IMG/VR virus record: IMGVR_UViG_3300005941_000003
Span: 124,001 to 188,000 of that record
Strand: one strand, 5' to 3'
Length of the DNA: 64,000 nucleotides
Part shown: positions 1 through 64,000 of the stretch, piece by piece
How positions within the stretch are numbered: position 1 is the stretch's first letter
How the letters are laid out: each line of letters opens with the position of its first letter
Made by a program: the position numbers and the translations under genes
Notes under the pieces: generated by a model
The model's input: the letters and a program-made list of their open reading frames with translations, nothing else
Databases searched by the model: none
Told to the model about the DNA's origin: nothing

Positions 1-367
1 AGTTTAGTTTAACTTTATGATCTGCAACTGACTTTGGATTTGCTTTTCTACCTGGTTCATCTGGTATATGCTCATAAGTCATTACACGAAATACAAGTTC
101 ATTTTCTTCAAATGAATCCGGATCTACCGCAAAATCTGCTTGTTTCTTTTTCTTATCTGTGTTTTCATCCCATGCTTCTTTTTGAAGTCGGGTTGCTCTA
201 TTTTTTCTTGCTTCTTCAATTGATGGTATAATGTCATCAACTGAATGTAGAATTATGTCATGTTGTGAGTGCAAGGTGCGATCTTCAAACCAAGAGAAAT
301 TTGATTTGGATGTGTGTATTTGCTTCAACATGTCTTTGTTGTTCAAATAATTTTGTCCACGGGCCAT
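1..367 (-). CDS. Late-transcription sigma factor, T4 gp55-like (5' part only; runs off the left edge; not in the ORF track)
   Basis: My translation from ATG at 367 is MARGQNYLNNKDMLKQIHTSKSNFSWFEDR...KANPKSVADHKVKLN, open to the window edge. NYLNNKDML matches the gp55 N-terminal signature (NYVNNKELL in T4). A GGAG SD lies upstream. Confidence 0.75.
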   Translation of the reverse strand, partial: MARGQNYLNNKDMLKQIHTSKSNFSWFEDRTLHSQHDIILHSVDDIIPSIEEARKNRATRLQKEAWDENTDKKKKQADFAVDPDSFEENELVFRVMTYEHIPDEPGRKANPKSVADHKVKLN

Positions 368-396
368 AATATGGTTCTCCTAAATATATTACTTTC

Positions 397-425
397 ATTA
401 TACTTCCTCTAAACTTACATGTCAA
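397..425 (-). promoter_or_regulatory. Consensus sigma70 promoter driving the gp55-like gene
   Basis: Minus strand reads TTGACA (425-420), 17 nt, TATAAT (402-397). Confidence 0.85.
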
Positions 426-455
426 CTGTTACTTTAACTTCGAACATTATAGCAT

Positions 456-463
456 GATAAATA
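456..463 (+). promoter_or_regulatory. T4-type late promoter (GATAAATA) for the baseplate operon
   Basis: ATGATAAATA also occurs at 8219-8228 and 21684-21693, each time upstream of structural genes. Confidence 0.7.
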
Positions 464-489
464 CATCAATAAGATGTAGGAGATTGTCC

Positions 490-1056
490 ATGAACCCATA
501 TAAGGACACAGAACAAAACGTATACATTACAGACCCTAGCGGAAGACTTTCCGGTGGTGGATTAAACGTGTTTTTCTTTCCGTTCACACCTAACATATCT
601 GTAATGAATACTGCAAACTATACTGCATACGAACTAACACATGCTAACTTCCAACAGCGAGTTTTTGACAGTGGTGCAAATGCTGAGATTAGTGTTACCG
701 CACCAATGATTGTAAGAAATGAAGAAGAAGCAATGTCAGTTATGCAAGGTAGTAACTTCTTTAGAGCAGCAATGAAAATGGGTTTTGGAGAAAGTGATCC
801 ACAAGCAGGTCTCCCACCGCCAATTTTACGTTTTTATGCATACGGCATTTATACAAATGTTCCAGTGGTCGTAACTAACTTTACATGGAACTTCGACAAT
901 GATGTTGACTACGTTGAGTCTGGTTCAATACGAATACCGAAAGTAAGTACGTTTGTTCTTGGATTGGCGACAACATACGGTCCCAAGAATGTAAGACAAA
1001 ACTTTTCAATAGAAGCATACGCAAATGGAAGATTGAAGGGAAGAGGTTATGTATAA
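490..1056 (+). CDS. Baseplate / tail-tube initiator-like protein (gp48/gp54-like)
   Basis: FPFTPNI, THANF and GLPPPILRFYAYG..VPVVVTNF..DVDY motifs are typical of this tube-fold family, and the gene precedes a gp53-like gene. Start moved from 454 to 490 because of the AGGAGA SD at 478-483 and the late promoter at 456. Confidence 0.6.
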   Translation: MNPYKDTEQNVYITDPSGRLSGGGLNVFFFPFTPNISVMNTANYTAYELTHANFQQRVFDSGANAEISVTAPMIVRNEEEAMSVMQGSNFFRAAMKMGFGESDPQAGLPPPILRFYAYGIYTNVPVVVTNFTWNFDNDVDYVESGSIRIPKVSTFVLGLATTYGPKNVRQNFSIEAYANGRLKGRGYV

Positions 1057-1339
1057 AAGTAGTTCTCCTTGGTCACAGACCCCAATCCTTAAAAACAAAA
1101 TTCTGGATATACAAACAAAAAGATATATTCATAAAGATGATCTTGACGAAGAATACACTATACCTGCAAAGTATGAATATCGTCCTGATCTTCTGAGTTA
1201 TGAAAAATATGGAACAGCAAAATGGTGGTGGATTTTTGCTTTACGCAATCCAAACGAAATTATTGATCCTATTAACGATTTTGTTGCAGGTACTGTAATA
1301 CGCATACCATCAAAAAAGAATATAGATGAGATGAAATAA
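1049..1339 (+). CDS. Baseplate wedge protein, gp53/LysM-like
   Basis: YEYRPDLLSYEKYGTAKWWWIFALRNP...GTVIRIP pattern, plus synteny. Confidence 0.8.
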   Translation: MYKSSSPWSQTPILKNKILDIQTKRYIHKDDLDEEYTIPAKYEYRPDLLSYEKYGTAKWWWIFALRNPNEIIDPINDFVAGTVIRIPSKKNIDEMK

Positions 1340-1341
1340 AC

Positions 1342-4300
1342 ATGACAGTTCGTAACGTTAGAAACAATAACCCAGGTAACATTAGACTTAGTAGTACTGA
1401 GTGGGTTGGCGCAGTGCCGGGTAGCGACAGTTCATTCGTGACATTCGCGACACCGGAAGCAGGCGTTCGTGCGATGACCAAGAACCTTTACTCATATCAA
1501 AGTCGATATGGATTGGGTACTGTCAATGAAATGATATCTCGTTGGGCGCCACCCAATGAAAACAACACAACCGCATACGTAAACAGAGTTGCTGCGTCCA
1601 TGGGCGTTGATCCAAACCAAACTATCAATTTAAGAGATAACCCACAGTTAACAGAGCGTATGGTTTCTGTAATGATACGAGAAGAAGGCGGCGCGGAAGC
1701 AGCGAACTATTTTAGTCCTCATATTGCTCAAGGTGTTGTTGATGCAAACAGTTCAACAGTAACATATCCAACATCCACATCACCCGCACAAGTAGATCCT
1801 GCGGTGGCTGGTACTGAAGGATCAACAGGTGCGAGAAACTACAATTCTGCCGCAGACATAACTGCAATTGCTAGACCAGAAGATTTAGCCTCACTAGAAA
1901 GTTCTGTTTCGTGGTTACCGAACGCACTAGATGATTATGAAAATTATACTTACAATTTAGAATTGTTTTTAGTTGATCAACGTTCGGCAGCAGATTTCCT
2001 ATCTCCAACAGGTACGTCTCTTGATAGCATTGTAGACGATGCATGGCCTGGAAGCGGAACACAAAAAATAATAATTGCAAAAACTGGTATAACAACTGAA
2101 TTCAATATACAAGATTTGGAAATACAATCACTCGGTGCGACACATCAAAACTTCGGTATTGTAGGTGCAGCATTGAAATTAAGTTTCTCTATAGTTCAAG
2201 TTGGAAGAAGTAAGTTAGCAGAAATATTGAAATCTGCAACACTACTAGCTGGTTATTCTAATATTGGTTCTGCGAAGTTTTTCTTAAAAATTAATTTTAT
2301 GGGATATGATGAAAATGGCAATTCGTTTAGAATACCAAGATCGACTAAAGTAATACCATTCATAATATCAAATACAGCCGAAGTTCAAACAAGTAGTACT
2401 ATTGCCGGTACTACAACTTCAATTGAAGGTTCAGTAGTTCGTTATGGTGCCATGGATTATGGTGCAGATACAATTTCAACATCATTTGAGTACGAAATAG
2501 GTGATAACGTAGAAGATACTATAAACAATCTTTTAACAAAGTATAATGAATACCTAGTACAAACTAACTTCGGCGGTGATACAAAATTCATCAACACTTA
2601 TTCAGTAAAAGCAATAAACGATGACATAAAAAATGAATTTTTTGTTAATAACAAAGTGATGCTTGATGGCTTCCCAAACTTTGGTTCAGCTAATCATAAT
2701 ACGTACAGAAGTGCGGCGCCCGGACAAATGGCAACTGCAATGCCAATTGGTACTCTAAATCCTGGGACAAGTCTAATGGAAAGTATATTAGATGTGTTCA
2801 TGAATTCAGAAGTTGTTAAACGAAATCTAACAGAGGATCAAGTATCATTTACTGATGTGTTATCTATATATGTAGATTATGTACCTAAGGTAGATGGGTA
2901 CAATGTAATGACAAATACTGAAGGTGCAGATATAACATATTACATTGGCAAAAAGAGAGAACTTGTTGAACAGAGCGCAGCATCAACAATGGTTCATGCC
3001 AAAAACAATAAAACAATCGTTGATGAAATAGTAAACGAAGGTAAATTAAAAAAGATATATCGTTATCTGTATACAGGTAGAAATGATCAAGTTCTTAACT
3101 TTGAAATAAGTTTGAAACAACAATTAATAAAAACCTACGTATCTGCATCTGGTGAACAAATGTGGACAAAACTGTTAGATGATTATGGTATAGTTTTAAA
3201 AAGTGTGTTAGGAAATGATCGTGCGGTTGCTAAACTACAAGAAATGAGTTCAGCCGCTAATACGACACGTAGTTCATTGGAAGAAGCTAGAGCAAGTTTA
3301 CAATCAATGACATCTGATAATACTACATGGATGACCAGTCAAAAAGATAGAATTATTGAATCGTTGACTGCATCCGGTGCACCAGCAGAAGAAGTAGCAC
3401 GGGCGCAAAGCATGTCCCTTGATCAACTACTAGCGCATAATTCAACTATTGGTGCAACTAGTGGTGGAGCAAATGGTGACGGCTTGCGAGGCGGAACAAC
3501 AGATTATCTTGCTCGCGTACTTTCAAATACTCCAATACAACGACTAAGATCCGAGTTTGAAACGAGAACGTCACAATTAGGAGATATTCGTAATACCGTT
3601 AACAACTTACGCGATTCCATTAAGAGTGCAGATGATGAATTAACTAGAGGCATACAGACTATTTTCGGACAAGCGATAAATGCATTGGGTGGAGCAGGTT
3701 TGGTACAGAATTTGTCCACAGCAGGTATACAAACATCAACATCTAATGCTGGTGCAAATTTGGGAACATATGTATTGGCAGAAAACATGACAAGTGATAG
3801 TATAAATTCTATTGCACCGGGTGAACTTTTATCTGTACTCAATGCAGTTTCTACTAATCCTACCATTTTTGTTGAACTAACGAAAGGTATTTTGGCACAC
3901 AATAGACAATTAAAAAGTATTGCAACTAACGACCCAGAGTATGTGGAACTTGCTAAAGAGAAATATTATGAAGCACATTCCGGTGATATTAGCATGATGG
4001 AAGCAACTATGGAAATACGCGGCGATCCTTTCTGGATTGACAATCATATCTCACCTGCAAAGTATCAAAGTGAATTTACAAAAAATACAAACAGCAACTA
4101 TCCAAACGATAGATCAGAACATAACGGATTTAATTATGTTATGATTGTATCAAATGCAGTAGATGGTGAAGATGAAAATGATAATCCAAAAATTGCAAGA
4201 TTGTTAACTTACATTTATAATGTGAAGGGTATAACTAGTAGATTTGATGGTGGTAAATTCACTCAAACATTGGATATGGTTAGATTGCATATCGCTGATG

Positions 4301-4392
4301 GTTACAAGACTACACAAGGATCGGAAGTTTTGGGCAGAAGCATGGTTCCAGTTGAAAATGATAATTCAACAACCAGAAACCTTGCAAGATAA
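1342..4392 (+). CDS. Baseplate hub-like protein with N-terminal lysozyme-like (NNPGN family) domain
   Basis: N-terminus RNNNPGNIR...FATPEAGVRAM...ISRWAPPNENNT.AY. C-terminus MEIRGDPFW...Y.V..ITSRFDGGKFTQTL is hub (gp27/VgrG-type) like. Lies between the gp53- and gp5-like genes. Confidence 0.7.
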   Translation: MTVRNVRNNNPGNIRLSSTEWVGAVPGSDSSFVTFATPEAGVRAMTKNLYSYQSRYGLGTVNEMISRWAPPNENNTTAYVNRVAASMGVDPNQTINLRDNPQLTERMVSVMIREEGGAEAANYFSPHIAQGVVDANSSTVTYPTSTSPAQVDPAVAGTEGSTGARNYNSAADITAIARPEDLASLESSVSWLPNALDDYENYTYNLELFLVDQRSAADFLSPTGTSLDSIVDDAWPGSGTQKIIIAKTGITTEFNIQDLEIQSLGATHQNFGIVGAALKLSFSIVQVGRSKLAEILKSATLLAGYSNIGSAKFFLKINFMGYDENGNSFRIPRSTKVIPFIISNTAEVQTSSTIAGTTTSIEGSVVRYGAMDYGADTISTSFEYEIGDNVEDTINNLLTKYNEYLVQTNFGGDTKFINTYSVKAINDDIKNEFFVNNKVMLDGFPNFGSANHNTYRSAAPGQMATAMPIGTLNPGTSLMESILDVFMNSEVVKRNLTEDQVSFTDVLSIYVDYVPKVDGYNVMTNTEGADITYYIGKKRELVEQSAASTMVHAKNNKTIVDEIVNEGKLKKIYRYLYTGRNDQVLNFEISLKQQLIKTYVSASGEQMWTKLLDDYGIVLKSVLGNDRAVAKLQEMSSAANTTRSSLEEARASLQSMTSDNTTWMTSQKDRIIESLTASGAPAEEVARAQSMSLDQLLAHNSTIGATSGGANGDGLRGGTTDYLARVLSNTPIQRLRSEFETRTSQLGDIRNTVNNLRDSIKSADDELTRGIQTIFGQAINALGGAGLVQNLSTAGIQTSTSNAGANLGTYVLAENMTSDSINSIAPGELLSVLNAVSTNPTIFVELTKGILAHNRQLKSIATNDPEYVELAKEKYYEAHSGDISMMEATMEIRGDPFWIDNHISPAKYQSEFTKNTNSNYPNDRSEHNGFNYVMIVSNAVDGEDENDNPKIARLLTYIYNVKGITSRFDGGKFTQTLDMVRLHIADGYKTTQGSEVLGRSMVPVENDNSTTRNLAR

Positions 4393-4409
4393 AAGTATAG
4401 GAAAAATAA

Positions 4410-6455
4410 ATGAGACCTAGAGGAAAAACTGGCTTAAAAGACATAATAAAATCTGGACAGCGGAATTCTAACAACCCACTGTTAGATAGAGTTAGTAGCG
4501 GCATTTATAGAGCCATAACAGTAGACGCTGCCGATCCAGAAGGTAGAGGTAGACTAGCTGCGTATATACCTGCACTTGGTGGATCATCCGAAAATCCGAT
4601 ATTCTTCCAATATGCAAGTCCATTCGGCGGCTCTAACGGTTCTAGTAACTATGGATTTTTTGCAGTTCCGCCAGATCCGGGCGTAACAATTATGGTATTC
4701 TTTGCAGATGACTCAGATATGACTGCTGGATATTGGTTCGCTGTTCTACAACAAATACCAAACGTTGTAAGTGGTGGTGCAGCCGGTGCGCCACAAGTAG
4801 ATGGTACTGGCCAAGGTCAAGGGGCGTTCGTAGATGCTGAGTCTTCTAAGGGGGCAGTCACTACTATAACTCAAGGTCAAAATCCAGATACTGCAATATT
4901 TTATGATGAAAACGGTAATCCAGTTTACCCTAGGGGCAGTGATCAATCACAATCCGGCGCAACTGCAAGCGGTAGCCAAGGTGATAGGTTACGTGGTCCG
5001 GGTTCAGAACAACGTTGGACCGACGCAGATGTGGCAAGAGTTGAGCAATTAAAAACCGCGGATGAATCATTCGGTGGTGGAGGTAGATTTAGTTTAACAC
5101 CAGCAGAAAAAGCATATGCACAAAGTCGAGGTTATTTAGGTGCTGGTGCAACTGCCTCAGGCGCAGCGGGTGATGGACTTCGTGGTGGAAGTACAACTAG
5201 TAATACAAGTACAACTAGTAATACAACTGAAGGCTCGCCTATACCAAATAGTGGTAGAAACGCAAACTTGGCTGCTCAAGGTACTTATACCGACCCAATA
5301 CGCGGGCAATCAAGTTCTACCCCAATACGGGACGCCAGTTATCAAACGCCGGGACCTAGTAGAGTCTATGGTATGGCGACGCCTGGCCAGTCCGCGATCA
5401 CTTTTGATGACGGTAGTGTGGGAGATGATGGAACTGTTCACCCATCACATGTGCGACTTACAACAGGTAGTGGCGCAAGTTTAATATTAGATGGCACAAA
5501 CGACATGATCTATATGGTAAACTCAAGCGGATCCGGTTGGGTAGAAATAGGAAAAGACGGTAACATCGTTATGTATGGTAGTGGTAGTATTAGCATGAGA
5601 GCCGAAGGGGATTTCAACCTACGTGCAGATCAAAACATAAATTTAGAAGCCGGCGCAAAATTCAATGTTAAAACAGGTGGTAACATCATGTTTGATGGTT
5701 CTGGTCAATTACATTTAAAAAGTTCAGGAACACAATTTTTAGATACTGGTGGGGCTATGCACCTAAAAGTGGGAGCAAATATGTATGCCAGTACTGGCGG
5801 AAAGATGCACTTGAATGGTCCTCAGGCTGCAATGTCTATGGGTATCGGTACGTCTGCAATGCCGGATATACAAAATTTAGAAAGCACAAGAGTTGAAAGT
5901 TCTTGGCAAGGTGGGGGTAGTTCGCTACCAACTGTACCTTCACATGAACCTATGATGAGACCTGCACCAAATAACACAGGTGGTGGGCCCATTGTACCTG
6001 ATCCAAATAGTTACACAGAAAAGACAATCAACGATGTACCTGCCGCGAATTATACAGGCGAGAATGGAAAATTAGATCCTAGCAATCTAGCGTCTATAGG
6101 TAATGGCATTCAAATACGTAAAGATGCAGCGGATGCATGGAACAGAATGGCAGCGGCTGCAAAAGCTGACGGTATTAATTTATCGCCATCGTCTGGATAT
6201 AGATCATACGAACACCAGCTTAGATTGTGGCAAGGCGCTCTTAGAAAATACGGCACACCCGCTGCGGCTCGAAAGTGGGTTGCTCCTCCGGGTAACTCAA
6301 ATCACGGTTGGGGTATCGCGGTTGATGAAGGTGTAATCTACAACAACAGAGCACCGTCAAACCCACATTACAGGTGGCTTAATAGTAATGCGGGTAGATT
6401 TAATTTTTATCAGAGAATGTCTTGGGAACCATGGCATTGGGAATTTAGAGGTTAA
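4410..6455 (+). CDS. Baseplate central spike (gp5-like) with C-terminal VanY/M15B D,D-carboxypeptidase domain
   Basis: OB-fold start (DPEGRGRL...PPDPG..IMVFF), Gly-rich beta-helix repeats and an HEP motif. The C-terminal SGYRS...SNHGWGIAVD...EPWHWE matches the SxHxxGxAxD / ExxH Zn-peptidase motifs. Confidence 0.85.
   Translation: MRPRGKTGLKDIIKSGQRNSNNPLLDRVSSGIYRAITVDAADPEGRGRLAAYIPALGGSSENPIFFQYASPFGGSNGSSNYGFFAVPPDPGVTIMVFFADDSDMTAGYWFAVLQQIPNVVSGGAAGAPQVDGTGQGQGAFVDAESSKGAVTTITQGQNPDTAIFYDENGNPVYPRGSDQSQSGATASGSQGDRLRGPGSEQRWTDADVARVEQLKTADESFGGGGRFSLTPAEKAYAQSRGYLGAGATASGAAGDGLRGGSTTSNTSTTSNTTEGSPIPNSGRNANLAAQGTYTDPIRGQSSSTPIRDASYQTPGPSRVYGMATPGQSAITFDDGSVGDDGTVHPSHVRLTTGSGASLILDGTNDMIYMVNSSGSGWVEIGKDGNIVMYGSGSISMRAEGDFNLRADQNINLEAGAKFNVKTGGNIMFDGSGQLHLKSSGTQFLDTGGAMHLKVGANMYASTGGKMHLNGPQAAMSMGIGTSAMPDIQNLESTRVESSWQGGGSSLPTVPSHEPMMRPAPNNTGGGPIVPDPNSYTEKTINDVPAANYTGENGKLDPSNLASIGNGIQIRKDAADAWNRMAAAAKADGINLSPSSGYRSYEHQLRLWQGALRKYGTPAAARKWVAPPGNSNHGWGIAVDEGVIYNNRAPSNPHYRWLNSNAGRFNFYQRMSWEPWHWEFRG
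5190..5225 (+). repeat. Perfect 18-bp tandem duplication (STTSNT x2) in the spike linker
   Basis: agtacaactagtaataca repeated twice. Confidence 0.9.
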
Positions 6456-6465
6456 GGGGTTATAA

Positions 6466-7110
6466 ATGATTTTTGACAAAAGACAAGGTTCATTATTAAA
6501 TTTAATTCAGTTACCTTTGAATGTGGTTACACCATATGGTACATACCTAGGTGTTGGGTATGATAAAAATAACGAACCAGAGTATATTCTTTCGCATGTA
6601 AGAGTTACTACATTTGAATTAAAAGATTTAGTTTTTTCAGACTTTAGTAAAGAATACATAATGAAAAAAGAGAAACCGATATTGGAACTCACATCTGATA
6701 TGAAAATTGGCTACGATTATGAAGTAACCCCTACAGAACAAAAGTATGGATATATCACAGTTGCATCTAAACGTATTTCATTAGATACTGGTAAGATAAC
6801 AAAAGCAGAAGCGAATTTTATTTTAGAAAAACAATTACGTCACATTGGTACTGTTCTTGAGAATTTCATAACTCAGCCATTGGGTCAGCCACAGTATGAT
6901 GCACTTCTAATATATTTTTATTATGAAGGCGTTAATAGAATTAAAGATAGTGGATTGATTAAGATGATCAATCAAGGGGATGCGTGGTTCTACATCACAG
7001 ATGAAATTCAGACTGGTATAAAAAGAGCGAACGGCAGAGTTGATGAACAACTTGCCGCTCGTAAAATGGATATTGCTAATATGTGGAGTTATGTGCCTGG
7101 TTTTAGTTAA
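6466..7110 (+). CDS. Degenerate GH24 (phage lysozyme)-fold baseplate protein
   Basis: IGY...[10 protein letters not shown]...[16 protein letters not shown]...LIKMINQGD...[12 protein letters not shown] follows the GH24 C-lobe pattern. The catalytic loop is not canonical. Confidence 0.55.
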
Positions 7111-7733
7111 ACTGGGCGCTTATCCATAACTTTATCTGCTAGACCCCATTCAACTGCATCTTCCGCACGTAAGAATGTATCGTATTTCATTGTTTCATAC
7201 AATTCATCAAACGACTTACCAGCAGTATTGTGACTTACATAAATTTCTGTAAGACGCTTATTCAAATCTTTCGCTTCCTGTAGATGGCGAAGATTGTCTT
7301 CCATTTCCATTTCTTGTACATGAACAGAACCACGAGTTCCACCAGTTCCAGATGATACACGGTGAATCATCGTGCGTGAGTTTGGAAGAACATAACGCTT
7401 ACCTGCTGCACCTGCTTGTGCAAGAAGTGAACCCATTGAGGCTGCTTGACCAATTACTGTGGTTGATACGTCTGGTTTAATAAACTGCATCGTATCGTAA
7501 ATTGCAAGTCCTGATGTTACAGAGCCGCCCGGAGAGTTGATATAAAAATGAATATCTTTATCTGGGTTTTCTGCTTCCAGAAACAGAAGTTGCGCACATA
7601 GTAGATCGGCTTGATAGTCATTTACTTCACCAGTTAGGAAGATCACACGTTCTTTAAGAAGGCGTGAGAAGATATCATAACTGCGTTCTCCGTTAGCAGT
7701 TTGATCGACTACCATTGGTACTAGGTTTGGCAT
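7107..7733 (-). CDS. clpP: ATP-dependent Clp protease proteolytic subunit
   Basis: [51 protein letters not shown] (Ser), MIH (His) and YDTFL (Asp). Confidence 0.95.
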
Positions 7734-8141
7734 TTAGTAGGTCCTTGTGTTTTTATGTATATTAATCTGTGATAGTTGAGATTTCATATCAGACAACTCA
7801 TCTGATAGTTCTTTGATTCTACCATATGCTTTATACAATGATTCGGTTAAATCTGCAACCTGTTTTTTAAGTGCATCCACTTCACTAAATTCACTTAAAG
7901 GTTTGGTTTCTTCCCAAAGAACCCAATCACGTGTGTATATTCCTGGGTCCACTTGTGTAGTAAAGGATAAATGTTGCGGTGCAACATTTTTTTCAAATTC
8001 TTCTAGGGTTATTTCTGGGTATTCAAGGTCCATTGCAAATTCATAAGATACATCAACATCGTATAAGGAATAATCTAATTCATCAAACATGTCTAATTGA
8101 TCTTCGAATTCAGTGACACCATAATATTCTTCTTTGGTCAT
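7734..8141 (-). CDS. Hypothetical protein (acidic N-terminus, C-terminal coiled coil)
   Basis: GGAG SD; abuts clpP; heptad-like LKKQVADLTESL...IKELSDEL..MKSQL. Confidence 0.7.
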   Translation of the reverse strand: MTKEEYYGVTEFEDQLDMFDELDYSLYDVDVSYEFAMDLEYPEITLEEFEKNVAPQHLSFTTQVDPGIYTRDWVLWEETKPLSEFSEVDALKKQVADLTESLYKAYGRIKELSDELSDMKSQLSQINIHKNTRTY

Positions 8142-8167
8142 AATGGTAATCTCCTATATGATAGTTT

Positions 8168-8196
8168 ACTATAGCATACGCCTATTTATGTGTCAA
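8168..8196 (-). promoter_or_regulatory. Sigma70 promoter with a nested late ATAAATA element, upstream of the clpP operon
   Basis: Minus strand TTGACA (8196-8191), 17 nt, TATAGT (8173-8168) with extended -10 TG. ATAAATA lies at 8189-8183 inside the spacer. Confidence 0.75.
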
Positions 8197-8220
8197 CTAA
8201 AACTTCGTAGTTTATACGAT

Positions 8221-8228
8221 GATAAATA
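8221..8228 (+). promoter_or_regulatory. T4-type late promoter (GATAAATA)
   Basis: About 30 nt upstream of the gp25-like start; same ATGATAAATA as at 454 and 21684. Confidence 0.7.
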
Positions 8229-8257
8229 CTCTTAACGTAAAAAAGCGAGACCTATAA

Positions 8258-8614
8258 ATGAAACGTTTTAGTGGATTTAGTACAAAGAGCAAATATGCAA
8301 TCAATCATGTTCTCACTGGTAAAGAACTAGTGATCGAAGACTTGATGAATGAAATTATGACTCGCAAAGGCGAGAGAGTAATGATGCCAACTTTTGGTAG
8401 TATTATTCATGATATGATATTTGAACCGCTAACACGTATTACTGTGCAACTTATTGAAGACGATCTGACTGACATTATAAATGCAGAACCAAGATGCGAA
8501 CTAATTTTGCTACAAGTAACAGATAACGATCACAGCGTAAATGTAAGAATTGTAATCAGCATACTTCCATCAAAAGAAGTCACAGAACTAACAATAGATT
8601 TAGAGAGAGAATAA
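8258..8614 (+). CDS. Baseplate wedge subunit gp25-like
   Basis: DL.N.IMTRKGERVMMPTFGS.I.D.IFEP...I...EPR signature. Confidence 0.9.
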   Translation: MKRFSGFSTKSKYAINHVLTGKELVIEDLMNEIMTRKGERVMMPTFGSIIHDMIFEPLTRITVQLIEDDLTDIINAEPRCELILLQVTDNDHSVNVRIVISILPSKEVTELTIDLERE

Positions 8615-8618
8615 TATA

Positions 8619-11600
8619 ATGGCACAAGAAAGAGTTGATACCCTATTCGCCAGTGAAAGTTGGACAGCAGTGTATACTGCGTACTCAAACGTAAGTTTAA
8701 AGGCTTACGACTTCGATACTATTAGAGAAGCATTGCTAATCTATATCAAAGAAACATATCCAGAAAAGTTCAATGACTTTGTATCAAGTTCTGAATTTAT
8801 TGCAATTCTTGACTTAGTTGCTTACTTAGGTCATTCACTTGCATTCCGCTTGGATATGAACACACGTGAAAACTTTCTTGATACCGCAGAGCGCCGTGAA
8901 AGCGTTCTACGTATGGCAAAGACACTGGGATACAACAAATCTCGTCCTGTAAACGCACAAGGTTTTCTAAAAATCACAAGTATCACAACTAACCAACCTA
9001 TCTATGATGGCGAGGGTAACTCTCTAGCAAATAGAACATTACGTTGGAACGATACAAATAATCTAGATTGGTATAGCAACTTTGTTACAGTTTTAAATTC
9101 AGTACTCTCTCCTGAAACAAAAGTTAACAACCCAGTTGCATCAATCACCCGTGATGGCATCGAAACACATTTACATTACATCAATGAAGATCCAGTATCT
9201 AAAGCGGTACGATATTCATTTTCTGCAAATGTTGGTGGAGCTTCTAGAAATTTTGATGTGGTAGGCTCAATCACTGATGGTGATACTATCATAGAACGTG
9301 AACCTGGATCAAAAGACGCATTCACTGTTGTAAACAGAAATGACAACTTAGGCCCATCATCAGATAGAACTGGATTTTTCTTCCTAGCTAAAGCAGGCAA
9401 TCTAAAATATACAGATTTAAATTACGATGTGAAAATACCAAATCGCATTCAACAGGTGTTGGAAAATGATATTTCTAACAATGATGTTTGGCTACAGCGC
9501 ATTGACACTGATGGTAAATTCATTAACACTGTTACGCTAGTTGACAACAATAGCCGTGAAACTGCTATTTTCAACAGTTTACGAAACGGAAACGGTGATA
9601 TTGTAAACGTAACTACTGCGGCAAACAACACAATAGATTTGACATTCCCCGATGGTGTATTTGGAAATGCAGCATATGGTAGATATCGTCTATGGTATCG
9701 TATTGCTGATAATGCAAGTTTTAGTGTCAACCGCGGCGACATTATCAATAAATCTATTACTATACCTTACCTAGGTGCAGATGGTAAATCATATCGTGCA
9801 ACATTTACACTAAGCAGCACTCGTGACTTCACAGAAAACTACGAAGGCGAGAACTACCTAAGCGTGAAGCGCGTTGCTCCTCGTAACTACTATACACAAG
9901 ATCGTATGGTTAACGGTCAGGACTACAACATTCTTCCTTTAACGATGGGGTCTGGTATTGTATCAAAAGTAAAAGCATTCAATACTACATTTGCTGGGAA
10001 ATCACGCCACTTTGAAATGGACGATGTTACAGGTCATCACAGTAACGTCAGCGTCATTGGTGACGATGGTTCAGTGTACGTTGACGACAGATTAACACGC
10101 GTTGTAATCCCTTATCAATCAAACAATGGAAATATCGATGACATAATCAGAAATGAATTTTCAAAAGTTCTTAAACATCCATCGATGGTTAACAAGTATT
10201 ATTATACATACAAAGATACTATAACAACAACATTTACTAATATTGATTGGTTGAGAGTGACTTCCAACCCACTACGCGGCTACCCAGAAGAACAGGGCGC
10301 TGAAGGTGAAACATGGGATGGTGCAGCAAACATAACAGATCGAGATTTCCTACAGATCGGCGGCAAATGGTACAAAGTTGTAACCGTTCATTCGGATGGA
10401 ACATTCACATTGGATTCTATACCTCCTGCAGGTGTTCTACTAGAAAAAAGAATAGTAGGACCCACATATGTATTCCTAGATGAGCATGTGGAAATCATTA
10501 AAAATACCGTTCTAGATGAAACTACAATCACATCATTCCAAATTTTCTACAACTATGACATTACATCTGATCAAGGTATATGGGAACTATATGATGCAGC
10601 ATATGCAATAGAATTCCCGTCACCTGAATTGATATTAGATGTAACATATAAACCTGGATACAGAAACATCAATTCTGAATTTATCATCACATTTACTGGT
10701 ACTGATATTATTCTTGACAGTGCTAATAATGTTAAATTCTATTACAGTAACGGTGATATAGTAATTGATAATAAAACAAACTTAATTAACCGAGACAAAG
10801 TTTCCATTTCTTACTTTGGATCGTCTACATCTGGGTCTGGTGCAACATCGGAAACAACTACTGACGTTATGAACATTGGTACTGGTATCATCGCTATGGA
10901 TGGTGAATTGGCACCATCGTATGACCCCGTTTCAAACACTATAGAATTCCATGTAGATTTTAGTTATTTTGATGCTCCAGAATCTTACAATTTTATTAAT
11001 GATAATGTGTTTATAACTGCGACACAGTATCATCATAAATTAATTTCACCAATTGGGGATGTTATTGAATTTTCTCATGATCAAAACGCGCCTATTGGTT
11101 ACGACCCGGATTGGACTATAGATGGTGTACTTACTAATGCATCTTCTGTTATTTCTGGAACAACGGCTGTTGCAGAAAATGAAAATATCGATGCAACGCT
11201 TACTACAGATCCAAATACATACACATATAGCATTGGTAACATTTTTATTCAAGGTGACCCTGCTGACATCGGTGATGTTGGTAACGTAACAGACGCATAC
11301 GCGACATTATCATCTGATTCATTTGCCACTGCTGGTTTTAAAGGATCTCCTTCGACTAGTTATTTTGTCGAAGCACGCGACACTGGTAAATTCTTTTTTG
11401 TTGATAACAGTTCACTAGATCCATCAGTCACACTAGACACAGTTGTGTCAACTGACATTGGTGTAGAAAAAAGTTACATTATTTCTTATGAACCTGGCAT
11501 TGGCACATACACATTCACATTTGGTGCAAACTCAGTAGTTGCTCCATATGAAAATGATATATATTACAAACAGTTTGCACTTGGTGAAACACTATTTTTC

Positions 11601-12926
11601 TATGCAGGCGGAGACCTTTCATACGATAACTTAGTAGTCAAAGATGATCTTGATAATGTGATATCAAATGCACATCTTGAATTTTTGACCCCAACTGAGA
11701 CCGGGTTAGAAAATACATATAAGATTATATATTGGACTGCACTAGTATCAGTTGGTGATACTATTTCTATTTTTAGAGGTGATTTGGGTATTACCGATCT
11801 TACTGGGGTTATGGTAAACGTAACTGCTGATACAAATATAATTACACCGACTGAAATAAGAACAAATTCATACTTGTCAACTTCTGCGTATGTGTATGGC
11901 AAATTTGTAACAAATGATGGTTATATTGATAATCACAAGATATTACTGACATCTGTTAATACAGATGGCGATCCTATGGGCACGTTTAATGCACTTGAAA
12001 ACGAACTATTAAGTTCATTTATTGTTCTCGAAACATATACAGATAGCAACATAGTTTATGAAAAAATATCACCTAGAGCAATCGCATGTGCAGAACATGT
12101 AGATAGCGTTCCTGGATTTATTAAACCAGAGTATACAACTGATACTGCTGTTCTTTGGTACAACACTACAACTGGTGAATGGTATAGATACATATCTGCT
12201 GCTGGTATCTGGACAACTGATTTTGTGCATGACATTAATTCAGATGGTGACTTAGTTGTTAACTATGTAATTTATCGTGCAGTTCACGGTAGATCATATT
12301 ATGTTGACGACCTAATGACATTCAAGTGGGACCACTATGCAGATAAAGAAAAACGTATTGATCCAAGTACAAGTAATATTATTGATGTTTACATTCTAAC
12401 AACAGATTATGTCAAGAATATCAACACATGGATTTCTAAGAACTTCTTAGGTAATATGCCAGTTCCGCCAAACAACTATGAGTTGACAAAACTAATGTCA
12501 AAGATAACAGAAAAGTCTGCTATCGGTGATCACGTAAGTTACATCCCAGCAAAGTTTAAATTCTTGTTTGGTAGTTCTGCACTTCCAGAAAATCAGGCAG
12601 TGTTTAAAGTAGTGAAACGTGTTGGTACAAACTTTACAGATAGTGAAGTTAAAGCAAGCGTATCGGCAAAAGTAAATGAATACTTTAAACTAGAAAACTG
12701 GGACTTCGGTGATACATTCTACTACTCAGAACTAGCAGCATACCTACACAAAGAACTAGGTGATAGAATTGCAAGTGTTGTTATTACTCCAAAATACAGC
12801 ACATCAACATATTCTAAGATGCTAAGTATTAGCAGTGAACCGAACGAAATATTCCTATCAGTAACATCTTCAAAAGATGTTCAAATCATTCAGTCAATAA
12901 CAGAAACAGACTTAACAGGTGAATAA
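8619..12926 (+). CDS. Baseplate wedge subunit gp6-like (large form)
   Basis: YDFDTIRE.L, LAFRLDMNTRENFLDTAERRESVLRMAKTLGY, FPDGVFG, TQDRMVNGQDY and WDFGDTFYYSEL motifs. Confidence 0.85.
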   Translation: MAQERVDTLFASESWTAVYTAYSNVSLKAYDFDTIREALLIYIKETYPEKFNDFVSSSEFIAILDLVAYLGHSLAFRLDMNTRENFLDTAERRESVLRMAKTLGYNKSRPVNAQGFLKITSITTNQPIYDGEGNSLANRTLRWNDTNNLDWYSNFVTVLNSVLSPETKVNNPVASITRDGIETHLHYINEDPVSKAVRYSFSANVGGASRNFDVVGSITDGDTIIEREPGSKDAFTVVNRNDNLGPSSDRTGFFFLAKAGNLKYTDLNYDVKIPNRIQQVLENDISNNDVWLQRIDTDGKFINTVTLVDNNSRETAIFNSLRNGNGDIVNVTTAANNTIDLTFPDGVFGNAAYGRYRLWYRIADNASFSVNRGDIINKSITIPYLGADGKSYRATFTLSSTRDFTENYEGENYLSVKRVAPRNYYTQDRMVNGQDYNILPLTMGSGIVSKVKAFNTTFAGKSRHFEMDDVTGHHSNVSVIGDDGSVYVDDRLTRVVIPYQSNNGNIDDIIRNEFSKVLKHPSMVNKYYYTYKDTITTTFTNIDWLRVTSNPLRGYPEEQGAEGETWDGAANITDRDFLQIGGKWYKVVTVHSDGTFTLDSIPPAGVLLEKRIVGPTYVFLDEHVEIIKNTVLDETTITSFQIFYNYDITSDQGIWELYDAAYAIEFPSPELILDVTYKPGYRNINSEFIITFTGTDIILDSANNVKFYYSNGDIVIDNKTNLINRDKVSISYFGSSTSGSGATSETTTDVMNIGTGIIAMDGELAPSYDPVSNTIEFHVDFSYFDAPESYNFINDNVFITATQYHHKLISPIGDVIEFSHDQNAPIGYDPDWTIDGVLTNASSVISGTTAVAENENIDATLTTDPNTYTYSIGNIFIQGDPADIGDVGNVTDAYATLSSDSFATAGFKGSPSTSYFVEARDTGKFFFVDNSSLDPSVTLDTVVSTDIGVEKSYIISYEPGIGTYTFTFGANSVVAPYENDIYYKQFALGETLFFYAGGDLSYDNLVVKDDLDNVISNAHLEFLTPTETGLENTYKIIYWTALVSVGDTISIFRGDLGITDLTGVMVNVTADTNIITPTEIRTNSYLSTSAYVYGKFVTNDGYIDNHKILLTSVNTDGDPMGTFNALENELLSSFIVLETYTDSNIVYEKISPRAIACAEHVDSVPGFIKPEYTTDTAVLWYNTTTGEWYRYISAAGIWTTDFVHDINSDGDLVVNYVIYRAVHGRSYYVDDLMTFKWDHYADKEKRIDPSTSNIIDVYILTTDYVKNINTWISKNFLGNMPVPPNNYELTKLMSKITEKSAIGDHVSYIPAKFKFLFGSSALPENQAVFKVVKRVGTNFTDSEVKASVSAKVNEYFKLENWDFGDTFYYSELAAYLHKELGDRIASVVITPKYSTSTYSKMLSISSEPNEIFLSVTSSKDVQIIQSITETDLTGE

Positions 12927-12928
12927 TA

Positions 12929-15900
12929 ATGGCAAATAAGATTTACGACTTTCTTCCAGCCCATTTGCAAAATAAAGAGCTAGAGACAATATTTGAAGCA
13001 ACACTTGAACGTGTATTTTCTAAAGGTAATATAGAAAAAACACGCGCATACGTTGGTAGAAAAGAAAAAGGGGTGTATAAGAAAGACGATGCATATCTTT
13101 CATACCCTACATTCTCGTACTCTAGAACGAATTATTCGCTTGAGCCAGTGTTTTCTAATGTGAGCATTAACGAGAATATTTTTTACGACGATTTAATAAA
13201 TTCTCTATACAATCATGGTTCGCTAACAAACGACCATAGACGGCTATTTCAATGTGATAGAAACACAGTAAACTTACCTATCGATATCGATAAGTTTGTG
13301 AACTGGAGTAGCTATTACTGGGTAAGTCCGCTATTTGCTCCAAATGAGAATATAAACGGTTCGGACATCAGAAGTTATGTTACTATTGATCGTATGGAGA
13401 CCCCAAACAACTGGTGGTCGTTCAATAACTCTTGGTATCATTACGATGACATTAAACATTTAATTGATGAAACAAATAGAAATGAACTTCATCAAGCACA
13501 AAGACCTATTATTGAGTTCGACAATAGGCTTTCACTTGATGATGAATCTTTGAACAAAGCGTTCGATTCTGTTGAAATAACTGAACCTAAGTTTTTGATA
13601 TTCGACAGTGAAAACAATTATATAACATCTGCAAAGATATTTTCATACGTAACAGGTGATTATGCATATGATTCTGAATTGGGTCTATATGCAAAATTGA
13701 GTGTTGGTGATTATGCAAGTGAGTATAACTATACAATAGATATTGATGTAGATGTTTTCTACAATGTAGATACTGTTGGGTTGACAAACATTTATATTCC
13801 AACAGAATTTAACTACAGAAACTACCGTCAAGAAGTGAGTGAAAACGCAATTTCATCTATTGAATTACTACATGAACCTATCGATACAAATAGTGTTGAT
13901 GTGTATTTCGACGGTATAAAACAGTATGGTAATTACTCGATTGTAAATGATATCGTTGTTTTCGACAATACAGTTGAAGACAAATTTGTTTATGTTGATT
14001 ATTGTACAAAGAATGAAGTTACTATTGAGGGTGCAGGTAATTATCAGCGTATTGACCCTGCAATAGAATTTAACCCAGATAACTCATATCACACTAATGT
14101 AGAACTAACATATTCTGTACTGTTTGAGCATTTTATTCGTATCATGGAAACTGTTCCGGGTATGGACGTAAATCCTGTTGGTCACAGTCCATTTAGAAAT
14201 CTAGGTGACAACAGTGACAAATTACGCTTCAACAATTACGGTAGTGTAATGGTTAGAACAAATACAGACACAAAGTTCGGATACTTCTGTGTCACAAAAG
14301 ATGACTACAACCCGTTCGATGCGATTGAAACACTATCATCTGCGTATAGTTCATATAAGAATAAGTTTGTTACACGTGTTCGCGAAATTCTGTCAGAAGC
14401 AGGAAGTGATTCAAAAACAGATTCAGAAATACTAGAACAAGCTATCACTAATATTATTGCACTTCAAGGTCGCCCGTTGATGTTTAAAGACATTAACATG
14501 ATAAATTTCGGTAAAGAATATGCACATTATGAAGAACAACCAGTTGACGTTGTTATAGGTTCCAGTGAGCAATTTACTCCTGAGTTCTCTAAACCAGTTG
14601 TTGATGAATACGACATTTATGTATATGTTAATGGCAAACTGCAAGTTTTACGAACAGACTATGTAATGTCAATCGGTAATACAACTGTCAATTTTACTAA
14701 CGGTTACGTTGGTCAGGTAGGAGACGAAATTACTGTAAGATATTATATCAATAGCGAAGACGTATACATACCGCCTAGCTCAACTAAACTAGGTTTAAAC
14801 CCTGCATATGTACCTATCATAGTGACAGACAATGAATATGAAAATTCAGTAGATTTTATTGTAGGACACGATGGTTCAAAAACACCTGTATGGGGTGATA
14901 GAACAGATTCGATTCTATTAGAATTTGAAATTCGTTGCTATAACAACGTCCAAGATAAGTCATTCAACTACATAGACTATCAACACTACGGTCCATTCGA
15001 ATGGGCAGACGATAGCTATACATTGAATGAAAAGAATTACATTATGTATCCGTTCTTCAAAAAATGGATGTTAAAAAACAATGTAGACAGTCTAGAAAAC
15101 GTATCATACGACCCCAATAACTGGAAGACATGGAATTATAAATTCGTCAATGATATCACTCCCGGTAACTGGAGAGGTATGTATAGATATGTATATGGTA
15201 CTGACAACTTATTGAATGAACCTTGGTTGGTATTGGGTGTAGCATCAAAGCCTGCAAATTTCGATTTGTTCTATGGTACAGATTATACAACTGAGCAATT
15301 TTGGACAGATATTCTAAATGATGCAGGAAAGACTGCGCCAATTCCAGTAGACGCTTCTGGTAATCTAAGAACACCAGAAGATTTGTTCTTTGGTGGAAAT
15401 CTGTCAACCGATGACATTTCAAATATGAATTTAGATTGGGAATTCGGTGACGGGTCTCCAGTAGAATTTGCATGGCTAAGAAGTAGTGAATTCCCATTCA
15501 TTGCATTCTTGCAGATGATGATTGAACATCCTTTTGAAGTGCTTGATCGTTATAATTCACAAGTTAAAAATGTAATAGCACTATATAACAAGTTCAAAGG
15601 TCTCGACACAGACACTATACTTGCTGATTTAGAAAACTATGAATTTAGACTTGGTTCTAAACTTGGCGGGTTTGTGAACAACTTAAAGTTGTATGCTGAA
15701 AACACAAGTATCGGTAACAGTAATTTCACTGAAATTCCAAGAGACAACTTTGATTTACTTGTACATAAAGGCGAGCCAAATAGAAGTGAATTCTTTAGTG
15801 CTATCGTTATCGAAAAAGTTTCAATTGATACACCACATCCGATTTATGACATAAATGATATACTGTCATACAATAAAGGTGATATTGTATTAAATTCAAA

Positions 15901-18900
15901 CGACAAAAAGTATTACAGACGTAAAGTAGAAACCCCAACACAAAAAGAAATTGATCAAACGATTAACTTTGACTACAATGCTTGGACGCTGATATCACAA
16001 CCTAAGACGCGTTCATTTGGTTACAGAATTCATGGGTATGATGACTTTAACCCAGTGTTCTACGCATTAGATTGGGACAAGACATCAGAGGCAAAATTAT
16101 ATGCTACTGATGGCGATCCGCTACCTATCAACGATTGGATTTCTGGTGTAGGGTATAAAAATTCAGAATACTCAATTTATAATGGTCAGGTTTATGTATG
16201 CTTAGAACAGCATACATCAAGTACAATATTCGACAATGATTTCAAATATTGGAAACAATTATCAAGTAGACCTAGAACAAATCAAGTATTTGCGAATGGT
16301 TATAGTAAAGTACAAAACGATCAAGTCAAAGTCTTTAATTATGGTGATATCCTAACATCACTAGATGATGTTGCACATCTAATGGTTGGCTATCAAGAAT
16401 ATCTAAAACTTGTTGGTTGGAACTTTACAGATGTTGACAGCGAAGACAGTTCAATCATTGATTACGAAACTTTACTTCTAAAGTTCTTAGACTGGTCAGC
16501 AGAAACACACCAACCTGGCGAATTTATAACTCTATCACCAATGATTATCACTGGTGAATTCTCTGCGCCATATGGTGTTGCAAGTGTAACAAAAGAAACT
16601 CATCAAAACTACTATCGTGTAGTTGATAACATGGGTAGACTAATACCTGATACTGCAATTAAGTTCTATACAGATGGCGAAGTACTTCGTTGGGAATCTA
16701 GTGTACCAGTGTATGGTATGAAGATTGATATTAGCGACTTTGAACATGCTATCATTGTTGATCGTGAAGATTCATATGGTGACACAATTTACGATCCGCT
16801 AATGCACAATAGAAACCTGCGTCTAATAATTGACTGTAATAGAACTACAGATTGGGACGGAACTATGACCACAGAGGGTTATCTGTTGTACGGAAACACG
16901 ATGGTTCCTAACTTTGAAACAATTATTGAAGATACACGAAACTATAGAGATACGCTAGTTGATCAGAATTTAGAAGTTGTTAACTTACTAAAGTCTAATC
17001 AGTATGGTAGCGCAACTAGAACATACTTAGACAATCATAAAGTTGAACCAGAGAGTCAGCTTGAATTCTATAAAGGATTCTTAGCAGCAAAGGGTAAAAA
17101 AGATAGTATTGATCGTTTAATTAACAAAAATTCAAATATTAATAAAGTCGAACAGTTTGGTGTTTGGGCACACAAGTATGCAGAATTTGGTAAAACAAAT
17201 AACACAATACATGCGAATGCAACTGTAAATGTGAAAGATATGAAATCTAACCCACATCTTATTGATTTTGGTGATGTTGAAAAACGTTTTGTCAAAACAT
17301 CTGAACCTTATACTGCAAACTTCAAAACAACAGGTTATGTTGACAGCAGTTTAGTGAATTACACTGTGTCTGGTGAAAGTGCGCTAGAAACATTAGATAA
17401 CACCTTAATCTTTGAGGGCGATCTAGCATGGATACAATTCGACCCAGAAAGAGATTGGGACGTTAAGCGTCTTGGGGAAATCGCTGAAATAGATTATGTA
17501 CGTGAAACTAGTGATGGTCAATTATGTGTAGCACTTACAAATAGTATTGATACTACAGATACCGTGTTCTTACGAATTAATGATTCAAATATAGACCCAG
17601 TTATTAATGGATATTATTACCTGATCGAAGAAGGAACAAGAGACATTTCTGGTCTGACAGTGTACGAATATCTTGTATTTGAAACAAACTATGAACCGGT
17701 TTCAATTGAAATCGATACAACTACTAGCGACTCTATATATGTGCCTACATCAAATAATATTGGTGTTGAAGCAATTGGTACAATTAGTTTCCCTCAATTT
17801 TTATCAGGTGATACATTACTAATTAATGGTACTTCGTACATATATGCGGATGCAGCAGCTACTGGATATATCTCAATTGTAGGTGCTGATACTGCTACAG
17901 ATCCGTTTGTTCAACCTGGAGACACAATGCGTGTTGCGGTGTACAGTAGTGTGACAACTATAGAAAACGCAAACACAAACATCACATTTACTGGTACCGT
18001 GGCTGATACGACATATCCTGTAACATCAGTATATGGAGATATTATAGTAATAGATGGGACACCAATAAGCATAGATTATAGTTCTACTCAGAGTATAACA
18101 GAAGTTTCTACTGCAACTGAGACCACTGTGATTTCTAATGGTAAGACTGTGATAGTTGACGGCAATACAGTTGCGTTTGCAAATATAGAAATATTGGGTA
18201 CTATTGTATCGCCGACAATCACATCCACAAAGGCACTAAACATAAACGGTACAAATATTACGTTCACTGTTGCAGACCCGTTAACACCGCTAACTGCACA
18301 AGAAATCGTTGACACGATTAATGCTTCCTCAACTGGTTTGAGTGCTACACTGAATGTTGATGACAAGATCGACGTGGTGTTCTCTGGTATGATTTTAGAA
18401 ATGTCAGGTACTGCAATTCAAGACATTGGATTGGGTACAGAAAATACACTACGAATTTCTAAATTACAAAACGTGGCATCAGAACTAAATGTAATCACAG
18501 GTATAACATCATACGTTGATGCAACAGGTCATCTGGTAATTGGTTCATCTCTATCACAAATGACACTTTCCGGCACAGCGTTAACATCATTGGGATTCGA
18601 AGCTGGTACTTATGAGTCAACAACTGATCCGAACAAGACAAGTATCGTGAACCAAATTAACAGTTCTGGAATACCTAACGTATCTGCGTCTGCTACTTCG
18701 GTCGGTGTTAGAATTACAAAAAATGGATCAGTTCTAACTGTGACTGAGGATTCTTCAACACCTGGTGCGATGACACGTTTAGGTTTCACCACATCATCAG
18801 TTGAAGTTGACGCCCTTGATTTGATTGTGGAACAGTTAAACAGTGTAATTTTTGAGAATGATACTAACATAGGTACTGCATTAGCGACAGTTGATCGTAG

Positions 18901-21667
18901 AATCAAAATACTATCACCGCAGTTTTCTATTGTTCTTAGTGATGTGTCTGGTAACACATTGGCTGATCTGGGTCTAGTGTCGGGTACGTATTCTAATACT
19001 GGCGGTAATATACAACCGGTATATACATTTGCATCAATAATCAACTCAGTATCCACAGACGTTAGAGTAACAGTTACGTCAGATGGAAGAATGGTATTCA
19101 CAAGTGATGCGCCTACATTGACATTCCAAGGAACGTCTTCTTCTATGCTGACAAAGGTAGGGCTGAGAACCGAATACACAAGTATCACAAGTAACAGCAA
19201 TTTCAAAATTATGCGTTGGAATTCGGTTCGTTACTCACCAGAATTCAACAACGTTGATTTTGATGACTGGTATCGTGATCTTGGATTGAATAGTCAAACG
19301 ACACTATGGGTCGATGAATATACGAACGGAAAATGGGCAGTACTAAATCGTAGTGATGTTGGGTTCCTTTCAGTTGTAGCGACACAAAGTTCACGTGTTG
19401 ATTCAACTAAAATGAACAGACTTATTGCAAAAGATGAATCAGATACATTTAAAACTTATTATGTGTATGATCCACTATATGGCCGTCTACCTGGTGAACT
19501 ACTGAAAAATATAAACTACATAACATGGGAAAACCCTGCAAAATATGATAGTGTGACATCATCAGATGTGTGGTTGGATGATCATGTAGGAGAAGTTTGG
19601 TGGGATACAGCTAATGTAAGATATTACAGATATCACGATTACGGTGATAAGCTAGGAAATATCGATGTATCATACGTAAGAAAATTCTGGGGTAAACTTG
19701 TACCCGGTTCAGAGATTGTTGTTAAGAAGTGGACCACATCACAAGTGCTACCTTCAACTGTAACAGATTATAATACATATACATACTACGACATTGTTTC
19801 AAATGCGCTAGTTACAAAGTATTACTACTGGGCTGAAACAGAGCAACGTACAGGAAATGAAATCACTATTAGTGATATCAGTGCGATGATCTCCTCTCCA
19901 ATAGGAACAAACTATTTTATTCCAGTAACAGATAATTCTATTATCGTTACCAATAAAGCGAATACGTTTGTTGGTAAGACTGTAGACTTTGAATTGCGTT
20001 ATAATATTACATCGGATACAACTGAATTGCATACTGAGTGGGAATTGTTCAACGATGATATCAATTCAAACCATGCAGGATACGCTAAAACTCAAATCAT
20101 AAATGATTTAGCATTACGCGAAGTTCAATCTTCTGTAGTATTTGAAATAGATGACGCGTCAGTATCGGATCCAACTTATGTTACATACGAACATCAAATG
20201 TTTGAAGATTGCACAATTGAAAACACTGTTGTGTCAGTTAACAGCGAATTCGTGTTGCCAAACAACATCGTGTTCGACAACGGTATCATGACCGTCATTA
20301 ACGATGGATATTTGATCGGTGATGTCGTGTGCGTGTATAAACTTGAAACATTGCAACCAATGTTAATCAAGAACACAAATACTGCAAGATCAAACTTTGC
20401 AAGTATTGTAAATGATATAATGTCACATAAAAACATCGATGCTTTTGCACCACAGTGGAGAGAATATGTCTCAGTAAGTTATGCTGTTAATTTGCATGAT
20501 TGGGTATTAAATGATGATTTTCAAAATACAGATGACTATGAGTACACATCAAATTCATATAACATTGATATGATTGATATGTATAACAATGGTGTTAATT
20601 CATTTAAAATAACCATAGATAAAAATGATGTATATGATTCATATTACTATCCAGTTAATGGTGAACTTCGACTAGTGAAGCGATCAAATTCAGCAATCAA
20701 TCTATCATTTGAAGATATGGTTTATCCTATAAACTCATATGATACGTATTTTGATAACGTAGTAGCAGTACAGATTATAGAATTTATCAATATGATAGAA
20801 GATAACGGTGGTGATGAAATTATGAAACAGATTGTTATCGGTATGGTAGATTACATGTTTACAGAACGACATGATCACGAATTGTCAATATTCAAGACAA
20901 GTTATATTGATGTGAACTTTACATATCGTCCATTGGCACAACATGCAGTATATCAAAGAGATTCATACCAAGATATGCTAGATTACATTAACGAAACAAA
21001 ACCGTATCACGTTAAAGTTCGTAATGTGAAATCAAAGTATACATTAGAAGATGATATTATAAGTGATGTTTCAGAAGAACGCCACATTGAAATAACAATG
21101 GACTTTGGTAACAACAGCAGATATAAACTTAACGTCCTTTCTGGTGAAGGAAACGATAATATAGCAGATGCGACTACAGGTGAGAATATCACAACAACGT
21201 ATGATGCTGGTAAATTACTGCGTAATGACGTTGACTTGACTAGTGAACCTGATGGTTTTGATACTGGTTTTGTACAAGCATATGCGAATGACGCAGTTTT
21301 ATTCAAAGAAGTAAATTGGACAGATGAAACTAGATTGACACTTGACAATTTGAAGTTTTATGTATATGATCAGTTTGGTAGAGGTTATATTGTACACATA
21401 GGACAGACAGATACCGTAAGCAACGTATACGGTAACAAAATCGTAGTTAACGACGAAACTCTGTTTAGGTCTGCAAAGTCAAAAACAAAGAGGCTAATTG
21501 CGCTTGAAAATGAGAACGGTCTTGAATTCATGATGTATGATAATTTATCTGGTGCAGAATTAAATATTTCGGACAGAGGCCTTTACACAGGTCTTTATGG
21601 TAATTTCTCAAGCGGTGATGCAATATTTGTAGTAGATCATATTGAGACCATAACAGCTGGTAACTAA
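12929..21667 (+). CDS. Very large baseplate wedge / virion structural protein (gp7-like position), 2912 aa
   Basis: Follows gp6. N-terminal IYDFLP..LQ...F and C-terminal YINETKPYHVKVR motifs. Contains CBM5/12-like W-x5-Y segments and a Ser/Thr-rich repeat region. Confidence 0.7.
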   Translation: MANKIYDFLPAHLQNKELETIFEATLERVFSKGNIEKTRAYVGRKEKGVYKKDDAYLSYPTFSYSRTNYSLEPVFSNVSINENIFYDDLINSLYNHGSLTNDHRRLFQCDRNTVNLPIDIDKFVNWSSYYWVSPLFAPNENINGSDIRSYVTIDRMETPNNWWSFNNSWYHYDDIKHLIDETNRNELHQAQRPIIEFDNRLSLDDESLNKAFDSVEITEPKFLIFDSENNYITSAKIFSYVTGDYAYDSELGLYAKLSVGDYASEYNYTIDIDVDVFYNVDTVGLTNIYIPTEFNYRNYRQEVSENAISSIELLHEPIDTNSVDVYFDGIKQYGNYSIVNDIVVFDNTVEDKFVYVDYCTKNEVTIEGAGNYQRIDPAIEFNPDNSYHTNVELTYSVLFEHFIRIMETVPGMDVNPVGHSPFRNLGDNSDKLRFNNYGSVMVRTNTDTKFGYFCVTKDDYNPFDAIETLSSAYSSYKNKFVTRVREILSEAGSDSKTDSEILEQAITNIIALQGRPLMFKDINMINFGKEYAHYEEQPVDVVIGSSEQFTPEFSKPVVDEYDIYVYVNGKLQVLRTDYVMSIGNTTVNFTNGYVGQVGDEITVRYYINSEDVYIPPSSTKLGLNPAYVPIIVTDNEYENSVDFIVGHDGSKTPVWGDRTDSILLEFEIRCYNNVQDKSFNYIDYQHYGPFEWADDSYTLNEKNYIMYPFFKKWMLKNNVDSLENVSYDPNNWKTWNYKFVNDITPGNWRGMYRYVYGTDNLLNEPWLVLGVASKPANFDLFYGTDYTTEQFWTDILNDAGKTAPIPVDASGNLRTPEDLFFGGNLSTDDISNMNLDWEFGDGSPVEFAWLRSSEFPFIAFLQMMIEHPFEVLDRYNSQVKNVIALYNKFKGLDTDTILADLENYEFRLGSKLGGFVNNLKLYAENTSIGNSNFTEIPRDNFDLLVHKGEPNRSEFFSAIVIEKVSIDTPHPIYDINDILSYNKGDIVLNSNDKKYYRRKVETPTQKEIDQTINFDYNAWTLISQPKTRSFGYRIHGYDDFNPVFYALDWDKTSEAKLYATDGDPLPINDWISGVGYKNSEYSIYNGQVYVCLEQHTSSTIFDNDFKYWKQLSSRPRTNQVFANGYSKVQNDQVKVFNYGDILTSLDDVAHLMVGYQEYLKLVGWNFTDVDSEDSSIIDYETLLLKFLDWSAETHQPGEFITLSPMIITGEFSAPYGVASVTKETHQNYYRVVDNMGRLIPDTAIKFYTDGEVLRWESSVPVYGMKIDISDFEHAIIVDREDSYGDTIYDPLMHNRNLRLIIDCNRTTDWDGTMTTEGYLLYGNTMVPNFETIIEDTRNYRDTLVDQNLEVVNLLKSNQYGSATRTYLDNHKVEPESQLEFYKGFLAAKGKKDSIDRLINKNSNINKVEQFGVWAHKYAEFGKTNNTIHANATVNVKDMKSNPHLIDFGDVEKRFVKTSEPYTANFKTTGYVDSSLVNYTVSGESALETLDNTLIFEGDLAWIQFDPERDWDVKRLGEIAEIDYVRETSDGQLCVALTNSIDTTDTVFLRINDSNIDPVINGYYYLIEEGTRDISGLTVYEYLVFETNYEPVSIEIDTTTSDSIYVPTSNNIGVEAIGTISFPQFLSGDTLLINGTSYIYADAAATGYISIVGADTATDPFVQPGDTMRVAVYSSVTTIENANTNITFTGTVADTTYPVTSVYGDIIVIDGTPISIDYSSTQSITEVSTATETTVISNGKTVIVDGNTVAFANIEILGTIVSPTITSTKALNINGTNITFTVADPLTPLTAQEIVDTINASSTGLSATLNVDDKIDVVFSGMILEMSGTAIQDIGLGTENTLRISKLQNVASELNVITGITSYVDATGHLVIGSSLSQMTLSGTALTSLGFEAGTYESTTDPNKTSIVNQINSSGIPNVSASATSVGVRITKNGSVLTVTEDSSTPGAMTRLGFTTSSVEVDALDLIVEQLNSVIFENDTNIGTALATVDRRIKILSPQFSIVLSDVSGNTLADLGLVSGTYSNTGGNIQPVYTFASIINSVSTDVRVTVTSDGRMVFTSDAPTLTFQGTSSSMLTKVGLRTEYTSITSNSNFKIMRWNSVRYSPEFNNVDFDDWYRDLGLNSQTTLWVDEYTNGKWAVLNRSDVGFLSVVATQSSRVDSTKMNRLIAKDESDTFKTYYVYDPLYGRLPGELLKNINYITWENPAKYDSVTSSDVWLDDHVGEVWWDTANVRYYRYHDYGDKLGNIDVSYVRKFWGKLVPGSEIVVKKWTTSQVLPSTVTDYNTYTYYDIVSNALVTKYYYWAETEQRTGNEITISDISAMISSPIGTNYFIPVTDNSIIVTNKANTFVGKTVDFELRYNITSDTTELHTEWELFNDDINSNHAGYAKTQIINDLALREVQSSVVFEIDDASVSDPTYVTYEHQMFEDCTIENTVVSVNSEFVLPNNIVFDNGIMTVINDGYLIGDVVCVYKLETLQPMLIKNTNTARSNFASIVNDIMSHKNIDAFAPQWREYVSVSYAVNLHDWVLNDDFQNTDDYEYTSNSYNIDMIDMYNNGVNSFKITIDKNDVYDSYYYPVNGELRLVKRSNSAINLSFEDMVYPINSYDTYFDNVVAVQIIEFINMIEDNGGDEIMKQIVIGMVDYMFTERHDHELSIFKTSYIDVNFTYRPLAQHAVYQRDSYQDMLDYINETKPYHVKVRNVKSKYTLEDDIISDVSEERHIEITMDFGNNSRYKLNVLSGEGNDNIADATTGENITTTYDAGKLLRNDVDLTSEPDGFDTGFVQAYANDAVLFKEVNWTDETRLTLDNLKFYVYDQFGRGYIVHIGQTDTVSNVYGNKIVVNDETLFRSAKSKTKRLIALENENGLEFMMYDNLSGAELNISDRGLYTGLYGNFSSGDAIFVVDHIETITAGN

Positions 21668-21685
21668 ATGATAGATGCAAGAAAT

Positions 21686-21693
21686 GATAAATA
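21686..21693 (+). promoter_or_regulatory. T4-type late promoter (GATAAATA)
   Basis: Intergenic, upstream of the GGAG SD and ATG 21724. Confidence 0.7.
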
Positions 21694-21723
21694 TAATATA
21701 ATGAAATCGGAGTAATTTTTTAG

Positions 21724-22386
21724 ATGTTTAACGAGAAAACAGAACCAAAAATCATTGGTGCTATTAAAATTTTTGATAAAGACACCGGTGAAGTGTTGGT
21801 TAAAAAGCGCAACGCAATACACCCAGGTAACATGGCGTATATCTTAGCATGTGCGCTAGGCGGAACACCTACCAGTATCAATCCAGGCGGCGCGACCCCA
21901 TCTATAAATTGGATGGCATTCGGCAACGGTGGCTCAACATCTACTACGACTATCTCTTATAAATCACCTAACGTTTTTACAACTTATGACCAGTATCCAA
22001 TTATATCAAGTAACGCTACGCTATATAACAAAACATATCAGCAGGAGTTACTTGATACAACCGTATACTATCCTGGCCAAGAAGTTGATCTGACGGAGAC
22101 TATTCCAAACAGTACATCAAAGATAAAATTCAGAGTTGAAATGGATCATGCGCAAGTTTCTGCAATGACAGGCGAAACTACACCTGTATCTGACAGTTCA
22201 ACAGACGATGCCGCAATTGCGGCATTTACTTTTGATGAAATTGGTTTAATTTCAGGTGTGACAGTAAATGACGAATTGGACGAATCTAGATCACTTTTAG
22301 TGACACACGTGACATTTCACCCAGTGTTGCTATCAGCGAACAGAACAATAATTATAGAATATACGATAACAATACAACTTGGGTAA
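21724..22386 (+). CDS. Virion structural protein (baseplate / tail-fibre attachment-like)
   Basis: KRNAIHPGNM, FTFDEIGL and THVTFHPV..SANR.I.I.YTI motifs, typical of jumbo-myovirus tail modules. Confidence 0.6.
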   Translation: MFNEKTEPKIIGAIKIFDKDTGEVLVKKRNAIHPGNMAYILACALGGTPTSINPGGATPSINWMAFGNGGSTSTTTISYKSPNVFTTYDQYPIISSNATLYNKTYQQELLDTTVYYPGQEVDLTETIPNSTSKIKFRVEMDHAQVSAMTGETTPVSDSSTDDAAIAAFTFDEIGLISGVTVNDELDESRSLLVTHVTFHPVLLSANRTIIIEYTITIQLG

Positions 22387-22416
22387 TATGAGATCCGGAA
22401 ACTCATATTATCTTTT
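22384..22416 (+). terminator. Stem-loop followed by a short T run (possible terminator or processing site)
   Basis: taatatgag (22384-22392) pairs with ctcatatta (22402-22410), followed by tctttt. Confidence 0.45.
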
Positions 22417-22447
22417 AAAACTTGACTAGTCAAAATGGGAGTACAAC

Positions 22448-23335
22448 ATGGCTGTTGGATCTACAATTTATTTCAATGATCTATCGACGCTGCGCGATAC
22501 AATGAATACAATACTTAATGGCAGCGCCGTTGGTTCAGGTTATAACCAGGGTCACGCGGTAGCGGCAAACCCAGCAACTGGCGATCTAATCGATGATGCA
22601 TATTATGATTCGCTTTACAGTGCTGCGGCAAAGATTGCTAACTTTTACAACATAACAAACCCATTCACCGCGGTGAATGCAGGTACAGTTGTATCATGGT
22701 CGCATTATGGATCAAACGCTGCATCATTTAATAGTACACTAACAACTCAACATGCGGCTCCTTGGACATACGCAGTTGACTGGGATACGTCAGTTTCATC
22801 AGTTCTTTCCTCAAGTGTATCAAACTGGAATGCTGCACATACATTTGACTTTAACTTAACATTTAGTAGTACAGCACACATGAACTCATGGTTCACAGCA
22901 GGTGGTGATATTAGAATTTCAGCATCACATAACAGTTCGGCAGACGCACAGGCAGCATCATGGCAGCAACTTTGCACCGAACTTGGTACATTTGTGATAA
23001 GTGTACAACCAACAAATAGTACAAACGTAGACCTAGCAACAGTCAAAAAGTACAGTGAACTTGGTACATCATATGCGACTATTAAACAAGAGTATGCAAA
23101 CGATACATATTATTCAATGAACACAATACAAGTTCAAGCATATAAATCTGCTACTGTTGTTTATGTTCGTGTAATTATTGACGATGCTCACGTTGGTGGT
23201 ACTTATGGTACACAGACTGGTAGTGACATTGTATCTGGTACAACAACTGTTTCGGTTTCTTCAAGAACAACAAGTAACGCTACGGGTTCAGTAGTTATTG
23301 CGGCACCTACATACAACGTTACATCTAACCTATAA
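22448..23335 (+). CDS. Virion structural / fibre-like protein (paralog of the next gene)
   Basis: Ser/Thr/Ala-rich. Shares GY.Q, F..GG..RI, W..L, DDAH, D.V.GT.TVS and PTY motifs with 23354-24331. Confidence 0.55.
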   Translation: MAVGSTIYFNDLSTLRDTMNTILNGSAVGSGYNQGHAVAANPATGDLIDDAYYDSLYSAAAKIANFYNITNPFTAVNAGTVVSWSHYGSNAASFNSTLTTQHAAPWTYAVDWDTSVSSVLSSSVSNWNAAHTFDFNLTFSSTAHMNSWFTAGGDIRISASHNSSADAQAASWQQLCTELGTFVISVQPTNSTNVDLATVKKYSELGTSYATIKQEYANDTYYSMNTIQVQAYKSATVVYVRVIIDDAHVGGTYGTQTGSDIVSGTTTVSVSSRTTSNATGSVVIAAPTYNVTSNL

Positions 23336-23353
23336 TTTTAAGAAGGAACTGTT

Positions 23354-24331
23354 ATGGCACCACAGAGTTACTACATCGGCGGGAAAATAAGAGCATCAGA
23401 CCTAAGTGCTTGGTACAACGATCTTAACAATATCGTTGGCGTCGGTGTTGGTGATTCTGGATATGGACAGTCACAACTGTACACAGATGTTTCTCACATT
23501 ATTCCGGGTTATAAGATAAAATCAGAAGATTGGGATCGTCTACTTGTAGTAATGCACCATGCGGCGAGACACCAAGGTACATCTATAACAGTACCAACAG
23601 ATGTTAACGACCCAGCTTTCCCAGGTATAAACAAAGTTATTGAAATTATTACTGACTTGGAATTCGATATGAATTCTATTATATCAAATAAATTAAATGC
23701 TAACTTGGCATATATGACTCTTGCGGGTAATAAGTTAGCATCATCAAACACATACTATGATCCACAATCCGGTACTCCCACATGGACTGGTACTGTGTTT
23801 TATGAATTCAACGCGACATTCGCAGACGAAGATACACGCAGACACTTCTTTAATACGGGCGGAGAAGTGCGCATTGATAACTCTCTTACAAATGTCGATA
23901 TCTCTCATGCACAGTCTGTGGCTTGGGAAGAACTTATTTCAACAGTTGGTGTTATAAAATTTGCGATTAACACAACATCAAGTACTGGTGAAGTAGGTAC
24001 ACCTGGTCCTGGTTTTACGTCACTTACAACATCGTATGAACTTGTGTATACTAAAGGTGGTACTGCTGATTATGCGCAAAACCAAATCAACGTATATGCA
24101 AAACTTTCAGGTACAAACGAAATCGATTTCAAGATATCATTCGATGATGCACACCTCGCAGATAGCGGTACATGGGAGAACCCACCGGACAGTGGTTCTT
24201 GGACCGGTACAGACTATGTTGCAGGTACATTAACTGTTAGTATCGGCGATCTATATGCAGACGATACAACAACAGATGGTGTTGCTCTTGCAAGTACTCT
24301 CCCAACATACTCACATATCACTGAACTTTAA
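23354..24331 (+). CDS. Virion structural / fibre-like protein (paralog of the previous gene)
   Basis: Same shared motifs; AGGA SD. Confidence 0.55.
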   Translation: MAPQSYYIGGKIRASDLSAWYNDLNNIVGVGVGDSGYGQSQLYTDVSHIIPGYKIKSEDWDRLLVVMHHAARHQGTSITVPTDVNDPAFPGINKVIEIITDLEFDMNSIISNKLNANLAYMTLAGNKLASSNTYYDPQSGTPTWTGTVFYEFNATFADEDTRRHFFNTGGEVRIDNSLTNVDISHAQSVAWEELISTVGVIKFAINTTSSTGEVGTPGPGFTSLTTSYELVYTKGGTADYAQNQINVYAKLSGTNEIDFKISFDDAHLADSGTWENPPDSGSWTGTDYVAGTLTVSIGDLYADDTTTDGVALASTLPTYSHITEL

Positions 24332-24334
24332 TAG

Positions 24335-24363
24335 TTGACTTTCATTTAGATCGGTAGTATACT
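24335..24363 (+). promoter_or_regulatory. Sigma70 promoter at the start of the glyco-island
   Basis: TTGACT (24335-40), 17 nt, TATACT (24358-63); AGGAG SD downstream. Confidence 0.8.
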
Positions 24364-24386
24364 CAAAGTAATATAGGAGTATAACT

Positions 24387-24758
24387 ATGGCTACAGATAT
24401 CCCAACAGAAAAGCTAATGAAGCTAGAACGTGCGCTTGAAACATCAAACGCGATGCAGACATTCAACCTTGCAAAAAATAATTTAAAAGTTAAAACACAA
24501 AATCTTCTATCGTATTCACACAACGGTGGCATCTTCAAAGTAGATCAAGGTCTAATCTCATTCGTTAACTATGTTATTGAATCCGGTAAAGATACTGTTG
24601 TGATTCTAGATAAGAATGAAATTCCAATTAAGATTGAAAATCTTTCACAATTCTTGGAAGATATTTCAAGTCTATATTTCGAAGCAGTAAATGAATATTA
24701 TAATGACTATGAAAAACTTCGTAGTTCACGTAAGATTGAAAAGGTACTAGAAATCTAA
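24387..24758 (+). CDS. Hypothetical protein (possibly fibre-assembly chaperone-like)
   Basis: Strong SD; TAATG coupling to the next gene. The function guess rests only on size and position. Confidence 0.6.
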   Translation: MATDIPTEKLMKLERALETSNAMQTFNLAKNNLKVKTQNLLSYSHNGGIFKVDQGLISFVNYVIESGKDTVVILDKNEIPIKIENLSQFLEDISSLYFEAVNEYYNDYEKLRSSRKIEKVLEI

Positions 24759-25624
24759 TGAGTAAAGGAATTCTCATATTTGCTAGAAACAATAGCACTA
24801 TAAAGTATGGAGAGATTGCCTGCCAGTGCGCTGGATTTGCAAAAGCGAATCTAAAAAAGTTTGATGAAATATGTTTAGTTACTGATCAAGAGACGTACAA
24901 TTCTGCATCCACAGAGATTGATTTTTGGTTCGACAGAGTTATCATTCAAGAAAAGATTCTAGAAAATAACAAACGTATGTTCAAAGACACAACAGCATCG
25001 ACACAGATTGATCAATTTTTTAATCTTGATCGTAGTATGGCATACCAACTTTCTCCATATGATGAAACTCTGATAATAGATGCAGACTACTTTGTATTGA
25101 GTAATGCATTAGATAATGTTTGGGGCAGTGAAAATAATTTCATGATCAACAAAAAGTATCGTGATATTGCTGGAATTCACGATACAGATGTTCATTACAT
25201 TGATGAATTTACTATTCCTATGCATTGGGCAACTGTTATATATTTTAGAAAATCTGATATTGCTGAGGACATTTTTACGCTAGTAACTCATATAAAAGAA
25301 CATTATCCATATTACAAAGATTTGTATAACTGTTCTGGTGGTATGTTTAGAAATGATTACGCGTTTAGTATCGCGTTGCATATATTGAACGGAAATATGG
25401 ATTCTAGTATACCAAGTTTACCTATTGAATATTTGAATAACAGTTTTGATACTGACGACATTTTTAGAGTGAATTCAACAAACGATATTATCATGTTTTG
25501 TTCAAAGAAAGAAAATCGAAGCGAACATATACTTGGAAGATTTGTAAACACCGACATCCACATCATGAATAAGTATGCATTAAGTAGACATTTGGATGAA
25601 TTTAGAAAGGTGTTACATGACTAA
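24758..25624 (+). CDS. GT-A fold glycosyltransferase-like protein (GT8 / mannosyltransferase-like)
   Basis: KGILIFA.NN...Y...A start and SPYDETLIIDADY DxD motif. Confidence 0.7.
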   Translation: MSKGILIFARNNSTIKYGEIACQCAGFAKANLKKFDEICLVTDQETYNSASTEIDFWFDRVIIQEKILENNKRMFKDTTASTQIDQFFNLDRSMAYQLSPYDETLIIDADYFVLSNALDNVWGSENNFMINKKYRDIAGIHDTDVHYIDEFTIPMHWATVIYFRKSDIAEDIFTLVTHIKEHYPYYKDLYNCSGGMFRNDYAFSIALHILNGNMDSSIPSLPIEYLNNSFDTDDIFRVNSTNDIIMFCSKKENRSEHILGRFVNTDIHIMNKYALSRHLDEFRKVLHD

Positions 25625-26477
25625 AGGTTATATTGCTATTGCACAGAATAACGCGGAAACAGATTACTTAAATCTGACATATGCTATGGCGTTAAGTCTG
25701 AAAGCAACACAAAAAGAAAATGCAATATGTGTATGTGTTGACGAACAAACAAAAGCACTCATTACTGATAAACACCGAGAAGTATTTGATCACATCGTGG
25801 ACATCCCTTTCGGTGATCCCGCCATATATCAATTATGGAAAATTCAAAACAAATGGAAATATGCACATATGACTCCGTTTGATGAAACCATTATTCTTGA
25901 TTGTGACCAAGTATTTACTGGTAGCGTAGATCATTGGTGGAAGCATCTTGCACGTAAAGATGTTTGGGCGTGTACGAATGTCAAAACATTTAGAGGCGAA
26001 AATGCAACAAGTGATTACTACCGAACCAAGTTTACAGAGTTGGATCTTCCTAATGTCTATAGTAATTTTACGTATTTTAAGAAGAATGAAAAAGGATTCG
26101 AATTCTTCAAGATGGTAGAACTCATTATGGAAAATTGGACTGTTTTCTATGATCAGTTCTTGAAAGGCAAAGGCCAGAATTGGATCAGCGCAGACGTTGC
26201 ATATGCGCTTGCAATAAAACTACTTGACATCGAAAACGAAGTATGCGATTATGACATTAAGGATGTGCCTACATTCGTGCATATGAAAAGTTACATTCAA
26301 AACGTTAATCGTGCAAAGATCGACAGTGTATGGACAAAATCTATTACTAGTGATTTAGCAGATGACGGCACCGTGACTATTGGCAACTATAAACAAAACT
26401 TGCCCGTACACTATGTCGAAAAAGACTGGATGACAGCGGAAAAAATAAAAGTATATGAGAGGCTATTAGGTATATGA
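25617..26477 (+). CDS. GT-A fold glycosyltransferase-like protein (paralog of the previous gene)
   Basis: KGYIAIAQNN, TPFDETIILDCD and FVHMK motifs. Start moved from 25596 to 25617 (AAGGTG SD, alignment with the paralog). Confidence 0.7.
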   Translation: MTKGYIAIAQNNAETDYLNLTYAMALSLKATQKENAICVCVDEQTKALITDKHREVFDHIVDIPFGDPAIYQLWKIQNKWKYAHMTPFDETIILDCDQVFTGSVDHWWKHLARKDVWACTNVKTFRGENATSDYYRTKFTELDLPNVYSNFTYFKKNEKGFEFFKMVELIMENWTVFYDQFLKGKGQNWISADVAYALAIKLLDIENEVCDYDIKDVPTFVHMKSYIQNVNRAKIDSVWTKSITSDLADDGTVTIGNYKQNLPVHYVEKDWMTAEKIKVYERLLGI

Positions 26478-27052
26478 TCAGTCTAAAAGAAAAAGATGAT
26501 AACACTAAAGCCAGAGTAGTTGTGTTTGGTACAGATGGTATTATAACAAAAATTTCAACAGTTGTGACAGGTGAAGAAACAAACTATGCATGGTTCGAGT
26601 TTGACACCATTAGACCATTTTTAACTGGTGAATATAAATTCTCTGACTATGTTGTTACTAAAACTAAGAACCCGCTTATATATCAGATAACAAAGAAAAG
26701 TATTGACTTTAAATCCCGGTCATCTGAAAAACAAATACAAAAAGTAACAAAGAATGATGATCCAGAACTAACTATAAAGTTTGATGGCAAACGTCTTGAA
26801 TTTACTTTAAACAAAAAACTTGTAGATGAAGCAAACGTTGTCAGTGGAAATGAAGTACTAATCGCAGGCAATGCGGTGCATCCATTTCACATTACATTTA
26901 AGGATAAGCCCGATTTCATTCTAAAGACTGTGACTATACCATATACTGATCTATTTTGCGGCGAGACTGTATCTTTAGATTTTAACTATGACCCGACTAA
27001 GATAAGTATATACACAAAAAAGTACTTCAATACATACTCTATGGAGCAATAA
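26474..27052 (+). CDS. Hypothetical protein
   Basis: ATGA overlap with the upstream stop; no recognisable motif. Confidence 0.65.
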   Translation: MISLKEKDDNTKARVVVFGTDGIITKISTVVTGEETNYAWFEFDTIRPFLTGEYKFSDYVVTKTKNPLIYQITKKSIDFKSRSSEKQIQKVTKNDDPELTIKFDGKRLEFTLNKKLVDEANVVSGNEVLIAGNAVHPFHITFKDKPDFILKTVTIPYTDLFCGETVSLDFNYDPTKISIYTKKYFNTYSMEQ

Positions 27053-28030
27053 ATGACAAAGCTAGTTATAGGCGACTTGGACATATTTTATCTAAGCTAT
27101 GATGAACCAAACAAAGAAGAACATTGGGCGAATCTTTTGCAAAAGTTCCCATACGCAAAGCGCGTAGATGGTGTAAAAGGTTTCGATAACGCACATAAGG
27201 AATGCGCGAGACAAAGTGACACTGATCGTTTTATCACGATTGATGGTGATAACATCGTAGACGAAAAGTTCTTTAACATTGAATTATCATTCCCAGAAGA
27301 TACAGATTTGAAAAATTCTGTTATCTCTTGGAGTGCTAAAAACATCGTTAATGGTTTAGTATATGGTAATGGTGGTATCAAATGTTGGCCAGTAGACCTT
27401 GTACTAGAAATGCAAACACATGAAAATGCAGTTGACGAAACAAAGAAGGTTGACTTCTGTTGGGACCTGAACTATATTCAGATGAACAATGTGTACTCAA
27501 TGGTGTTCAATGCGGGCTCGCCATTCCAAGCATTCCGTGCAGGATATCGTGAAGGTGTAAAAATGTCCCTTGATGAAGGTAAAACTGTACCAGCGGAAGA
27601 CTTCAAGAAGCGCATATGGCCAAAGAACTATGAACGACTATTAACTTGGTGTAACGTTGGTTCGGATATTGAGAATGGAATTTGGGCAATTTATGGTGCG
27701 CGGCTTGGTTGTTATGATGTAAACTTGAATCCAAACTTTGTTCTAGAGAATATCTCTAGTTACGATTGGTTCAAAGACTACTTTGAAAAACAAATTCTAC
27801 CAGAGTTTGAAGGCGGCGAAGAAACTTGCATGAGAACAAAAGTGAAATGGGATTACGATAAACTTTATACTGCATGTCTTGATCTAGGTGACACATTATC
27901 TGATAAGATAGGTATGGAACTTTGTGACCCAACTACAGAATTGTCTGCGTTCTTTAAACGCGTTTATACGAATCCACCAAGAGTAATGAACCCACTGGCA
28001 ACTGAAAAACAAACTGGCTGGGATAGGTAA
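27053..28030 (+). CDS. Glycosyltransferase-like protein (GT-A, DxD)
   Basis: FYLSYDEPN, RVDGVKGFDNAH, FITIDGDN and YGNGGIK motifs. Confidence 0.6.
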   Translation: MTKLVIGDLDIFYLSYDEPNKEEHWANLLQKFPYAKRVDGVKGFDNAHKECARQSDTDRFITIDGDNIVDEKFFNIELSFPEDTDLKNSVISWSAKNIVNGLVYGNGGIKCWPVDLVLEMQTHENAVDETKKVDFCWDLNYIQMNNVYSMVFNAGSPFQAFRAGYREGVKMSLDEGKTVPAEDFKKRIWPKNYERLLTWCNVGSDIENGIWAIYGARLGCYDVNLNPNFVLENISSYDWFKDYFEKQILPEFEGGEETCMRTKVKWDYDKLYTACLDLGDTLSDKIGMELCDPTTELSAFFKRVYTNPPRVMNPLATEKQTGWDR

Positions 28031-28033
28031 TTA

Positions 28034-29851
28034 ATGGCTAATTATGACGACGATGCGGTCAATACACGCGTCAAGTTAAATCAGATATCTCCATCTATGT
28101 GTATGGCGAAGTGGTTGCAAGTGAGTTTGCACTTACCACAGGGTCGTACACATAGTTGTTATCACCCTCCAACACATACCATCCCACTAGATGAACTACG
28201 TGCAAATCCAAACGCACTACATAATACCTCTTTCAAAATGCTTGAACGCAAACAAATGAAAGAAGGCAAAAGACCTGAGGGTTGTCAGTATTGCTGGAAC
28301 GTAGAAGACGCACCAAATCCACCTGAAGGCGGCAGATTAAGTGATAGACATTATCGTTCTAGTGAATGGTGGGTACAAGAAGCATGGGATGAAGTTGTTA
28401 ATAACCCTTGGAACCATGACATATCTCCTAGATACGTTGAAGTAAATTTCAACCAAGCGTGTAACTTTAAATGTGCATACTGTTCTCCCCATTTGTCAAC
28501 AGCATGGGAAGACGATATTAAACAGCATGGGGCTTTCAAGTTTTCAAATAACACCCGCCACAATGAAATTACAAGTTTAGAGAGAAGTGGCTTAATGCCG
28601 CTAAAACTTTCACAAAAAGAAAATCCTTATATTTCTGCATTTTGGGAATGGTGGCCTACTGTATATCCCAACTTGAAAATATTCCGTATGACTGGCGGTG
28701 AACCTCTTATGGATAAAAACACATTTAAGGTGTTGGATTACATACGAGAAAACCCAAATCCAGAATTAGAGATATCTCTTACTACAAATATGTGCCCACC
28801 AGACGATGCGCTGTTTGATAAGTTTATGGACAAAATTAAAAAACTTGAAGAACCTATTATTCCTGAAAAGAGCAACACCCGTGTTGAGTTTGATAAGAGT
28901 ATATATTTGAAGCCACCAGTAGAGGGTAAACGTAAATTAGTATTTTACGTACAAGACCCAAAAGATGGTTCTGATTGGAAGACATGGGAACAGAAAGTTA
29001 TCTATGAAACACTACAGGGTGTATTTGTGGAATCTATGGTCCCAAATACGAAAACAATAAAGTTTAAGGAAATCGAACAGACTTTCACTGCATTAGGTCC
29101 ATGTGATGACGAAGATGACCATAGTTTTGTGTATGCAGCCGACTATGTTCTGGATAAAGAATATAATGTGTGGGAACATCAATATGAGAACGTATACGTC
29201 AAGCACATCAGTGTTTTCATAAGTCTAGATTCTGTCGGAGAGCAAGCAGAATACATCCGTGATGGTTTAGATTTCGAAAAATTAAAACGAAATGTTGACA
29301 GACTATTAAACGAAACACAACGTGTTAGTGTTACATTTATCAATACATTTAATATTCTAAGTATTCCTGGGTTGAAAGGTTTTCTAGAATATATGTTAGA
29401 GTTAAGACGTAAGTTTGGATACCAACATCAATTCGACAACAAACATAGAAAACCCGGACAACGAGTTTGGTTTGACATACCATATTTGAGATATCCTGAC
29501 TGGATTACGATACAACTTTGTGACCAAGATATGTTAGATACGATGCAAGAGTATATCGATTTCATGAAACAAAATGTGTTATCTAATGCTGATTATGGTT
29601 TGTCATATCATGGTTTTAAGAACTACGAAGTGTTGAAATTAGAACGAGATTTAGCTTGGGCAAAAACAGGTGATAAGCTCACTGAACAAGAACTAAGTGA
29701 TAAACTAGTAAGATTTTACGATTACTTCAACGAATACGATAGACGTAGAAATAAAAACTTTTTAGAAACATTCCCAGAAATGACAGATTTCTGGTTAGAA
29801 GCAAGAGAAGAACGAGAGATAAGATATGGGAAGAAAATACTGGGAAGGTGA
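28034..29851 (+). CDS. Radical SAM protein with N-terminal Twitch-type domain (#1; large internal insertion)
   Basis: MC.AKW...SCYH...CQYC N-domain; CNFKCAYC; TGGEPL. Confidence 0.9.
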   Translation: MANYDDDAVNTRVKLNQISPSMCMAKWLQVSLHLPQGRTHSCYHPPTHTIPLDELRANPNALHNTSFKMLERKQMKEGKRPEGCQYCWNVEDAPNPPEGGRLSDRHYRSSEWWVQEAWDEVVNNPWNHDISPRYVEVNFNQACNFKCAYCSPHLSTAWEDDIKQHGAFKFSNNTRHNEITSLERSGLMPLKLSQKENPYISAFWEWWPTVYPNLKIFRMTGGEPLMDKNTFKVLDYIRENPNPELEISLTTNMCPPDDALFDKFMDKIKKLEEPIIPEKSNTRVEFDKSIYLKPPVEGKRKLVFYVQDPKDGSDWKTWEQKVIYETLQGVFVESMVPNTKTIKFKEIEQTFTALGPCDDEDDHSFVYAADYVLDKEYNVWEHQYENVYVKHISVFISLDSVGEQAEYIRDGLDFEKLKRNVDRLLNETQRVSVTFINTFNILSIPGLKGFLEYMLELRRKFGYQHQFDNKHRKPGQRVWFDIPYLRYPDWITIQLCDQDMLDTMQEYIDFMKQNVLSNADYGLSYHGFKNYEVLKLERDLAWAKTGDKLTEQELSDKLVRFYDYFNEYDRRRNKNFLETFPEMTDFWLEAREEREIRYGKKILGR

Positions 29852-31385
29852 AACCTTTCAACTATTCAAAGAACGTATGATCGATTCCGTTAGCGAGAGT
29901 TTTTGCGCAGCGAAATGGTACAATGCTACGATCTGGTTGGGACATGGGCAGACTGCAAGTTGTCACCACCCACCCGGTCACTGGATTCCGCTAGATGAAT
30001 TAAAGGAAAACTTTACTGCTATCCACAACACAAAGCATAAAAAGAAAATGCGTAAGATGATGCAGGAAGGTGATCGACCAGCAGAATGCGAATACTGTTG
30101 GAAAGTTGAAGACATGGGCAGAAATAACATTTCTGACCGCGTGTATAAGACTGAAATCTTTACAGACGAAGATATCATCGCAGCAGGCGATATGCCTTGG
30201 GATGCAGATGTTGAACTTCGTACATTAGAAATTGCGTTTGACCGAGCATGTAACTTTAAATGCTCATATTGTAATCCGGCATTCAGCAGTGCATGGGTTA
30301 AAGATATCAATACATATGGTGCATATCAAAATATTCAGTCCGATGGGCGTGGACACTTTGTTGACACCGCGGAATGGGCAAAACCAATAGCAGACAAAGA
30401 AGATAACAATCCATATATTCAAGCGTTTTGGAAATGGTGGGAATCAAGTCTATCTGACAACCTTGAAGAAATCCGTATCACTGGCGGCGAACCCATTATG
30501 CATACTGGTACTTGGAAACTGTTTGATTGGTTTGAAAAAAATCCAACACGCGGTAGAAATATGAGATTTGCAATCAACTCTAACTTGAATCCAGAGACAA
30601 ACAAGGTTCTTGATAAGATGATTGAAAAATCTTGGCATATACCTCATTTTGAAATTTATACATCTGCGGAAGCACATGGTAAAGGACAAGAGTACATACG
30701 TGATGGCATGGATTACGAATTCTGGAAATCTAATCTTCACCGTATTATGCGCGAGTCAAATGTAAAGAAAACAAACATGATGATGACTATTAACTCATTG
30801 TGCCTTGATACTATTACTGACTTTATGGATGATATGTTAGAGTTTAGAAAAGAATATGGCAGAGAACGCGCACCTGTAATGTCTCTAAACATTCTGCGTT
30901 TCCCATCATTCCAAAGTGCTGCAATTCTACCCGAACACATTAAAACACATTTCAAAAATAAAATTGAAGTTTGGTTTAATCAAGATGGATTGCAACAGCA
31001 ACTTCACGATGGTGAAAAGGCACAAATACAACGTCTTATTGATTATCTTGATGTTGTAAAAACACCACACCGTAATACCGCAGAAACCCCAAAACTATAC
31101 AATGACTTTAAGACATTCTTTGCACAGTACGATATTCGTAGAGGGAAAAGTTTTAGAGATTCATTTAGTCCAATTTTTGTTGAATGGTTTGATAGTATAG
31201 AAGCAGATTCCCCTTCCGCAGAAGATATTCTAAGCAAGCGTATCGTTCTTAATAGTACAATATCCGATCACGATCCGGCAACTATGGATGAGTATGAAGG
31301 TGGTGATGACGCGCATGAACAAAAGAAAACAGTAGGTGGATGGGATACTGAAACTGATTCTTTAGGTGGCGTAGTAGTAGAATAA
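29826..31385 (+). CDS. Radical SAM protein with N-terminal Twitch-type domain (#2)
   Basis: FCAAKW...SCHH...CEYC; CNFKCSYC; TGGEPI. Confidence 0.9.
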   Translation: MGRKYWEGETFQLFKERMIDSVSESFCAAKWYNATIWLGHGQTASCHHPPGHWIPLDELKENFTAIHNTKHKKKMRKMMQEGDRPAECEYCWKVEDMGRNNISDRVYKTEIFTDEDIIAAGDMPWDADVELRTLEIAFDRACNFKCSYCNPAFSSAWVKDINTYGAYQNIQSDGRGHFVDTAEWAKPIADKEDNNPYIQAFWKWWESSLSDNLEEIRITGGEPIMHTGTWKLFDWFEKNPTRGRNMRFAINSNLNPETNKVLDKMIEKSWHIPHFEIYTSAEAHGKGQEYIRDGMDYEFWKSNLHRIMRESNVKKTNMMMTINSLCLDTITDFMDDMLEFRKEYGRERAPVMSLNILRFPSFQSAAILPEHIKTHFKNKIEVWFNQDGLQQQLHDGEKAQIQRLIDYLDVVKTPHRNTAETPKLYNDFKTFFAQYDIRRGKSFRDSFSPIFVEWFDSIEADSPSAEDILSKRIVLNSTISDHDPATMDEYEGGDDAHEQKKTVGGWDTETDSLGGVVVE

Positions 31386-31400
31386 CACAAGTGATGCAAG

Positions 31401-32015
31401 ATGAAAATTTTAATTTTAAATTCAATGGGAAGATCCGGTACCACGATGTTACAGGATGCAATTTCTACCGAATACAATCTTAGCAATCTAGGAGAATACC
31501 TTCGAGGTGACTATGATGAAAAATTGAAACATCTTGCATCTACCAATGATTGGGTTTGTAAATATTTTGTCGAATATGGTGATTCACGAAATCATCTAGA
31601 CGATATAAGTTTTATAAATCCAGATTTGATTGTAGTAAATTATCGCAATGACTTGATTGAGCAATACCTCAGTTTTCAAATAAGTCTGTGCAATGACAAA
31701 TGGAATTCTACCGATAAATTATCCTATAGCTCTTTTGAGATTAGCGATTTGCCAAACAGCATAGATTCGTTTTTTCACAGTATTATATTATTTAAAAATA
31801 TTATAGCTGCGTTAAAAAATGTTTATACCATAGAACAAGTTTCATACGAAGAAATAAGCACGGGTAAAATACCAGTTTCTATATTGAAACACCCTCCAGT
31901 GTTCAATACGGTTAAGCAAAATACAATGCTAGAAAAAATAAATCTAGTAAAAAATTATAATCAAGTAAAAGACTACTGGGATGATAAAAACTATGAATAT
32001 CATTTCTTCAACTAA
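31401..32015 (+). CDS. Sulfotransferase-like protein (Stf0-like P-loop)
   Basis: SMGRSGTT 5'-PSB loop, LGEY, YRNDLIEQYLS (3'-PB-like R..S) and VSYEE. Confidence 0.6.
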   Translation: MKILILNSMGRSGTTMLQDAISTEYNLSNLGEYLRGDYDEKLKHLASTNDWVCKYFVEYGDSRNHLDDISFINPDLIVVNYRNDLIEQYLSFQISLCNDKWNSTDKLSYSSFEISDLPNSIDSFFHSIILFKNIIAALKNVYTIEQVSYEEISTGKIPVSILKHPPVFNTVKQNTMLEKINLVKNYNQVKDYWDDKNYEYHFFN

Positions 32016-33096
32016 AATACACGCTGGTTCCCGCCCGACAATAATTTTAGATGGTGACAAGTTAATAGTCTCATTCGATACATATGATCGCGAACATACC
32101 TGCTTAGTTTTACAAGATTTTATAGAAAACAATCGTTCAGACCATTTATATCTCACGATGTTTAATGTCACTGAGGCCTTTCTCAATATGGATTCCGGTT
32201 TATATTTTAAACGTATAAATGATATAGCTTCAAAGGTAAAATATTCGGAGTTCATCAATTGCAATCTCATGGTAGGAGAACATGCAAGCTATTCATCGAA
32301 GTTTCTGTTAACCGACCCGCTCGTAATTGATAAGTTCACCTGTTATCCATATACATTTCTAAATCGAACAATCAACAACATTACCAGTACATTATGTAAA
32401 TCTCCAGATTATCATAATATCCGACCTTCTAAACATGCAATATGTTACAATGGTAATCCTATACTACCACGTGCAATGATACTGGATGGATTAGCAGAAA
32501 TCGGTATGTTGAAAAATTTACATTACAGTTGGATGTTACGCACACGTATAACTGAAAATCTGTTTCAACTATACGATTATTATGTTAAAAATTTCGATTA
32601 TAAGACAAAAGTAGTCCTAGATCATGATGACATATCGATTGGTATAAATCAAGATACCGTTGATGATTTTTTATATTTCAATGACAGTTTAATAGAGATA
32701 GGTGCCGAAACTAATCCAGAGCCGTATCAGTTGATCTACACCGAGAAAACTTGGAAGCCAATATTGTTAGGTAAATTTTTTCTTCTTTATGCACATGCAT
32801 GGTATTACGAAAACTTAGAAAAAATGGGGTTTCAACTATATGATGAAGTTTTTGATTATTCATTTGATCAAGAGTTTGATACTAATAAACGTCTTAGTAT
32901 GTATATCGATGAAGTTAAAAGATTATTATCTATACCTATAGAAGAATTACAACAACAGCTAATTGACATTAATCATAAAGTAATATATAATAAAGAACTT
33001 GCCATCAAACTTAACACCAACACAAACGAATTAGTAAGTAAATATTCGTTTATGTCCCCAAACGTTATGAGGAACTCATTGCATGACACTGAATAG
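31981..33096 (+). CDS. Glycosyltransferase-like protein, 'TEKT' family (#1)
   Basis: C-terminal ET...YTEKTWKPILLGKFF...L.KMGFQLYDEVFDYSFD motif shared with 37426 and 57965. The start could be 31993. Confidence 0.5.
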   Translation: MIKTMNIISSTKIHAGSRPTIILDGDKLIVSFDTYDREHTCLVLQDFIENNRSDHLYLTMFNVTEAFLNMDSGLYFKRINDIASKVKYSEFINCNLMVGEHASYSSKFLLTDPLVIDKFTCYPYTFLNRTINNITSTLCKSPDYHNIRPSKHAICYNGNPILPRAMILDGLAEIGMLKNLHYSWMLRTRITENLFQLYDYYVKNFDYKTKVVLDHDDISIGINQDTVDDFLYFNDSLIEIGAETNPEPYQLIYTEKTWKPILLGKFFLLYAHAWYYENLEKMGFQLYDEVFDYSFDQEFDTNKRLSMYIDEVKRLLSIPIEELQQQLIDINHKVIYNKELAIKLNTNTNELVSKYSFMSPNVMRNSLHDTE

Positions 33097-34501
33097 AAAA
33101 ATACCAATTTGGAAAAACGACGGTAGTTGTTCTTCTGATAGTCCAAATAAGACATTTTGTATGGCACCGTGGACTCATACATATATATCTCCACAGGGTG
33201 AGCGGCGCATGTGCTGTGCGAGCAGGGAACAACACCAATTCCAAAAGCAATACATAGACGCCTCGAATGATGAAAAGTATGGTGAAGTCACAGAAAGTAA
33301 AACTGCTGCCGATGATTTTAATCCTCTCACTCTTGAGGAACATTGGAACTCTCCATACATGAGAGACATACGTAAGAAACTGATGGCGGGTGAAACTATA
33401 CCACAATGTGATGTATGCAATGATGATATTTTGAGCCTTAGTTCGTATCGCAAATGGTTCACTGGCGTACTGTTCAAAGACAAGATACAACAGGCATTTG
33501 ATAGTACCGATGATGATGGGTACACTACCATGCCAACAATATCTTTTGATTATCGTTTTTCTAATTTATGCAACTTTAAGTGTCGCATGTGCGGTGAACT
33601 TCTTAGTTCAAGCTGGGAAGCAGAAAAGAAAAAACACAATATGTGGAGTCCAGAGAATCAACCATTCATGCAGCATGATGTGAAAAGAAAAATGAATGCA
33701 TTTCAAGTTAATGTTGTTGAACCTGAATTCAGAGCCGCAGTTGATGCCGGTATAGTAGAAGAAATTTATTGGGTCGGCGGCGAACCGTTAATGTATGATA
33801 TACATTGGGAAACTCTGGAAAAAATGGTACAGAATGGATCTGCAAAGAATTGCTATTTGCGATACAATTCCAACTTGTCTCGCGTAACGTACAAAGATAA
33901 AAATTTATATGACTATCTTCCACAATTTAAAAACTGGATGATGTGCGCAAGTATCGACGGTACAGGTAAGATTGTAGAATTCATTCGTAGTGGAATTGTA
34001 TGGAAAGAATGGTTAGAAAACTTTAAGCAAGGTGTTGAACTTCCTAATGGCAAAGAACGTATGATACTAGACCTGACAATTACTGGTCCTGGTATGTTTG
34101 CACTAAAAGATTTGTTTGATCTATCACAAGAACTTGGAGTTCGGATAGAAACAAAGATGATGTTTGCCTTTCACCCAGATATTGTATTTTCTCCGTTTGC
34201 TTGGCCAAAAGAAATACTACATCGTATTATAGATGAAAATCTCGCATACATGGAACCACGTGCAACTAATCGTCAGATGACACTTATAAATACGCTTAAA
34301 GAAATGAAAAAGCGACAAACACATATGGAGCAATGGCCAGATACATGGCTTCAAGAAAGTAGAAACGGTAGAAGTTTTCAAGCACATCTTAGTGAAATAC
34401 GCCAAGATAAACTTACAGGCATACCAACACTTGAAGAAATATATAAAGAACATGACACCGAACTTTATGAATGGTGGATGCGATATAACGAACATAACTG
34501 A
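33083..34501 (+). CDS. Radical SAM protein with N-terminal Twitch-type domain (#3)
   Basis: FCMAPW...MCC...CDVC; CNFKCRMC; VGGEPL; ASIDG. Confidence 0.92.
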   Translation: MTLNRKIPIWKNDGSCSSDSPNKTFCMAPWTHTYISPQGERRMCCASREQHQFQKQYIDASNDEKYGEVTESKTAADDFNPLTLEEHWNSPYMRDIRKKLMAGETIPQCDVCNDDILSLSSYRKWFTGVLFKDKIQQAFDSTDDDGYTTMPTISFDYRFSNLCNFKCRMCGELLSSSWEAEKKKHNMWSPENQPFMQHDVKRKMNAFQVNVVEPEFRAAVDAGIVEEIYWVGGEPLMYDIHWETLEKMVQNGSAKNCYLRYNSNLSRVTYKDKNLYDYLPQFKNWMMCASIDGTGKIVEFIRSGIVWKEWLENFKQGVELPNGKERMILDLTITGPGMFALKDLFDLSQELGVRIETKMMFAFHPDIVFSPFAWPKEILHRIIDENLAYMEPRATNRQMTLINTLKEMKKRQTHMEQWPDTWLQESRNGRSFQAHLSEIRQDKLTGIPTLEEIYKEHDTELYEWWMRYNEHN

Positions 34502-34509
34502 GGTTGTAA

Positions 34510-35361
34510 ATGGAAGAATGGCGTAAAAATATAGGAGCGGATGATGAATATTTTTTAAATTCATGTCCGGTTGACACTTATGATAACCCAAATTTGGGAT
34601 CGGAAAATAGAAGTATACGTGTTCGCTGGTATCCATCCGATAGCAAAGACAACTATATAGAATCTGGAAATGCATATACAATCGATAGTGTAGATTATGA
34701 TTTAAATAAACATGGGTTTCGGTGTGACGAGTTCGATGACATACGTGATAGTAAAAATAAAAAACTGATTGTGTTCGGATGCAGTAATACTTTTGGTATA
34801 GGCTTACCTGAACATCATATTTGGCCATATGAAGTAAAAAGATTACTTGAAAAAAAATACAACGAGAAGATCGATTTAATAAATCTTGCTATGCCAGGTA
34901 CTGGTTCGGACGATACAGTGCGCGTAATTAGTATGTTGGGTGACAGCTTTCATCCTAATTTTGTATGCTGCTTTACCCCACCTGTGTTTAGAAAAACTTA
35001 TACTGACCATAGCGGTAAGATATTTAATTATTTGCTATCTAATCAATATAACAAAAATTATCATGACTCGGATTGGAAACGAGTAAATTCTATCGGAGAA
35101 GCAATGGTGGATATATCTCCGCAATCTTTTTATTACGGTCAATATGTTGCAGAAAGTTTAGTTCGCACCTATGCAAAATTAAATAATGCCACCCATAAAA
35201 TAATAACAACTGCACATTACTTGGATGATATGATTGCTACATATGACATAGATAAAAATGAAGGCCCATGGAAATCTAAAGCAAGAGATTCTATGCACTA
35301 CGGTAGACACTTTCATAAGATGTTGGCAATTAAATTTATAGAAGGTTTGTTTAATGAGTGA
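34510..35361 (+). CDS. SGNH/GDSL-like hydrolase or acyltransferase (#1)
   Basis: NKHGFR, VFGCSNTFG, INLAMPG and DSMHYG (DxxH) motifs. Confidence 0.7.
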   Translation: MEEWRKNIGADDEYFLNSCPVDTYDNPNLGSENRSIRVRWYPSDSKDNYIESGNAYTIDSVDYDLNKHGFRCDEFDDIRDSKNKKLIVFGCSNTFGIGLPEHHIWPYEVKRLLEKKYNEKIDLINLAMPGTGSDDTVRVISMLGDSFHPNFVCCFTPPVFRKTYTDHSGKIFNYLLSNQYNKNYHDSDWKRVNSIGEAMVDISPQSFYYGQYVAESLVRTYAKLNNATHKIITTAHYLDDMIATYDIDKNEGPWKSKARDSMHYGRHFHKMLAIKFIEGLFNE

Positions 35362-36598
35362 TACATTTTGCGTTTTACCATGGTTGCATTTAGCATCGCA
35401 CCCGCATGGGGGTATAACATTATGTTGCAATGCAAATCATGAATATGGTGTTTCTAGGTCTAGGAACAAAACATCAAACTCTAATAACAACCCTCGCAGC
35501 ACTGATGGTGATCAATTCCTTGATTTAAAAAATCAGAGCATACAAGAAATAATGAACGGTGATACCTTTAAAGAAGTTAGACTGCAAATGCTAGAGGGTA
35601 AAAAACCATACGCATGTTTACGTTGCTACAAAGAAGAATCTATTGGTATTGTAAGCAAGCGTGTGAAAGAAAACAGAGAATATCCACATTTTACAATTGA
35701 ACAGGCAAAATCATTAACTGCACCAGACGGTACGATTGCCAATATAAATTTAGAATTTGTTGAACTTAGACTAGGTAACATTTGTAATGTTAAATGTAGA
35801 ACTTGCAACCCATGGAGTAGTTCAAAATGGATATCAGACTATCAAAAGTTAAGAGAAGAATATCCTGATCTGGGAGAATTCAATAAAGATCACAACCAGT
35901 TTGATTGGCCAGAACAAGAGAAATTTTGGGAAGATTTGTTTGAGCATACAAAAGATGCAAAGGTATTTTACATCAATGGCGGTGAACCTACGTTGATTAA
36001 AGAACACTTCAAGTTCTTGCAACGGATGATCGATGCCGGTAGAACTAACGTATGTCTACGTTATAACATTAATATGACAAACATGAATGAAGAAATCATA
36101 GAAATATGGAAACAGTTTGATGACATAGATATAGGTTTCAGCATCGATGATCTTAGTGACAGAAACGAATATATTAGAAATCCAACTAAATGGGAAGATG
36201 TTATGTCAACTGTTGATATGTTACTTCCACACAGATGTGATATACAATTCAGCATAACACAAACTGTTAGTTGGATGAACTTCCCATATCTTGGTGAGTT
36301 CTATGAATGGGCAAGTGGCCTAGGTATATATGTACACCATAATATGGTTAACGATCCGAAAATATTCTCTCCTAATGTACTACCGTTAGAATATCGTAAA
36401 GATGTAATAAAAAGACTGTCAAACATATTACCTAATGACAAAATAAATGCATTAAGGCAGTTTGAACAAAACGAAACGGATATAGAACTTTTACGCAGAG
36501 CAATAAACTACACCGATTCTTTAGACAGAATGCGCAGAGAAAAGTTCGATGTGGTGTTTCCAGAATTATCGTTTTTGAGAAAATTATATGAAAAATGA
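35354..36598 (+). CDS. Radical SAM protein with N-terminal Twitch-type domain (#4)
   Basis: FCVLPW...LCC...CLRC; CNVKCRTC; NGGEPT. Confidence 0.92.
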   Translation: MSDTFCVLPWLHLASHPHGGITLCCNANHEYGVSRSRNKTSNSNNNPRSTDGDQFLDLKNQSIQEIMNGDTFKEVRLQMLEGKKPYACLRCYKEESIGIVSKRVKENREYPHFTIEQAKSLTAPDGTIANINLEFVELRLGNICNVKCRTCNPWSSSKWISDYQKLREEYPDLGEFNKDHNQFDWPEQEKFWEDLFEHTKDAKVFYINGGEPTLIKEHFKFLQRMIDAGRTNVCLRYNINMTNMNEEIIEIWKQFDDIDIGFSIDDLSDRNEYIRNPTKWEDVMSTVDMLLPHRCDIQFSITQTVSWMNFPYLGEFYEWASGLGIYVHHNMVNDPKIFSPNVLPLEYRKDVIKRLSNILPNDKINALRQFEQNETDIELLRRAINYTDSLDRMRREKFDVVFPELSFLRKLYEK

Positions 36599-37457
36599 AT
36601 TTAGTTTTCTATCTGGTCCGGGCGGCAGGCGAGACATAGAACATAGTGAGAATCCAAATAGACATTGGTACAAAATAGATGACTTCTATAACAATACCTT
36701 ACAGACTAGATCGCAAATCACGAATTTAGATGAATTATATAATAAAAAGATTATAATCGTTGTTGGAGATAGTTTTACATTTGGAGATGGCGTTTATTAC
36801 ATTGATACATATGCCCACCTTTTGCATACTGATTTCTTCAATAAAGAAGACTATGTAGTAATAAATGTAGGTGTACCGGGTATATCGAATGACCGAATAA
36901 TACAAATAACACAAAATTGGGTTAATGAATTTTCGTCCCAAATCGAATGTATAATTGTGGGAATGTCATTCTTATCTAGAAGATCATACTTTTTTGATAA
37001 CGAATATACGCGTGACCATAATAACGACATCTACACAATGGAAAAATCTGATGTGAATACATACAACTTTAATCCTTCTACGACAGTTCCGACAACTAGA
37101 AACGGTTTACCTATTCGTGATAAGTACAATGCGTTTCTGGAACTAAACACTCGTATAAATGATTACAGAGAGTTTGAAAAAAATTTATTGCTATTAAAGT
37201 ATATTTCAATAGTATACAACATAAAAATATATTGGTGGGGCTGGTTGAATTTAATGTTCACGAAACACGACAGAGAGTTTCTAATAAGTACATTTGATTT
37301 TAACACAATGAGATACATAAACGTAGATGATATAACCGACCAGTTAGAGACCATATCATCGGATGATCGACACTGGAATCCGCGCGGTCATCGCCGCGTA
37401 GCAGATTACATAATAAAGTTTTTAAATGATGACTACTGTAAACAATTCACTCTTTAG
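36588..37457 (+). CDS. SGNH/GDSL-like hydrolase or acyltransferase (#2)
   Basis: VVGDSFTFGDG, INVGVPGISN and DDRHWN..GH motifs. Confidence 0.75.
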   Translation: MKNEFSFLSGPGGRRDIEHSENPNRHWYKIDDFYNNTLQTRSQITNLDELYNKKIIIVVGDSFTFGDGVYYIDTYAHLLHTDFFNKEDYVVINVGVPGISNDRIIQITQNWVNEFSSQIECIIVGMSFLSRRSYFFDNEYTRDHNNDIYTMEKSDVNTYNFNPSTTVPTTRNGLPIRDKYNAFLELNTRINDYREFEKNLLLLKYISIVYNIKIYWWGWLNLMFTKHDREFLISTFDFNTMRYINVDDITDQLETISSDDRHWNPRGHRRVADYIIKFLNDDYCKQFTL

Positions 37458-38613
37458 AGGTACCGGAGATTCACCATGGTGGTATTACATGTCAAAGGTG
37501 TACAATTTGAATTTGGAATTCTCTGACGTTTCTCCTCTGTGTATCTATGAACCGAATATATCACAAGAGTTGGGCAATCACGGTATAAGCATTGTAAAAG
37601 ACGGCAGCGTAGTAGATATACTACCTGACAATAGTAAAGTCATAATTAGCACGGTGCAGGAACCTATATCTGCCTTAGGTAAATTCAAATATCATGAAAA
37701 CGTAGATATACCTAATGTCTTGGTATCTAATGGCGCAAATACATCTAACGTGTGTTTTGTATCAGGTGACTTTTTCGTCAACGAATTCAACAATACTGAT
37801 ATGAAAACGTTTTTTGTTCCTGGGTGGAATCATTTATTCTGGGACGAAAAGGCAGAACCCATCGATTTACAAACTCGTTCATATGACCATTTGTTTTTAA
37901 GTTTCAATCGTATACACAAGCCGCACAGAATGTATTTTATGTGCAGACTACATGAATTAAAACTCTTAGAACGTAACTTAGTTAGTTGTGCTGATATTAT
38001 CGATGGTGAAACATTTGAGCAACATATGACTTGGATATACAATGACAAGAACGAATACCTTAACATATATGATCCAAACAATCTAATAGATATAGAAAAG
38101 TTGAAAAGTATTGCATCTGATATACAAACATCATTGCCGTATGTACTAGATGTATCGAACTTTCAAGAAAATGGATGTTTTGAAAGCGATACATTTAATA
38201 CTAGTTTACCATTCTATCAGAATAGCTTCATGAGTGTGATCACTGAAAGCAATGCTGTAGGTCCCGGATGCTATATATCGGAGGCTATATTTAGACCATT
38301 TGTTTTCATGCAGCCATTTTTAACAGTTGCGCAACCTAGAACTTTACAAGTGTTGCGAGAATGGGGGTTTGATGTATTTGATGACTTATTTGACAATAGC
38401 TATGACTTAGAACCCGATATGTTTAAACGTACAGAGATGGTACTAGAACAAATACAAAAGTTTTCACAACTTACACCAGAACAACTTAAAAAAATAACAC
38501 TTGATTTAGAACCAAGATTGTTGTATAATCATAACAGATATTACAGTAATGAATTCAAACAAATTAGTGCAAGTTATTTTAAAGATGTTTTGGCGTGGCT
38601 AGATGAAAAGTAA
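37426..38613 (+). CDS. Glycosyltransferase-like protein, 'TEKT' family (#2)
   Basis: FLSFNR..KPHR and VITES...ISEAIFRP....QPF...LREWGFDVFDDLFDNSYD. Confidence 0.5.
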   Translation: MMTTVNNSLFRGTGDSPWWYYMSKVYNLNLEFSDVSPLCIYEPNISQELGNHGISIVKDGSVVDILPDNSKVIISTVQEPISALGKFKYHENVDIPNVLVSNGANTSNVCFVSGDFFVNEFNNTDMKTFFVPGWNHLFWDEKAEPIDLQTRSYDHLFLSFNRIHKPHRMYFMCRLHELKLLERNLVSCADIIDGETFEQHMTWIYNDKNEYLNIYDPNNLIDIEKLKSIASDIQTSLPYVLDVSNFQENGCFESDTFNTSLPFYQNSFMSVITESNAVGPGCYISEAIFRPFVFMQPFLTVAQPRTLQVLREWGFDVFDDLFDNSYDLEPDMFKRTEMVLEQIQKFSQLTPEQLKKITLDLEPRLLYNHNRYYSNEFKQISASYFKDVLAWLDEK

Positions 38614-38989
38614 AAAACTATCACCTGACGTATTCGAGGACCATCGCGGAGTTATTCTTAGCTTTCCGCTTGATGTGAATGATTCACCTGTGGTCGAATA
38701 CAACCTAATGATAACATTAAAAGGCGATGAGCGCGGTTATCACTATCATCCACATTTTGATGAGTACATGATAGTTGTTGATGGGGAATGCTTATTCAAA
38801 GAATTTTCATCAGATGGTGATCACAAAGAAATGATAATGCGTGAAGGTGACAGCATTAAAATACCGACCGGCACTGCACATACATTTACTGCATTAACTG
38901 ATTTTAAATTTGTTAGTCTACTAACTAAGCGTTGGGATGACAGCGTTCCGCCAATTGTTAAAGTTAACAATAACGGAGAACCGTTATGA
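38603..38989 (+). CDS. Cupin-fold protein (NDP-sugar isomerase/epimerase-like, FdtA/RmlC-like)
   Basis: FEDHRG, RGYHYHP...E and IP.G.AH motifs. Confidence 0.75.
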   Translation: MKSKKLSPDVFEDHRGVILSFPLDVNDSPVVEYNLMITLKGDERGYHYHPHFDEYMIVVDGECLFKEFSSDGDHKEMIMREGDSIKIPTGTAHTFTALTDFKFVSLLTKRWDDSVPPIVKVNNNGEPL

Positions 38990-39885
38990 TCAAGTATATG
39001 GATTTCATCGTTGGTATAACATTTAAGAATGGATATGAGGTATTCATACGTCCATACGATACCGAACTTAATAGAACGTTCATAGAAAAATCAAATTTTA
39101 AAAAATTAGATAAACCATTATATTATCAGCTAGACACAACATATGTTGGGTTTTCGGATAGACAAATATCTTTGATAGAGAACAAAGAAGAAATAAAAAA
39201 AGAAAGTATAGAACGAATCATAAAATCATTTAATGATCTAAATATGGAGTTACATCCTGCACTAGTTAGGGGCGAACTTACATTAGAAGATTGTAATGAA
39301 ATACATCGTATCTTTACTACAAACTTTTTAGAGTTAAGACACAACCGACCTCCATCTGAAATAACAGTTTTGAATGAAACATTACAAGGTATTAATCACG
39401 GCGTTCATGATTATGAAAGTGTGTTACATAGTGAAAATTACATGGAATGCGACGAACTGCCTAGAACAATACTTGTGGGATATGAAATATGGGATCAAAT
39501 GGGAGAGTTTGCGTACAACGTACCCAATACATATGATCGTACAGAACTAGCTGATTTATACGACCATGCTGATGTTTTTTACTGGGATGATTGCAGGCTT
39601 GGTAGAAACTTTGCAACTGCTTGGTATATGGGCGATGATCCTATGGCTTGGGACGTTGCTGATATAGATGCAATTGTTCCTATTTTTAAACTAGGTAACA
39701 ATAAGATAAAAAGACTTTATGGTGATACAAAATTTTTAGATTGGCTAGCAAAGGGTAACTATGATTTTACTGTACCATTCAAAGATTTACCTTTTGGAAA
39801 AATCATAAATCCAATTGAATTCACTAATGAAACTGTTACTAATATGTACAGACCTACAGAGATAAAAATATATGAATCCATTTGA
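38986..39885 (+). CDS. Hypothetical protein
   Basis: ATGA-coupled 299-aa ORF; no motif I can assign. Confidence 0.65.
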   Translation: MIKYMDFIVGITFKNGYEVFIRPYDTELNRTFIEKSNFKKLDKPLYYQLDTTYVGFSDRQISLIENKEEIKKESIERIIKSFNDLNMELHPALVRGELTLEDCNEIHRIFTTNFLELRHNRPPSEITVLNETLQGINHGVHDYESVLHSENYMECDELPRTILVGYEIWDQMGEFAYNVPNTYDRTELADLYDHADVFYWDDCRLGRNFATAWYMGDDPMAWDVADIDAIVPIFKLGNNKIKRLYGDTKFLDWLAKGNYDFTVPFKDLPFGKIINPIEFTNETVTNMYRPTEIKIYESI

Positions 39886-40480
39886 ATACGTACATGAGTT
39901 TGAACGACAGGTAGCAGAATACGCAGGAGCACCTTATGGTATAGCAACCGACTGTTGCAGTCATGCTATATTCCTAAGTGCAATGTATTACAAACTCAAA
40001 CATGGTACTCCGGAAAAAGTCACACTTCCTACTCACACATATGTGAGTGCAGCAATGCAATTGCGCCATGCAGGTTACAATATCACATTCGAAGATTTTG
40101 AATGGGAAGGTGCGTACACTATAGAACCTACAAATATTGTTGATGCTGCCCCACGCTTTACTAAAGGTATGTATGTTCCCGGAACATACCACTGTGTGAG
40201 TTTTCAATATAAGAAAATTCTAAGTACAATTAAAGGCGGTATGATACTAACTGACGACGAAGAATTTTACAAATGGGCGCAACGTGCAACACATGATGGA
40301 AGAGACATGTCGTTGCCATACGAACAAGATACAATAACGATGCTTGGATATCATATGTTTATGACACCAGAGACCGCATTAATGGGACTCGAAAAGATGA
40401 AAACTATCCCAGACTTCAACAAAGATATTGCTGGTAGTTATACATACCCAGATATTAGCTATACAAATGGACTAAATTAA
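39872..40480 (+). CDS. Short DegT/DnrJ/EryC1-family PLP aminotransferase
   Basis: FERQVAEY.GA.Y..A, VDAA and SFQYKK.L..IKGGMILTDD motifs; only 202 aa. Confidence 0.8.
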   Translation: MNPFEYVHEFERQVAEYAGAPYGIATDCCSHAIFLSAMYYKLKHGTPEKVTLPTHTYVSAAMQLRHAGYNITFEDFEWEGAYTIEPTNIVDAAPRFTKGMYVPGTYHCVSFQYKKILSTIKGGMILTDDEEFYKWAQRATHDGRDMSLPYEQDTITMLGYHMFMTPETALMGLEKMKTIPDFNKDIAGSYTYPDISYTNGLN

Positions 40481-41673
40481 TGGCACACATAAAAGAAATA
40501 ACAGAATGTCGCAGTTGCGGAAGCAGCGAGTTTACAACAGTATTCGATATGGGCGACTTGAAAATCAATGCGTTTATGGCAGAACCGAATACAGATATTG
40601 GTACAGCACCGCTAACTTTGTTACATTGTTTTCATTGTGACCTAGTTCAACTGTCACATACAGTACGTGAAGAAGACCTTTATAAAAATTATTGGTACCT
40701 AAGCAGACTTAATAAGAAGATTGTAGACAATCTACAAAGTATCACAGTTGCAGCACAGAAACATGTGTCACTTTCAGATGGTGATATCGTTTTAGATATT
40801 GGTGCCAATGATGGTACTCTGTTGAGTTTTTATTCAGAGAACGTGATCAAAGTAGGATGTGATCCTGCGCAAAATATCAAGAGCGAACTTGAGAAAAACT
40901 GCGACATAACTATAAGTGATTTCTTTACTAAAGAAACTTATCGAAGCGCAGTAGGTAGCAAGAATGTAAAAGTTGTAACTACTATCGCTATGTTCTATGA
41001 CCTAGACAATCCAAATAAATTTGTTCAAGATATCAAGAGCATCCTTGCAGATGACGGTCTGTGGATTTGTCAGCTTATGACTGCTAGACCAATGCTTGAT
41101 ACAAACGATATCGGAAACGTAATCCATGAACATATCGAATACTATTCTTATAAAGCACTTGTGAATCTACTTGAACGTAATGGTCTAGAAATTTATGATC
41201 TAGTAGAAAACGATATTAATGGTGGTAGTTATCAGTTGTATATTCGTCATCTATCTCAAGGTTCTATGGAATTCGAAGAAGACTGTTCACAAGAACGTTA
41301 TGTTGAATGGCAGCGTAACATGGAAATCAACCGTGAGAAAACTATGAACTTCTTGCGAAGCGAAGTTGCAAATGGTAAAAAAGTGTATATCATGGGCGCA
41401 AGTACAAAAGGTAACACTATCATGCAGTACTACGGACTTGATGGCGATATCATTTCTGGCGCGGCAGAAATACACCCAGATAAGATAGGAAAATATCTTG
41501 TTGGTAGTAGTATACCAATTGTCCACGAAGATGAAGCAAAAGAAAAAGCAGATTACTTCTTGGTATTCCCATTCCACTTTAAAGACATATTTGTAAATAA
41601 GATTTTAAAGGATTGGATTACAGAGGGCGGCAAGCTAGTATTTTGTACACCAACATTTGAGGTAATCGGGTAA
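40480..41673 (+). CDS. NDP-hexose C-methyltransferase (TcaB9/NovU/EryBIII-like)
   Basis: Zn site CRSC...CFHC.LVQL, LDIGANDG.LL, HEHIEYYS and GASTKGNT. Confidence 0.9.
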   Translation: MAHIKEITECRSCGSSEFTTVFDMGDLKINAFMAEPNTDIGTAPLTLLHCFHCDLVQLSHTVREEDLYKNYWYLSRLNKKIVDNLQSITVAAQKHVSLSDGDIVLDIGANDGTLLSFYSENVIKVGCDPAQNIKSELEKNCDITISDFFTKETYRSAVGSKNVKVVTTIAMFYDLDNPNKFVQDIKSILADDGLWICQLMTARPMLDTNDIGNVIHEHIEYYSYKALVNLLERNGLEIYDLVENDINGGSYQLYIRHLSQGSMEFEEDCSQERYVEWQRNMEINREKTMNFLRSEVANGKKVYIMGASTKGNTIMQYYGLDGDIISGAAEIHPDKIGKYLVGSSIPIVHEDEAKEKADYFLVFPFHFKDIFVNKILKDWITEGGKLVFCTPTFEVIG

Positions 41674-42428
41674 TGTTAAGTAAAGAACCACATAGCGAGT
41701 TAAACAATCTATTTCGTCGCAATTGGTTGCGCGACGATCTAGAAACCATGTATACTATATCACCTATATCAACGATGAGTGCGTCTCGTATGCAAGCAGT
41801 CATGGATGCAATTCGATATGTAAAAGCAAAGGACATACCGGGAGACATCGTAGAATGTGGTGTATTCATGGGCGGTAACATTGCCCTCGCACTTGCAGAA
41901 ATGTACAATTTGGATTTAGATAGAAAGTTTTGGGCATATGATACATTCGAAGGTGTACCCAGAAAAGAATTGATCGACACTGATAGAGAGATTGAAATAC
42001 ATAGCTCAGGTGCAGGAGAGAGTGTGGAACGTTGGTATAACGAAGAAGACCAATGGTGCTACTGTCCCAAAGATGGGGTAATAGAAAATGTTGCCAATGT
42101 CATTCCAAAACTTATCCCAGACTTATACGATGCAAATCGTATGATCGACAAGAAAGTAAACTTTGTTGAAGGTTCAGTGTTAGATACTATTCCTAATATA
42201 CTACCAGAAAAAATATCGTTCATACGTTTAGATATGGACATTGCCGTACCAACTAAACATGCACTTGAACATTTGTGGGATTTAGTATCAATAGGTGGGG
42301 TAATGCACATCGATGATTACAATATGTTTGGCGGAGTTCATGAAGCAGTAGATGAATTCTTTAAAGATAAATTTGTTTACATTCAAGAGATTGATTATGC
42401 TGCATCTGCTATTGTGAGGCTTTCGTAA
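41673..42428 (+). CDS. TylF/MycF/NovP-family O-methyltransferase
   Basis: GDIVECGV..GG, YDTFEG, IRLDMD and GG...IDDY motifs. Confidence 0.9.
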   Translation: MLSKEPHSELNNLFRRNWLRDDLETMYTISPISTMSASRMQAVMDAIRYVKAKDIPGDIVECGVFMGGNIALALAEMYNLDLDRKFWAYDTFEGVPRKELIDTDREIEIHSSGAGESVERWYNEEDQWCYCPKDGVIENVANVIPKLIPDLYDANRMIDKKVNFVEGSVLDTIPNILPEKISFIRLDMDIAVPTKHALEHLWDLVSIGGVMHIDDYNMFGGVHEAVDEFFKDKFVYIQEIDYAASAIVRLS

Positions 42429-42955
42429 TGGTATTAAAAACAAGTGATAGTATGATTGGTAAAACTGCCAGATACATTGGTAATATGGAAGAGGGCGAAG
42501 TATGCCTAGTGATGATCATATGTAATCATTGTCCGTATGTTCTATTCAGAATGCCACAGATATCACAATTAGTTAAAGACTACAAAGATTCGGTTCGTAT
42601 AGTTGCAGTCAACAGTAACGATGCTTCACCAACAACAGAAGATTCACACCCAGAAGATGCCCCAGAGTTTATGCCAGAGTTCATAGAGGAATGGGATTTG
42701 CAATGTGATTATATATTTGATGAAGATCAAAGTATTGCAAAAGACTATGGTGCCGTATGTACACCAGAATTCTACGTTGTAGATAGAGAAGGTATTATAG
42801 TATATCACGGCGAATTAGACCCATCGCATATATCTAACAGATTAATGCCAACTGGAAGTAGTCTTCGTCACGCAATTGACTTGGCTCTAGTAAATAAAAC
42901 TATCGATTGGGACCCTAACCCAAGTTTTGGATGTAGTGTAAAGTGGAAAAACTAA
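42428..42955 (+). CDS. Thioredoxin-family / peroxiredoxin-like redoxin
   Basis: ICNHCPYV, VNSND, DEDQ.IAK.YGA.CTPEF and GCSVKWK motifs. Confidence 0.85.
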   Translation: MVLKTSDSMIGKTARYIGNMEEGEVCLVMIICNHCPYVLFRMPQISQLVKDYKDSVRIVAVNSNDASPTTEDSHPEDAPEFMPEFIEEWDLQCDYIFDEDQSIAKDYGAVCTPEFYVVDREGIIVYHGELDPSHISNRLMPTGSSLRHAIDLALVNKTIDWDPNPSFGCSVKWKN

Positions 42956-43750
42956 ATGAAGATAGGTATAGTAGGAAGTGAAGGTGTAGTAGGTCGCGCA
43001 TGTACTGCAGGCTTTGCGCGGCTTGGATACAATGTTATCAAGCATGATATTAGTTTAATGACTAAACTACTTTCTGTGTTAGAAGCAGAGATTGTTTTTA
43101 TATGTGTGCCTACACCAAGCGATTCTACAGGGAAGTGCGACACCAGTATTGTAGAAAGCGTTGTTGCAGAATTGTATAGTTTAAACTATACAGGGGTTGT
43201 AGCTATTAAATCTACAGTAGAACCGGGTACTACGCAACGATTGATAGAACAGTATGATGACCGTATTGTATTTGTTCCTGAGTTTTTAAAAGAACGAAGT
43301 GCGGAATATGACTTCGTGTTCGACCATAGACTTCTACTTGTCGGAACAGACAATGTAAATTACTACTACCTAGTACAGCGTTCACATGGTAACCTACCAA
43401 AAGATATTATGCGCGTGTCTCCGACAGAAGCAGAATTGATGAAGTATTATCACAATACATTCAATGCAACACGTATTGTGTTCGCCAATGTTATGTATGA
43501 GATTGCAGAAAAAATGGGGGTGTCATATGACAAGATCAAGGAAGCGTTCTTGAAAAACAATGACATGCCAGATGAATATCTTGATGTAAAACCAGAACTG
43601 CGAGGTTATGGTGGAGCATGTCTACCAAAAGATGTTCTCGCAATGCAACGCGCTTGTGAACAACTTGGATTACCTCACCACCTATTTGAAGCAATAGATA
43701 AAGAGAACAGACTGTTTGAAACGACAGTATTTGATGGGATGAGAAAATGA
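42956..43750 (+). CDS. UDP-glucose/GDP-mannose dehydrogenase family protein, short form
   Basis: FICVPTP, IKSTVEPGTT, PEFLKE, EAELMKY..N and GYGGACLPKD motifs; lacks the C-terminal domain. Confidence 0.85.
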   Translation: MKIGIVGSEGVVGRACTAGFARLGYNVIKHDISLMTKLLSVLEAEIVFICVPTPSDSTGKCDTSIVESVVAELYSLNYTGVVAIKSTVEPGTTQRLIEQYDDRIVFVPEFLKERSAEYDFVFDHRLLLVGTDNVNYYYLVQRSHGNLPKDIMRVSPTEAELMKYYHNTFNATRIVFANVMYEIAEKMGVSYDKIKEAFLKNNDMPDEYLDVKPELRGYGGACLPKDVLAMQRACEQLGLPHHLFEAIDKENRLFETTVFDGMRK

Positions 43751-44637
43751 AAATACTTGTTACAGGCGCAGCGGGATTTATAGGCAATGCGATAGCAAAA
43801 GAACTTAAAGGATCGGACCATGAAGTTATTTTAACTGATATACTCATGCCAGATGAATTACATGGTCATGCTTATACATACGCAGATTTAACAAATCAAG
43901 ATGCAGTTAATAACTTACCGGATGTTGACGTTGTATATCACATGTGTGCATATAATAATACGGCACACTTCTATTCTAAACCAATGAGTGTCATTGATTC
44001 TACGCTTACCCCTACAATATACTTACTGCAACGTTATAAGTCAATAAAAAAATTCATATACGCAAGTAGCAGTGAGATATATGCAGGTGCTATACAACTC
44101 GGTATATCCGATATACCAACACCAGAAGTAAATGTAGGGATAATTAATGGCATTGACAACCCACGTTGGAGTTATGCAGGTAGTAAACTCATGGGAGAAA
44201 TACTAGTACACGCCGCGCACGTCGAGCATGGGCTAAATTATGCAATCATTCGTTATCACAACGTATACGGTAAACGCCAGAAAGCACACTTTATACCAGA
44301 GTATGCAGAGCGTATACAAAACGATGACCGCACATTATACGGCGCGGATCAAACACGTGCATTCTTGTACATAGATGATGCTGCGAAATTGACAGCCATG
44401 GTTGCAGACGTATTAGAAAATGATACTATACATATTGGTAACCCAAAAGAGATTACTATAAAACTGGTGGCGGCGATGATACGTGATATTCTTTTAGTAC
44501 ATACCAAACCAGAATACAAAGATGCACCTGAAGGTAGTGTAGATAGAAGATGTGCAGATATTTCTAAACTATTAGAACTATTCCCAGATTTTAAATTCAC
44601 AGGGCTAGATGCGGGTCTTAGAAAAACTCTGCTATAA
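43747..44637 (+). CDS. NAD-dependent epimerase/dehydratase (extended SDR)
   Basis: VTGAAGFIG, ASSSEIY, YAGSK (YxxxK) and RYHNVYG motifs. Confidence 0.9.
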   Translation: MKILVTGAAGFIGNAIAKELKGSDHEVILTDILMPDELHGHAYTYADLTNQDAVNNLPDVDVVYHMCAYNNTAHFYSKPMSVIDSTLTPTIYLLQRYKSIKKFIYASSSEIYAGAIQLGISDIPTPEVNVGIINGIDNPRWSYAGSKLMGEILVHAAHVEHGLNYAIIRYHNVYGKRQKAHFIPEYAERIQNDDRTLYGADQTRAFLYIDDAAKLTAMVADVLENDTIHIGNPKEITIKLVAAMIRDILLVHTKPEYKDAPEGSVDRRCADISKLLELFPDFKFTGLDAGLRKTLL

Positions 44638-44640
44638 ATA
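44633..44640 (+). promoter_or_regulatory. Late promoter TATAAATA, 5 nt before ATG 44646 (leaderless)
   Basis: TATAAATA-cgaac-ATG; no SD. Confidence 0.7.
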
Positions 44641-44645
44641 CGAAC

Positions 44646-45773
44646 ATGAAATGCCCACTAGTTACCAATCATCTAGAAATAAACTCAAGCGGCGAATTCA
44701 AACCGTGTTGTATTAGTTCGAAGCGATTTGCTATTGACAATAAGATAGCAAATGCAGATACCCATACCATAGATGATATAATACAACACAGTGATCGTAA
44801 CGAGTGGATTAAAAATTTTGATGCAAACTATGAAACTGATTGTAGACAATGCTATGAAGTAGAACGTAGTGGTGGTGAAAGTAAGCGCATCAGAGAACTT
44901 AGAGATTGGCGAACTAACTATCATTTCAAATCTGATACATTGCAATCTCTTGATTTGAAGATGGGTAATACCTGTAATCTCGCTTGTGCAATATGCGCAC
45001 CAGATAGCAGCAGTAAATGGGCATCAATATACAAACAACTTGGTTACGATACTGGTATACGACTACAACGTTGGCCAGAACGTGATGAATTTTGGGAACA
45101 ACTCAACCAACACGCCCAAAACATACAAAAGATAGAACTTGCTGGCGGCGAACCGTTTATGATTAAGAAGCAAGAAATACTAATCAACTTCTTAATAGAA
45201 CGAGACTTAGCAAAGAATATAGATATAACTTGGTTTACAAACTGTACTATATGGCCAGAGAATATTGTGAAGCACTTTGATAAGTTCAAACAAGTTCGTA
45301 TAATGCTTAGTATCGACAATACGGGTGAACAATTCGAATACATACGATACCCTGCAAAATGGAATGAAGCATATGATATATTCTTGAAGTTCAAGGAGTT
45401 ACATAGTCGCAAGATAGTAAATCTAGGCATATCACATTCTATAGGATTACTAAATGTATGGAGATTACCAGAGTTTCACGCGTGGTGCAGACAGCACGAA
45501 GTATCTGTATTCAACAATCTTATAATGAATCCACTAAGTGCAAAAGACTTACCGAAAGAGTTTAAATTGCGAGTAGCAGAAAAGTTGAGTAAGTGTAGCG
45601 ACCCCTCATACCAACATAACCCAGTTGTTGGAGAAAACAATTGGCTCATACAGTTTATGATGGGAGACAGTGATAACAATCTACAGCATCTCACTGAAAA
45701 AGTTATACCATCTCGTCCGACGATAGATATATATGAGGCGTTTCCTGAATTGAAAGGAATGTTAAATGTATGA
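44646..45773 (+). CDS. Radical SAM protein with N-terminal Twitch-type domain (#5)
   Basis: KCPL...PCC...CRQC; CNLACAIC; AGGEPF. Confidence 0.92.
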   Translation: MKCPLVTNHLEINSSGEFKPCCISSKRFAIDNKIANADTHTIDDIIQHSDRNEWIKNFDANYETDCRQCYEVERSGGESKRIRELRDWRTNYHFKSDTLQSLDLKMGNTCNLACAICAPDSSSKWASIYKQLGYDTGIRLQRWPERDEFWEQLNQHAQNIQKIELAGGEPFMIKKQEILINFLIERDLAKNIDITWFTNCTIWPENIVKHFDKFKQVRIMLSIDNTGEQFEYIRYPAKWNEAYDIFLKFKELHSRKIVNLGISHSIGLLNVWRLPEFHAWCRQHEVSVFNNLIMNPLSAKDLPKEFKLRVAEKLSKCSDPSYQHNPVVGENNWLIQFMMGDSDNNLQHLTEKVIPSRPTIDIYEAFPELKGMLNV

Positions 45774-46560
45774 TACTCTTTGGCTAGGTTGTTCACATAG
45801 TTCTGGTAGTTATTGTAAAGATACTGGAGAACTTATAGACCAATCTCATAGTATTCCATCCGTTCTTGCGACAAAACTAAATCAACGTTGGAAAAGCATT
45901 TCATTTCCAGGTGATGGGGTGATGAAATATGCAGAAGCAGTGAAGTTGCTTGATGAAAACAAGTTATTATCCAATTTTAGAAATATAATCATACAGCGCA
46001 CTTATGAGCCTCGTATGACGTTTTTTAATGATAGCGATTATATTTACGATAGAATACTAGAATACGTAAACGACCCAAATCGATTTGAAACTATTATATC
46101 AGTAAGACCACCAACCGAACGTACTTTTTCTCTTTTCGCACATCAGAACTACGATCAGTATCATTCTAAATTTGCAGGTAAAGAAATAGAATTAATAGAT
46201 ATGTTTGAAAATATATCTCACAGTGTTGATCCCAGAGAAAGCACCACAGAGACTACACAGTATCCAAGTCTTTGGGTTGATGTGCATTATGATTATATAA
46301 AATATACTGCGGATAAAAACAATTGCAAATTGTATATGTTTGATTACGTGGGCAGTTTTAGAAACCAAAATCGTAGATGGAAAATTAACAAACCATTTAA
46401 ACGCACACTTATTAATGGTGATCAAGATTTTGTTTTCCACCATCTTACAGAACAAAATAGATTAGATTTGTTAGCGTCTGCACAGCACCCTACACACGGT
46501 GCAGTTGATTTGCTGGTAGACATATTATATAAAGAGTTGAATGATGAAGAATATAAATGA
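45766..46560 (+). CDS. SGNH-like protein (#3)
   Basis: WLGCSHSSG, SFPGDG and C-terminal AQHPT motifs. Confidence 0.55.
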   Translation: MYDTLWLGCSHSSGSYCKDTGELIDQSHSIPSVLATKLNQRWKSISFPGDGVMKYAEAVKLLDENKLLSNFRNIIIQRTYEPRMTFFNDSDYIYDRILEYVNDPNRFETIISVRPPTERTFSLFAHQNYDQYHSKFAGKEIELIDMFENISHSVDPRESTTETTQYPSLWVDVHYDYIKYTADKNNCKLYMFDYVGSFRNQNRRWKINKPFKRTLINGDQDFVFHHLTEQNRLDLLASAQHPTHGAVDLLVDILYKELNDEEYK

Positions 46561-47734
46561 CGCGTTTTGTATTGCACCATGGATGCATATGCATGTGGAA
46601 CCAGATGGTGAAGTGCAACTATGCTGTGCATCAAACTGGAAACACGAACATCAGCGCAGTCTCGGCAATCTAAACGAAAGCAGCCCAGAAGAAATCTGGA
46701 ATAACTCACAGTATCGTATGGTGCGTAAGAATATGCTAGAGGGTCGTAAGATGCCTCAGTATTGCTCACCTTGTTATGATCGTGAAGCAGGTGCTATTAA
46801 CCAAACAGAGAGACAGCGTTTCAATCGCGAGTTTGCAAATACATTTGATTTAGTTCCTACTACACTGAGTGACGGTACACTAGATACACTAAAGCTAAAG
46901 TATCTAGACATTCGATTTAACAATCTATGTAATCTAAAGTGTCGTACATGTGGTCCTGATTGGAGTACAAGCTGGGCAAACGAAATGGGTATTGAGAAGC
47001 CACTACTATACAACAACACGTGGCGTAAGTTACTACCGTATCTAGATCAATTAGAGAAAGTATACTTTGCTGGCGGTGAACCACTTATGACCCCAGAACA
47101 CTACGATTTCTTAGAACAACTTGTCGAGATTAACCCAAACATTGAATTGTTATACACATCAAACTTTAGTAGACTATCGCTAAAGAACCGTCATGTGTTA
47201 GATTACTGGCCTAAGTTTAAACTTGTAAGTGCTATTGCTAGTATAGATCATTACGGTGAACATGCAGCATATGTTCGCACAGGCAGTGACTATAATACGA
47301 TAGTAAAAAATATAAAAGAGTTACAGAACGCCGGGCATCGCAACATTCAACCAGCAGTAACAAGTGTGTATTCTATATACAATGCAACCCGTCTCGGTGA
47401 TTTCGTTATTCGACTATTCGAAGACGGTGTTATACAAACTATGGATCAGATTGTATTCAACATACTGGTTAACCCAGATTATCAAATGGCAACAATTATA
47501 CCAGAAAGTGCGCTAGAATTTGCTATAGCTAACACACAAAAAGGTATAGATTATCTGATATCACATGGGCACAACCCACAGAAATTACAGAGCGCAATAG
47601 ACTGGTTGACATCAAATTGGAACTATGATAAGATCAAATTCAACAAGTTTGTAGAATACAATCTAGACTTAGATACTAAGCGCGGCACTGACTTCTATAC
47701 TATGTATCCAGAGTTCGGCGAGTGTAGGGATTAG
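46541..47734 (+). CDS. Radical SAM protein with N-terminal Twitch-type domain (#6)
   Basis: FCIAPW...LCC...CSPC; CNLKCRTC; AGGEPL. Confidence 0.92.
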   Translation: MMKNINDAFCIAPWMHMHVEPDGEVQLCCASNWKHEHQRSLGNLNESSPEEIWNNSQYRMVRKNMLEGRKMPQYCSPCYDREAGAINQTERQRFNREFANTFDLVPTTLSDGTLDTLKLKYLDIRFNNLCNLKCRTCGPDWSTSWANEMGIEKPLLYNNTWRKLLPYLDQLEKVYFAGGEPLMTPEHYDFLEQLVEINPNIELLYTSNFSRLSLKNRHVLDYWPKFKLVSAIASIDHYGEHAAYVRTGSDYNTIVKNIKELQNAGHRNIQPAVTSVYSIYNATRLGDFVIRLFEDGVIQTMDQIVFNILVNPDYQMATIIPESALEFAIANTQKGIDYLISHGHNPQKLQSAIDWLTSNWNYDKIKFNKFVEYNLDLDTKRGTDFYTMYPEFGECRD

Positions 47735-47803
47735 CGCCGCGCGGGGCGAAGTTCGAGCGGCACCAAGATAATCCCGGAACAAGCCATCGGAGATGGCTTG
47801 GTT
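47735..47803. other. GC-rich intergenic element with hairpins
   Basis: gccgc/gcggc (47736-47761) and the perfect caagccatc-gga-gatggcttg hairpin (47780-47800), followed by aaaatttttt. Confidence 0.6.
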
Positions 47804-47823
47804 AGGAAAATTTTTTGGAGCAT

Positions 47824-47843
47824 TAAGTGCGCACTTATAAATA
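47824..47843 (+). promoter_or_regulatory. 14-bp palindrome overlapping a late promoter TATAAATA that lies 5 nt before ATG 47849
   Basis: taagtgcgcactta (47824-37); TATAAATA (47836-43)-tatct-ATG. Confidence 0.7.
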
Positions 47844-47848
47844 TATCT

Positions 47849-49108
47849 ATGGAACCTAAAGCAAACAATTCATTCTGTTACTATCCTTTCACCGCACTTG
47901 CCGTAAAACGTTGGGTACAGGGTAAGTTTTCACCTTTTCCATGCTGTAATTCTGGACATTTACTTAATGCAGAATGGGAATCAAATTTTCCCAAAAATGC
48001 TACCCTAGATGCTGCATTTCATTCAAAACCTATGAATGATCTTAGACAAGATATGTTAGCTAATCGTAAGCCTGATATATGTGGAGTATGTTGGCGTAGA
48101 GAGAAACATTATGGAAGTTCTCCAAGATTGCATAGCGCACATATACTTAAAGGTAACACCATTGACATACACAATCCTCAACTACAAGTGTTAGATATTG
48201 GTACTGGAAATACCTGCAATTTAAGATGTAGAATGTGTACTCCATTTTCATCTAGTGAGTTGATGAAAGATAGAGACCAATTTGTAGAACGTAATGTAAA
48301 GTATTGGAGAAGTTTTCCATATACTGACGAAATCTTAAAGAGTGAATCCATCAATAAGTTTGACAAAAACAATGAAGATTGGACCAGTATATTTGACACC
48401 ATTGAAAACTACACTTATATAAAAGCTAGTGGTGGAGAAACATTACTATCAAATCAGTTCATAGACTTCCTACAAAAATGTATAGATGAAGATCATGCCC
48501 AGAACATAATACTTCAAATTACTACAAATGCTACACAGTTGACGAAACCAAACATAGAGAGATTAAAGAAGTTCAAAGGGTTAGAGTTCATATTCTCTAT
48601 AGATGGGATAGACAAGATATATGAATACATTAGATATCCACAATCGTTTGATAAGTTAGAACGCAGTATAGATAAATTCTTTGATAACGGATTGATAAAA
48701 GGAACGCTAGACATAAACTATACACTCACAGTATATAATGTTCATGACATAGAAAACACGATAGACTGGGTTTACAAGTTGAGTAAGCGTTATGATACAT
48801 TCATAAACTTTACAATAAGCAATGTGTTTCAAACAACACCCTTTGACATAAGTGGACTAACACCAGAGATACTACAACCTATATACGATAGAGTTGTAGA
48901 CTTAGAGGGTTACTATAGGGAACAGATTAATCTGAATACAGTAGAGGGCATCAATCATATAGCACGATGTATAGAACAGGGTGTAGATACCAAGATGAGG
49001 GATAAGTTTATATACTTAACACATGAGTTCGATAAGAACAGGGATCAATGCTATTCAGACTATGTACATCCCATACTAGCGGCGTATATAGAGGCGAATA
49101 CGGTATAG
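47849..49108 (+). CDS. Radical SAM protein with N-terminal Twitch-type domain (#7)
   Basis: FCYYPF...PCC...CGVC; CNLRCRMC; SGGETL; FSIDG. Start moved from TTG 47798 to ATG 47849. Confidence 0.9.
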   Translation: MEPKANNSFCYYPFTALAVKRWVQGKFSPFPCCNSGHLLNAEWESNFPKNATLDAAFHSKPMNDLRQDMLANRKPDICGVCWRREKHYGSSPRLHSAHILKGNTIDIHNPQLQVLDIGTGNTCNLRCRMCTPFSSSELMKDRDQFVERNVKYWRSFPYTDEILKSESINKFDKNNEDWTSIFDTIENYTYIKASGGETLLSNQFIDFLQKCIDEDHAQNIILQITTNATQLTKPNIERLKKFKGLEFIFSIDGIDKIYEYIRYPQSFDKLERSIDKFFDNGLIKGTLDINYTLTVYNVHDIENTIDWVYKLSKRYDTFINFTISNVFQTTPFDISGLTPEILQPIYDRVVDLEGYYREQINLNTVEGINHIARCIEQGVDTKMRDKFIYLTHEFDKNRDQCYSDYVHPILAAYIEANTV

Positions 49109-49175
49109 GGGTAAGTTGAGGCATAGTGTTACGGAAAACCAAAAAAATGCTTGCGGGATGGCCTCAGATTCGCGG

Positions 49176-49204
49176 AGTATAGCACCTGAAAAATAAAAGT
49201 TCAA
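49176..49204 (-). promoter_or_regulatory. Sigma70-like promoter pointing antisense into rSAM #7
   Basis: Minus strand TTGAAC, 17 nt, TATACT with extended -10 TG; no substantial minus-strand ORF follows. Confidence 0.45.
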
Positions 49205-49235
49205 CTCTTTTTTTACTAGAAGTGGAAAAAATATT

Positions 49236-50441
49236 ATGAAAGATTCTGAAAATTTTTGTATACTACCATGGGTTCATATGCATATATGGCCTAACGGTAC
49301 TACCTATCCTTGCTGTTTAGCTACGAATGACTACGTGATAGGGGATACGAATACACACTCTATGCTAGAGATATGGAATAGTCCTAAGCAACGTATGCTA
49401 CGCAAGAACATAATGAGTGGTAAGCCTACGAGTGGGTGTACACGTTGTTATGAACACGAAGCTAATGGTATACGTAGTATGAGACAGAATATGAATAATG
49501 ACTATGCACATCATTATGATAGAGTAGACTTAACATACCCAGATGGTAGCTTAGATGATATACATATGGCTTATCTAGATATACGCTTCTCTAATATATG
49601 TAACATGCGTTGTCGTACATGTGGCCCTGAACTATCCAGTGGATGGGTAGATGATGCTGTAAAGACTGGTAGATATCGTGCAGATCAACCTAAGATATTA
49701 AAGATAAAGCCTACACTAGCAGAATTCTGGGAGGATGTAGAACCATGGATAGGCAGTGTAGAACGTATATACTTTGCTGGTGGTGAGCCGCTGATTATGG
49801 ATGAACACTATAAGATCCTAGAGCATTTGATTTCGATAGGTAAAACAGATATACCTATAGCATACAATACTAACTTTTCTCGCTTGACATACAAGAGCCA
49901 TGATGTTATAGAGTTATGGCGGCAGTTTAGTGATATTACAGTAGGTGCCTCACTAGATGCTAAAGGTAATCGCGCTGAGTATATGCGTAAGGGTACAGTA
50001 TGGGCTGACATCTGTGCTAACCGTGAACGTATGATACGTGAAGTCCCACATGTAAAGTTTATGATTAGTTCGACAGTAAGTGCTTATAATGTGATGACTA
50101 TAACTGAATTTTGGGATGATTGGATTACACGTGGATGGGTTGATCCTCTACAGATAGATGTGAATATGTTGCTATTCCCTGAACATCATCGTTTACAAGT
50201 GCTGCCAGAAGGTTTGCGTAACATTGCTAAAGATCGTATTGGGGAATATATCGAGCGGTGGGGTATACTAGAACGTGATGATAATGGTAGAACTAGTAGT
50301 GGATTACTTGGGTTAGTACGTGCGTTAGATGGTAGTGAAAAGGGTTGGTTTAAGTTCTGTCATAAGAATGTAGCGTTAGATGCTATACGCGGTGAGAGTT
50401 TCTATACTGTATTCCCAGAGTTCATGCCCTATGCGCTTTAG
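49236..50441 (+). CDS. Radical SAM protein with N-terminal Twitch-type domain (#8)
   Basis: FCILPW...PCC...CTRC; CNMRCRTC; AGGEPL. Confidence 0.92.
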   Translation: MKDSENFCILPWVHMHIWPNGTTYPCCLATNDYVIGDTNTHSMLEIWNSPKQRMLRKNIMSGKPTSGCTRCYEHEANGIRSMRQNMNNDYAHHYDRVDLTYPDGSLDDIHMAYLDIRFSNICNMRCRTCGPELSSGWVDDAVKTGRYRADQPKILKIKPTLAEFWEDVEPWIGSVERIYFAGGEPLIMDEHYKILEHLISIGKTDIPIAYNTNFSRLTYKSHDVIELWRQFSDITVGASLDAKGNRAEYMRKGTVWADICANRERMIREVPHVKFMISSTVSAYNVMTITEFWDDWITRGWVDPLQIDVNMLLFPEHHRLQVLPEGLRNIAKDRIGEYIERWGILERDDNGRTSSGLLGLVRALDGSEKGWFKFCHKNVALDAIRGESFYTVFPEFMPYAL

Positions 50442-51340
50442 TAAAGTTGTACACCGCGATTGTTTAACACAAGACGTTCCCAACCTTGATTAACCCATAC
50501 ATTTTGATTGTAGTCTAGTATTTCTTCTACAGTCATATCAGGGGTACATCCATCACGATATATAGCGGAGTGTAGTGTAAACTGCCCATGTTGTGGTGGT
50601 AACGGTTTACACTTTAAACCATGTACTACAACATCATGTAATGTTTCTTCGAACAATGAATCGTCTATGCGTGGTGTGCTGAAACGTTTTAACATCTGAT
50701 CTAAGTAATGATCCCCTATCATAGGGAATGCCCAAGATGCAGTAGCGTAACGCGCAACAAACCATGTATCATTCACAGCGGTGTTTTCAAATACACCATT
50801 GAAGTAAATTTGCCTACGGTTGATATGGCCAAATGGGTCTACATTCTTTCTAGTATGAAACTCGGGTACTAGATCGTAACGCCATTTAACGACATGACTA
50901 TAACTTGTACCAGTACTGGTTGCATACTCTAACATAGCTTTACTTGCGTGACTTACGGAGTATGCTTGTGAGAGATAACCGATACCCATAAGGTCACGGT
51001 TTTTACCCCAATTATTATAATGAGTTTCGTACAAATCTATTAACTCATGATATGAAGTTACAGTTGAGTATCTAGGTTGTAGTACACTTACATCAGTTAG
51101 TGGTACAGGTTTAATGCGTTCCCGTAACCAATTTGATGGTATATTGCCGGTCTTTAAGTTTGATCTGATTGATGCCCATTCTTCGTTATCATCTATTACG
51201 ATATCATCAGCGGTTTGATGACAAAAGAAATCCACATCATATCCACTGTTGCCCAACCCCTTGAATTGTTCTACAATACGAGGTGCGGTGTCAGCAATCG
51301 TGCGAGTTCTACCAGTCATTAATACAGCAATCTTTTTCAT
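50438..51340 (-). CDS. Glycosyltransferase-like protein (K-IAV...WRYDL family, #1)
   Basis: MKKIAVLMTG..R, VDFFCH, VVKWRYDL and VNDTWF motifs; paralog of 53112-54050. Start moved from 51376 to 51340. Confidence 0.55.
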   Translation of the reverse strand: MKKIAVLMTGRTRTIADTAPRIVEQFKGLGNSGYDVDFFCHQTADDIVIDDNEEWASIRSNLKTGNIPSNWLRERIKPVPLTDVSVLQPRYSTVTSYHELIDLYETHYNNWGKNRDLMGIGYLSQAYSVSHASKAMLEYATSTGTSYSHVVKWRYDLVPEFHTRKNVDPFGHINRRQIYFNGVFENTAVNDTWFVARYATASWAFPMIGDHYLDQMLKRFSTPRIDDSLFEETLHDVVVHGLKCKPLPPQHGQFTLHSAIYRDGCTPDMTVEEILDYNQNVWVNQGWERLVLNNRGVQLY

Positions 51341-51345
51341 ATATG

Positions 51346-51361
51346 TATTTAGTACTAAATA
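51346..51361. promoter_or_regulatory. Perfect 16-bp palindrome forming a bidirectional late promoter (CTAAATA on both strands)
   Basis: tatttagtactaaata; ATG 5 nt away on the minus strand (51340) and 6 nt away on the plus strand (51368). Confidence 0.75.
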
Positions 51362-51367
51362 TGGATA

Positions 51368-52078
51368 ATGATACATGAATTTAAGACTGGACGCAGTGGT
51401 TCTACAGTTGCATTAATCGCATATGGGAACGGTACTGCTATACACAAAACTAATGTACGGAATGCTGAGAAGGTGGTAGAGTTGATGCGTAACTCACCGC
51501 TACCAACACCAGTGGTATATGAATATACTGATAGTTCTATTACACTAGAGTATATACCTGGTATCCCTATGCGTAAGCACATCTATACTATGAACAAGAG
51601 TGAACTAGACCGTACTGTTGGGATATTGCGTGACTATATAAGTGATTGTCTCGCAAAGTCTACTCCCTATGATTATAGTGCTGAGATTGCTGCTAAAGAG
51701 TCGAGTACCGGATACCAGGCGCGAATCACCAATCCAGTCTTCCCCAAATACAATATACACGGTGATTTGACAATTGACAACCTTTTATGTTATGAAGGTA
51801 AAATATATTTCATAGACTATAACTATACTGAATTAGATTCCATATACTTTGATGTAAATAAACTACGACAAGACTTAGATGGGCTGTGGTTCGCACGTAA
51901 TCATACCCCCAATGTAACTGTTAAGATGAACTTAAACTATATCAAGCGACATCTAGACTGTGCATTTCCGGGAATGTTCCGTGATGATCTTTACAGATTT
52001 CAGTTAAGTCGTATACTCCCCTATGTGAGTGGAGCAGAACATGAGTTCATAATGAGAGAAATAAAACGATGCGAGTAA
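51368..52078 (+). CDS. APH/choline-kinase-like phosphotransferase
   Basis: GRSGS, LEYIPG, IHGDLTIDNLL, YFIDY and D..KLRQDL motifs. Confidence 0.8.
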   Translation: MIHEFKTGRSGSTVALIAYGNGTAIHKTNVRNAEKVVELMRNSPLPTPVVYEYTDSSITLEYIPGIPMRKHIYTMNKSELDRTVGILRDYISDCLAKSTPYDYSAEIAAKESSTGYQARITNPVFPKYNIHGDLTIDNLLCYEGKIYFIDYNYTELDSIYFDVNKLRQDLDGLWFARNHTPNVTVKMNLNYIKRHLDCAFPGMFRDDLYRFQLSRILPYVSGAEHEFIMREIKRCE

Positions 52079-53115
52079 TTGTGCCATGCGCTGGACGCAG
52101 TAGTAGATTCCCTAATACTAGACCTAAATATTTGTTAACAATGCCAGACGGAGAATTGATGCTACAACATGTAGTACGCAATTGGATAGAAGATTATCCG
52201 GTAACTGTTGTAATAAATCGTGAACACGAAGAACAGTATCGTGTAATAGATATTATAGAAAGAATATGGGGGAAACTAGTAAGTGTGCATATAGTTGAAC
52301 ACTATACTAATGGTCCTGCTGAAACTATATATGAGACTGTTAAAGCGTGGGATGACACACCGTTCTATGTGCAGGACTGTGATAGTTTGTTTAATATTAA
52401 ACTACCTGCCGTTAATCGTAACTTTGTAGCGCACGTAGACCTAAATGATTATCCTACTCTAACTAACATTGCTGCTAAGAGTTTTGTTACACTACACGAA
52501 GAACTGCTTTCAAACATTGTAGAGAAGCGATTGATTAGTGACAACGTATGTGTGGGAGGTTATGGGTTTCATAGTTCATATGGGTATAGACATCACTATG
52601 AACTGTTAGTAGAACGTCAAGGTAAAGATTCTGAACTATTCATATCACATGTTATCAAAACAATGATGGAAAACGGTTGCATATTCGGTGGGGTTCGTGC
52701 TATAAACTACTTAGATTGTGGTACATACGAATCATTTATAGAGAATCAGAAACGTCATGCCACTATATTCTGTGACCTTGATGGAGTAGTATTCTATAAT
52801 CAATCACGATACTTTGAGAACAACTATTCTATAGAACCTAAACTAAAGCCACAGGCAGTGTCATTCTTATTGGGTAAGCAAGAGAACGGTGCGCATATAG
52901 TGTTCACTACCGCCAGACCTAGTGGCGCTGCTGGCATAACTGAGGCTGCATTAGGTGCGGCCGGGTTTAAAGATTATAGAATACTATACGATCTACCACA
53001 TGCCCCACGTATGTTAATCAATGATGTGAGTGCATCTAACCCATGGCCTAGTGCTATAGCTATTAACTCACCACGTGATGATGACGATTACTGGAAAGCT
53101 GTACAAGAACGTTAA
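52069..53115 (+). CDS. Nucleotidyltransferase (GT-A / NTP_transferase) fused to a C-terminal HAD phosphatase
   Basis: IVPCAGRSSRF...PKYLL, GPAET, QDCD and DCGT; then FCDLDGV, FTTARP and LIND. Confidence 0.8.
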   Translation: MRVIVPCAGRSSRFPNTRPKYLLTMPDGELMLQHVVRNWIEDYPVTVVINREHEEQYRVIDIIERIWGKLVSVHIVEHYTNGPAETIYETVKAWDDTPFYVQDCDSLFNIKLPAVNRNFVAHVDLNDYPTLTNIAAKSFVTLHEELLSNIVEKRLISDNVCVGGYGFHSSYGYRHHYELLVERQGKDSELFISHVIKTMMENGCIFGGVRAINYLDCGTYESFIENQKRHATIFCDLDGVVFYNQSRYFENNYSIEPKLKPQAVSFLLGKQENGAHIVFTTARPSGAAGITEAALGAAGFKDYRILYDLPHAPRMLINDVSASNPWPSAIAINSPRDDDDYWKAVQER

Positions 53116-54050
53116 CCACCATAGCCTTCATTAGATATACTATGATCTGGTGGTATGTCTTGTCTAAACAGTCGCAAGTATTCATCTAGTTCGCCATCAT
53201 TTAGTTCAAAGAAATCACCCCGCACACTGACATTGGGTCTTACAAAGTTATCTGAAATTAAACCAGCAATTTTGTCGCATTCTGTGACTAATCTATGCAA
53301 ATTGTTTTGTGCGATGTACTGTAGAAATGCTGCTTCTAAGTATATACCGCGACTATCGCCTGTACGAGTTGCAGCATATACATCGGTATGAACAGTCTTG
53401 AATAACGGTATTGCAGATGAATTAAATCCAAACCAACGATCATTATTACCATCAATTAGTAATCCACCTATCTGATATGGTATATCACAGAGTATTGCAG
53501 GTGGTGAAGTCTTTTTAAAGAAGAACTGTTGTGCCTTTGCGATAAATGATGTTGGGGTATCTTGTAAATGTTCTACAACTAAATCTGCGAATGCTTTATA
53601 GTTAATCAACAGATCATAACGCCATCTGACTATCATATCGTAATTTGCAAGATCATATTCATGTAGTACACGTTGTAATCCCCAAAACTGTGCAGTTAAG
53701 TTTACATAAGGTATGAAATGATCGCGGTCTTCGTCAAATCCTTCTGCGCTATGCATATCACTAAACGAACTGCGAACTATACCTTTAGTATAAGGCCTTA
53801 GCGCAGTTACGGTGCGCTCTTGTAATTCTGGTGATTCGTCTGGTAAATGCTCTGTTAACGACAGAGACTTGAATACTGTACCACCATCCCAAACCCTAGG
53901 GAATTTACTATGATCATTCCACAAATGCAAGTAATAATCAACCGCCACGCCACGTCTACGCAATTCATCAAACGCTCCATACAGTGCATCATAGTTCTCA
54001 CTACGTGCATTACACAGTCCAACAAATACTACAGCTATACGTTTCTTCAT
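53112..54050 (-). CDS. Glycosyltransferase-like protein (K-IAV...WRYDL family, #2)
   Basis: MKKRIAVVFVG, VDYYLHLW, YDMIVRWRYDL and NNDRWF motifs. Confidence 0.55.
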   Translation of the reverse strand: MKKRIAVVFVGLCNARSENYDALYGAFDELRRRGVAVDYYLHLWNDHSKFPRVWDGGTVFKSLSLTEHLPDESPELQERTVTALRPYTKGIVRSSFSDMHSAEGFDEDRDHFIPYVNLTAQFWGLQRVLHEYDLANYDMIVRWRYDLLINYKAFADLVVEHLQDTPTSFIAKAQQFFFKKTSPPAILCDIPYQIGGLLIDGNNDRWFGFNSSAIPLFKTVHTDVYAATRTGDSRGIYLEAAFLQYIAQNNLHRLVTECDKIAGLISDNFVRPNVSVRGDFFELNDGELDEYLRLFRQDIPPDHSISNEGYGG

Positions 54051-54055
54051 AATAA

Positions 54056-54067
54056 TATTTATAAATA
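54056..54067. promoter_or_regulatory. Perfect 12-bp palindrome forming overlapping bidirectional TATAAATA late promoters
   Basis: tatttataaata; ATG exactly 5 nt downstream on both strands (54050 minus, 54073 plus). Confidence 0.8.
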
Positions 54068-54072
54068 TGGTT

Positions 54073-54981
54073 ATGATCGAATATGCTTATATAGAAACCA
54101 CCAATCACTGTAACCTACAATGCTCATTCTGCAATAGACATGAGGTTATAGGGCCACTACAACACATGCCATTACAACGGTTTACAAGATTAATGGAAAG
54201 GCTTAAGGATCATCCTATACATACAGCCAAACTAATGGGTATGGGGGAACCATTCATGCATCCACAATTCGATAAGATTACTAGTACATTTAAGGAATAC
54301 TTTCCCGAATCATTCTTAATCTCCGCTACTAACTGTCAATATACCCTATCACAAGCACCATGGTTCGTCAACTCCCTAAAGCATATTGATATGTTATATC
54401 TATCTATAGATGGGTATCAAGAAACATATGAACGATTCCGTCCACCAAGCAAGTGGAATAAACTAATAAAGTTCTTAGATGAATTATCTACAGTAGATAG
54501 ACACAATTGTCGTATAGTGGTTAATTATGTAGTAAATCCAGGCAATGTAGATGATATTGAACCAGTATATCATGACATCGTATTAAAATATAATCTAGCT
54601 GAATTACGTCTTAACATAGCACAAGACTGGAGTCAAGATAAAAACATGACGGGCGGGTATACCCCAGAACAACTAGAATATCTAAAAGGTTGGGATTCCG
54701 CTATACAGGGTAAAAGTGAATGGGATTATGATCAATGCTTCTGGGTAAAGAACGGTTTATACACTACTGTAGAGGGTAGAGTTCTAGCATGTTGTATGAA
54801 TACTGGTGCGAAAGAATTTGGGAATATATTTTCGGATACTATAGAGAATATTCATGGTGATCTAGAATTCATGAGAGTTAAACATGGGTGTGCCACTAAT
54901 AAGCCAACTGAACACTGTGCTAACTGTTCATATAAAGAATTGGTCCCTATACTGAAAGAACTGGGTATCCATCGTGCCTAA
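54073..54981 (+). CDS. Radical SAM protein with C-terminal SPASM/Twitch domain (#9, conventional architecture)
   Basis: IETTNHCNLQCSFC, GMGEPFMH, LSIDG and C-terminal C.W...ACC...G...C..C. Start moved from 54067 to 54073. Confidence 0.9.
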   Translation: MIEYAYIETTNHCNLQCSFCNRHEVIGPLQHMPLQRFTRLMERLKDHPIHTAKLMGMGEPFMHPQFDKITSTFKEYFPESFLISATNCQYTLSQAPWFVNSLKHIDMLYLSIDGYQETYERFRPPSKWNKLIKFLDELSTVDRHNCRIVVNYVVNPGNVDDIEPVYHDIVLKYNLAELRLNIAQDWSQDKNMTGGYTPEQLEYLKGWDSAIQGKSEWDYDQCFWVKNGLYTTVEGRVLACCMNTGAKEFGNIFSDTIENIHGDLEFMRVKHGCATNKPTEHCANCSYKELVPILKELGIHRA

Positions 54982-56065
54982 AATAAATCCACATATTCTA
55001 AACGTAGAACGTCATAGGGCTCCCTATAGTCCAGTGGATCGCGTACGGTTACATGCAAGTGAACGGGATGTCCCATTCTCAGATGAGTTGATGAGTGCGT
55101 TCTACAGTCGTTTAGATACCCATACGGTGAGTTATTATCCGAATACAGATAGTGGATATAGTGAACTATCACGTTTTTGTGGACATAATAAGAAACATTT
55201 AACTCTATATGAAGGATCCGATCGTGCTATACGGGATATCTTTACAGTATACGGTATACCGAATAGTGAATGTATTATGATGGACCCATGCTTTCCCATG
55301 TATTCCGTATACGCTGTTATGCATGGTTTAACGGTTAAAAGTATTCCAAACACGGTGGCCGTGTGGCCTAAATGGTTAGATGGGGTTTCTACAAGTATAA
55401 AAAAGGGTATAGACACGGTGGCCGACTGGCCTAAAAGGCCTTTCGATATTTTAATTAATTCTATTAATTCTAATACCTCTATAGTGATACTGTCTAATCC
55501 CGGTACTCCCTACGGAGAGTTATATAGTTATTCCGAATTAATTCATTTAATTTCCGTATGTGAGGGATTTAATTGTTTATTAGTTATAGATGAAGCCTAT
55601 ATAGAGTTTGCCGCTACTAGCAGTTTAGAGTGGAGTGCTATAGCGAGTGATAGTTGTATTGTTATACGTACTCTTAGTAAGGGATATGGGAGCGCCGGTA
55701 TACGTATTGGGTATACTATTAGTAGTGAATTGAATAGGGATTTATTATCCCGTGTGAGTAGTATGAATGTTATTAGTGCTCCGGCTGTTGTGTGGTTATC
55801 TATAGTGAATGATTATAGAAGTGAATTCGATAGTTATATATTATCCGTTATTACACACAGAGCTAGTATTGAGCATACGTGTAGATTGCGTGGTATTCCC
55901 TATATAGTGGGTAAGACTAACTTTGTGCATTTGGGATTTAGTTTTAGTGATAGATTTATTACGCGGCCAGTATTGATAGATGGGGTTGAGTATACACGAT
56001 TATCGGTACCGGGATGTAGTAATAGTATGCGTATGTTATTGGGAGAATTAAATGCGTTGGCGTAG
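54974..56065 (+). CDS. Class I/II PLP-dependent enzyme (HisC/CobD-like aminotransferase or decarboxylase)
   Basis: GSD.AI, PCFPMY, SNPGTPYG, IDEAYIEF and RTLSKGYGSAGIRIGY motifs; GTG start. Confidence 0.85.
   Translation: MPKINPHILNVERHRAPYSPVDRVRLHASERDVPFSDELMSAFYSRLDTHTVSYYPNTDSGYSELSRFCGHNKKHLTLYEGSDRAIRDIFTVYGIPNSECIMMDPCFPMYSVYAVMHGLTVKSIPNTVAVWPKWLDGVSTSIKKGIDTVADWPKRPFDILINSINSNTSIVILSNPGTPYGELYSYSELIHLISVCEGFNCLLVIDEAYIEFAATSSLEWSAIASDSCIVIRTLSKGYGSAGIRIGYTISSELNRDLLSRVSSMNVISAPAVVWLSIVNDYRSEFDSYILSVITHRASIEHTCRLRGIPYIVGKTNFVHLGFSFSDRFITRPVLIDGVEYTRLSVPGCSNSMRMLLGELNALA
55350..55440. repeat. Imperfect 23-bp direct repeat (63-nt period) with internal inverted repeats, inside the CDS
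   Basis: acacggtggccgtgtggcctaaa (55350-72) and acacggtggccgactggcctaaa (55413-35); hairpins acacgg-tgg-ccgtgt and ggcct-aaa-aggcc. Confidence 0.85.
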
Positions 56066-56717
56066 ACTGTTTACATTTGGATGTTCTTATACAGAATATT
56101 ATTGGGAAACATGGGCTGATATTATAGGGCGAGATTTGGGTATACCGTACTATAATTATGGATTAAGTGGTTGTGGTAATAGTTTAATTGCACATCGTAT
56201 GTTAGAAGCAGATATAGAACATGGTTTGAGTTCTGACGATTTAATATTAGTAAATTGGACTAGCTGGTGGAGAGAAGATCGTGTTAATCCGCGAGGGGAT
56301 TGGTTGGTACGTGGTCACATCTTTAATAACCCACATTATTCGGGTGAATTTATTAAACGTTATTGGAACACATATAATGATACTGCAAAGAATGCTGGTG
56401 CGATAATTAGTAGCAATCGTGCATTTCCAATTGTGTTTCAGTCTCACATGACTGATTATGAAATAGATGATTACGCCGATGCTTTGAAAAGTTTTTCTAC
56501 ATTGGTTTCTGCATTACCAGAAAAACATTTATTTGATGTTTCAAATAATTCTAAATTTGGCGGTACTAGTGCAGATGCGCACCCAGATATATTATGTCAT
56601 TTAAATCATGCTATTAAAATTTATGATTATTGCGGGTTAACTATGTCAGAGGAAACTGTAGAATGGTGTAATGCGCGACAAGAAGAACTAATAAATAGAA
56701 ATAAGAAAAAAACTTAA
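56052..56717 (+). CDS. SGNH-like protein (#4)
   Basis: LFTFGCSYT, NYGLSGCGN, VNWTS..REDR and DAHP motifs. Confidence 0.7.
   Translation: MRWRRLFTFGCSYTEYYWETWADIIGRDLGIPYYNYGLSGCGNSLIAHRMLEADIEHGLSSDDLILVNWTSWWREDRVNPRGDWLVRGHIFNNPHYSGEFIKRYWNTYNDTAKNAGAIISSNRAFPIVFQSHMTDYEIDDYADALKSFSTLVSALPEKHLFDVSNNSKFGGTSADAHPDILCHLNHAIKIYDYCGLTMSEETVEWCNARQEELINRNKKKT
56691..56697 (+). promoter_or_regulatory. Probable late promoter ATAAATA upstream of the full-length UDP-Glc dehydrogenase
   Basis: About 40 nt upstream of ATG 56736, with a GGAG SD in between. Confidence 0.45.
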
Positions 56718-56735
56718 AATAACGGAGAGTATTGA

Positions 56736-57965
56736 ATGAGTAAAATTGGATTTATTGGCGTTGGTAAACTAGGCATGCCCTGTGCAGAAACGGTTGCACG
56801 TAAGGGACATGATACGAAAGGTTACGATGTAGCACCACGTAGCAGTGAACATATCACAGTGGTGAATTCAATTGAAGAACTTGTACATGATCGTGATATT
56901 GTGTTTATTGCAGTACCTACACCACATGATCCTCTTTACGATGGCAATGCTCCAACTGCACATTTAGAGCCAAAAGACTTTGATTATTCTATTGTGCGAG
57001 AATGTATCATTGAAGCAAACAAACATATGAATTCTAGTCAATTACTAGTATTAATTAGTACAGTTTTGCCGGGAACAACTCGCCGTGAATTTATTAAACA
57101 TATTACTAACCCACGATTTGTTTATAACCCATATTTAATTGCGATGGGTTCGGTTGCATGGGATATGGTAAATCCAGAGATGGTTATGATCGGTACGCAA
57201 GATGGCGATGCTAATGGTGATGCGCGTGAATTAACTGATTTCTATCGTACAATTATGGAAAATGATCCTCGCTATGTAGTAGGTACTTGGGACGAATGCG
57301 AAGCAATTAAAGTATTTTACAATACATTTATTTCCGCTAAAATCGGTCTTGTTAATATGATTCAAGATGTTGCAGAGGCGCAAGGTAATATTAATGTTGA
57401 CGTAGTTACTGATGCACTAGCACAATCAACAATGCGTATTATGGGACCACAGTATATGAAAGCCGGTATGGGAGATGGCGGCGGTTGTCACCCACGTGAT
57501 AATATTGCACTACGATATATGGCAAGTGAATTAAATCTAGGCTATGATTTATTTGATTCGATTATGGGCGCACGTGAAATTCAAGCAAAGAATATTGCAA
57601 AGCGTCTTGCATATTATGCAACAAAGCATTCACTGCCAGTTGTTATTCACGGCAAAGCATACAAGCCAAATGTCCCATATGTCGAGGGCAGCTATTCTAT
57701 GTTAATCGGCAGCTATCTAGATGAAAGGGGCATTCATCATTATTATGTTGATCCATTGACAGGTGATACTGTTATTCCTTCTGGACCAGCTGTATTTTTA
57801 ATGGCTCACAGTGCGTCAACTACATATGAATATACTGGAAATACGCACGAAGATAAATTGTATTGTGAAATTCCACAAGGTTCAATTGTCATTGACCCAT
57901 GGCGTAAATTCGAAAAAGTGGATGGCATTACTGTTTATCATTATGGAAATTCGAGACAGAATTAA
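56736..57965 (+). CDS. UDP-glucose/GDP-mannose 6-dehydrogenase family protein (full length)
   Basis: GFIGVGKLG, IAVPTP, STVLPGTT, KVFYNTFIS, GDGGGCHPRD, GKAYKP and IDPW motifs. Confidence 0.9.
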   Translation: MSKIGFIGVGKLGMPCAETVARKGHDTKGYDVAPRSSEHITVVNSIEELVHDRDIVFIAVPTPHDPLYDGNAPTAHLEPKDFDYSIVRECIIEANKHMNSSQLLVLISTVLPGTTRREFIKHITNPRFVYNPYLIAMGSVAWDMVNPEMVMIGTQDGDANGDARELTDFYRTIMENDPRYVVGTWDECEAIKVFYNTFISAKIGLVNMIQDVAEAQGNINVDVVTDALAQSTMRIMGPQYMKAGMGDGGGCHPRDNIALRYMASELNLGYDLFDSIMGAREIQAKNIAKRLAYYATKHSLPVVIHGKAYKPNVPYVEGSYSMLIGSYLDERGIHHYYVDPLTGDTVIPSGPAVFLMAHSASTTYEYTGNTHEDKLYCEIPQGSIVIDPWRKFEKVDGITVYHYGNSRQN

Positions 57966-59188
57966 TGATTTTTCAAATTGATAAACTAATTGATAACCTA
58001 AAAAATAATAATTGGAATTATTTTTGGGATAGAATTAATATTGATGAATATGTCGCCAGACCTACAGCAATTTATATATACGCCGGGGGTAATGGTGACC
58101 TAGAATATGTACACATGCCATATAATAAATTTTTTCAAGATTTTATGGAAAAATACAAATTAAAGATTACCAGTGAATTAAATAGAGAGATAAGAACAGG
58201 TAAAATATTTGAAAGACCTATAGTTTTTCAAACATGTGAAGGTTTTACATTAGAAGAAAATACTCAATTTATAAGAGATATTTTAAATGAATATACAGAT
58301 AAAATACCGGATATTTTTAATAGAGTTATATTAATTCATTCAAGTTTTAACCATTCACTTGATACATATAGAGTTAATAACGTTATAAGACTTCACGATA
58401 TTGTATTCACCTTTGTTTATCTTGCAGGCAAATACCCTAAATATTTTGTTGATAAAGATTATAGTATAATACCAACAGAAAAAAGTTTTAAAAAAATATT
58501 CGGATGTTTTATTACCAGAAATGCATATGATAGGGTAAAAATATACTATCATATAATTAAAAACTATAAAAATGATAGTGTTGCATATTGTCATAGTTCA
58601 GAAATACAAAAAGCATTAAATGATATATTTGATGATTATGACATTGATCAACACACAAATCATGATATGGTAAAAGTAAATCAAAATATTGACAATTTAA
58701 ATAAAACCTATCAACAGTTTGTAATAACCGATTTACAAGAAAAAATGAAAGACGTATTTGTTGATGTTATTAGTGAAACTGTATTTTTTGAGGATAATAA
58801 TGTTTGGGTTACAGAAAAAACAGTTACACCTATAACACTTGGTTTACCTTTTATTATTTCATCAACCTCTGGAATTTATGAGTTGTTACATTATTTGGGA
58901 TTTAAAACATTTTCAGATTTTTGGGACGAATCATTTGACGCTGAGACTGATCATATAGAACGTAATAAAAAATTTTTGAATACATTAGATTATATAGCAG
59001 AAACATATAATACCGAAGAAAAAAGAAAAGAAGCATACAAAAAGATGCTTCCAATTCTAGAACATAATCGCCAGCGTATGATTTATTTTTTTGAAAACCC
59101 AAGAGAAGTGTTAGGTTATATCAAACACACAGATAAAGCAATTGCAGAATTAGAATCTATATTAAAATCCGCATATCCAAATAGTTAA
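57965..59188 (+). CDS. Glycosyltransferase-like protein, 'TEKT' family (#3; very AT-rich)
   Basis: VISET...VTEKTVTPI..GLPFI...LGFKTFSDFWDESFD motif. Confidence 0.5.
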   Translation: MIFQIDKLIDNLKNNNWNYFWDRINIDEYVARPTAIYIYAGGNGDLEYVHMPYNKFFQDFMEKYKLKITSELNREIRTGKIFERPIVFQTCEGFTLEENTQFIRDILNEYTDKIPDIFNRVILIHSSFNHSLDTYRVNNVIRLHDIVFTFVYLAGKYPKYFVDKDYSIIPTEKSFKKIFGCFITRNAYDRVKIYYHIIKNYKNDSVAYCHSSEIQKALNDIFDDYDIDQHTNHDMVKVNQNIDNLNKTYQQFVITDLQEKMKDVFVDVISETVFFEDNNVWVTEKTVTPITLGLPFIISSTSGIYELLHYLGFKTFSDFWDESFDAETDHIERNKKFLNTLDYIAETYNTEEKRKEAYKKMLPILEHNRQRMIYFFENPREVLGYIKHTDKAIAELESILKSAYPNS

Positions 59189-59952
59189 TCTCTGCGTTCA
59201 ATATCGTCTTCTGTTAGTTTATCTCCCATCCAAACTTCAATTACTTTAGCAGGAGTTTCTCCAACATTTACTGCTTTGTGCCAGCATAATGCAGGTATAT
59301 CAAAACTGTTTCCTTGTGGAACAATAAATGTTTGTTTGCCTTCATCATCTTCTACTGTTATTTCAATGACGCCTTCAATAACATGCCAGTGTTCACTACG
59401 ATTAAAATGGCGCTGATCACTCAAAGATTTACCTGCTTCAAATTCTAGTTCTTTTACTTGCCAACCGGGACCTTTATGTAGAACGGTATAAATGCCCCAT
59501 GCACGTTCGGTCTTTGGTTTACTCCAGTTTTCAAGTATCCAAGACGAACTATTCATCTTTCGTGAACCGCCTACTTTCCAAGCAAATTCAACATCTTTAT
59601 TATCGTGAAATGTTTTAAACTCTGGTACGTTTGTGTTAACGCGGTCTCCGCCATTTGCAAAGACTACTTTCCACTTAGATCCTTTAGTTGATAGAACTTG
59701 CATAATAGCGGCACATGCAGTGCCATCATCGTCGTTGAACCCTATAACTTCATCAACCATTTCTAAGTGTTTGATAATATTTGCACGTTCCTCAAACGAC
59801 ATAAATGGTCTACCCTTTTTTCGAGTAAGCCAAGCGTCACTATTCACACCTACAATTAGATGGTCTCCCAACTCTTTGGCAGCTTTGAAATATTCGATAT
59901 GTCCTGAATGCAGTGGGTCAAACCCACCAGTCACTAAAACTACTTTACTCAT
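59185..59952 (-). CDS. Cytidylyltransferase (HIGH family) fused to an MPI type II-like cupin
   Basis: TGGFDPLHSGH, VGVNSD.WL.RKKG, FANGGDR and K.NSSS; then RAWG.Y...SLSDQRH..RSEHW. Confidence 0.88.
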   Translation of the reverse strand: MSKVVLVTGGFDPLHSGHIEYFKAAKELGDHLIVGVNSDAWLTRKKGRPFMSFEERANIIKHLEMVDEVIGFNDDDGTACAAIMQVLSTKGSKWKVVFANGGDRVNTNVPEFKTFHDNKDVEFAWKVGGSRKMNSSSWILENWSKPKTERAWGIYTVLHKGPGWQVKELEFEAGKSLSDQRHFNRSEHWHVIEGVIEITVEDDEGKQTFIVPQGNSFDIPALCWHKAVNVGETPAKVIEVWMGDKLTEDDIERRD

Positions 59953-61144
59953 TATTCACCTCAACAAATGGTTTTGTACGTTCCCATAGCCATGGGTTGA
60001 ATTCACCCCAATGCTCATTTCGTATTCTATTCACTGCGGCATCGGTGTTGACAAAATGTTTAAAGTCGCCTGTCTCATTTAATTCGTTCAGCATCCACTT
60101 GAATATAGAATAACCTGGGTAGTTGTCTGATATAGAATTTAAATATTCTGCTACTTCTTTTTTAACTTCGTCTGGTAGATTTCTAGGTAGCATCCAATCA
60201 GGACCATCCGCCATAACATAATGTGTCCAGCGCATTCCCTTTTGTAGTGAATAATCAATCAACTCGTGGAACGAATTACAGTTGTAGATAGATGCAACAC
60301 TATGGAAACTGATAGTGGTTTTGCTCTTAGTTGCTTTGCGAGTTTTTTCCCACTCCAAGAACCAATCAACTACTTCCTCTACTCTCTGCCAAGAACTACC
60401 TTTGCGTAGAAAATCGTTCAACTTACCATAACTGTCTACACTCAATTGCACGTTGACTTCTTTGCATTGATTTAGTAGACCGGTCAATTCTTCGTTTGGG
60501 GTAGTTGTGGTATTTGTTGCAATAAGTATCTTTAATTCAGGTAGATTACATTTCTTTAGAACACTAATGAATTTCTCTTGCTCCATCAGAGGTTCGCCGC
60601 CGATCATTTTGATAAACTTTAGATTACTTAAATCGTAGTCTTCAATGATACTATTCTTTGCGACAACACCACGTCTTGGTTCGCCGCCCCATCCTAGCTT
60701 TTTAGCATCTGCGTACCAGTTTGTACTTAATTCAGGTCCGCACATACGACATCTGTTATTGCATACGTTACTCAGTGCAAGGTCGATGTTTGTTAGATAG
60801 TGATAATCTCTGTTTGAATTTTCTGCAAATTCAGCAGCATCAGGAATACCAAAGTTAATGAAAGGAGATGAAATGTCAGTACGCATACTGCTACCAGAAA
60901 TTTCTTCGTCGCGATAACAGCTTGCACAACCTGGGTGCGCTTCATCGTTGCGCATCTTTTCACGAAGATCAACCATGAAAGGGTGATTGAATGGATCAGG
61001 GTGATCAATTCTTAAATCTTCTGGTACTTCTTCTTGTCTGAAATAACAACATGGAAAAATCCCACCATCTGGTCTAATAGCCAGATGATGGAATGGAAGT
61101 GGACATGCGTGTTTATGTTTTATTTGGAAATTTCTGTCTGCCAT
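59945..61144 (-). CDS. Radical SAM protein with N-terminal Twitch-type domain (#10)
   Basis: ACPLPF...PCC...CASC; CNNRCRMC; IGGEPL. Confidence 0.92.
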   Translation of the reverse strand: MADRNFQIKHKHACPLPFHHLAIRPDGGIFPCCYFRQEEVPEDLRIDHPDPFNHPFMVDLREKMRNDEAHPGCASCYRDEEISGSSMRTDISSPFINFGIPDAAEFAENSNRDYHYLTNIDLALSNVCNNRCRMCGPELSTNWYADAKKLGWGGEPRRGVVAKNSIIEDYDLSNLKFIKMIGGEPLMEQEKFISVLKKCNLPELKILIATNTTTTPNEELTGLLNQCKEVNVQLSVDSYGKLNDFLRKGSSWQRVEEVVDWFLEWEKTRKATKSKTTISFHSVASIYNCNSFHELIDYSLQKGMRWTHYVMADGPDWMLPRNLPDEVKKEVAEYLNSISDNYPGYSIFKWMLNELNETGDFKHFVNTDAAVNRIRNEHWGEFNPWLWERTKPFVEVNNE

Positions 61145-61170
61145 AATAAGTCCTATATTATATACGAACT

Positions 61171-61177
61171 TATTTAT
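61171..61177 (-). promoter_or_regulatory. Probable late promoter ATAAATA for the rSAM #10 / cytidylyltransferase pair
   Basis: Overlaps the upstream stop codon; AGGA SD before ATG 61144. Confidence 0.55.
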
Positions 61178-61968
61178 GCAAACTTTACGTAGTTCAAACG
61201 AGTTTCTTTGATATCAGGTTCGCGCCATACTGTTTCGAAACTCTTTACTTTCGCGTTGATTTTGAATACGCCAGTGTGGTTTGCAATTGATTCTTTGGAA
61301 GTAAAGAAAGAAACACGATTGCCGTCAATAGTGATAGCAGATACATTATAGCCTCCGTATTGTTCTGATTTACGTTTGTTGATAATTTCAATCTCAGTGT
61401 CGATTACACCACCAGCGGCGCCGATGTGTGCGCTCAGTGCGCTACGATCCCGAAGCGATTTTGATTCTTCTTCGCGCTTATCATAGAATGGCACGTATGC
61501 GACGATTCCGATATCTGAATAACTTACTTCGTCTTTTGCGATGAAACCATGAACACCGCGCTCAAACTCATTCATATTATCACTCAAAACTTTGAACATG
61601 AATTCAAGTTCGAGCCGTGCAATAATATCACGCGCCTGTTCGATTAGTTTTTCACTGATTTGACCAGGGAATGACAGCAGTGCAGCAATTGTGATACTAC
61701 GATTAGAATCGCGTTTCATAAGATAGCGAGTACTTTCAGTCCCGTCTATATTCATGTGTGTGATATATTCATTTACCGGACTTGTGGCTTTGATATATTC
61801 ACCATCATTGAAATCTATTGCCAACAAAGCGGCGGCAAGAGCCACTTCTTTCGGATGCTTTTTTTCTTTAAAATCTTGCAGTTCAGTATAGTGGTAACTA
61901 TCTAAACAAGTATCAAAGCGTCCAAAATACTTAACGCCGCGTTCTCCTGGGATATGATCCATACTCAT
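61174..61968 (-). CDS. Hypothetical protein with a probable C-terminal OB-fold
   Basis: HIG..G...EIEI...GNRVSFF...KINAKVK...ETRLNYVK pattern. Confidence 0.55.
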   Translation of the reverse strand: MSMDHIPGERGVKYFGRFDTCLDSYHYTELQDFKEKKHPKEVALAAALLAIDFNDGEYIKATSPVNEYITHMNIDGTESTRYLMKRDSNRSITIAALLSFPGQISEKLIEQARDIIARLELEFMFKVLSDNMNEFERGVHGFIAKDEVSYSDIGIVAYVPFYDKREEESKSLRDRSALSAHIGAAGGVIDTEIEIINKRKSEQYGGYNVSAITIDGNRVSFFTSKESIANHTGVFKINAKVKSFETVWREPDIKETRLNYVKFA

Positions 61969-61972
61969 TGTT

Positions 61973-62179
61973 TTACTCGCAATCTATTGTCTTATTTACT
62001 TCACATTCAAGATAGTAGATATCTTCATAATATGAACCAAGAATAGTGTCACGTTCTATTTGAACAATTGCTAACCACTGTCCTACGCGAACCGGATCAG
62101 TTACGAATACAGCAGATGTAACAGTTACAAACGTAACAGCAGCGATAATAACAAGGTCACGAACATTCGAAAGATTCAT
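61973..62179 (-). CDS. Small hypothetical membrane protein
   Basis: Hydrophobic LVIIAAVTFVTVTSAVFV segment; tightly packed between its neighbours. Confidence 0.6.
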   Translation of the reverse strand: MNLSNVRDLVIIAAVTFVTVTSAVFVTDPVRVGQWLAIVQIERDTILGSYYEDIYYLECEVNKTIDCE

Positions 62180-62181
62180 GA

Positions 62182-62457
62182 TTACACCCGAATTTTGTTA
62201 ATGTTACGGAGATCAGCATCGTGATCGTCAACAATCTTCCCCGAAGGGAAGTAGAAGCGACGAGAACCGTTGCCTTCAATTTGATCGGTGTCGAGATAGC
62301 GATAACCACGATAGTTACCAGTTTCAAACAGAATAGCTTCCATCAGCGCACAAACACCTTCGCGTTCATCAGCAGTGGTGTTTTCAGCAGCGAGGAACGA
62401 GTTTGCCATACGCAGAATTTTGCCAACTTCAACAGTCTTACGAGCAACTTTAGCCAT
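62182..62457 (-). CDS. Small early hypothetical protein
   Basis: AAGGAG SD and its own promoter cassette. Confidence 0.75.
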   Translation of the reverse strand: MAKVARKTVEVGKILRMANSFLAAENTTADEREGVCALMEAILFETGNYRGYRYLDTDQIEGNGSRRFYFPSGKIVDDHDADLRNINKIRV

Positions 62458-62460
62458 TGT

Positions 62461-62521
62461 GAGTCTCCTTCTCTTGACTACAGTATTAATATAGCATGAT
62501 TCGTGTGATTGTCAAGAATTA
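62461..62521 (-). promoter_or_regulatory. Repeated early promoter/5'UTR cassette, copy 1 (TTGACA..TGATTCG..CTATAT)
   Basis: Minus strand CTTGACAatcacacGAATCatgCTATATTaatac...gtagtcaagagaaggag; TGATTCG at 62497-62503. Confidence 0.8.
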
Positions 62522-62803
62522 AAAACCAATACTTTCACCATTTGCAATCTTTTCTACATAAGAAGAACCAAGAGTGCAGAGTTTAATTTCATCGCGCTTA
62601 CCGCCAGCAGCAACACATTCGTCAACCATTTTGTTTGCCGCTTCCTGCATCATACGAGTGAAGCGTTGCTGATCTGCCACAGTGAGCGAACGGAACATGT
62701 CCGCCATCGTGCTTTCAAAGTAGCCTGCAGCGTATGCATGTGAGCCGTATACTTGACGACTGGCGTCGCTGAAGTCTTTTGCGTATTCTTTAAAGTCCTG
62801 CAT
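62519..62803 (-). CDS. Small early hypothetical protein
   Basis: GAGG SD and its own promoter cassette. Confidence 0.75.
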   Translation of the reverse strand: MQDFKEYAKDFSDASRQVYGSHAYAAGYFESTMADMFRSLTVADQQRFTRMMQEAANKMVDECVAAGGKRDEIKLCTLGSSYVEKIANGESIGF

Positions 62804-62806
62804 AGT

Positions 62807-62865
62807 GTGTCCTCTCTCTGACTACTCTATTAATATAGCATGATTCGTTGTATTGTCAAGAATTA
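62807..62865 (-). promoter_or_regulatory. Repeated early promoter/5'UTR cassette, copy 2
   Basis: Near-identical to copy 1 (tattaatatagcatgattcgt...attgtcaagaatta); TGATTCG at 62841-62847. Confidence 0.8.
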
Positions 62866-63060
62866 ATCGAATGCTACCTTGACAACATTGCCATCTGGAT
62901 CGAACATAGTGCTTACACGACCTTTGCATTTGCTGCTAGTCCGGCAACGCCACCAACTGTCAGCTTGGTCCTGAGTGTCAACAAATACAGAACTCCACTC
63001 AAGAACCCCACTTGGGTTCTCGGCATTTAGACGATTGTATTGTGCGCGGAGTTCCCACAT
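62863..63060 (-). CDS. Small early hypothetical protein
   Basis: GAGAG SD; flanked by promoter cassettes. Confidence 0.65.
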   Translation of the reverse strand: MWELRAQYNRLNAENPSGVLEWSSVFVDTQDQADSWWRCRTSSKCKGRVSTMFDPDGNVVKVAFD

Positions 63061-63065
63061 GTTTA

Positions 63066-63118
63066 ACTCTCTCTTGATTACAAGACAGTTATATAGTGAT
63101 TCGTTTTAACTGTCAACT
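63066..63118 (-). promoter_or_regulatory. Repeated early promoter/5'UTR cassette, copy 3
   Basis: TTGACA (63116-11), TGATTCG (63097-63103), CTATATAAC -10 region and gtaatcaagagagag leader. Confidence 0.7.
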
Positions 63119-63258
63119 ATTAAAATGGTGGATCTTCTGGTACTTTATCTTCCAACTTTCCACTCATAATGTCCCACACACGTTGCTTTTCCATATGTTC
63201 AACATAATGAGAGCGACGACCGTCCTTGATATATGAACATTCGTGCGATTGTCAAGTA

Positions 63259-63266
63259 GATAAATA
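63259..63266 (+). promoter_or_regulatory. Late promoter GATAAATA
   Basis: Upstream of the AGGAG SD and ATG 63292. Confidence 0.65.
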
Positions 63267-63291
63267 AAGTTAGAAGTTAATAGGAGTTACT

Positions 63292-64000
63292 ATGTTATAC
63301 GCAAATGGATGCAGTTTTACATACGGTACAGGTCTTGCACTAAAAGATAAAGCATGGCCTTTTGAACTAGCAGAGTTGTTAGGTTTCGATAGAACAGAAA
63401 CAGTCACGGAAGCACAACGAGGCGTGTCAAATCAATACATTGTACGCAATACGATCACGACAGTTAGTGAACTTATACAGAATGGTAAGAAGCCATTTGT
63501 TGCTATTGGGCTAACTGCACCCAGTAGACGCGAACATTTTATAAAGGAAAAGAATATTCTAATTCACAATATTCCTGCACATGAGTATCATGGTAACATT
63601 ATGTTAGATGAACAAACAAACAGAGATTTAGATTTGTTTAACACTCTATACATGAAACATTTCTGGTCACCAGTTTATGACTTTCATACATACTTGATGC
63701 ATGTGGTACAGATACAAAACTTCTGCAAACAGAATGATCTAGAGTATGTTATATTCAATAGTTTGAACTTGACTCCAAATCTTCTTGAACCTACTAAGTT
63801 TACAGAACTTTGTGAGCAAGCGGACATGGGTCCGGTACTTGCACAATTAGATATGACACATATATATGAACAGCAGACATTCTTTACATACATGCACGAC
63901 AACGAACTGTTCTTTGACCAAGAAGGCGATGAACGATACATGCATCCAAATGAACAAGCACACAGTGAGTGGGCAAAGATCATATTCGATGATATCGAAA
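63292..64000 (+). CDS. SGNH-like protein (#5; runs off the right edge; not in the ORF track)
   Basis: My translation is MLYANGCSFTYGTG...AWP...AQRGVSNQYI...GLTAPSRRE...YMHPNEQAHSEWAKII, open to the edge; AGGAG SD. Confidence 0.8.
   Translation, partial: MLYANGCSFTYGTGLALKDKAWPFELAELLGFDRTETVTEAQRGVSNQYIVRNTITTVSELIQNGKKPFVAIGLTAPSRREHFIKEKNILIHNIPAHEYHGNIMLDEQTNRDLDLFNTLYMKHFWSPVYDFHTYLMHVVQIQNFCKQNDLEYVIFNSLNLTPNLLEPTKFTELCEQADMGPVLAQLDMTHIYEQQTFFTYMHDNELFFDQEGDERYMHPNEQAHSEWAKIIFDDIE

What the first reader, a model, noticed from the sequence alone, without database searches (positions are those of the whole stretch)
3451..5189. Shared GAT(A)SG..GD(G/R)LRG(G/P) motif occurs three times in two non-homologous baseplate proteins
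Seen: GATSGGANGDGLRGG in the hub (3451-3495), and GATASGSQGDRLRGP (4956-5000) and GATASGAAGDGLRGG (5145-5189) in the spike. The codons differ between copies, so conservation is at the peptide level. All copies lie in low-complexity linkers, and one is followed directly by the (STTSNT)2 repeat. Inference: a recognition tag, either a maturation-protease site (GG/LRGG resembles double-glycine and ubiquitin-like cleavage sites, and T4 gp5 is cleaved during maturation), a docking motif, or a sequon for the island's modifying enzymes. In the spike, the two copies bracket a ~48-aa segment that could be excised.
Basis: partly seen in the sequence, partly recalled or inferred. Interest (0 to 1): 0.62.

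Follow-up and report, generated by a model that had tools for sequence, protein, structure and literature searches.

The report
Portable peptide tag on phage tail-tip proteins
A 15-residue peptide repeated three times in this giant phage's baseplate hub and spike is a real, selected tag that unrelated uncultured aquatic phages also carry on the flexible tails of the proteins that first enter the host; its partner is unknown, but it most likely acts as a tethered docking signal.

Summary
GAT(A)SG-x2-3-GD(G/R)LRG occurs exactly three times in the 246-kb record and in the 342-kb near-complete record. All three copies lie in the adjacent gp27-like hub and gp5-like spike genes; about 1e-7 would be expected by chance.

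Back-translated scans found 21 distinct instances in uncultured aquatic phages. There were none credible in 185,579 prokaryote genomes and no match in 50,697 cultured phage records. Every carrier belongs to the tail tip or ejection apparatus: gp27-like hubs, gp5-like spikes, a T4-like gp48 tube cap, and an ejection-protein-like protein of a P22-like podovirus. Where modelled or aligned, the motif lies in disordered or hypervariable segments. Nine instances are the exact C-terminus (...GDGLRG-stop).

Codons are scrambled between instances, so selection acts on the peptide. Hubs 81% identical in fully syntenic loci carry other tails, so the tag is a swappable accessory cassette.

Best reading (confidence about 0.4): a tethered docking ligand for a partner outside the phage lineage, probably a host envelope component. 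A protease site, a modification sequon and intra-virion docking remain rivals. The genome has no CE-clan protease, JAB or E1. The radical-SAM island is clade-wide, not motif-linked. The 48-aa "excisable" segment is a conserved folded mini-domain.

The parts
1342..4392 (+). Baseplate hub gene (P0001, 1016 aa). It has a gp27-like core, an N-terminal peptidoglycan hydrolase domain and an inserted helical hairpin.
   Evidence: The AF2 model (59-sequence alignment, mean pLDDT 75.8) matches hub proteins by Foldseek: phi812 hub 9euf_E, PdpA 6u9f, T4 gp27 2z6b_D/1k28_D, VgrG and Mu gp44. It hits phrog_11190 'virion structural protein'. Its synteny matches the MS-confirmed PA5oct structural protein next to the spike.
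1342..1749 (+). Hub N-terminal Enc34-endolysin-like / T7 gp16-type peptidoglycan hydrolase domain (residues 1-136).
   Evidence: phmmer against the PDB: 9vvp_L Gp29 at 4.6e-27 and 7q47 endolysin at 3.7e-16. Foldseek: 7q47 at 4e-7. phrog_873. tblastn hits internal virion transglycosylases.
3217..3684 (+). Long helical hairpin inserted in the hub core (residues 626-781). It carries the motif on its tip loop.
   Evidence: AF2 secondary structure: helices 626-677 and 682-706, a loop, then helices 722-728 and 732-781, with pLDDT below 50 at 712-719. Residues 728-777 weakly resemble the Lpp coiled coil. The small-phage hubs lack this insertion (alignment A5).
3451..3495 (+). Motif copy H, GATSGGANGDGLRGG (hub residues 704-718).
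   Evidence: No variant is listed inside it in the ~99% identical strains.
4410..6455 (+). Central spike gene (P0002, 681 aa). Domain order: OB fold, linker module, beta-helix, VanY/M15 peptidase.
   Evidence: Pfam: VanY at 9e-25 on residues 567-681, and a weak Phage_base_V match on 33-110. phrog_13211 'baseplate hub subunit and tail lysozyme' on 347-493. PDB hits: LdcB/VanY, PHIKZ164 and gp5.
4956..5000 (+). Motif copy A, GATASGSQGDRLRGP (spike residues 183-197).
   Evidence: It lies in the pLDDT<50 segment 171-199. The position is conserved in orthologues P0003 (GATASGDMGDGLRGG) and L041 (GATSGDDSGDGLRGS). The strain variant 4986 A>G changes R193 to G, giving the consensus GDGLRG.
5001..5144 (+). 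48-aa two-helix mini-domain between copies A and B (residues 198-245).
   Evidence: pLDDT 73-85, with helices 205-220 and 231-239. Conserved in P0003 and L041. Absent from other spike relatives, which join the OB fold directly to the beta-helix, or carry a lysozyme-like insert there (L008). No Pfam or Atlas assignment.
5145..5189 (+). Motif copy B, GATASGAAGDGLRGG (spike residues 246-260).
   Evidence: It lies in the pLDDT<50 segment 248-309. It is absent from orthologues P0003 and L041. Its only listed strain variant is synonymous (5162 C>A).
5190..5225 (+). (STTSNT)2 repeat directly after copy B.
   Evidence: Strains in other runs carry an 18-nt insertion, a third unit, so the repeat number is polymorphic while the motif is kept.

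Best explanation
The peptide G-A-T-(A)-S-G-x2-3-G-D-(G/R)-(L/F)-R-G is a portable short linear motif under selection. I call it a 'tail-tip tag'. It is displayed on flexible leashes (disordered linkers, C-terminal tails, the tip loop of a helical stalk) of the proteins at the distal end of the tail or ejectosome. In this phage the hub trimer and spike trimer would together present nine copies.

I think it most likely acts as a tethered docking ligand. When the needle and hub (or, in podoviruses, the ejection proteins) enter the cell envelope, the leash lets the tag capture a partner that does not belong to the individual phage lineage. That partner is most plausibly a periplasmic, cell-wall or inner-membrane component of a shared host group. 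Capturing it would help to position or stabilise the DNA-delivery channel.

Shown:
- The motif is non-random.
- Selection acts on the peptide, not the DNA.
- It is restricted to viral sequence.
- It is restricted to tail-tip and ejection proteins in three virion architectures.
- It lies in predicted-disordered or hypervariable context where modelled or aligned.
- Its position in the protein does not matter.
- Close relatives exchange it for other tails.

Inferred:
- It binds something.
- The partner is host-encoded.
- Binding happens in the periplasm.

A sub-inference follows from the nine natural ...LRG-stop ends. A free C-terminus may be the preferred form, and internal copies might be trimmed to expose it.
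For: (1) Non-random. There are three copies and no other GD.LRG in the 246-kb and 342-kb records, against an expectation of about 8e-8.

(2) Selection on the peptide. The 21 distinct instances have scrambled codons, including Ser AGY/TCN, Leu CTN/TTR and Arg CGN/AGR switches. Third-position identity is 0.43. In ~99% identical strains, one motif change is synonymous, the other moves copy A to the consensus, and the adjacent repeat changes copy number.

(3) Virus-specific. IMG/VR gave 24 + 8 loci and metagenomes gave 23, of which 19 are in the carrier families. By contrast, 596 Gb of prokaryote genomes gave 4 out-of-context, high-GC hits, none reading GDGLRG. A tblastn of a 51-aa motif-bearing segment found no match in the cultured-phage collection.

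(4) Carriers are all tail-tip or ejection proteins:
- gp27-like hubs (phrog_11190)
- gp5-like spikes (phrog_13211)
- a gp48-like tube cap in a T4-like contig (phrog_230, next to gp53-, gp4- and gp19-like genes)
- a 344-aa protein sitting where P22 has its ejection proteins, in a CRP-901/HTVC023P-like podovirus
.
A podovirus and two kinds of myovirus share no baseplate assembly factor, which points to a partner outside the phage.

(5) Position-independent and on leashes. The tag sits on a loop tip in this hub, a post-OB linker in three spike orthologues, a C-terminal extension of another spike, and the exact C-terminus of hubs and the tube cap.

(6) Accessory and swappable. Hubs 81% identical, in loci collinear with 80-95% identical neighbours, differ only in the last ~40 residues: tag, two tags, or unrelated tails. 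Twenty-five P0004 orthologues at 47-68% identity lack it, within an indel-rich linker. None of 79 further hub loci carries it. This pattern is typical of host-interaction modules, not of core assembly contacts.
Against: No partner is identified and no binding was tested, and the host is unknown. No prokaryote genome carries the full motif, so if this is mimicry it is not mimicry of a full-length host motif.

About ten near-invariant positions is long for a docking motif. Such length would also suit an enzyme recognition site.

The exact stop after LRG in nine instances, and the LRG(G) resemblance to ubiquitin-like tails, are equally well explained by a processing or conjugation model.

The 'periplasm' step assumes a Gram-negative host, which is not established. 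It also assumes T4/P22-like behaviour of these proteins, which rests on homology only.
Confidence: 0.4

Rival explanations
1. Proteolytic maturation site. A virion or host protease cuts after ...GDGLRG and leaves a ...LRG C-terminus. This would resemble the T4 gp5 Ser351/Ala352 cut, the glycine-rich Tal site of TP901-1, or the processing of ubiquitin-like precursors. Proteins that end in LRG would then be genetically 'pre-processed'.
For: - Nine of 21 instances stop exactly after LRG (once LRT), in two independent protein families (hub and gp48-like).
- The residue after internal LRG is small: G eight times, S three times.
- Copy B lies in the linker before the beta-helix, where T4 gp5 is cut (PDB titles 1k28 and 1wth; the T4 site itself is from my own knowledge).
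- Most internal copies fit the adenain-type consensus LXGG-X / LXGX-G (consensus from my own knowledge).
- The TP901-1 Tal glycine-rich motif NGGGNSGGGD is a documented processing site in a gp27-like tail protein (PMC11409707).
- A second protease gene (ClpP-like) sits next to the spike.
Against: - For the nine C-terminal instances a cut after LRG removes nothing, so cleavage cannot be the common function.
- Copy A has Pro after LRG, and L041 has LRGS-T, which fits neither adenain form.
- No Peptidase_C48, Peptidase_C5, Prok-JAB or ThiF gene is present in the 92%-complete genome.
- The phage's gp21-like prohead protease belongs to a family that cuts after Glu (my own knowledge), and the tag has no Glu.
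- The ClpP-like gene is also present in the motif-negative relative L008.
- A cut in the hub at residue 717 would split the conserved gp27-like core.
Confidence: 0.2
2. Intra-virion docking site. The tag recruits a phage-encoded cargo, adaptor or assembly chaperone to the hub-spike complex, as VgrG C-terminal tails select type VI effectors.
For: - Variable C-terminal tails on gp27/gp5-like proteins are swapped between close relatives, as with VgrG tails (my own knowledge).
- The tag can sit on hub, spike or tube cap, all parts of one complex.
Against: - The tag also occurs in an ejection-protein-like protein of a podovirus that has no hub.
- No gene is gained or lost within about 3 kb either side between tag-positive and tag-negative syntenic relatives.
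- The mini-domain that accompanies the tag in this spike is absent from the other carriers.
Confidence: 0.15
3. Sequon for a post-translational modification, for example O-glycosylation of the Thr/Ser, or an Arg or radical-SAM modification by enzymes of the phage's sugar/radical-SAM island or of the host.
For: - Thr, Ser and Arg are invariant in a long, enzyme-site-like motif.
- Neighbouring stretches are S/T-rich: (STTSNT)2-3 and T-rich linkers.
- The window has at least 10 radical SAM/SPASM genes plus sugar-nucleotide enzymes at about 28-61 kb.
- The two other tag-positive jumbo records also carry 11 and 7 radical-SAM genes.
Against: - Tag-negative relatives have the island too: G010 has 9-10 radical-SAM hits, and the complete 453-kb G008 has 6.
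- The tag-positive podovirus fragment has none, so there is no specific co-occurrence.
- No glycosyltransferase family showed among the Pfam hits of the island genes. Absence was not searched for specifically.
- The C-terminal tags of the gp48-like protein are not next to S/T runs.
Confidence: 0.12
4. No specific function. The tag is a linker cassette that spread by recombination among co-occurring phages and is merely tolerated.
For: - It lies in hypervariable, indel-rich disordered regions and is sporadically present.
Against: - Ten positions are kept while synonymous sites are saturated and the surrounding linkers vary freely in length and sequence.
- The strain variant restores the consensus.
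- Recent DNA transfer is excluded by the codon differences.
Confidence: 0.05

Closest known systems
Tol/Ton boxes in the intrinsically unstructured translocation domains of colicins and pyocins, and the glycine-rich linkers of filamentous-phage g3p (my own knowledge)
   Same: A short conserved epitope is embedded in a Gly/Ser-rich disordered leash of a protein that enters the periplasm, and it captures a host periplasmic protein there. This is the mechanism I favour.
   Different: There is no sequence similarity to the TolB, TolA or TonB boxes, the partner is unknown and binding is untested. The carriers are virion tail-tip proteins, not bacteriocins.
VgrG C-terminal tails that specify effector loading in type VI secretion (my own knowledge)
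   Same: The carriers are gp27/gp5-like, and their short variable C-terminal tails are exchanged between close relatives.
   Different: No cargo or adaptor gene is found beside tag-positive loci. The tag also sits in internal loops and in a podovirus protein.
T4 gp5 maturation cleavage (Ser351/Ala352), and the glycine-rich processing site of lactococcal phage TP901-1/Tuc2009 Tal (PMC11409707)
   Same: A site in a flexible linker of a hub or spike protein that carries cell-wall hydrolase domains. Copy B lies just before the beta-helix, like the T4 site.
   Different: The sequence is unrelated to NGGGNSGGGD. Nine instances are C-terminal ends. No cleavage is shown here, and a cut at the tag would not separate the VanY domain from the helix.
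Ubiquitin-like C-terminal tails (LRGG) and the LXGG sites of CE-clan, adenain and deubiquitinase proteases (my own knowledge)
   Same: An L-R-G-(G) stretch at the end of a flexible tail. Some copies are genetically terminal and others are followed by more sequence, as with ubiquitin-like precursors.
   Different: The segments preceding the two spike copies are predicted disordered, with no beta-grasp fold before them. Natural ends are LRG, not GG. No E1, JAB, Ulp1 or adenain gene is present.
Short-linear-motif mimicry by eukaryotic viruses, for example C-terminal PDZ-binding motifs (my own knowledge)
   Same: Short motifs appear sporadically in disordered regions or at the exact C-terminus of viral proteins from unrelated lineages, and are kept by selection on the peptide.
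   Different: I found no description of an equivalent in phages: a full-text search for the motif strings found nothing relevant. No host protein with the full motif was found.

Membership tests
gp27-like baseplate hub (P0001) | gp27/VgrG-N fold (tandem tube-like barrels) | tested here: met
   Foldseek of the AF2 model hits the phi812 hub, PdpA, T4 gp27, VgrG and Mu gp44, with E from 2e-6 to 3e-3 and probability about 1.
gp27-like baseplate hub (P0001) | Encoded next to the central spike, and present in virions | tested here: met
   The gene lies immediately upstream of the spike. The syntenic PA5oct homologue is an ESI-MS/MS-confirmed structural protein. Virion presence of P0001 itself is not testable here.
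gp5-like central spike (P0002) | N-terminal OB fold plus C-terminal triple-stranded beta-helix | tested here: met
   Phage_base_V is weak (17.7 bits, below the cut-off), DUF2345 is weak, and phrog_13211 scores 2.8e-21. PDB hits include the PHIKZ164 and gp5 helices. tblastn matches 'baseplate hub subunit and tail lysozyme' of PA5oct and others.
gp5-like central spike (P0002) | Lysozyme domain between the OB fold and the helix (T4 type) | tested here: not met
   Here that site holds the tag, a 48-aa mini-domain and a second tag. The relative L008 carries a lysozyme-like insert at the site (read by eye; no family scan was run on that protein).
Ubiquitin-like C-terminal tail | Beta-grasp domain directly before the tail | tested here: not met
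   For the two spike copies, the preceding segments have pLDDT below 50. In the hub, the segment before the tag is a modelled helix. Other carriers have G/T/S-rich linkers before the tag.
Ubiquitin-like C-terminal tail | Mature end is Gly-Gly | tested here: not met
   The natural ends are ...LRG (eight instances) and ...LRT (one instance).
Ubiquitin-like C-terminal tail | Cognate E1 or JAB/Ulp-type protease encoded | tested here: not met
   ThiF, Prok-JAB and Peptidase_C48 give no match at E<=1 in G000 or in the 92%-complete G001. Host enzymes are not testable.
Adenain/CE-clan cleavage site | Consensus (M/I/L)XGG-X or (M/I/L)XGX-G | tested here: inconclusive
   By inspection, 11 of the 12 distinct internal instances fit (8 LRGG-X, 2 LRGS-G and 1 LRGP-G). 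L041 (LRGS-T) and the nine terminal copies do not fit.
Adenain/CE-clan cleavage site | Peptidase_C5 or C48 protease in the genome | tested here: not met
Double-glycine leader (C39 peptidase substrates) | N-terminal leader of 15-30 aa ending in GG, with hydrophobic residues at positions -4, -7 and -12 | tested here: not met
   The copies lie at residues 704-718, 183-197 and 246-260, or at C-termini. Only position -4 (Leu) fits.
TP901-1/Tuc2009 Tal glycine-rich processing site | Glycine run (NGGGNSGGGD) at the junction before the lytic domain, with cleavage shown | tested here: not met
   The sequence differs, and the tag does not lie directly before the VanY domain (residues 567-681). Cleavage is not testable here.
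Colicin-type Tol/Ton box | TolB-box (DGSGW-like) or TonB-box sequence | tested here: not met
   By inspection of the 21 instances. Only the context (a disordered Gly/Ser-rich leash) is shared.
Sequon of the window's radical-SAM/sugar island | Co-occurrence of tag and island across phages | tested here: not met
   The island is present in tag-negative G010, G006 and G008, and absent from the tag-positive podovirus fragment G004.

The most novel reading that the evidence does not exclude
The tag may be a conjugation handle rather than a mere ligand. A free ...Leu-Arg-Gly carboxyl end, either encoded as such or exposed by trimming of internal copies, would be covalently joined to an envelope component. 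This could happen by a ubiquitin-like ligation, or by a host cell-wall transpeptidase that accepts Arg-Gly(-Gly) as a mimic of the diaminopimelate-D-Ala(-D-Ala) stem peptide. The effect would be to staple the tail tip to the cell wall during DNA delivery. Nothing here excludes this. Nothing beyond the exact LRG-stop ends and the LRGG resemblance supports it.
Probability: 0.05. Interest if true: 0.92.

Novelty: new variant of a known kind. Interest (0 to 1): 0.62.

Why it matters
Short linear motifs are a main way in which eukaryotic viruses hijack host proteins, but I know of no described equivalent on phage tail-tip proteins. Here a 14-15-residue peptide is kept by selection on the flexible tails of hubs, spikes, a tube cap and an ejection-type protein in at least three unrelated virion designs from the same kind of waters. 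Close relatives swap it for other tails.

If the tag docks to a host envelope factor, three things follow:
- It would be a handle for finding what the tail tip touches after piercing the outer membrane, a step that is poorly understood even in T4.
- It would mark phages that share a host.
- It would be a small, transferable host-range or efficiency determinant.

If instead it is a processing or conjugation site, it would define a new maturation chemistry of phage baseplates. Either way, a synthetic 15-mer peptide makes the question directly testable.

Tried and rejected
- Recent DNA duplication or gene conversion as the source of the three copies: rejected, because the codons differ.
- Chance: rejected.
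- L040/L042 (GATSGEVAGDRLRGSS): dropped as likely false positives, because the frame is antisense to a longer ORF.
- The four prokaryote-genome hits, and L059, L060, L061 and L067: dropped as out-of-context, high-GC matches.
- Word-based protein search restricted to the linker region: found only one orthologue, because a 15-mer cannot reach significance in 5.8 billion sequences. The DNA-pattern scans were the productive route.
- Pfam and ESM Atlas on the mini-domain, linkers, hairpin and P0004: nothing usable.
- Literature search for the motif strings: nothing relevant.
- The mini-domain as the tag's receptor: rejected, because it is confined to the window/P0003/L041 spikes.
- The ClpP-like neighbour as a tag-specific protease: not supported, because the tag-negative L008 has one in the same place.
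- RTX, EF-hand and collagen-like readings: rejected by inspection, because the Gly/Asp spacing does not fit.
- A stem-peptide-mimic/autoinhibitor reading for the VanY domain: considered, but L017/L028-type carriers have no M15 domain in their spikes.
- Complex prediction: not used. I claim no specific pair, and every candidate I could name had a low prior.

Full report
**1. The observation**

They lie in two adjacent plus-strand genes:
- ORF 1342-4392 (P0001, 1016 aa) carries one copy at residues 704-718.
- ORF 4410-6455 (P0002, 681 aa) carries two copies at residues 183-197 and 246-260.

The window is part of a 245,963-bp viral record (38.7% G+C). A six-frame scan of that record finds GD.LRG at these three places only, each preceded by GAT(A)SG. 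The 342,181-bp, 92%-complete record of the same phage also has exactly three.

Composition predicts 0.09 GD.LRG per genome, simulated genomes give 0.07, and the full motif is expected about 8e-8 times. The nucleotide alignment of the three copies shows different codons for Ser, Leu, Arg and Gly. (STTSNT)2 follows copy B directly.

**2. The two proteins**

*P0001, the hub.* It has no Pfam hit. Its N-terminus (residues 1-136) matches phage internal-virion transglycosylases and the Enc34 endolysin.

I collected 59 homologues from viral contigs. The resulting AlphaFold2 model has mean pLDDT 75.8. Foldseek matches its core to the phi812 hub, Francisella PdpA, T4 gp27, VgrG and Mu gp44. P0001 is therefore a gp27-like hub.

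The jumbo-phage branch of the family carries an inserted helical hairpin (residues 626-781). In this phage the motif is the low-confidence loop at the hairpin's tip.

*P0002, the spike.* It is gp5-like, with an OB fold, a beta-helix and a C-terminal VanY/M15 peptidase. The monomer model is poor overall (pLDDT 53) but clear about the region in question:
- residues 171-199 (copy A): pLDDT below 50
- residues 200-247: a two-helix mini-domain with pLDDT 73-85
- residues 248-309 (copy B and the repeat): pLDDT below 50

*Gene neighbourhood.* The order is the baseplate module of PA5oct-like jumbo phages, whose hub and spike homologues were found in virions by mass spectrometry:
- a structural protein
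- a small gp53-like protein
- the hub
- the spike
- a lysozyme
- a ClpP-like protease on the other strand
- a gp25-like protein
- a gp6-like protein
- a 2912-aa giant

**3. The motif elsewhere**

Two back-translated DNA patterns were scanned over IMG/VR, with the first also scanned over JGI metagenomes and over one genome from each of 185,579 prokaryote species.
- IMG/VR gave 24 and 8 loci.
- Metagenomes gave 23 loci.
- Prokaryote genomes gave 4. All four are high-GC, out of context, and never read GDGLRG.
- A tblastn of a 51-aa motif-bearing segment found no match in the 50,697 cultured phage records.
- No paper in the held library mentions the strings in a relevant context.

After removing false positives there are 21 distinct instances. 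Family scans of the carriers give:

| Carrier | Where the motif sits |
|---|---|
| gp27-like hubs homologous to P0001 (phrog_11190) | At or near the C-terminus, after a G/T/S-rich linker |
| gp5-like spikes (phrog_13211) | After the OB fold (P0003, L041), or on a C-terminal extension (L028) |
| gp48-like tail-tube cap of a T4-like contig, next to gp53-, gp4- and gp19-like genes | Last residues of the protein |
| 344-aa protein P0004 | Central linker |

P0004 comes from a podovirus related to Roseobacter phages CRP-901/902 and pelagiphage HTVC023P/027P. It stands after a gp10-like 'stabilization protein' and before genes of 466 and 604 codons. That is where P22 has ejection proteins gp7, gp20 (471 aa) and gp16 (609 aa) (the P22 gene order is from my own knowledge).

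Nine of the 21 instances are followed immediately by a stop codon (...GDGLRG-stop, once ...GDGLRT-stop).

**4. Selection**

Across lineages the invariant codons are scrambled. Ser uses both AGY and TCN, Leu both CTN and TTR, and Arg both CGN and AGR. Third positions agree in only 43% of pairwise comparisons. This shows selection on the peptide and rules out recent DNA transfer.

Within the L017 hub clade the preceding linker gains and loses GQTGGT units, while the motif stays fixed except at its x positions.

Contigs of ~99% identical strains from other marine, algal and aquatic metagenomes show 35 synonymous and 5 non-synonymous differences in 3300-5400. Of the two that fall in motifs, one is synonymous. 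The other changes Arg193 to Gly, turning copy A from GDRLRG into the consensus GDGLRG. The STTSNT repeat gains a third unit.

**5. The motif is accessory and mobile**

- Of 80 loci fetched by the hub's conserved GDPFW core, without regard to the motif, only the window's own phage has it.
- The spikes of those relatives join the OB fold directly to the helix. The window phage, P0003 (55-60% identical) and L041 (42-46% identical) have an insert there of motif plus mini-domain. L008 has a lysozyme-like insert at the same site, as T4 gp5 does.
- Copy B exists only in the window phage.
- In the L017 clade, hubs 81% identical over the core end in the motif, in two tandem motifs, or in unrelated tails. 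Their loci are collinear, with neighbours 80-95% identical and no gene gained or lost within about 3 kb.
- Related phages carry the motif on the hub tail (L017) or on the spike tail (L028).
- In the P0004 family, 25 orthologues at 47-68% identity lack it, within an indel-rich linker.

**6. Interpretation**

The facts to explain are these. The peptide is long and strongly selected. It is presented on leashes. Its position in the protein does not matter. It is confined to proteins at the tip of the tail or in the ejection apparatus. Three virion designs share it. Close relatives can do without it.

A core assembly contact does not fit. The tag is dispensable, and a podovirus shares no hub assembly factor with myoviruses. 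A partner outside the phage lineage fits better. By homology with T4 and P22, the common property of the carriers is that they enter the envelope first. I therefore favour a tethered ligand for a host envelope component, working like the Tol/Ton boxes of colicins (confidence about 0.4).

Binding, the identity of the partner and the compartment are all inferred, not shown.

**7. Rivals**

*Cleavage (about 0.2).* This is the only model that explains why the stop codon falls exactly after LRG in two protein families: a free ...LRG end might be the active form. Against it:
- It cannot be the common function of the terminal copies.
- Copy A has Pro after LRG.
- A cut at 717 would split the hub core.
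- The 92%-complete genome has no Ulp1-like, adenain-like, JAB or E1 gene.
- The gp21-like prohead protease is present elsewhere and its family cuts after Glu (my own knowledge).
- The ClpP-like neighbour also occurs in the tag-negative L008.

The nearest documented precedent is the glycine-rich Tal site of TP901-1 (PMC11409707).

*Modification sequon (about 0.12).* The window holds at least ten radical SAM/SPASM genes plus sugar-nucleotide enzymes. Two other tag-positive jumbo records have 11 and 7 radical-SAM genes. However, tag-negative relatives have such islands too (9-10, 6 and 3 genes), and the podovirus fragment has none. There is no specific link.

*Intra-virion cargo or adaptor docking, as with VgrG tails (about 0.15).* This is weakened by the podovirus carrier and by the absence of any differential neighbour gene.

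*A functionless cassette (about 0.05).* This is contradicted by the codon evidence.

**8. The 48-aa segment**

The segment between copies A and B is not a spacer awaiting excision. It is modelled with confidence as two helices, and it is conserved in P0003 and L041, which have only copy A. Its function is unknown.

**9. Limits**

- All relatives are uncultured, most records are fragments, and the host is unknown.
- The spike model is a shallow-alignment monomer.
- The pattern scans fixed the motif's invariant residues, so divergent versions are under-counted. One candidate is GDGLNGG after the N-terminal domain of the L041 hub.
- Read laying used contigs, not reads.
- No complex prediction was run, because I claim no specific pair.
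- Only genetic code 11 was used.

Noticed in passing
window 28034-61144 (for example 28034-31385, 33083-34501, 35354-36598, 44646-50441, 54067-54981, 59945-61144): A large island holds at least 10 radical SAM/SPASM genes. They are interleaved with sugar-nucleotide enzymes: UDP-glucose dehydrogenases, an epimerase, DegT, TylF and other methyltransferases, nucleotidyltransferases, a cupin and an aminotransferase. Similar multi-radical-SAM clusters occur in related jumbo-phage records, whether or not they carry the tag (G002 11, G003 7, G010 9-10, G008 6). So the island is a clade-wide feature with an unknown product.
   Followed up: partly
window 7107-7733 (-) and G000:C1:109743-110162 (-): A ClpP-like S14 protease gene sits on the opposite strand, right after the spike-lysozyme pair. 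It is also there in relatives L041 and L008. The phage additionally has a T4 gp21-like prohead protease (Peptidase_S77) elsewhere, so the ClpP-like enzyme is a second protease of unknown role.
   Followed up: partly
window 4956-5225, compared with L008 8400-9000, L097, L080 and L084: The junction between the OB fold and the beta-helix of the spike is an insertion hot spot. Most relatives have nothing there, L008 has a lysozyme-like domain (as in T4 gp5), and the window phage has tag plus mini-domain.
   Followed up: yes
window 1342-1749, 6108-6452 and 6466-7110: The hub module carries three separate cell-wall hydrolase activities: an Enc34-like domain on the hub, a VanY/M15 peptidase on the spike, and a free Phage_lysozyme gene. 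Relatives shuffle which enzyme sits on which protein. L041 has a different N-terminal domain on its hub (lysozyme-like by eye, not scanned) and an M15_4 peptidase on the spike.
   Followed up: partly
L154-L174 (hub C-termini), for example L156 5440-5577: The hub C-terminal tail is a swappable cassette. Besides the tag, close relatives end in several other unrelated short tails, for example one ending ...EREFDIELNEGVT. These could be alternative tags of the same kind.
   Followed up: partly
window 5190-5225: The STTSNT repeat number is polymorphic in nature. Strains in algal and aquatic metagenomes carry three units, through an 18-nt insertion after 5188/5189.
   Followed up: yes
L041 2105-6712 (hub, about residue 130): A possible degenerate tag, GDGLNGG, follows the N-terminal domain of the L041 hub. 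The L008 hairpin tip reads GLGGDGPE. Divergent versions of the tag may exist that the strict pattern missed.
   Followed up: no
window 12929-21667: A 2912-aa ORF lies directly after the gp6-like wedge gene, as in PA5oct, where the homologous position holds a 3858-aa virion protein.
   Followed up: no
whole record: The window's record (246 kb) is rated about 67% complete. Contigs of 341-342 kb carrying identical proteins exist in IMG/VR and ENA, and the spike protein is indexed in 60 blocks of the assembly collection. The phage is therefore widespread in marine and estuarine samples.
   Followed up: partly

What the first reader, a model, noticed from the sequence alone, without database searches (positions are those of the whole stretch)
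24335..64000. Candidate new system: a ~40 kb radical-SAM-rich glycan synthesis and tailoring island fused to the tail module
Seen: directly after the fibre-like genes come about 40 mostly overlapping genes. They include 10 radical SAMs, 5 SGNH-like proteins, about 8 GT-like proteins in several paralogous families, NDP-sugar enzymes, two methyltransferases, a sulfotransferase-like protein, a kinase, two nucleotidyltransferases and a redoxin. At least 8 TAAATA late-type elements precede island genes. No Wzx/Wzy/ABC exporter, polyprenol-phosphate transferase or obvious membrane protein is present among them. Established: these families build and decorate nucleotide sugars, some phages and giant viruses glycosylate their virions, and DNA-modification genes are normally expressed pre-replicatively. 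Inference: a cytoplasmic, late-acting pathway that coats virion proteins with a complex, variable glycan using radical chemistry. Host-surface or DNA modification are less favoured alternatives.
Basis: partly seen in the sequence, partly recalled or inferred. Interest (0 to 1): 0.9.

Follow-up and report, generated by a model that had tools for sequence, protein, structure and literature searches.

The report
Radical-SAM glycan island beside tail genes
An uncultured 342-kb marine jumbo phage devotes about 59 kb directly after its tail-fibre genes to soluble sugar-building enzymes and 15 radical-SAM enzymes; this recurring, uncharacterised module most likely makes an unusual glycan, possibly to decorate the phage's own tail.

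Summary
Ten radical-SAM genes, NDP-sugar enzymes, two methyltransferases, two nucleotidyltransferases and a redoxin are confirmed, and no island protein has a transmembrane segment. Nine of the radical SAMs are paralogs of one curated but uncharacterised family, NF033640 (N-terminal twitch domain). Three of the "about 8 GT-like" proteins get fold or paralogy support (two GT8-like, one divergent GT-A). The other five, the sulfotransferase-like protein and four of the five SGNH-like proteins rest on motifs only.

The island is larger than reported. In the same genome it runs to about coordinate 83,000, giving roughly 59 kb and 14+1 radical SAMs. It has a conserved backbone found after the giant tail protein and fibres in about 55 distinct related metagenomic loci and in one cultured phage, Ralstonia RsoM2USA. 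Variable cassettes sit between the backbone genes.

In three of four annotated bacterial chromosomal contexts, the same radical-SAM family lies among glycosyltransferases, and in two of them also ABC-transporter genes. This supports a role in glycan tailoring.

The acceptor (virion protein, host envelope or DNA) and the timing are unresolved. A non-random TAAATA motif precedes seven island genes, but a conserved sigma70-like promoter heads the island.

Similar tail-linked sugar and radical-SAM islands have been described in marine T4-like phages, so this is a new variant of a known kind.

The parts
12929..21667 (+). Giant (2912 aa) virion/baseplate-associated protein. It is context and the left anchor of the conserved synteny.
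   Evidence: tblastn matches giant virion structural proteins of PA5oct/Rak2/CBB-type jumbo phages. A homolog lies upstream of the module in 64 of 77 related loci.
21724..24331 (+). p220 plus two paralogous fibre-like proteins, fibA (22448-23335) and fibB (23354-24331).
   Evidence: They are paralogs. p220 hits phrog_11259. They are present in 47-75 of 77 related loci at 26-59% identity.
24335..24363 (+). Sigma70-like promoter (TTGACT-17-TATACT) in the 55-nt gap before the first island gene.
   Evidence: The equivalent TTGAC-N16-18-TAnnnT element is present in 35 of 52 distinct relatives. The other 17 have a terminator hairpin here, and at least 5 of those also show ATAAATA.
24387..24758 (+). 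p123, a conserved small protein of unknown role (backbone).
   Evidence: No family hit. Present in 76 of 77 loci at 43-74% identity, and 31% identical to RsoM2USA ORF354.
24758..25624 (+). GT8a, a paralog of GT8b and a putative GT-A glycosyltransferase (backbone).
   Evidence: Paralogy. Hits phrog_1903. Has a D-A-D motif. Present in 77 of 77 loci and 36% identical to RsoM2USA ORF353.
25596..26477 (+). GT8b, a GT8/glycogenin-like GT-A fold glycosyltransferase (backbone).
   Evidence: AlphaFold model with pLDDT 88. Foldseek top hits are glycogenin, GT8 3tzt, LgtC, the UGGT catalytic domain and GlyE, at E about 3e-7, probability 1.0 and TM 0.4-0.5. The profile-to-PDB search gives weak glycogenin hits. 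D102-x-D104 and H229 are invariant.
26474..27052 (+). p192, a poorly conserved small protein between conserved enzymes. It is a possible adaptor, chaperone or acceptor (backbone position).
   Evidence: Only 22-44% identity in 61 loci, while its neighbours are 50-84% identical. No family hit.
27053..28030 (+). p325, the most conserved island protein. It has a divergent GT-A-like fold with an invariant D-G-D motif.
   Evidence: 52-84% identity with 110 invariant columns. Model pLDDT 79. Fold hits are weak but uniformly GT-A. 47.5% identical to RsoM2USA ORF350. A paralogous domain forms the C-terminus of the 938-aa protein just beyond the window.
28034..31385 (+). R605 (28034-29851) and R519 (29826-31385), two N-terminal-twitch radical SAMs (backbone).
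   Evidence: NF033640 scores of 303 and 306 bits. Present in 69 of 77 loci at a median of 68% and 61% identity. They match RsoM2USA ORF349. The CxxxCxxC motif, the GGE motif and four N-terminal Cys are invariant.
31401..33096 (+). Variable cassette: a 204-aa sulfotransferase-like protein (motif only) and G371, a member of the 31981/37426/57965 family.
   Evidence: Present in only 8 and 6 of 77 loci. No Pfam, PHROG or PDB support.
33083..34501 (+). R472, an N-twitch radical SAM (backbone).
   Evidence: NF033640 score of 321 bits. Present in 62 of 77 loci at a median of 66% identity.
34510..38613 (+). Variable block: SGNH-like 34510, N-twitch rSAM 35354, GDSL/SGNH-like 36588, and G395 (37426).
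   Evidence: The G395 family has 47 homologs, none with a Pfam domain, and no PDB-sequence hit.
38603..44637 (+). Sugar-nucleotide tailoring block: a small cupin (WbuC-like, weak), unknown 38986, a shortened DegT/LegC-PseC-like aminotransferase (202 aa), an NDP-hexose C-methyltransferase, a TylF-type O-methyltransferase, an AhpC/redoxin, a shortened UDPG/GDP-Man dehydrogenase (264 aa), and an SDR epimerase/dehydratase.
   Evidence: Pfam and NCBIfam.
44646..50441 (+). Array of four N-twitch radical SAMs (44646, 46541, 47798, 49236) with SGNH-like 45766.
   Evidence: NF033640 scores of 247-384 bits, paralogy and motifs.
50438..54050 (.). Two paralogous 312-aa proteins of unknown fold on the - strand (50438-51376 and 53112-54050). 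They flank a kinase-like gene (51368-52078, +) and an NTP_transf_3 nucleotidyltransferase (52069-53115, +).
   Evidence: Both 312-aa proteins hit phrog_13607. Only 12 representatives were found among 1.84 billion proteins, with no PDB hit.
54067..59188 (+). Canonical rSAM-SPASM (54067), HisC/CobD-like aminotransferase (54974), SGNH-like (56052), NDP-sugar dehydrogenase (56736) and G407 (57965).
59185..61968 (-). Minus-strand trio: an RfaE-domain-II-like nucleotidyltransferase fused to a PMI-type cupin (59185-59952), an N-twitch rSAM (59945-61144), and the 264-aa protein (61174-61968, phrog_2319).
   Evidence: The same nucleotidyltransferase-cupin fusion sits beside rSAM arrays in unrelated metagenomic loci.
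61973..63260 (-). Cassette of four repeated sigma70-like promoters (TTGACA-N16-TATATT-type). Each is followed by an RBS and a small ORF, one of which has a hydrophobic helix. It has an early-gene look and interrupts the island.
63292..64000 (+). SGNH-like/DUF6071 gene that runs off the window. It is the first gene of the second conserved block.
   Evidence: Read in full from L013, which is the same genome (100% identity over 51,177-64,000). It scores 34.8 bits against DUF6071 and is conserved at 75-81% in relatives.

Best explanation
The region is a phage-encoded, entirely soluble pathway that builds and tailors unusual sugars and transfers them to an intracellular acceptor.

Shown: a conserved backbone sits directly downstream of the giant tail protein and the fibres. 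It consists of p123, two GT8-like glycosyltransferases, p192, a divergent GT-A-like protein and three N-terminal-twitch radical SAMs. Just beyond the window it continues with a second p325-like protein and a 331-aa protein.

Shown: variable cassettes are inserted into this backbone. They carry NDP-sugar dehydrogenases, an epimerase/dehydratase, aminotransferases, C- and O-methyltransferases, nucleotidyltransferases, a carbamoyltransferase, SGNH-like proteins and many more radical-SAM paralogs.

Inferred: the nucleotidyltransferases and SDR, PLP and methyl enzymes make activated, decorated sugars. The N-twitch radical SAMs abstract sugar C-H hydrogens to oxidise, epimerise, deoxygenate or otherwise rearrange those sugars or the nascent glycan. 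The GT-A enzymes attach the products.

Inferred, least secure: the acceptor is a tail or baseplate protein made from the adjacent genes. The virion would then carry a lineage-variable glycan coat on its host-recognition apparatus.
For: 1. Enzyme content is confirmed by Pfam and NCBIfam.
2. All nine window N-twitch rSAMs keep the CxxxCxxC motif, the GGE motif and four N-terminal Cys. They therefore look catalytically active.
3. GT8b has a glycogenin/LgtC/UGGT/GlyE-like fold with an invariant DxD. p325 gives uniformly GT-A fold matches.
4. In bacterial chromosomes the same rSAM family lies inside glycan loci:
   - Crocinitomicaceae: GT2, UGDH, GT4, GDSL, Wzt ABC plus Wzt_C, and a methyltransferase.
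   - Acidobacteriota: GT2, GT4, GT9-methyltransferase, YdjC, and a GT2-radical-SAM fusion.
   - Bacteriovoracaceae: GT1, ABC2 transporter and PMT_2.
5. No island protein has a membrane segment or exporter domain.
6. Synteny with the giant tail protein and fibres holds in about 55 distinct metagenomic loci (77 fetched, redundant copies merged) and in the cultured soil phage RsoM2USA.
7. The enzymes are more conserved than the fibres: p325 is 52-84% identical and GT8b 50-73%, against 26-59% for the fibres.
8. TAAATA is 12-fold enriched upstream of starts. It is shared by two structural genes and seven island genes. Distant relatives have a terminator hairpin, several followed by (T)ATAAATA, in front of the module.
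Against: - No glycan, acceptor or expression data exist.
- Five of the eight 'GT-like' proteins have no support beyond motifs.
- No member of NF033640 is characterised. The family has no close solved structure, only generic rSAM-core hits at E about 2e-3. The chemistry is therefore conjecture.
- Twitch/SPASM radical SAMs more often modify peptides.
- The island's head carries a conserved sigma70-type promoter. An early-looking promoter cassette lies upstream of three island genes. Expression may therefore not be late.
- One bacterial context has no glycosyltransferases.
- The fibre and giant proteins show no sequon enrichment or obvious acceptor tail.
- Several sugar genes are shortened (39872, 42956) and may be inactive.
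Confidence: 0.45

Rival explanations
1. Host-envelope remodelling. The phage makes unusual activated sugars, and possibly soluble transferases, that feed the host's own LPS, capsule or S-layer glycosylation machinery. This would change the cell surface during infection, blocking superinfection or preventing progeny from re-adsorbing to lysing cells.
For: In bacteria the N-twitch rSAM family sits in exported-glycan loci with Wzt/ABC transporters. This is the interpretation published for the analogous islands of pelagimyophages (PMC7029224). A possibly early sigma70-type promoter heads the island.
Against: The island has no initiating transferase, flippase, polymerase, ligase or any membrane protein. 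Every membrane step would have to be borrowed. Conserved linkage to fibre genes across hosts as different as marine bacteria and Ralstonia is not expected for a pathway that must fit a particular host's envelope machinery.
Confidence: 0.2
2. DNA hypermodification. The soluble glycosyltransferases decorate hydroxymethylated bases of the phage genome with elaborate sugars to evade restriction and CRISPR.
For: Soluble phage glycosyltransferases that build diverse glycans on DNA are known (Pyle et al. 2024, as cited in PMC12619734). The absence of membrane proteins fits an intracellular polymer acceptor. The sigma70-like promoters would allow pre-replicative expression.
Against: No hydroxymethylase, base-kinase or DNA-binding domain is in the window or the 19 kb beyond it. 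The module is embedded in the tail operon and shares the TAAATA motif with baseplate genes. The rest of the 342-kb genome could not be inspected.
Confidence: 0.12
3. Protein or peptide maturation. The N-twitch radical SAMs act like SPASM/twitch RiPP or anSME-type enzymes, installing cross-links, epimerisations or formylglycine in tail proteins. The sugar genes would be a separate, co-located function.
For: Most characterised SPASM/twitch enzymes act on peptides. Secondary NCBIfam hits are to peptide maturases. The position next to fibre genes also fits.
Against: The secondary hits are far below their cutoffs (18-76 bits against 180-855). No precursor peptide or RRE domain was seen. Three of four bacterial contexts are glycan loci. 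In related phage loci the rSAM arrays sit beside sugar genes such as the nucleotidyltransferase-cupin fusion and UGDH, and SIS and carbamoyltransferase genes.
Confidence: 0.1
4. Soluble metabolite. The island makes a diffusible aminoglycoside-, nucleoside- or oligosaccharide-type small molecule, for example an inhibitor of competing phages or of host processes.
For: The enzyme set resembles deoxysugar tailoring in natural-product clusters (C-methyltransferase, TylF, DegT, carbamoyltransferase, twitch rSAM as in BtrN). This resemblance is from family knowledge only.
Against: There is no scaffold synthase (PKS, NRPS or cyclitol synthase) and no exporter or resistance gene. Multiple glycosyltransferases and the tail linkage are not explained.
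Confidence: 0.08

Closest known systems
'Host recognition cluster' (HRC) islands of marine T4-like pelagimyophages and cyanomyophages (Zaragoza-Solas et al. 2020, PMC7029224)
   Same: A large variable island lies inside the tail/baseplate region, directly after a giant baseplate protein and the fibres. It carries glycosyltransferases, LPS-type sugar genes (rfaE-like, UDP-glucose dehydrogenase) and radical-SAM gene cassettes. The function is unproven.
   Different: The phage lineage differs. Here the giant protein and wedge are of the Rak2/PA5oct/SCTP-2 jumbo type, with no cyanophage hits. The island here has a strongly conserved enzymatic backbone (GT8a/b, p325, three rSAMs) and 14+1 radical SAMs. 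The backbone genes have no detectable homolog in any cultured T4-like phage.
NCBIfam NF033640, 'twitch domain-containing radical SAM protein' (N_Twi_rSAM)
   Same: Nine window proteins, and five more just beyond the window, are full-length members above the curated cutoff. They have the N-terminal four-Cys domain followed by the CxxxCxxC core.
   Different: The family is named for its architecture only, and no substrate or reaction is known. The phage carries it as a 14-copy paralog array. Cultured phages such as KVP40 carry one distant copy in an unrelated context.
Virion glycosylation of mycobacteriophages (Freeman et al. 2023, as cited in PMC12619734) and the virus-encoded glycosylation of chloroviruses and mimiviruses (own knowledge)
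   Same: Virus-encoded soluble glycosyltransferases lie next to structural genes. Glycan synthesis is cytoplasmic, without the host's export machinery.
   Different: Those systems have demonstrated glycans on capsid, tail-tube or fibril proteins and do not use radical-SAM enzymes. Here no glycan has been observed, and the presumed target is the tail or fibre apparatus.
Bacterial ABC-transporter-dependent O-antigen/capsule loci containing N-twitch radical SAMs (e.g. Crocinitomicaceae MAG locus L135)
   Same: The same radical-SAM family co-occurs with UGDH, glycosyltransferases, GDSL-type proteins and methyltransferases.
   Different: The bacterial loci carry Wzt/ABC exporters and multi-pass membrane proteins. 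The phage island has none.

Membership tests
Radical SAM superfamily (PF04055) | CxxxCxxC cluster motif and a GGE-type SAM-binding motif, with a Pfam score above gathering | tested here: met
   Nine of ten proteins score above 29.5 bits. 29826 scores 25.4 bits but reaches 306 bits on NF033640. C122/C126/C129 and G182-G183-E184 are invariant in the nine paralogs.
NF033640 N_Twi_rSAM | Full-length match above the curated 170-bit cutoff, with the twitch-like Cys-rich domain N-terminal to the rSAM core | tested here: met
   Scores are 238-384 bits over model positions about 1-398. Pfam SPASM hits lie at residues about 3-113, ahead of the Radical_SAM hits. C8, C26, C68 and C71 are invariant.
NF033640 N_Twi_rSAM | A known substrate or reaction | not testable with these tools
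   The model is a 'subfamily' named by architecture. No paper mentions it, and there is no close solved structure.
Glycosyltransferase family 8 (glycogenin/LgtC type) | GT-A fold with a DxD metal and nucleotide-sugar site | tested here: met
   For GT8b, the model has pLDDT 88. Top Foldseek hits are glycogenin, 3tzt, LgtC, UGGT and GlyE. D102-x-D104 is invariant in 24 homologs.
Glycosyltransferase family 8 (glycogenin/LgtC type) | Sequence-model membership (Pfam Glyco_transf_8 at gathering score) | tested here: not met
   GT8a and GT8b have no Pfam hit at E<=0.01. None of the 120 listed homologs (of 486 found) carries a precomputed Pfam domain. The profile-to-PDB search gives glycogenin only at E = 0.04-0.9.
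GT-A fold glycosyltransferases (for p325, 27053) | Rossmann-like GT-A fold with DxD at the end of a central strand | tested here: inconclusive
   The model has pLDDT 79. All interpretable PDB and BFVD matches are GT-A enzymes or nucleotidyltransferases, but at E = 4e-3 to 0.3 and TM about 0.3. D64-G65-D66 is invariant.
GT10-type fucosyltransferases (for 31981/37426/57965) | Any sequence-model or fold match beyond the short E...Y-x-(S/T)-E-K-like motif | tested here: not met
   No Pfam or PHROG hit. The 47 homologs have no Pfam domains. The profile finds nothing relevant in the PDB.
SGNH/GDSL hydrolases | Block I G-D/C-S nucleophile, block II Gly, block III Asn and block V D-x-x-H, with a Pfam score above gathering | tested here: inconclusive
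   G-x-S and the block II Gly are invariant in all five proteins. A C-terminal D..H is present in four. The only Pfam hits are 36588 at 21.3 bits (cutoff 23.6) and 63292 to DUF6071.
Bacterial surface-polysaccharide gene cluster (Wzx/Wzy or ABC type) | Initiating polyprenol-phosphate transferase, flippase or ABC exporter, and polymerase or ligase (membrane proteins) | tested here: not met
   No such Pfam domains were found. No transmembrane segment occurs in any island protein.
HRC island of T4-like marine myophages | [quoted passage not shown] | tested here: not met
   The giant protein matches Rak2/PA5oct-type virion proteins, not cyanophage or pelagiphage VrlC. The right boundary, at about 83 kb, is a strand switch into unannotated genes. 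The resemblance is in organisation, not homology.
Phage virion glycosylation system | Glycan demonstrably attached to a virion protein | not testable with these tools
   This needs purified virions. The only cultured carrier is RsoM2USA, and its paper reports no glycan analysis.
Phage DNA glyco-hypermodification system | Hydroxymethylase or base-activating enzymes together with DNA-directed glycosyltransferases | tested here: inconclusive
   None was found in the window or in the 19 kb beyond it. The remaining roughly 260 kb of the genome could not be read.

The most novel reading that the evidence does not exclude
The N-terminal-twitch radical SAMs are a large, uncharacterised class of glycan- or NDP-sugar-tailoring radical enzymes. 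A widespread lineage of aquatic and soil jumbo phages uses a conserved GT8-like/GT-A/rSAM machine, diversified by paralog expansion (14 copies here), to post-translationally coat its tail-fibre apparatus with a radical-tailored, lineage-variable glycan. This would be the first radical-SAM-dependent virion glycosylation system.
Probability: 0.3. Interest if true: 0.85.

Novelty: new variant of a known kind. Interest (0 to 1): 0.65.

Why it matters
If the module glycosylates the tail apparatus, host recognition in a widespread group of ocean jumbo phages would depend partly on phage-made sugars as well as on protein sequence. That would affect host range, defence evasion and particle stickiness.

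Whatever the acceptor, NF033640 is a large family: more than 7,000 relatives were scored from one query. It has no known reaction, and its contexts point to a possible new branch of radical carbohydrate chemistry. These contexts are phage sugar islands, and bacterial loci rich in glycosyltransferases (two of them also carrying ABC-transporter genes).

RsoM2USA carries the minimal module and is culturable. This makes the question experimentally tractable.

Tried and rejected
- Nucleotide search of both halves of the window against 50,697 phage records found no match.
- tRNA scan found none.
- Rfam found nothing, either at gathering threshold over the whole window or at E<=1 over 47.6-49.4 kb. 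I had wondered whether the GC-rich gaps were SAM riboswitches.
- A back-translation search with the nine-paralog alignment failed because the paralogs are too divergent.
- Profile-to-PDB sequence searches gave nothing for the 37426 family, the 53112 family, p325, the 204-aa 'sulfotransferase-like' protein and the 331-aa protein beyond the window.
- The KVP40 and K566 contexts of distant rSAM homologs were uninformative.
- The RsoM2USA paper says nothing about these genes.
- N-x-S/T sequon enrichment in the fibre and giant proteins was absent.
- 'Moraphages' (PMC12619734) have four core glycosyltransferase groups. That paper mentions neither radical SAM nor RsoM2USA/XacN1 and reports genomes only up to 307 kb, so I did not equate the lineages.
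- A lookup of the Gemmatimonadaceae homolog failed, probably because I chose the wrong start codon.
- I considered and rejected calling the whole island hypervariable. About ten genes are a conserved backbone.

Full report
WHAT THE WINDOW IS

The first 24 kb encode a myovirus baseplate and tail module.
- A hub protein carries a VanY domain, followed by a gp25-like wedge and a 1435-aa wedge protein (phrog_10646, E = 9e-235). A head maturation protease lies on the opposite strand.
- The wedge protein is 34-40% identical to those of jumbo phages SCTP-2, CBB, PA5oct, Atu_ph07 and Rak2-like phages.
- The 2912-aa protein matches the giant virion proteins of the same group. It does not match cyanophage VrlC.
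- There is no nucleotide match to any deposited phage.
- The same sequence occurs in IMG/VR contigs, the longest being 342,181 bp. The window therefore comes from an uncultured aquatic jumbo phage.

CHECK OF THE OBSERVATION

About 42 tightly packed ORFs follow the fibre-like genes. The confirmed content is as follows.
- Pfam and NCBIfam confirm ten radical SAMs.
- Nine of them are mutual paralogs and full-length members of NCBIfam NF033640, 'twitch domain-containing radical SAM protein'. They score 238-384 bits against a cutoff of 170.
- In these nine, a four-Cys twitch/SPASM-like domain lies N-terminal to the CxxxCxxC core. All cluster ligands and the GGE motif are invariant.
- The tenth, at 54067, is a conventional rSAM-SPASM.
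- Also confirmed are:
  - an SDR epimerase/dehydratase;
  - an NDP-sugar dehydrogenase plus a shortened second copy;
  - a shortened DegT (LegC/PseC-like) aminotransferase;
  - a HisC/CobD-like aminotransferase;
  - a small cupin;
  - an NDP-hexose C-methyltransferase and a TylF-type O-methyltransferase;
  - an AhpC-type redoxin;
  - an NTP_transf_3 nucleotidyltransferase;
  - an RfaE-domain-II-like nucleotidyltransferase fused to a PMI-type cupin.
- No island protein has a hydrophobic segment typical of a membrane helix.

Weaker items:
- The kinase has only sub-threshold hits.
- The five SGNH-like proteins share block I, II and V motifs. Only one has a marginal GDSL hit, and one hits DUF6071.
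- The 'sulfotransferase-like' protein has no support beyond its N-terminal motif.

Of the 'about eight GT-like' proteins:
- GT8b (25596) folds with pLDDT 88 into a GT8/glycogenin-type GT-A fold. Foldseek E is about 3e-7 against glycogenin, LgtC, UGGT and GlyE. Its DxD is invariant.
- GT8a is its paralog.
- p325 (27053) gives weak but uniformly GT-A matches.
- The 31981/37426/57965 and 50438/53112 families remain unassigned.

THE ISLAND IS LARGER THAN THE FINDING

L013, L177 and L189 are the same genome, 100% identical over the shared 12.8 kb. Beyond coordinate 64,000 come:
- the rest of the DUF6071/SGNH-like gene and a third paralog of the 312-aa family;
- a NodU/CmcH-type carbamoyltransferase;
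- a 938-aa protein whose C-terminus is a p325 paralog;
- two more conserved genes;
- five further N-twitch radical SAMs interleaved with unknown genes.

Gene orientation flips at about coordinate 83,000. The island is therefore about 59 kb and holds 14 N-twitch radical SAMs plus one canonical one. That is roughly a sixth of the genome.

COMPARATIVE ANATOMY

Eighty IMG/VR loci were anchored on GT8b. Three come from the window's own genome, and the other 77 collapse to about 55 distinct gene orders. They show one backbone:

giant protein - p220 - fibre(s) - p123 - GT8a - GT8b - p192 - p325 - R605 - R519 - (variable) - R472 - (variable).

- The enzymes are more conserved than the receptor-side proteins. 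p325 is 52-84% identical, R605 39-86% and GT8b 50-73%. The fibres are 26-59% identical and the giant protein 22-48%.
- Between backbone genes, different relatives carry different cassettes. These include the 204-aa protein, G371-type proteins, SGNH-like proteins, UGDH, extra radical SAMs and many unknowns.
- Among 50,697 deposited phages, only Ralstonia jumbo phage RsoM2USA has the module. It has the order p123, GT8a, GT8b, p192, p325, one N-twitch rSAM, a second p325-like protein, and a homolog of the 331-aa gene that lies at 70.4 kb in this genome. This block follows its giant protein and fibres directly.
- A metagenomic relative (L194) shows a similarly compact order.
- The window's genome thus looks like this compact module split by about 35 kb of variable insert. 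A second variable rSAM array follows the module.

WHAT THE RADICAL SAMS ARE ASSOCIATED WITH ELSEWHERE

- The query 49236 has more than 7,000 scored relatives.
- In other phage contigs, arrays of 4-9 copies sit with the same nucleotidyltransferase-cupin fusion, and with UGDH, ribulose-phosphate epimerase, SIS isomerase, HAD and carbamoyltransferase genes.
- In species-representative genomes the family occurs in Bdellovibrionota, Bacteroidota, Elusimicrobiota, Acidobacteriota and others, often as 2-8 paralogs.
- Four chromosomal contexts were annotated:
  - A Crocinitomicaceae locus has GT2, UGDH, GT4, GDSL, Wzt-type ABC ATPase with Wzt_C, and a methyltransferase.
  - An Acidobacteriota locus has GT2, GT4, a GT9-methyltransferase fusion, YdjC and a GT2-radical-SAM fusion protein.
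  - A Bacteriovoracaceae locus has GT1, an ABC2 transporter and PMT_2.
  - A Geminicoccales locus has envelope genes but no glycosyltransferase.
- This is guilt by association, but it points to glycan tailoring rather than peptide maturation.
- No member is characterised. The nearest solved structures share only the generic core.

TIMING SIGNALS

- TAAATA is genuinely promoter-like here. Nine of its 37 occurrences lie within 45 nt upstream of start codons, which make up 2% of the sequence. It ranks second of 3,336 hexamers and far above other AT-only hexamers.
- It precedes the gp25-like wedge gene, p220 and seven island genes. Three of those seven sites are only 6-7 nt from the ATG.
- Against a purely late programme, the 55-nt gap before p123 holds a TTGACT-17-TATACT element. 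The equivalent sigma70-type promoter is conserved in 35 of 52 distinct relatives.
- The other 17 relatives have a terminator hairpin at that position. At least 5 of them also show ATAAATA.
- A cassette of four near-identical TTGACA-N16-TATATT promoters with small ORFs at 62.0-63.3 kb (- strand) lies upstream of p264, an N-twitch rSAM and the nucleotidyltransferase-cupin gene.
- A sigma70-like element also fronts the prohead-protease operon. Such promoters are therefore not diagnostic of early genes in this phage.
- Timing cannot be settled from sequence.

INTERPRETATION

The well-supported part is that this is a soluble, phage-encoded sugar-activation, tailoring and transfer system with a massively expanded radical-SAM family. 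It is genetically coupled to the tail module and built as a conserved core plus variable cassettes.

The chemistry of the radical SAMs is inferred from family precedent (BtrN-type twitch enzymes; own knowledge) and from gene neighbourhoods. The proposed reactions are C-H abstraction on sugars leading to oxidation, epimerisation or deoxygenation.

The acceptor is the weakest link.
- Favouring tail or baseplate proteins: the conserved synteny across very different hosts, the lack of any export gene, the TAAATA motif shared with baseplate genes, and the protein-glycosylating relatives of the GT8-like fold.
- Not excluded: host-envelope remodelling through borrowed host machinery, DNA glyco-modification, RiPP-like protein modification, or a soluble metabolite.

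My estimates are about 0.75 that the island makes or tailors a glycan, and about 0.4 that the acceptor is a virion protein.

COMPARISON WITH WHAT IS KNOWN

- The closest described thing is the 'host recognition cluster' of marine T4-like pelagi- and cyanomyophages. It is a hypervariable island after the giant baseplate protein that carries fibres, glycosyltransferases, rfaE/UGDH-type genes and radical-SAM cassettes. It was interpreted as host O-antigen modification (PMC7029224).
- A T4-like environmental genome with 12 radical-SAM genes was noted in 2017 (PMC5332604).
- The present case differs in phage lineage, in having a conserved GT8-like/GT-A/rSAM backbone that also exists in a cultured soil phage, and in scale.
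- It is therefore a new variant of a known kind, not a categorically new system.
- Its main value is that it defines a minimal, culturable model (RsoM2USA ORF354-347) and links an uncharacterised radical-SAM family to glycan loci.

Noticed in passing
window 61,973-63,260 (- strand): Four near-identical sigma70-like promoter units (TTGACA-N16-TATATT/TATATC/TATATA, two with an extended -10 TG). Each is followed by an RBS and a small ORF (about 28, 66, 94, 91 and 68 aa). The last ORF (61,973-62,179) has a hydrophobic helix. It looks like an early-gene cassette dropped into the island.
   Followed up: partly
window 47,735-47,797 and 49,109-49,235 (+ strand): Two unusually GC-rich intergenic gaps between radical-SAM genes in an AT-rich genome. 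The first folds into two stable hairpins (-35.9 kcal/mol, z = -3.9). Neither has an Rfam match. The second does not fold better than shuffled controls.
   Followed up: partly
window 39,872-40,480 and 42,956-43,750: Two sugar genes are shortened relative to their families. The DegT/LegC-PseC-like aminotransferase has 202 aa, matched in two pieces with an internal gap and no C-terminal third. The UDPG/GDP-Man dehydrogenase has 264 aa and lacks the first ~70 positions of the N-terminal domain and the UDP-binding domain. They may be decaying copies.
   Followed up: no
L100, L142, L153 (genome contigs): Contigs binned as Legionellales and Haliscomenobacter MAGs carry fibB-like, GT8a/b, p325 and radical-SAM arrays in the phage order. 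They are probably jumbo-phage contigs mis-binned into bacterial MAGs. One 'Elusimicrobia' bin (MJ-2014_bin-0981) contributes 13 separate loci with the family.
   Followed up: no
L176:1134-3521 (Acidobacteriota MAG, 513-kb contig): A 795-aa protein fuses a GT2 glycosyltransferase domain to a radical-SAM/SPASM domain. It sits next to N-twitch radical SAMs. It is a possible 'Rosetta stone' for radical chemistry on glycans. Its rSAM part appears to be of the canonical order rather than N-twitch: the corresponding ORF was not matched by the N-twitch HMM.
   Followed up: partly
L175:4574-5068 (Bacteriovoracaceae): A Peptidase_S74 gene (the intramolecular chaperone domain of phage tail spikes and endosialidases) and two N_methyl (pilin-like) genes lie in the same bacterial neighbourhood as three radical SAMs, a GT1, an ABC2 transporter and PMT_2.
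   Followed up: no
window 7,734-8,257: Divergent promoter region. A TTGACA-N17-TATAGT element faces the minus-strand operon that ends in the prohead protease. ATAAATA faces the gp25-like wedge gene. This shows both promoter types at structural genes.
   Followed up: no
Xanthomonas phage XacN1 versus RsoM2USA: XacN1 is described as the closest relative of RsoM2USA (PMC8504454). It gave no tblastn hit to GT8b, p325 or R605. The module therefore seems to be gained or lost within that clade.
   Followed up: no

What the first reader, a model, noticed from the sequence alone, without database searches (positions are those of the whole stretch)
28034..61144. Nine paralogous 'inverted' radical SAM enzymes (Twitch-type Cys domain N-terminal), in two ligand subtypes
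Seen: each has C-x~12-CC...CxxC ahead of CxxxCxxC and GGE(P/T), and most end in D..R...F...(F/Y)PE. Copies #1 and #2 replace CC with CYH or CHH, suggesting different auxiliary-cluster ligation. Established: SPASM/Twitch domains are usually C-terminal, and Twitch enzymes such as BtrN oxidise sugar-like substrates. I know the N-terminal-Twitch family only as functionally uncharacterised. Inference: the divergent paralogs each act on a different sugar position or residue (dehydrogenation, epimerisation, C-C chemistry). Keeping ten oxygen-sensitive Fe-S enzymes implies strong selection.
Basis: partly seen in the sequence, partly recalled or inferred. Interest (0 to 1): 0.85.

Follow-up and report, generated by a model that had tools for sequence, protein, structure and literature searches.

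The report
Jumbo-phage cassette of nine radical-SAM enzymes
A giant bacteriophage carries nine old, well-conserved copies of an uncharacterised iron-sulfur "radical SAM" enzyme type, sitting next to likely sugar-transferring enzymes just after its tail genes; hundreds of related phage fragments carry the same gene block, which probably builds an unusual, heavily modified sugar coat, though its chemistry is untested.

Summary
Nine ORFs between 28034 and 61144 score 238-384 bits against NCBIfam NF033640 (N_Twi_rSAM, cutoff 170). A tenth ORF (54067-54981) is an ordinary radical SAM enzyme with a C-terminal twitch.

- **Age of the paralogs:** they are 20-36% identical to each other. Each sits in its own orthologous clade shared with many other viral contigs, where orthologs are 60-88% identical. 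Synonymous sites are saturated and pN is 0.09-0.27.
- **Conserved residues:** the four twitch cysteines, CX3CX2C, GGE, one Ser and one Arg are conserved in all nine copies and across the clades. CC versus C-Y-H and C-H-H is a real, clade-fixed difference, but at a fifth position.
- **New here:** the genes belong to a fixed-order cassette: giant virion protein, p220, e, s123, a, b, c, R1, R2, R8, R5, R3. It appears in most of about 160 fetched viral loci, some on 250-365 kb contigs. Proteins b and c look like GT-A glycosyltransferases. No island protein has a membrane segment.
- **Best reading (about 0.4):** cytoplasmic radical tailoring of a phage-made glycan, probably on virion proteins.

The family is catalogued but uncharacterised, and the substrate is inferred, not shown.

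The parts
28034..29851 (+). R1: N-terminal-twitch radical SAM enzyme, C-Y-H subtype, 605 aa, with an insertion of about 170 aa in the barrel
   Evidence: NF033640 302.8 bits. Cys at 23, 42, 84, 87 and CX3CX2C at 143. The R1 clade has 72 sequences from 66 loci. The L165 ortholog is 68% identical over 600 codons.
29826..31385 (+). R2: N-terminal-twitch radical SAM enzyme, C-H-H subtype, 519 aa
   Evidence: NF033640 306.1 bits. The R2 clade has 55 sequences from 53 loci, support 0.999. R1+R2 are monophyletic, support 0.997. It is 51% identical to Ralstonia phage RsoM2USA gp202.
33083..34501 (+). R3: N-terminal-twitch radical SAM enzyme, CC subtype, 472 aa
   Evidence: NF033640 320.6 bits. The R3 clade has 56 sequences from 55 loci.
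35354..36598 (+). R4: N-terminal-twitch radical SAM enzyme, CC subtype, 414 aa
   Evidence: NF033640 367.8 bits. Its clade has 8 sequences, support 1.0.
44646..45773 (+). R5: N-terminal-twitch radical SAM enzyme, CC subtype, 375 aa
   Evidence: NF033640 247.3 bits. The R5 clade has 63 sequences from 58 loci.
46541..47734 (+). R6: N-terminal-twitch radical SAM enzyme, CC subtype, 397 aa
   Evidence: NF033640 337 bits. It is 88% identical to its L001 ortholog, with dN/dS 0.09.
47798..49108 (+). R7: N-terminal-twitch radical SAM enzyme, CC subtype, GGET. TTG start at 47798, alternative ATG at 47849
   Evidence: NF033640 252.1 bits. It belongs to a rare clade of 4 sequences.
49236..50441 (+). R8: N-terminal-twitch radical SAM enzyme, CC subtype, 401 aa. 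This is the most widespread type and the one whose structure was modelled
   Evidence: NF033640 383.9 bits. AF2 pLDDT 95. The clade has 105 sequences from 83 loci.
59945..61144 (-). R10: N-terminal-twitch radical SAM enzyme, CC subtype, 399 aa, on the opposite strand
   Evidence: NF033640 238.2 bits. It is nearly an orphan within the fetched set: a clade of 2.
54067..54981 (+). R9: conventional-order radical SAM enzyme with a C-terminal twitch (CX3CX2C at residue 15). Not a family member, but its twitch is colinear with the N-terminal domain of the nine
   Evidence: Pfam Radical_SAM at 9-170 and SPASM at 224-287. NF033640 65.7 bits, below the cutoff of 170. C224-x17-CC-x40-CxxC has the same spacing as R8. 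A gapless BLASTP match gives E 3e-4.
24758..28030 (+). Cassette genes a (24758-25624), b (25596-26477), p192 (26474-27052) and c (27053-28030). Proteins b and c look like GT-A-fold glycosyltransferases, and a is a paralog of b
   Evidence: Homologs of c occur in 62, of b in 53 and of a in 51 of the fetched viral loci. The AF2 model of c has pLDDT 88. Its best PDB folds are GT-A glycosyltransferases, but the match is weak: E about 1e-3, TM about 0.3. Asp64 and Asp66 in an I-D-G-D-N motif are invariant. The Atlas gives GT2-like and GT8/Nucleotid_trans leads. Proteins a and b are 23% identical.
21724..24758 (+). Conserved cassette head: p220 (21724-22386), e paralogs (22448-23335 and 23354-24331) and s123 (24387-24758). 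Function unknown
   Evidence: The order VSP, p220, e, s123, a, b, c recurs in most of 80 loci centred on c. p220 matches phrog_11259. The two e copies are 29% identical.
12929..21667 (+). Giant virion structural protein (2912 aa) directly upstream of the cassette. It is a candidate acceptor of the product; this is an inference
   Evidence: phrog_10938 'virion structural protein', E 1.9e-162. It is 27% identical to the structural protein next to the baseplate wedge in PA5oct-like phages. Homologs of it were detected in about 25 of the 80 c-centred loci, always at the upstream end of the conserved block.
31981..33096 (+). g family, copy 1 of 3 (the others are 37426-38613 and 57965-59188). A phage-only family interspersed with the radical SAM genes. 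Function unknown, with a weak GT10-like lead
   Evidence: The three copies are paralogs. Homologs occur in 30-49 fetched loci. The Atlas shows viral-only clusters, some fused to epimerase or methyltransferase domains.
38603..44637 (+). Nucleotide-sugar tailoring block: cupin (38603), short DegT-like (39872), sugar C-methyltransferase (40480), TylF O-methyltransferase (41673), AhpC/TSA peroxiredoxin (42428), short UDP-Glc/GDP-Man dehydrogenase-like (42956), SDR epimerase/dehydratase (43747)
   Evidence: Pfam hits. The same block occurs inverted in L194.
51368..53115 (+). Kinase-like gene (weak APH/TCAD9 match, 51368-52078) and MobA-like nucleotidyltransferase (52069-53115): a possible sugar-1-phosphate activation pair
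   Evidence: Pfam. The same pair follows the R8 ortholog in L001.
54974..59952 (.). Class I/II aminotransferase (54974-56065, +), h (56052-56717, +), full-length UDP-Glc/GDP-Man dehydrogenase (56736-57965, +), g copy 3 (57965-59188, +), and a cytidylyltransferase-like domain fused to a mannose-6-P-isomerase-type cupin (59185-59952, -)
   Evidence: Pfam. The same cytidylyltransferase-cupin fusion heads the radical SAM array in L002.

Best explanation
The region is the expanded form of a conserved jumbo-phage gene cassette. The cassette makes and radically tailors a glycan in the host cytoplasm.

**Shown**
- Nine members of the N-terminal-twitch radical SAM family (NF033640) are present.
- Each belongs to a separate, old orthologous group.
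- All keep the SAM-cluster cysteines, the GGE SAM-binding motif and four twitch cysteines.
- They are inherited in a fixed order directly after the baseplate and giant structural protein genes, together with three to five small soluble proteins.
- All genes tested are under purifying selection.

**Inferred**
- Two of the small proteins (b and c) are GT-A nucleotide-sugar transferases.
- Each radical SAM enzyme reductively cleaves SAM at its CX3CX2C [4Fe-4S] cluster. The 5'-deoxyadenosyl radical then abstracts one particular C-H hydrogen of a sugar, which may be an NDP-sugar or an already transferred residue.
- The fully Cys-ligated N-terminal twitch cluster has no open iron site. It therefore acts as an electron relay, as in BtrN and anSME.
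- The likely outcomes are dehydrogenation to keto-sugars, which feed the neighbouring aminotransferase-like, C-methyltransferase and cupin enzymes, or epimerisation/dehydration.
- The extra Cys of the CC types is a candidate H-atom donor or redox partner. The C-Y-H and C-H-H types (R1, R2) replace it with acid/base residues and so probably do different chemistry.
- The island encodes no membrane protein and always follows the virion structural module on the same strand. The acceptor is therefore most likely soluble, probably a virion protein such as the 2912-aa structural protein or fibres. That would give the particle a rare-sugar coat.
For: **Family and catalytic residues**
- Membership and motifs.
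- Conserved in all nine copies and in nearly all sequences of every clade: C8, C26, C68, C71, the CX3CX2C cysteines, GGE, S239 and R251.
- The AF2 model has pLDDT 95. It shows an N-terminal beta-hairpin plus helix carrying the four Cys, followed by a partial barrel.

**Age and selection**
- Paralogs are 20-36% identical and orthologs 60-88%.
- pS is 0.5-0.8 and pN 0.09-0.27.

**Cassette**
- All 86 loci fetched with radical SAM queries hold 2-9 copies per roughly 21 kb.
- The order e, a, b, c, R1, R2, R8, R5, R3 recurs.
- VSP2912, p220, e, s123, a, b, c, R1 recurs in 80 further loci.

**Glycan context**
- Pfam finds NDP-sugar enzymes.
- Protein c folds nearest to GT-A glycosyltransferases and has an invariant DxD-like motif.
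- Protein b resembles GT8/Nucleotid_trans models, TM 0.60-0.67.
- Related arrays sit next to NeuB, sulfotransferase, carbamoyltransferase and UDP-Glc dehydrogenase genes.
- On long bacterial chromosomal contigs, neighbours include GT1, GT2 and GT9, a sulfotransferase, a carbamoyltransferase and an ABC-2 exporter.

**Soluble acceptor**
- No hydrophobic segment appears in any island ORF.

**Working together**
- Single polypeptides with two or three complete modules exist: 28 of the best 150 cluster representatives are 750 aa or longer.

**Not a known pathway**
- No equivalog model comes near its cutoff.
Against: - No substrate, product or expression data exist.
- The GT-A assignments are weak: Foldseek E about 1e-3 and TM about 0.3, with no Pfam, NCBIfam or PHROG hit.
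- In 61 neighbours sampled from other viral arrays, most have no Pfam match, and only a few are sugar enzymes.
- The closest solved folds and secondary HMM hits of the radical SAM core are a mix of peptide maturases, lipid enzymes, nucleotide enzymes and sugar enzymes.
- Position next to structural genes could simply reflect a hot spot for insertions.
- I could not read model coordinates, so the position of the extra Cys relative to the active site is unknown.
Confidence: 0.4

Rival explanations
1. The chemistry is the same kind of sugar tailoring, but the product is for the host envelope rather than the virion. On this reading the cassette is an auxiliary metabolic island. It remodels LPS, capsule or another surface glycan of the infected cell, for example for superinfection exclusion or to stop progeny re-adsorbing, and it relies on host lipid-carrier and export machinery.
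For: On long bacterial chromosomal contigs the family occurs in 1-2 copies, next to GT1, GT2 and GT9, a sulfotransferase, a carbamoyltransferase and ABC-2 transporter genes. The window holds complete-looking NDP-sugar activation and tailoring genes. From established knowledge, phage-encoded O-antigen modification is well known.
Against: No island protein has a membrane segment. There is no initiating phosphoglycosyltransferase, flippase, polymerase or exporter. The cassette is fixed next to the virion structural module and co-oriented with it in about 100 contigs. That is unusual for host-remodelling genes.
Confidence: 0.15
2. The nine enzymes modify proteins or peptides, not sugars. They would introduce cross-links, epimerised residues or oxidised side chains into virion proteins or a secreted peptide, as SPASM/twitch maturases do. 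The GT-A-like proteins would then glycosylate the same polypeptide.
For: The secondary HMM and fold matches of the core include many peptide maturases: anSME, CteB, SuiB, PapB, SkfB, the SCIFF maturase and EpeE. Among the best folds for protein c are the peptide S-glycosyltransferases SunS and ThuS. The cassette lies next to a 2912-aa structural protein.
Against: No PqqD/RRE-type recognition domain was detected in any of the nine. No conserved short precursor ORF is visible, and the genes abut or overlap. A dense NDP-sugar enzyme context is hard to explain on this reading. Those maturase hits score 18-49 bits against cutoffs of 300-850.
Confidence: 0.2
3. The enzymes act on nucleotides or on phage DNA. 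They would either build a sugar-bearing hypermodified base that protects the genome from host nucleases, or make modified nucleotides in the way viperin, MoaA or QueE do.
For: Weak matches to viperin, MoaA, QueE and NrdG appear in HMM and fold searches. The acceptor appears to be soluble. From established knowledge, large phages often glycosylate or hypermodify their DNA. Some related arrays lie near nucleotide-metabolism genes such as SAICAR synthase.
Against: All such matches are far below the family cutoffs, for example viperin at 20-34 bits against 180. MoaA-type substrate binding needs an open iron site on a three-Cys cluster, whereas four Cys are conserved here. The cassette is tied to the structural module and not to replication genes. 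No DNA-modification transferase or hydroxymethylase was found in the window.
Confidence: 0.12

Closest known systems
NCBIfam NF033640 'N_Twi_rSAM' (twitch domain-containing radical SAM protein)
   Same: All nine ORFs exceed the curated cutoff over nearly the full model length. They share the permuted order: twitch first, then the CX3CX2C barrel.
   Different: The model is a 'subfamily' with no assigned function. I found no paper that characterises a member. The window adds nine deep sub-clades, two of which (C-Y-H and C-H-H) lack the second Cys of the CC pair.
BtrN (2-deoxy-scyllo-inosamine dehydrogenase) and anSME: twitch/SPASM radical SAM dehydrogenases
   Same: A radical SAM core plus an auxiliary [4Fe-4S] domain with the C-x9-15-G-x4-C...CxxC signature. 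All four ligands are Cys, so there is no open iron site, which points to an electron-relay role. By recall, the spacing here (18, 42, 3) is close to BtrN's Cys169, 187, 232, 235. anSME is among the best fold matches, TM about 0.4.
   Different: The domain order is permuted. There is no detectable sequence membership: no PDB sequence hit at E<=1, and TM is only 0.35-0.41. The substrate is unknown. A conserved extra Cys, or Y-H/H-H, follows ligand 2.
Virus-encoded virion glycosylation systems (Mimivirus fibril glycan clusters, chlorovirus capsid glycans, glycosylated mycobacteriophage virions); comparison from established knowledge
   Same: Virus-encoded soluble glycosyltransferases plus rare-sugar (NDP-sugar) tailoring enzymes, which act in the cytoplasm on structural proteins without lipid carriers.
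   Different: None of those systems is known to use radical SAM enzymes, let alone five to nine. Here glycosylation of the virion is only inferred.
Radical SAM-rich marine T4-like environmental viral genome TARA_ERS488813_N000010 (Nishimura et al. 2017, PMC5332604)
   Same: A phage genome with 12 radical SAM genes, noted alongside Fe-S assembly genes and cited together with the SPASM/twitch review.
   Different: It is a one-sentence mention. There is no family assignment, no cassette structure, no link to glycosyltransferases or structural genes, and no function.
BlsE, DesII and AprD4: radical SAM enzymes acting on sugar or aminoglycoside substrates
   Same: They appear among the fold matches of the core. 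They act by H-abstraction from a sugar C-H followed by decarboxylation, deamination or dehydration, which is chemistry plausible here.
   Different: The matches are generic for the radical SAM barrel (TM 0.3-0.4, 11-18% identity). There is no shared accessory domain order.

Membership tests
Radical SAM superfamily | CX3CX2C motif providing three Cys to the SAM-binding [4Fe-4S] cluster | tested here: met
   Present once in each of the ten ORFs. Conserved in all nine copies and across about 420 relatives, apart from truncated ORFs.
Radical SAM superfamily | GGE (SAM amino-group binding) motif and a match to Pfam PF04055 | tested here: met
   GGEP or GGET occurs in all nine. PF04055 scores above the 29.5-bit cutoff in eight of nine; R2 scores 25.4 bits.
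NCBIfam NF033640 N_Twi_rSAM | Whole-protein score above the curated cutoff of 170 bits | tested here: met
   The nine ORFs score 238.2-383.9 bits. The tenth (54067-54981) scores 65.7 bits and is not a member.
Twitch domain (one auxiliary cluster) | C-x9-15-G-x4-C ... C-x2-C signature on a beta-hairpin followed by a helix | tested here: met
   C8-x12-G21-x4-C26 ... C68-x2-C71 is invariant in alignment A1. The AF2 model has strands at 14-17 and 22-24 and a helix at 66-76. Pfam SPASM matches the N-terminus in six of nine.
Twitch domain (one auxiliary cluster) | Actually binds one [4Fe-4S] cluster | not testable with these tools
   This needs Fe/S quantification and EPR or Mossbauer spectroscopy on reconstituted protein.
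Full SPASM domain (two auxiliary clusters) | Seven or eight conserved Cys, including CX2CX5CX3C | tested here: not met
   Only four conserved Cys plus one clade-specific Cys lie outside the SAM motif.
Known cofactor or nucleoside radical SAM enzymes (MoaA, viperin, QueE, NirJ/AhbD, PqqE, MftC) | Score above the equivalog cutoff of the NCBIfam model | tested here: not met
   The best scores are 18-49 bits against cutoffs of 180-650.
RiPP-maturing SPASM/twitch radical SAM enzymes | RRE/PqqD-like peptide-recognition domain, and an adjacent short precursor gene | tested here: not met
   No such domain was reported by Pfam or NCBIfam for any of the nine. The genes abut or overlap, with no conserved short ORF between them. 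Distant RRE-like folds cannot be excluded.
GT-A glycosyltransferases (for cassette proteins b and c) | Rossmann-like GT-A fold with a DxD metal/NDP-sugar motif | tested here: inconclusive
   For c, the AF2 model has pLDDT 88, and its best PDB matches are nearly all GT-A glycosyltransferases or sugar-1-P nucleotidyltransferases. The matches are weak, E 1e-3 to 1e-2 and TM about 0.3. D64 and D66 are invariant. For b, TM is 0.60-0.67 to GT8/Nucleotid_trans model clusters. There are no Pfam, NCBIfam or PHROG hits.

The most novel reading that the evidence does not exclude
A clade of aquatic jumbo phages (contigs up to 365 kb) carries a vertically inherited 'radical glycan' cassette. It would comprise several GT-A transferases plus a core of five mechanistically distinct N-terminal-twitch radical SAM enzymes, expanded to nine here. 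Together they would build a sugar decoration of unprecedented chemistry on virion proteins. That would be the first glycan pathway dominated by radical SAM steps and the first function for a family of more than 7,700 sequence clusters.
Probability: 0.3. Interest if true: 0.85.

Novelty: new variant of a known kind. Interest (0 to 1): 0.62.

Why it matters
- **Size of the unknown.** The N-terminal-twitch radical SAM family is large: at least 7,723 clusters at 50% identity score E<=1e-30 in 1.84 billion representatives. It has a curated name but no known reaction.
- **What this window offers.** It shows the family in its richest context so far: nine deep paralogs under purifying selection, tied to putative glycosyltransferases and to the virion structural module, in a cassette repeated across hundreds of viral contigs.
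- **A concrete, testable setting.** Five core orthologous groups give a defined starting set. Two active-site variants (CC versus Y-H/H-H) suggest different chemistry. Natural two- and three-module fusions suggest the enzymes act in sequence.
- **Cultured carriers exist.** Ralstonia phage RsoM2USA, Vibrio phage K566 and KVP40-like phages all carry family members.
- **If the glycan reading is right.** It would reveal new radical carbohydrate chemistry and a new way in which large phages decorate their particles.
- **An open puzzle either way.** It is unclear how so many oxygen-labile Fe-S enzymes are kept working by phages from aquatic, presumably largely oxic, samples. A peroxiredoxin gene sits inside the island.

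Tried and rejected
- **DNA similarity to sequenced phages.** There was no megablast match. Only protein-level relatives exist. The structural genes resemble PA5oct-, SCTP-2- and Rak2-like jumbo myoviruses at 27-40% identity.
- **Solved structures by sequence.** Nothing at E<=1.
- **Solved structures by fold.** Only generic radical SAM cores, TM 0.35-0.41, so no functional transfer is possible.
- **Literature.** No paper mentions NF033640 or characterises an N-terminal-twitch enzyme. The only related item is a passing note of a phage genome with 12 radical SAM genes. A cyanophage paper that calls a lone radical SAM gene an 'antibiotic synthesis gene' gave nothing usable.
- **NCBIfam and PHROGs on ten unknown island ORFs.** Essentially blank.
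- **Recent tandem duplication.** Rejected: paralogs are 20-36% identical, while orthologs in other phages are 60-88%.
- **'Different ligation' in copies 1 and 2.** Rejected as the simplest reading, because all four canonical ligands are retained.
- **Pseudogenes or inactive copies.** Rejected: catalytic residues are conserved in all nine copies, and pN is far below pS.
- **Bacterial origin of each clade.** Inconclusive. The genome scan was seeded with R8-type patterns, so bacterial sequences fall mostly in the R8 clade by construction. Many 'MAG' contigs with arrays look like mis-binned phage.
- **tRNA genes.** None found.
- **Active-site geometry.** I could not read the coordinates of the AF2 models, so the distance of the extra Cys, Tyr or His from the SAM cluster was not measured.

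Full report
**What the window is**

The window has 32-43% G+C and almost all genes on the + strand up to about 50.4 kb.

The first 22 kb encode phage tail and baseplate proteins:
- a lysozyme-like virion protein (1342-4392);
- a baseplate hub with an OB fold and a VanY peptidase domain (4410-6455);
- a ClpP-like prohead protease (7107-7733, - strand);
- a 1435-aa baseplate wedge protein (8619-12926);
- a 2912-aa virion structural protein (12929-21667).

The wedge and the giant protein are 27-40% identical to those of jumbo myoviruses such as Salicola SCTP-2, PA5oct, Rak2-like phages and Atu_ph07. There is no DNA-level match to any sequenced phage.

R8 is 100% identical to a gene on the 342-kb IMG/VR contig IMGVR_UViG_3300027757_000397. 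The window therefore comes from an uncultured jumbo phage.

**Checking the observation**

Ten ORFs between 28034 and 61144 contain CX3CX2C. In nine of them the motif lies 110-163 residues in, behind a Cys-rich N-terminal domain.
- All nine score 238-384 bits on NCBIfam NF033640, 'twitch domain-containing radical SAM protein (N_Twi_rSAM)', whose cutoff is 170.
- Pfam places its SPASM model at the N-terminus in six of them.
- The tenth ORF (54067-54981) has the usual order, with CX3CX2C at residue 15 and a C-terminal twitch. It scores only 65.7 bits on NF033640.

- The first spacing is C-x17-21-C, with a Gly four residues before the second Cys. That is the canonical twitch/SPASM signature.
- The (F/Y)PE tail is present in five of nine.
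- CYH and CHH in copies 1 and 2 are confirmed.

**Are the copies alive, and how old are they?**

Pairwise identity among the nine is 20-36%. R1/R2 (36%) and R6/R8 (34%) are the closest pairs.

I fetched 86 metagenomic and viral loci with relatives, and every one carries 2-9 family members per roughly 21 kb. I built a maximum-likelihood tree of 419 such sequences.
- Each window paralog falls in its own clade, shared with many other contigs.
- Clade sizes are R1 72 sequences from 66 loci, R2 55 from 53, R3 56 from 55, R5 63 from 58 and R8 105 from 83.
- The rarer clades are R4 (8), R6 (7), R7 (4) and R10 (2).
- Orthologs in other phages are 60-88% identical.
- R1 and R2 together form a clade with support 0.997.

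Against the nearest orthologs, synonymous sites are saturated or nearly so (pS 0.49-0.83), while pN is 0.09-0.27. Where dS could be estimated, dN/dS is 0.09-0.29.

This is therefore an ancient paralog set under purifying selection. It is neither a recent tandem expansion nor a set of decaying copies.

**The cluster ligands**

In a 61-sequence alignment, the following are invariant, in 49236-50441 numbering:
- C8, G21, C26, C68 and C71 (the twitch residues);
- C122, C126 and C129 (the SAM-cluster cysteines), and the neighbouring N123;
- S134;
- G182-G183-E184;
- S239 and R251.

The same residues are conserved in nearly every sequence of every clade of the 419-sequence set; the exceptions are gaps in truncated ORFs, and G21 varies in the R3 clade.

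The four twitch Cys are spaced 18, 42 and 3 residues apart. By recall this is almost the spacing of BtrN's auxiliary-cluster ligands (169, 187, 232, 235). They are retained in R1 and R2 as well.

The difference lies in the residue after the second ligand:
- Cys in seven clades;
- Tyr-His in R1-type sequences (67 of 69);
- His-His in R2-type sequences (54 of 54).

The two subtypes are therefore real and ancient, but the simplest reading is an unchanged four-Cys cluster with a different neighbouring functional residue. With no open iron site, the cluster is best seen as an electron relay (as in BtrN and anSME) and not as a substrate anchor (as in MoaA). That step is inference.

**Structure**

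An AlphaFold2 model of R8 is confident: pLDDT 95, pTM 0.90. It shows a beta-hairpin and helices carrying the four Cys, followed by the barrel.
- No solved structure resembles the whole protein. The best hits are TM 0.35-0.41 to GDGT-MAS, anSME, BlsE, CteB, viperin, MoaA, DesII and AprD4.
- There is no PDB sequence hit at E<=1.
- In a library of predicted viral structures, the full fold recurs in many proteins of uncultured tailed phages (TM 0.7-0.93) and in KVP40's 'MoaA/NifB/PqqE family protein' (TM 0.64). All carry only generic annotation.

The conventional enzyme R9 in the same window has C224-x17-CC-x40-CxxC at its C-terminus. That is the same spacing as the N-terminal domain of R8, and the two align without gaps (E 3e-4). 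The domain permutation is therefore visible within one genome.

**The cassette**

I labelled each radical SAM gene by clade and each neighbour by BLAST. A fixed order then appears in dozens of contigs: e, a, b, c, R1, R2, R8, R5, R3, with g-family genes interspersed.

I then fetched 80 further loci centred on c. These extend the conserved block upstream: giant structural protein, p220, e, s123, a, b, (p192), c, R1. Some of these contigs are 250-365 kb long.

The window holds an expanded version:
- R3 and R4 follow R2;
- a block of nucleotide-sugar genes is inserted;
- R5, R6, R7 and R8 follow;
- a second sugar block with R9, and the divergent R10, lie on the far side.

Genes from 21724 to 50441 abut or overlap on one strand.

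**What the partners are**

Pfam identifies the following:
- a cupin;
- a short DegT-like protein;
- an NDP-hexose C-methyltransferase;
- a TylF-type O-methyltransferase;
- an AhpC/TSA peroxiredoxin;
- two UDP-Glc/GDP-Man dehydrogenase-like proteins;
- an SDR epimerase/dehydratase;
- a kinase-like protein;
- a MobA-like nucleotidyltransferase;
- a class I/II aminotransferase;
- a cytidylyltransferase fused to a cupin.

The conserved small proteins a, b, c, e and g have no Pfam, NCBIfam or PHROG assignment. Three further lines of evidence bear on them:
- An AF2 model of c (pLDDT 88) matches almost only GT-A glycosyltransferases and sugar-1-phosphate nucleotidyltransferases, though weakly. Protein c also has an invariant D-G-D motif.
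- The Atlas model of b resembles GT8/Nucleotid_trans clusters at TM 0.60-0.67.
- The g family is phage-only, with a faint GT10-like lead and fusions to epimerase or methyltransferase domains.

No island protein has a hydrophobic segment. The phage therefore brings no lipid-carrier transferase, flippase, polymerase or exporter.

Elsewhere:
- Related arrays sit beside NeuB, sulfotransferase and carbamoyltransferase genes.
- In a sample of 61 neighbours from other viral arrays, most are unassignable.
- On long bacterial chromosomal contigs the family occurs in one or two copies, with mixed neighbours: further radical SAM/SPASM genes, PhyH dioxygenases, GT1, GT2 and GT9, a sulfotransferase, a carbamoyltransferase and an ABC-2 transporter.

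**Best explanation and rivals**

The most coherent reading (confidence about 0.4) has four parts:
- The cassette builds and radically tailors a glycan in the cytoplasm.
- Each orthologous group abstracts a different sugar hydrogen.
- The twitch cluster moves the electron.
- The product goes onto a soluble acceptor, most likely a virion protein, given the invariable position after the structural genes.

Three rivals remain:
- the same chemistry aimed at host envelope glycans (0.15);
- protein or peptide modification (0.2);
- nucleotide or DNA modification (0.12).

None of the rivals is excluded. The radical SAM core itself gives no substrate signal, because its distant relatives span peptide, lipid, nucleotide and sugar enzymes.

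Database proteins with two or three complete modules in a single chain argue that the paralogs act in sequence on one substrate.

**Comparison with what is known, and novelty**

The enzymes are members of a catalogued but uncharacterised family. The family has at least 7,723 clusters at 50% identity with E<=1e-30.

Phage genomes rich in radical SAM genes have been noted once in passing: 12 genes in a marine T4-like genome (PMC5332604).

In the papers I could search, I found no description of:
- the fixed-order cassette;
- its link to GT-A-like proteins and to the structural module;
- the five core orthologous groups;
- the clade-fixed CC versus Y-H and H-H variants.

I rate the finding as a new variant of a known kind.

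Cultured carriers make it testable:
- Ralstonia phage RsoM2USA gp202 is a 51%-identical R2 ortholog.
- Vibrio phage K566 has four family members.
- KVP40-like phages have one distant member.

Noticed in passing
window 51058/51059 (inside ORF 50438-51376, - strand): The matching IMG/VR contig (342,181 bp) ends at the position that corresponds to window coordinate about 51058, yet the window runs on for 13 kb through an intact ORF. The window therefore seems to wrap across the contig ends. That suggests a circular or terminally redundant genome, or a different assembly of the same phage.
   Followed up: partly
window 54067-54981: The conventional radical SAM enzyme R9 carries a C-terminal twitch with exactly the same C-x17-CC-x40-CxxC spacing as the N-terminal domain of the nine permuted enzymes. 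The two align without gaps (E 3e-4). It is a possible non-permuted cousin within the same genome.
   Followed up: partly
window 42428-42955: An AhpC/TSA peroxiredoxin gene sits in the middle of the Fe-S enzyme and sugar island, and a homolog lies in the related block of L194. It could protect the oxygen-labile clusters or recycle a catalytic thiol.
   Followed up: no
window 39872-40480 and 42956-43750: Two 'half-length' enzymes are present: a 202-aa DegT-like protein and a 264-aa UDP-Glc/GDP-Man dehydrogenase-like protein that lacks the C-terminal domain. Both short forms are conserved at the same length in other phage contigs (195-228 aa; 263-264 aa at 77-99% identity). They are therefore genuine short proteins and not fragments.
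   Followed up: partly
window 28034-29851 (R1, residues about 255-420): R1 has an insertion of about 170 residues within the barrel that the other eight lack. The L165 ortholog keeps it (600 aligned codons, 68% identity), but other R1-type proteins are shorter (509-576 aa). No domain was recognised in it.
   Followed up: no
database proteins P0121, P0136, P0218 and others: 28 of the best 150 cluster representatives are 750 aa or longer. Those inspected hold two or three complete N-twitch radical SAM modules, each with its own CC, CX3CX2C and GGE motifs, in a single predicted polypeptide.
   Followed up: partly
GTDB loci L097, L108, L114, L115, L118, L123, L125, L130, L132, L141, L148, L154 (Elusimicrobia MAG MJ-2014_bin-0981); L134 and L145 (Haliscomenobacter MAG): Some 'bacterial' MAGs carry family members on a dozen separate contigs, or in phage-like arrays of five. 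These are probably jumbo-phage contigs that were binned with bacteria. Long bacterial chromosomal contigs carry only one or two copies.
   Followed up: partly
L163 (Ralstonia phage RsoM2USA, gp202) and L164 (Vibrio phage K566, gp303, gp305, gp306, gp308): Cultured phages carry family members annotated only as hypothetical or 'radical SAM domain-containing'. RsoM2USA gp202 has the same S-C-H-H-P-P motif as R2 and is 51% identical to it.
   Followed up: partly
window 4410-6455 and 7107-7733: The baseplate hub protein ends in a VanY D-Ala-D-Ala carboxypeptidase domain, where a lysozyme domain would be more usual. A ClpP-like prohead protease is encoded on the opposite strand inside the tail module.
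   Followed up: no
window 50438-51376 and 53112-54050 (both - strand): Two 312-aa ORFs on the minus strand both match phrog_13607 (unknown function) weakly. They flank the kinase and nucleotidyltransferase pair. BLASTP at E<=1e-3 did not detect them as paralogs.
   Followed up: no
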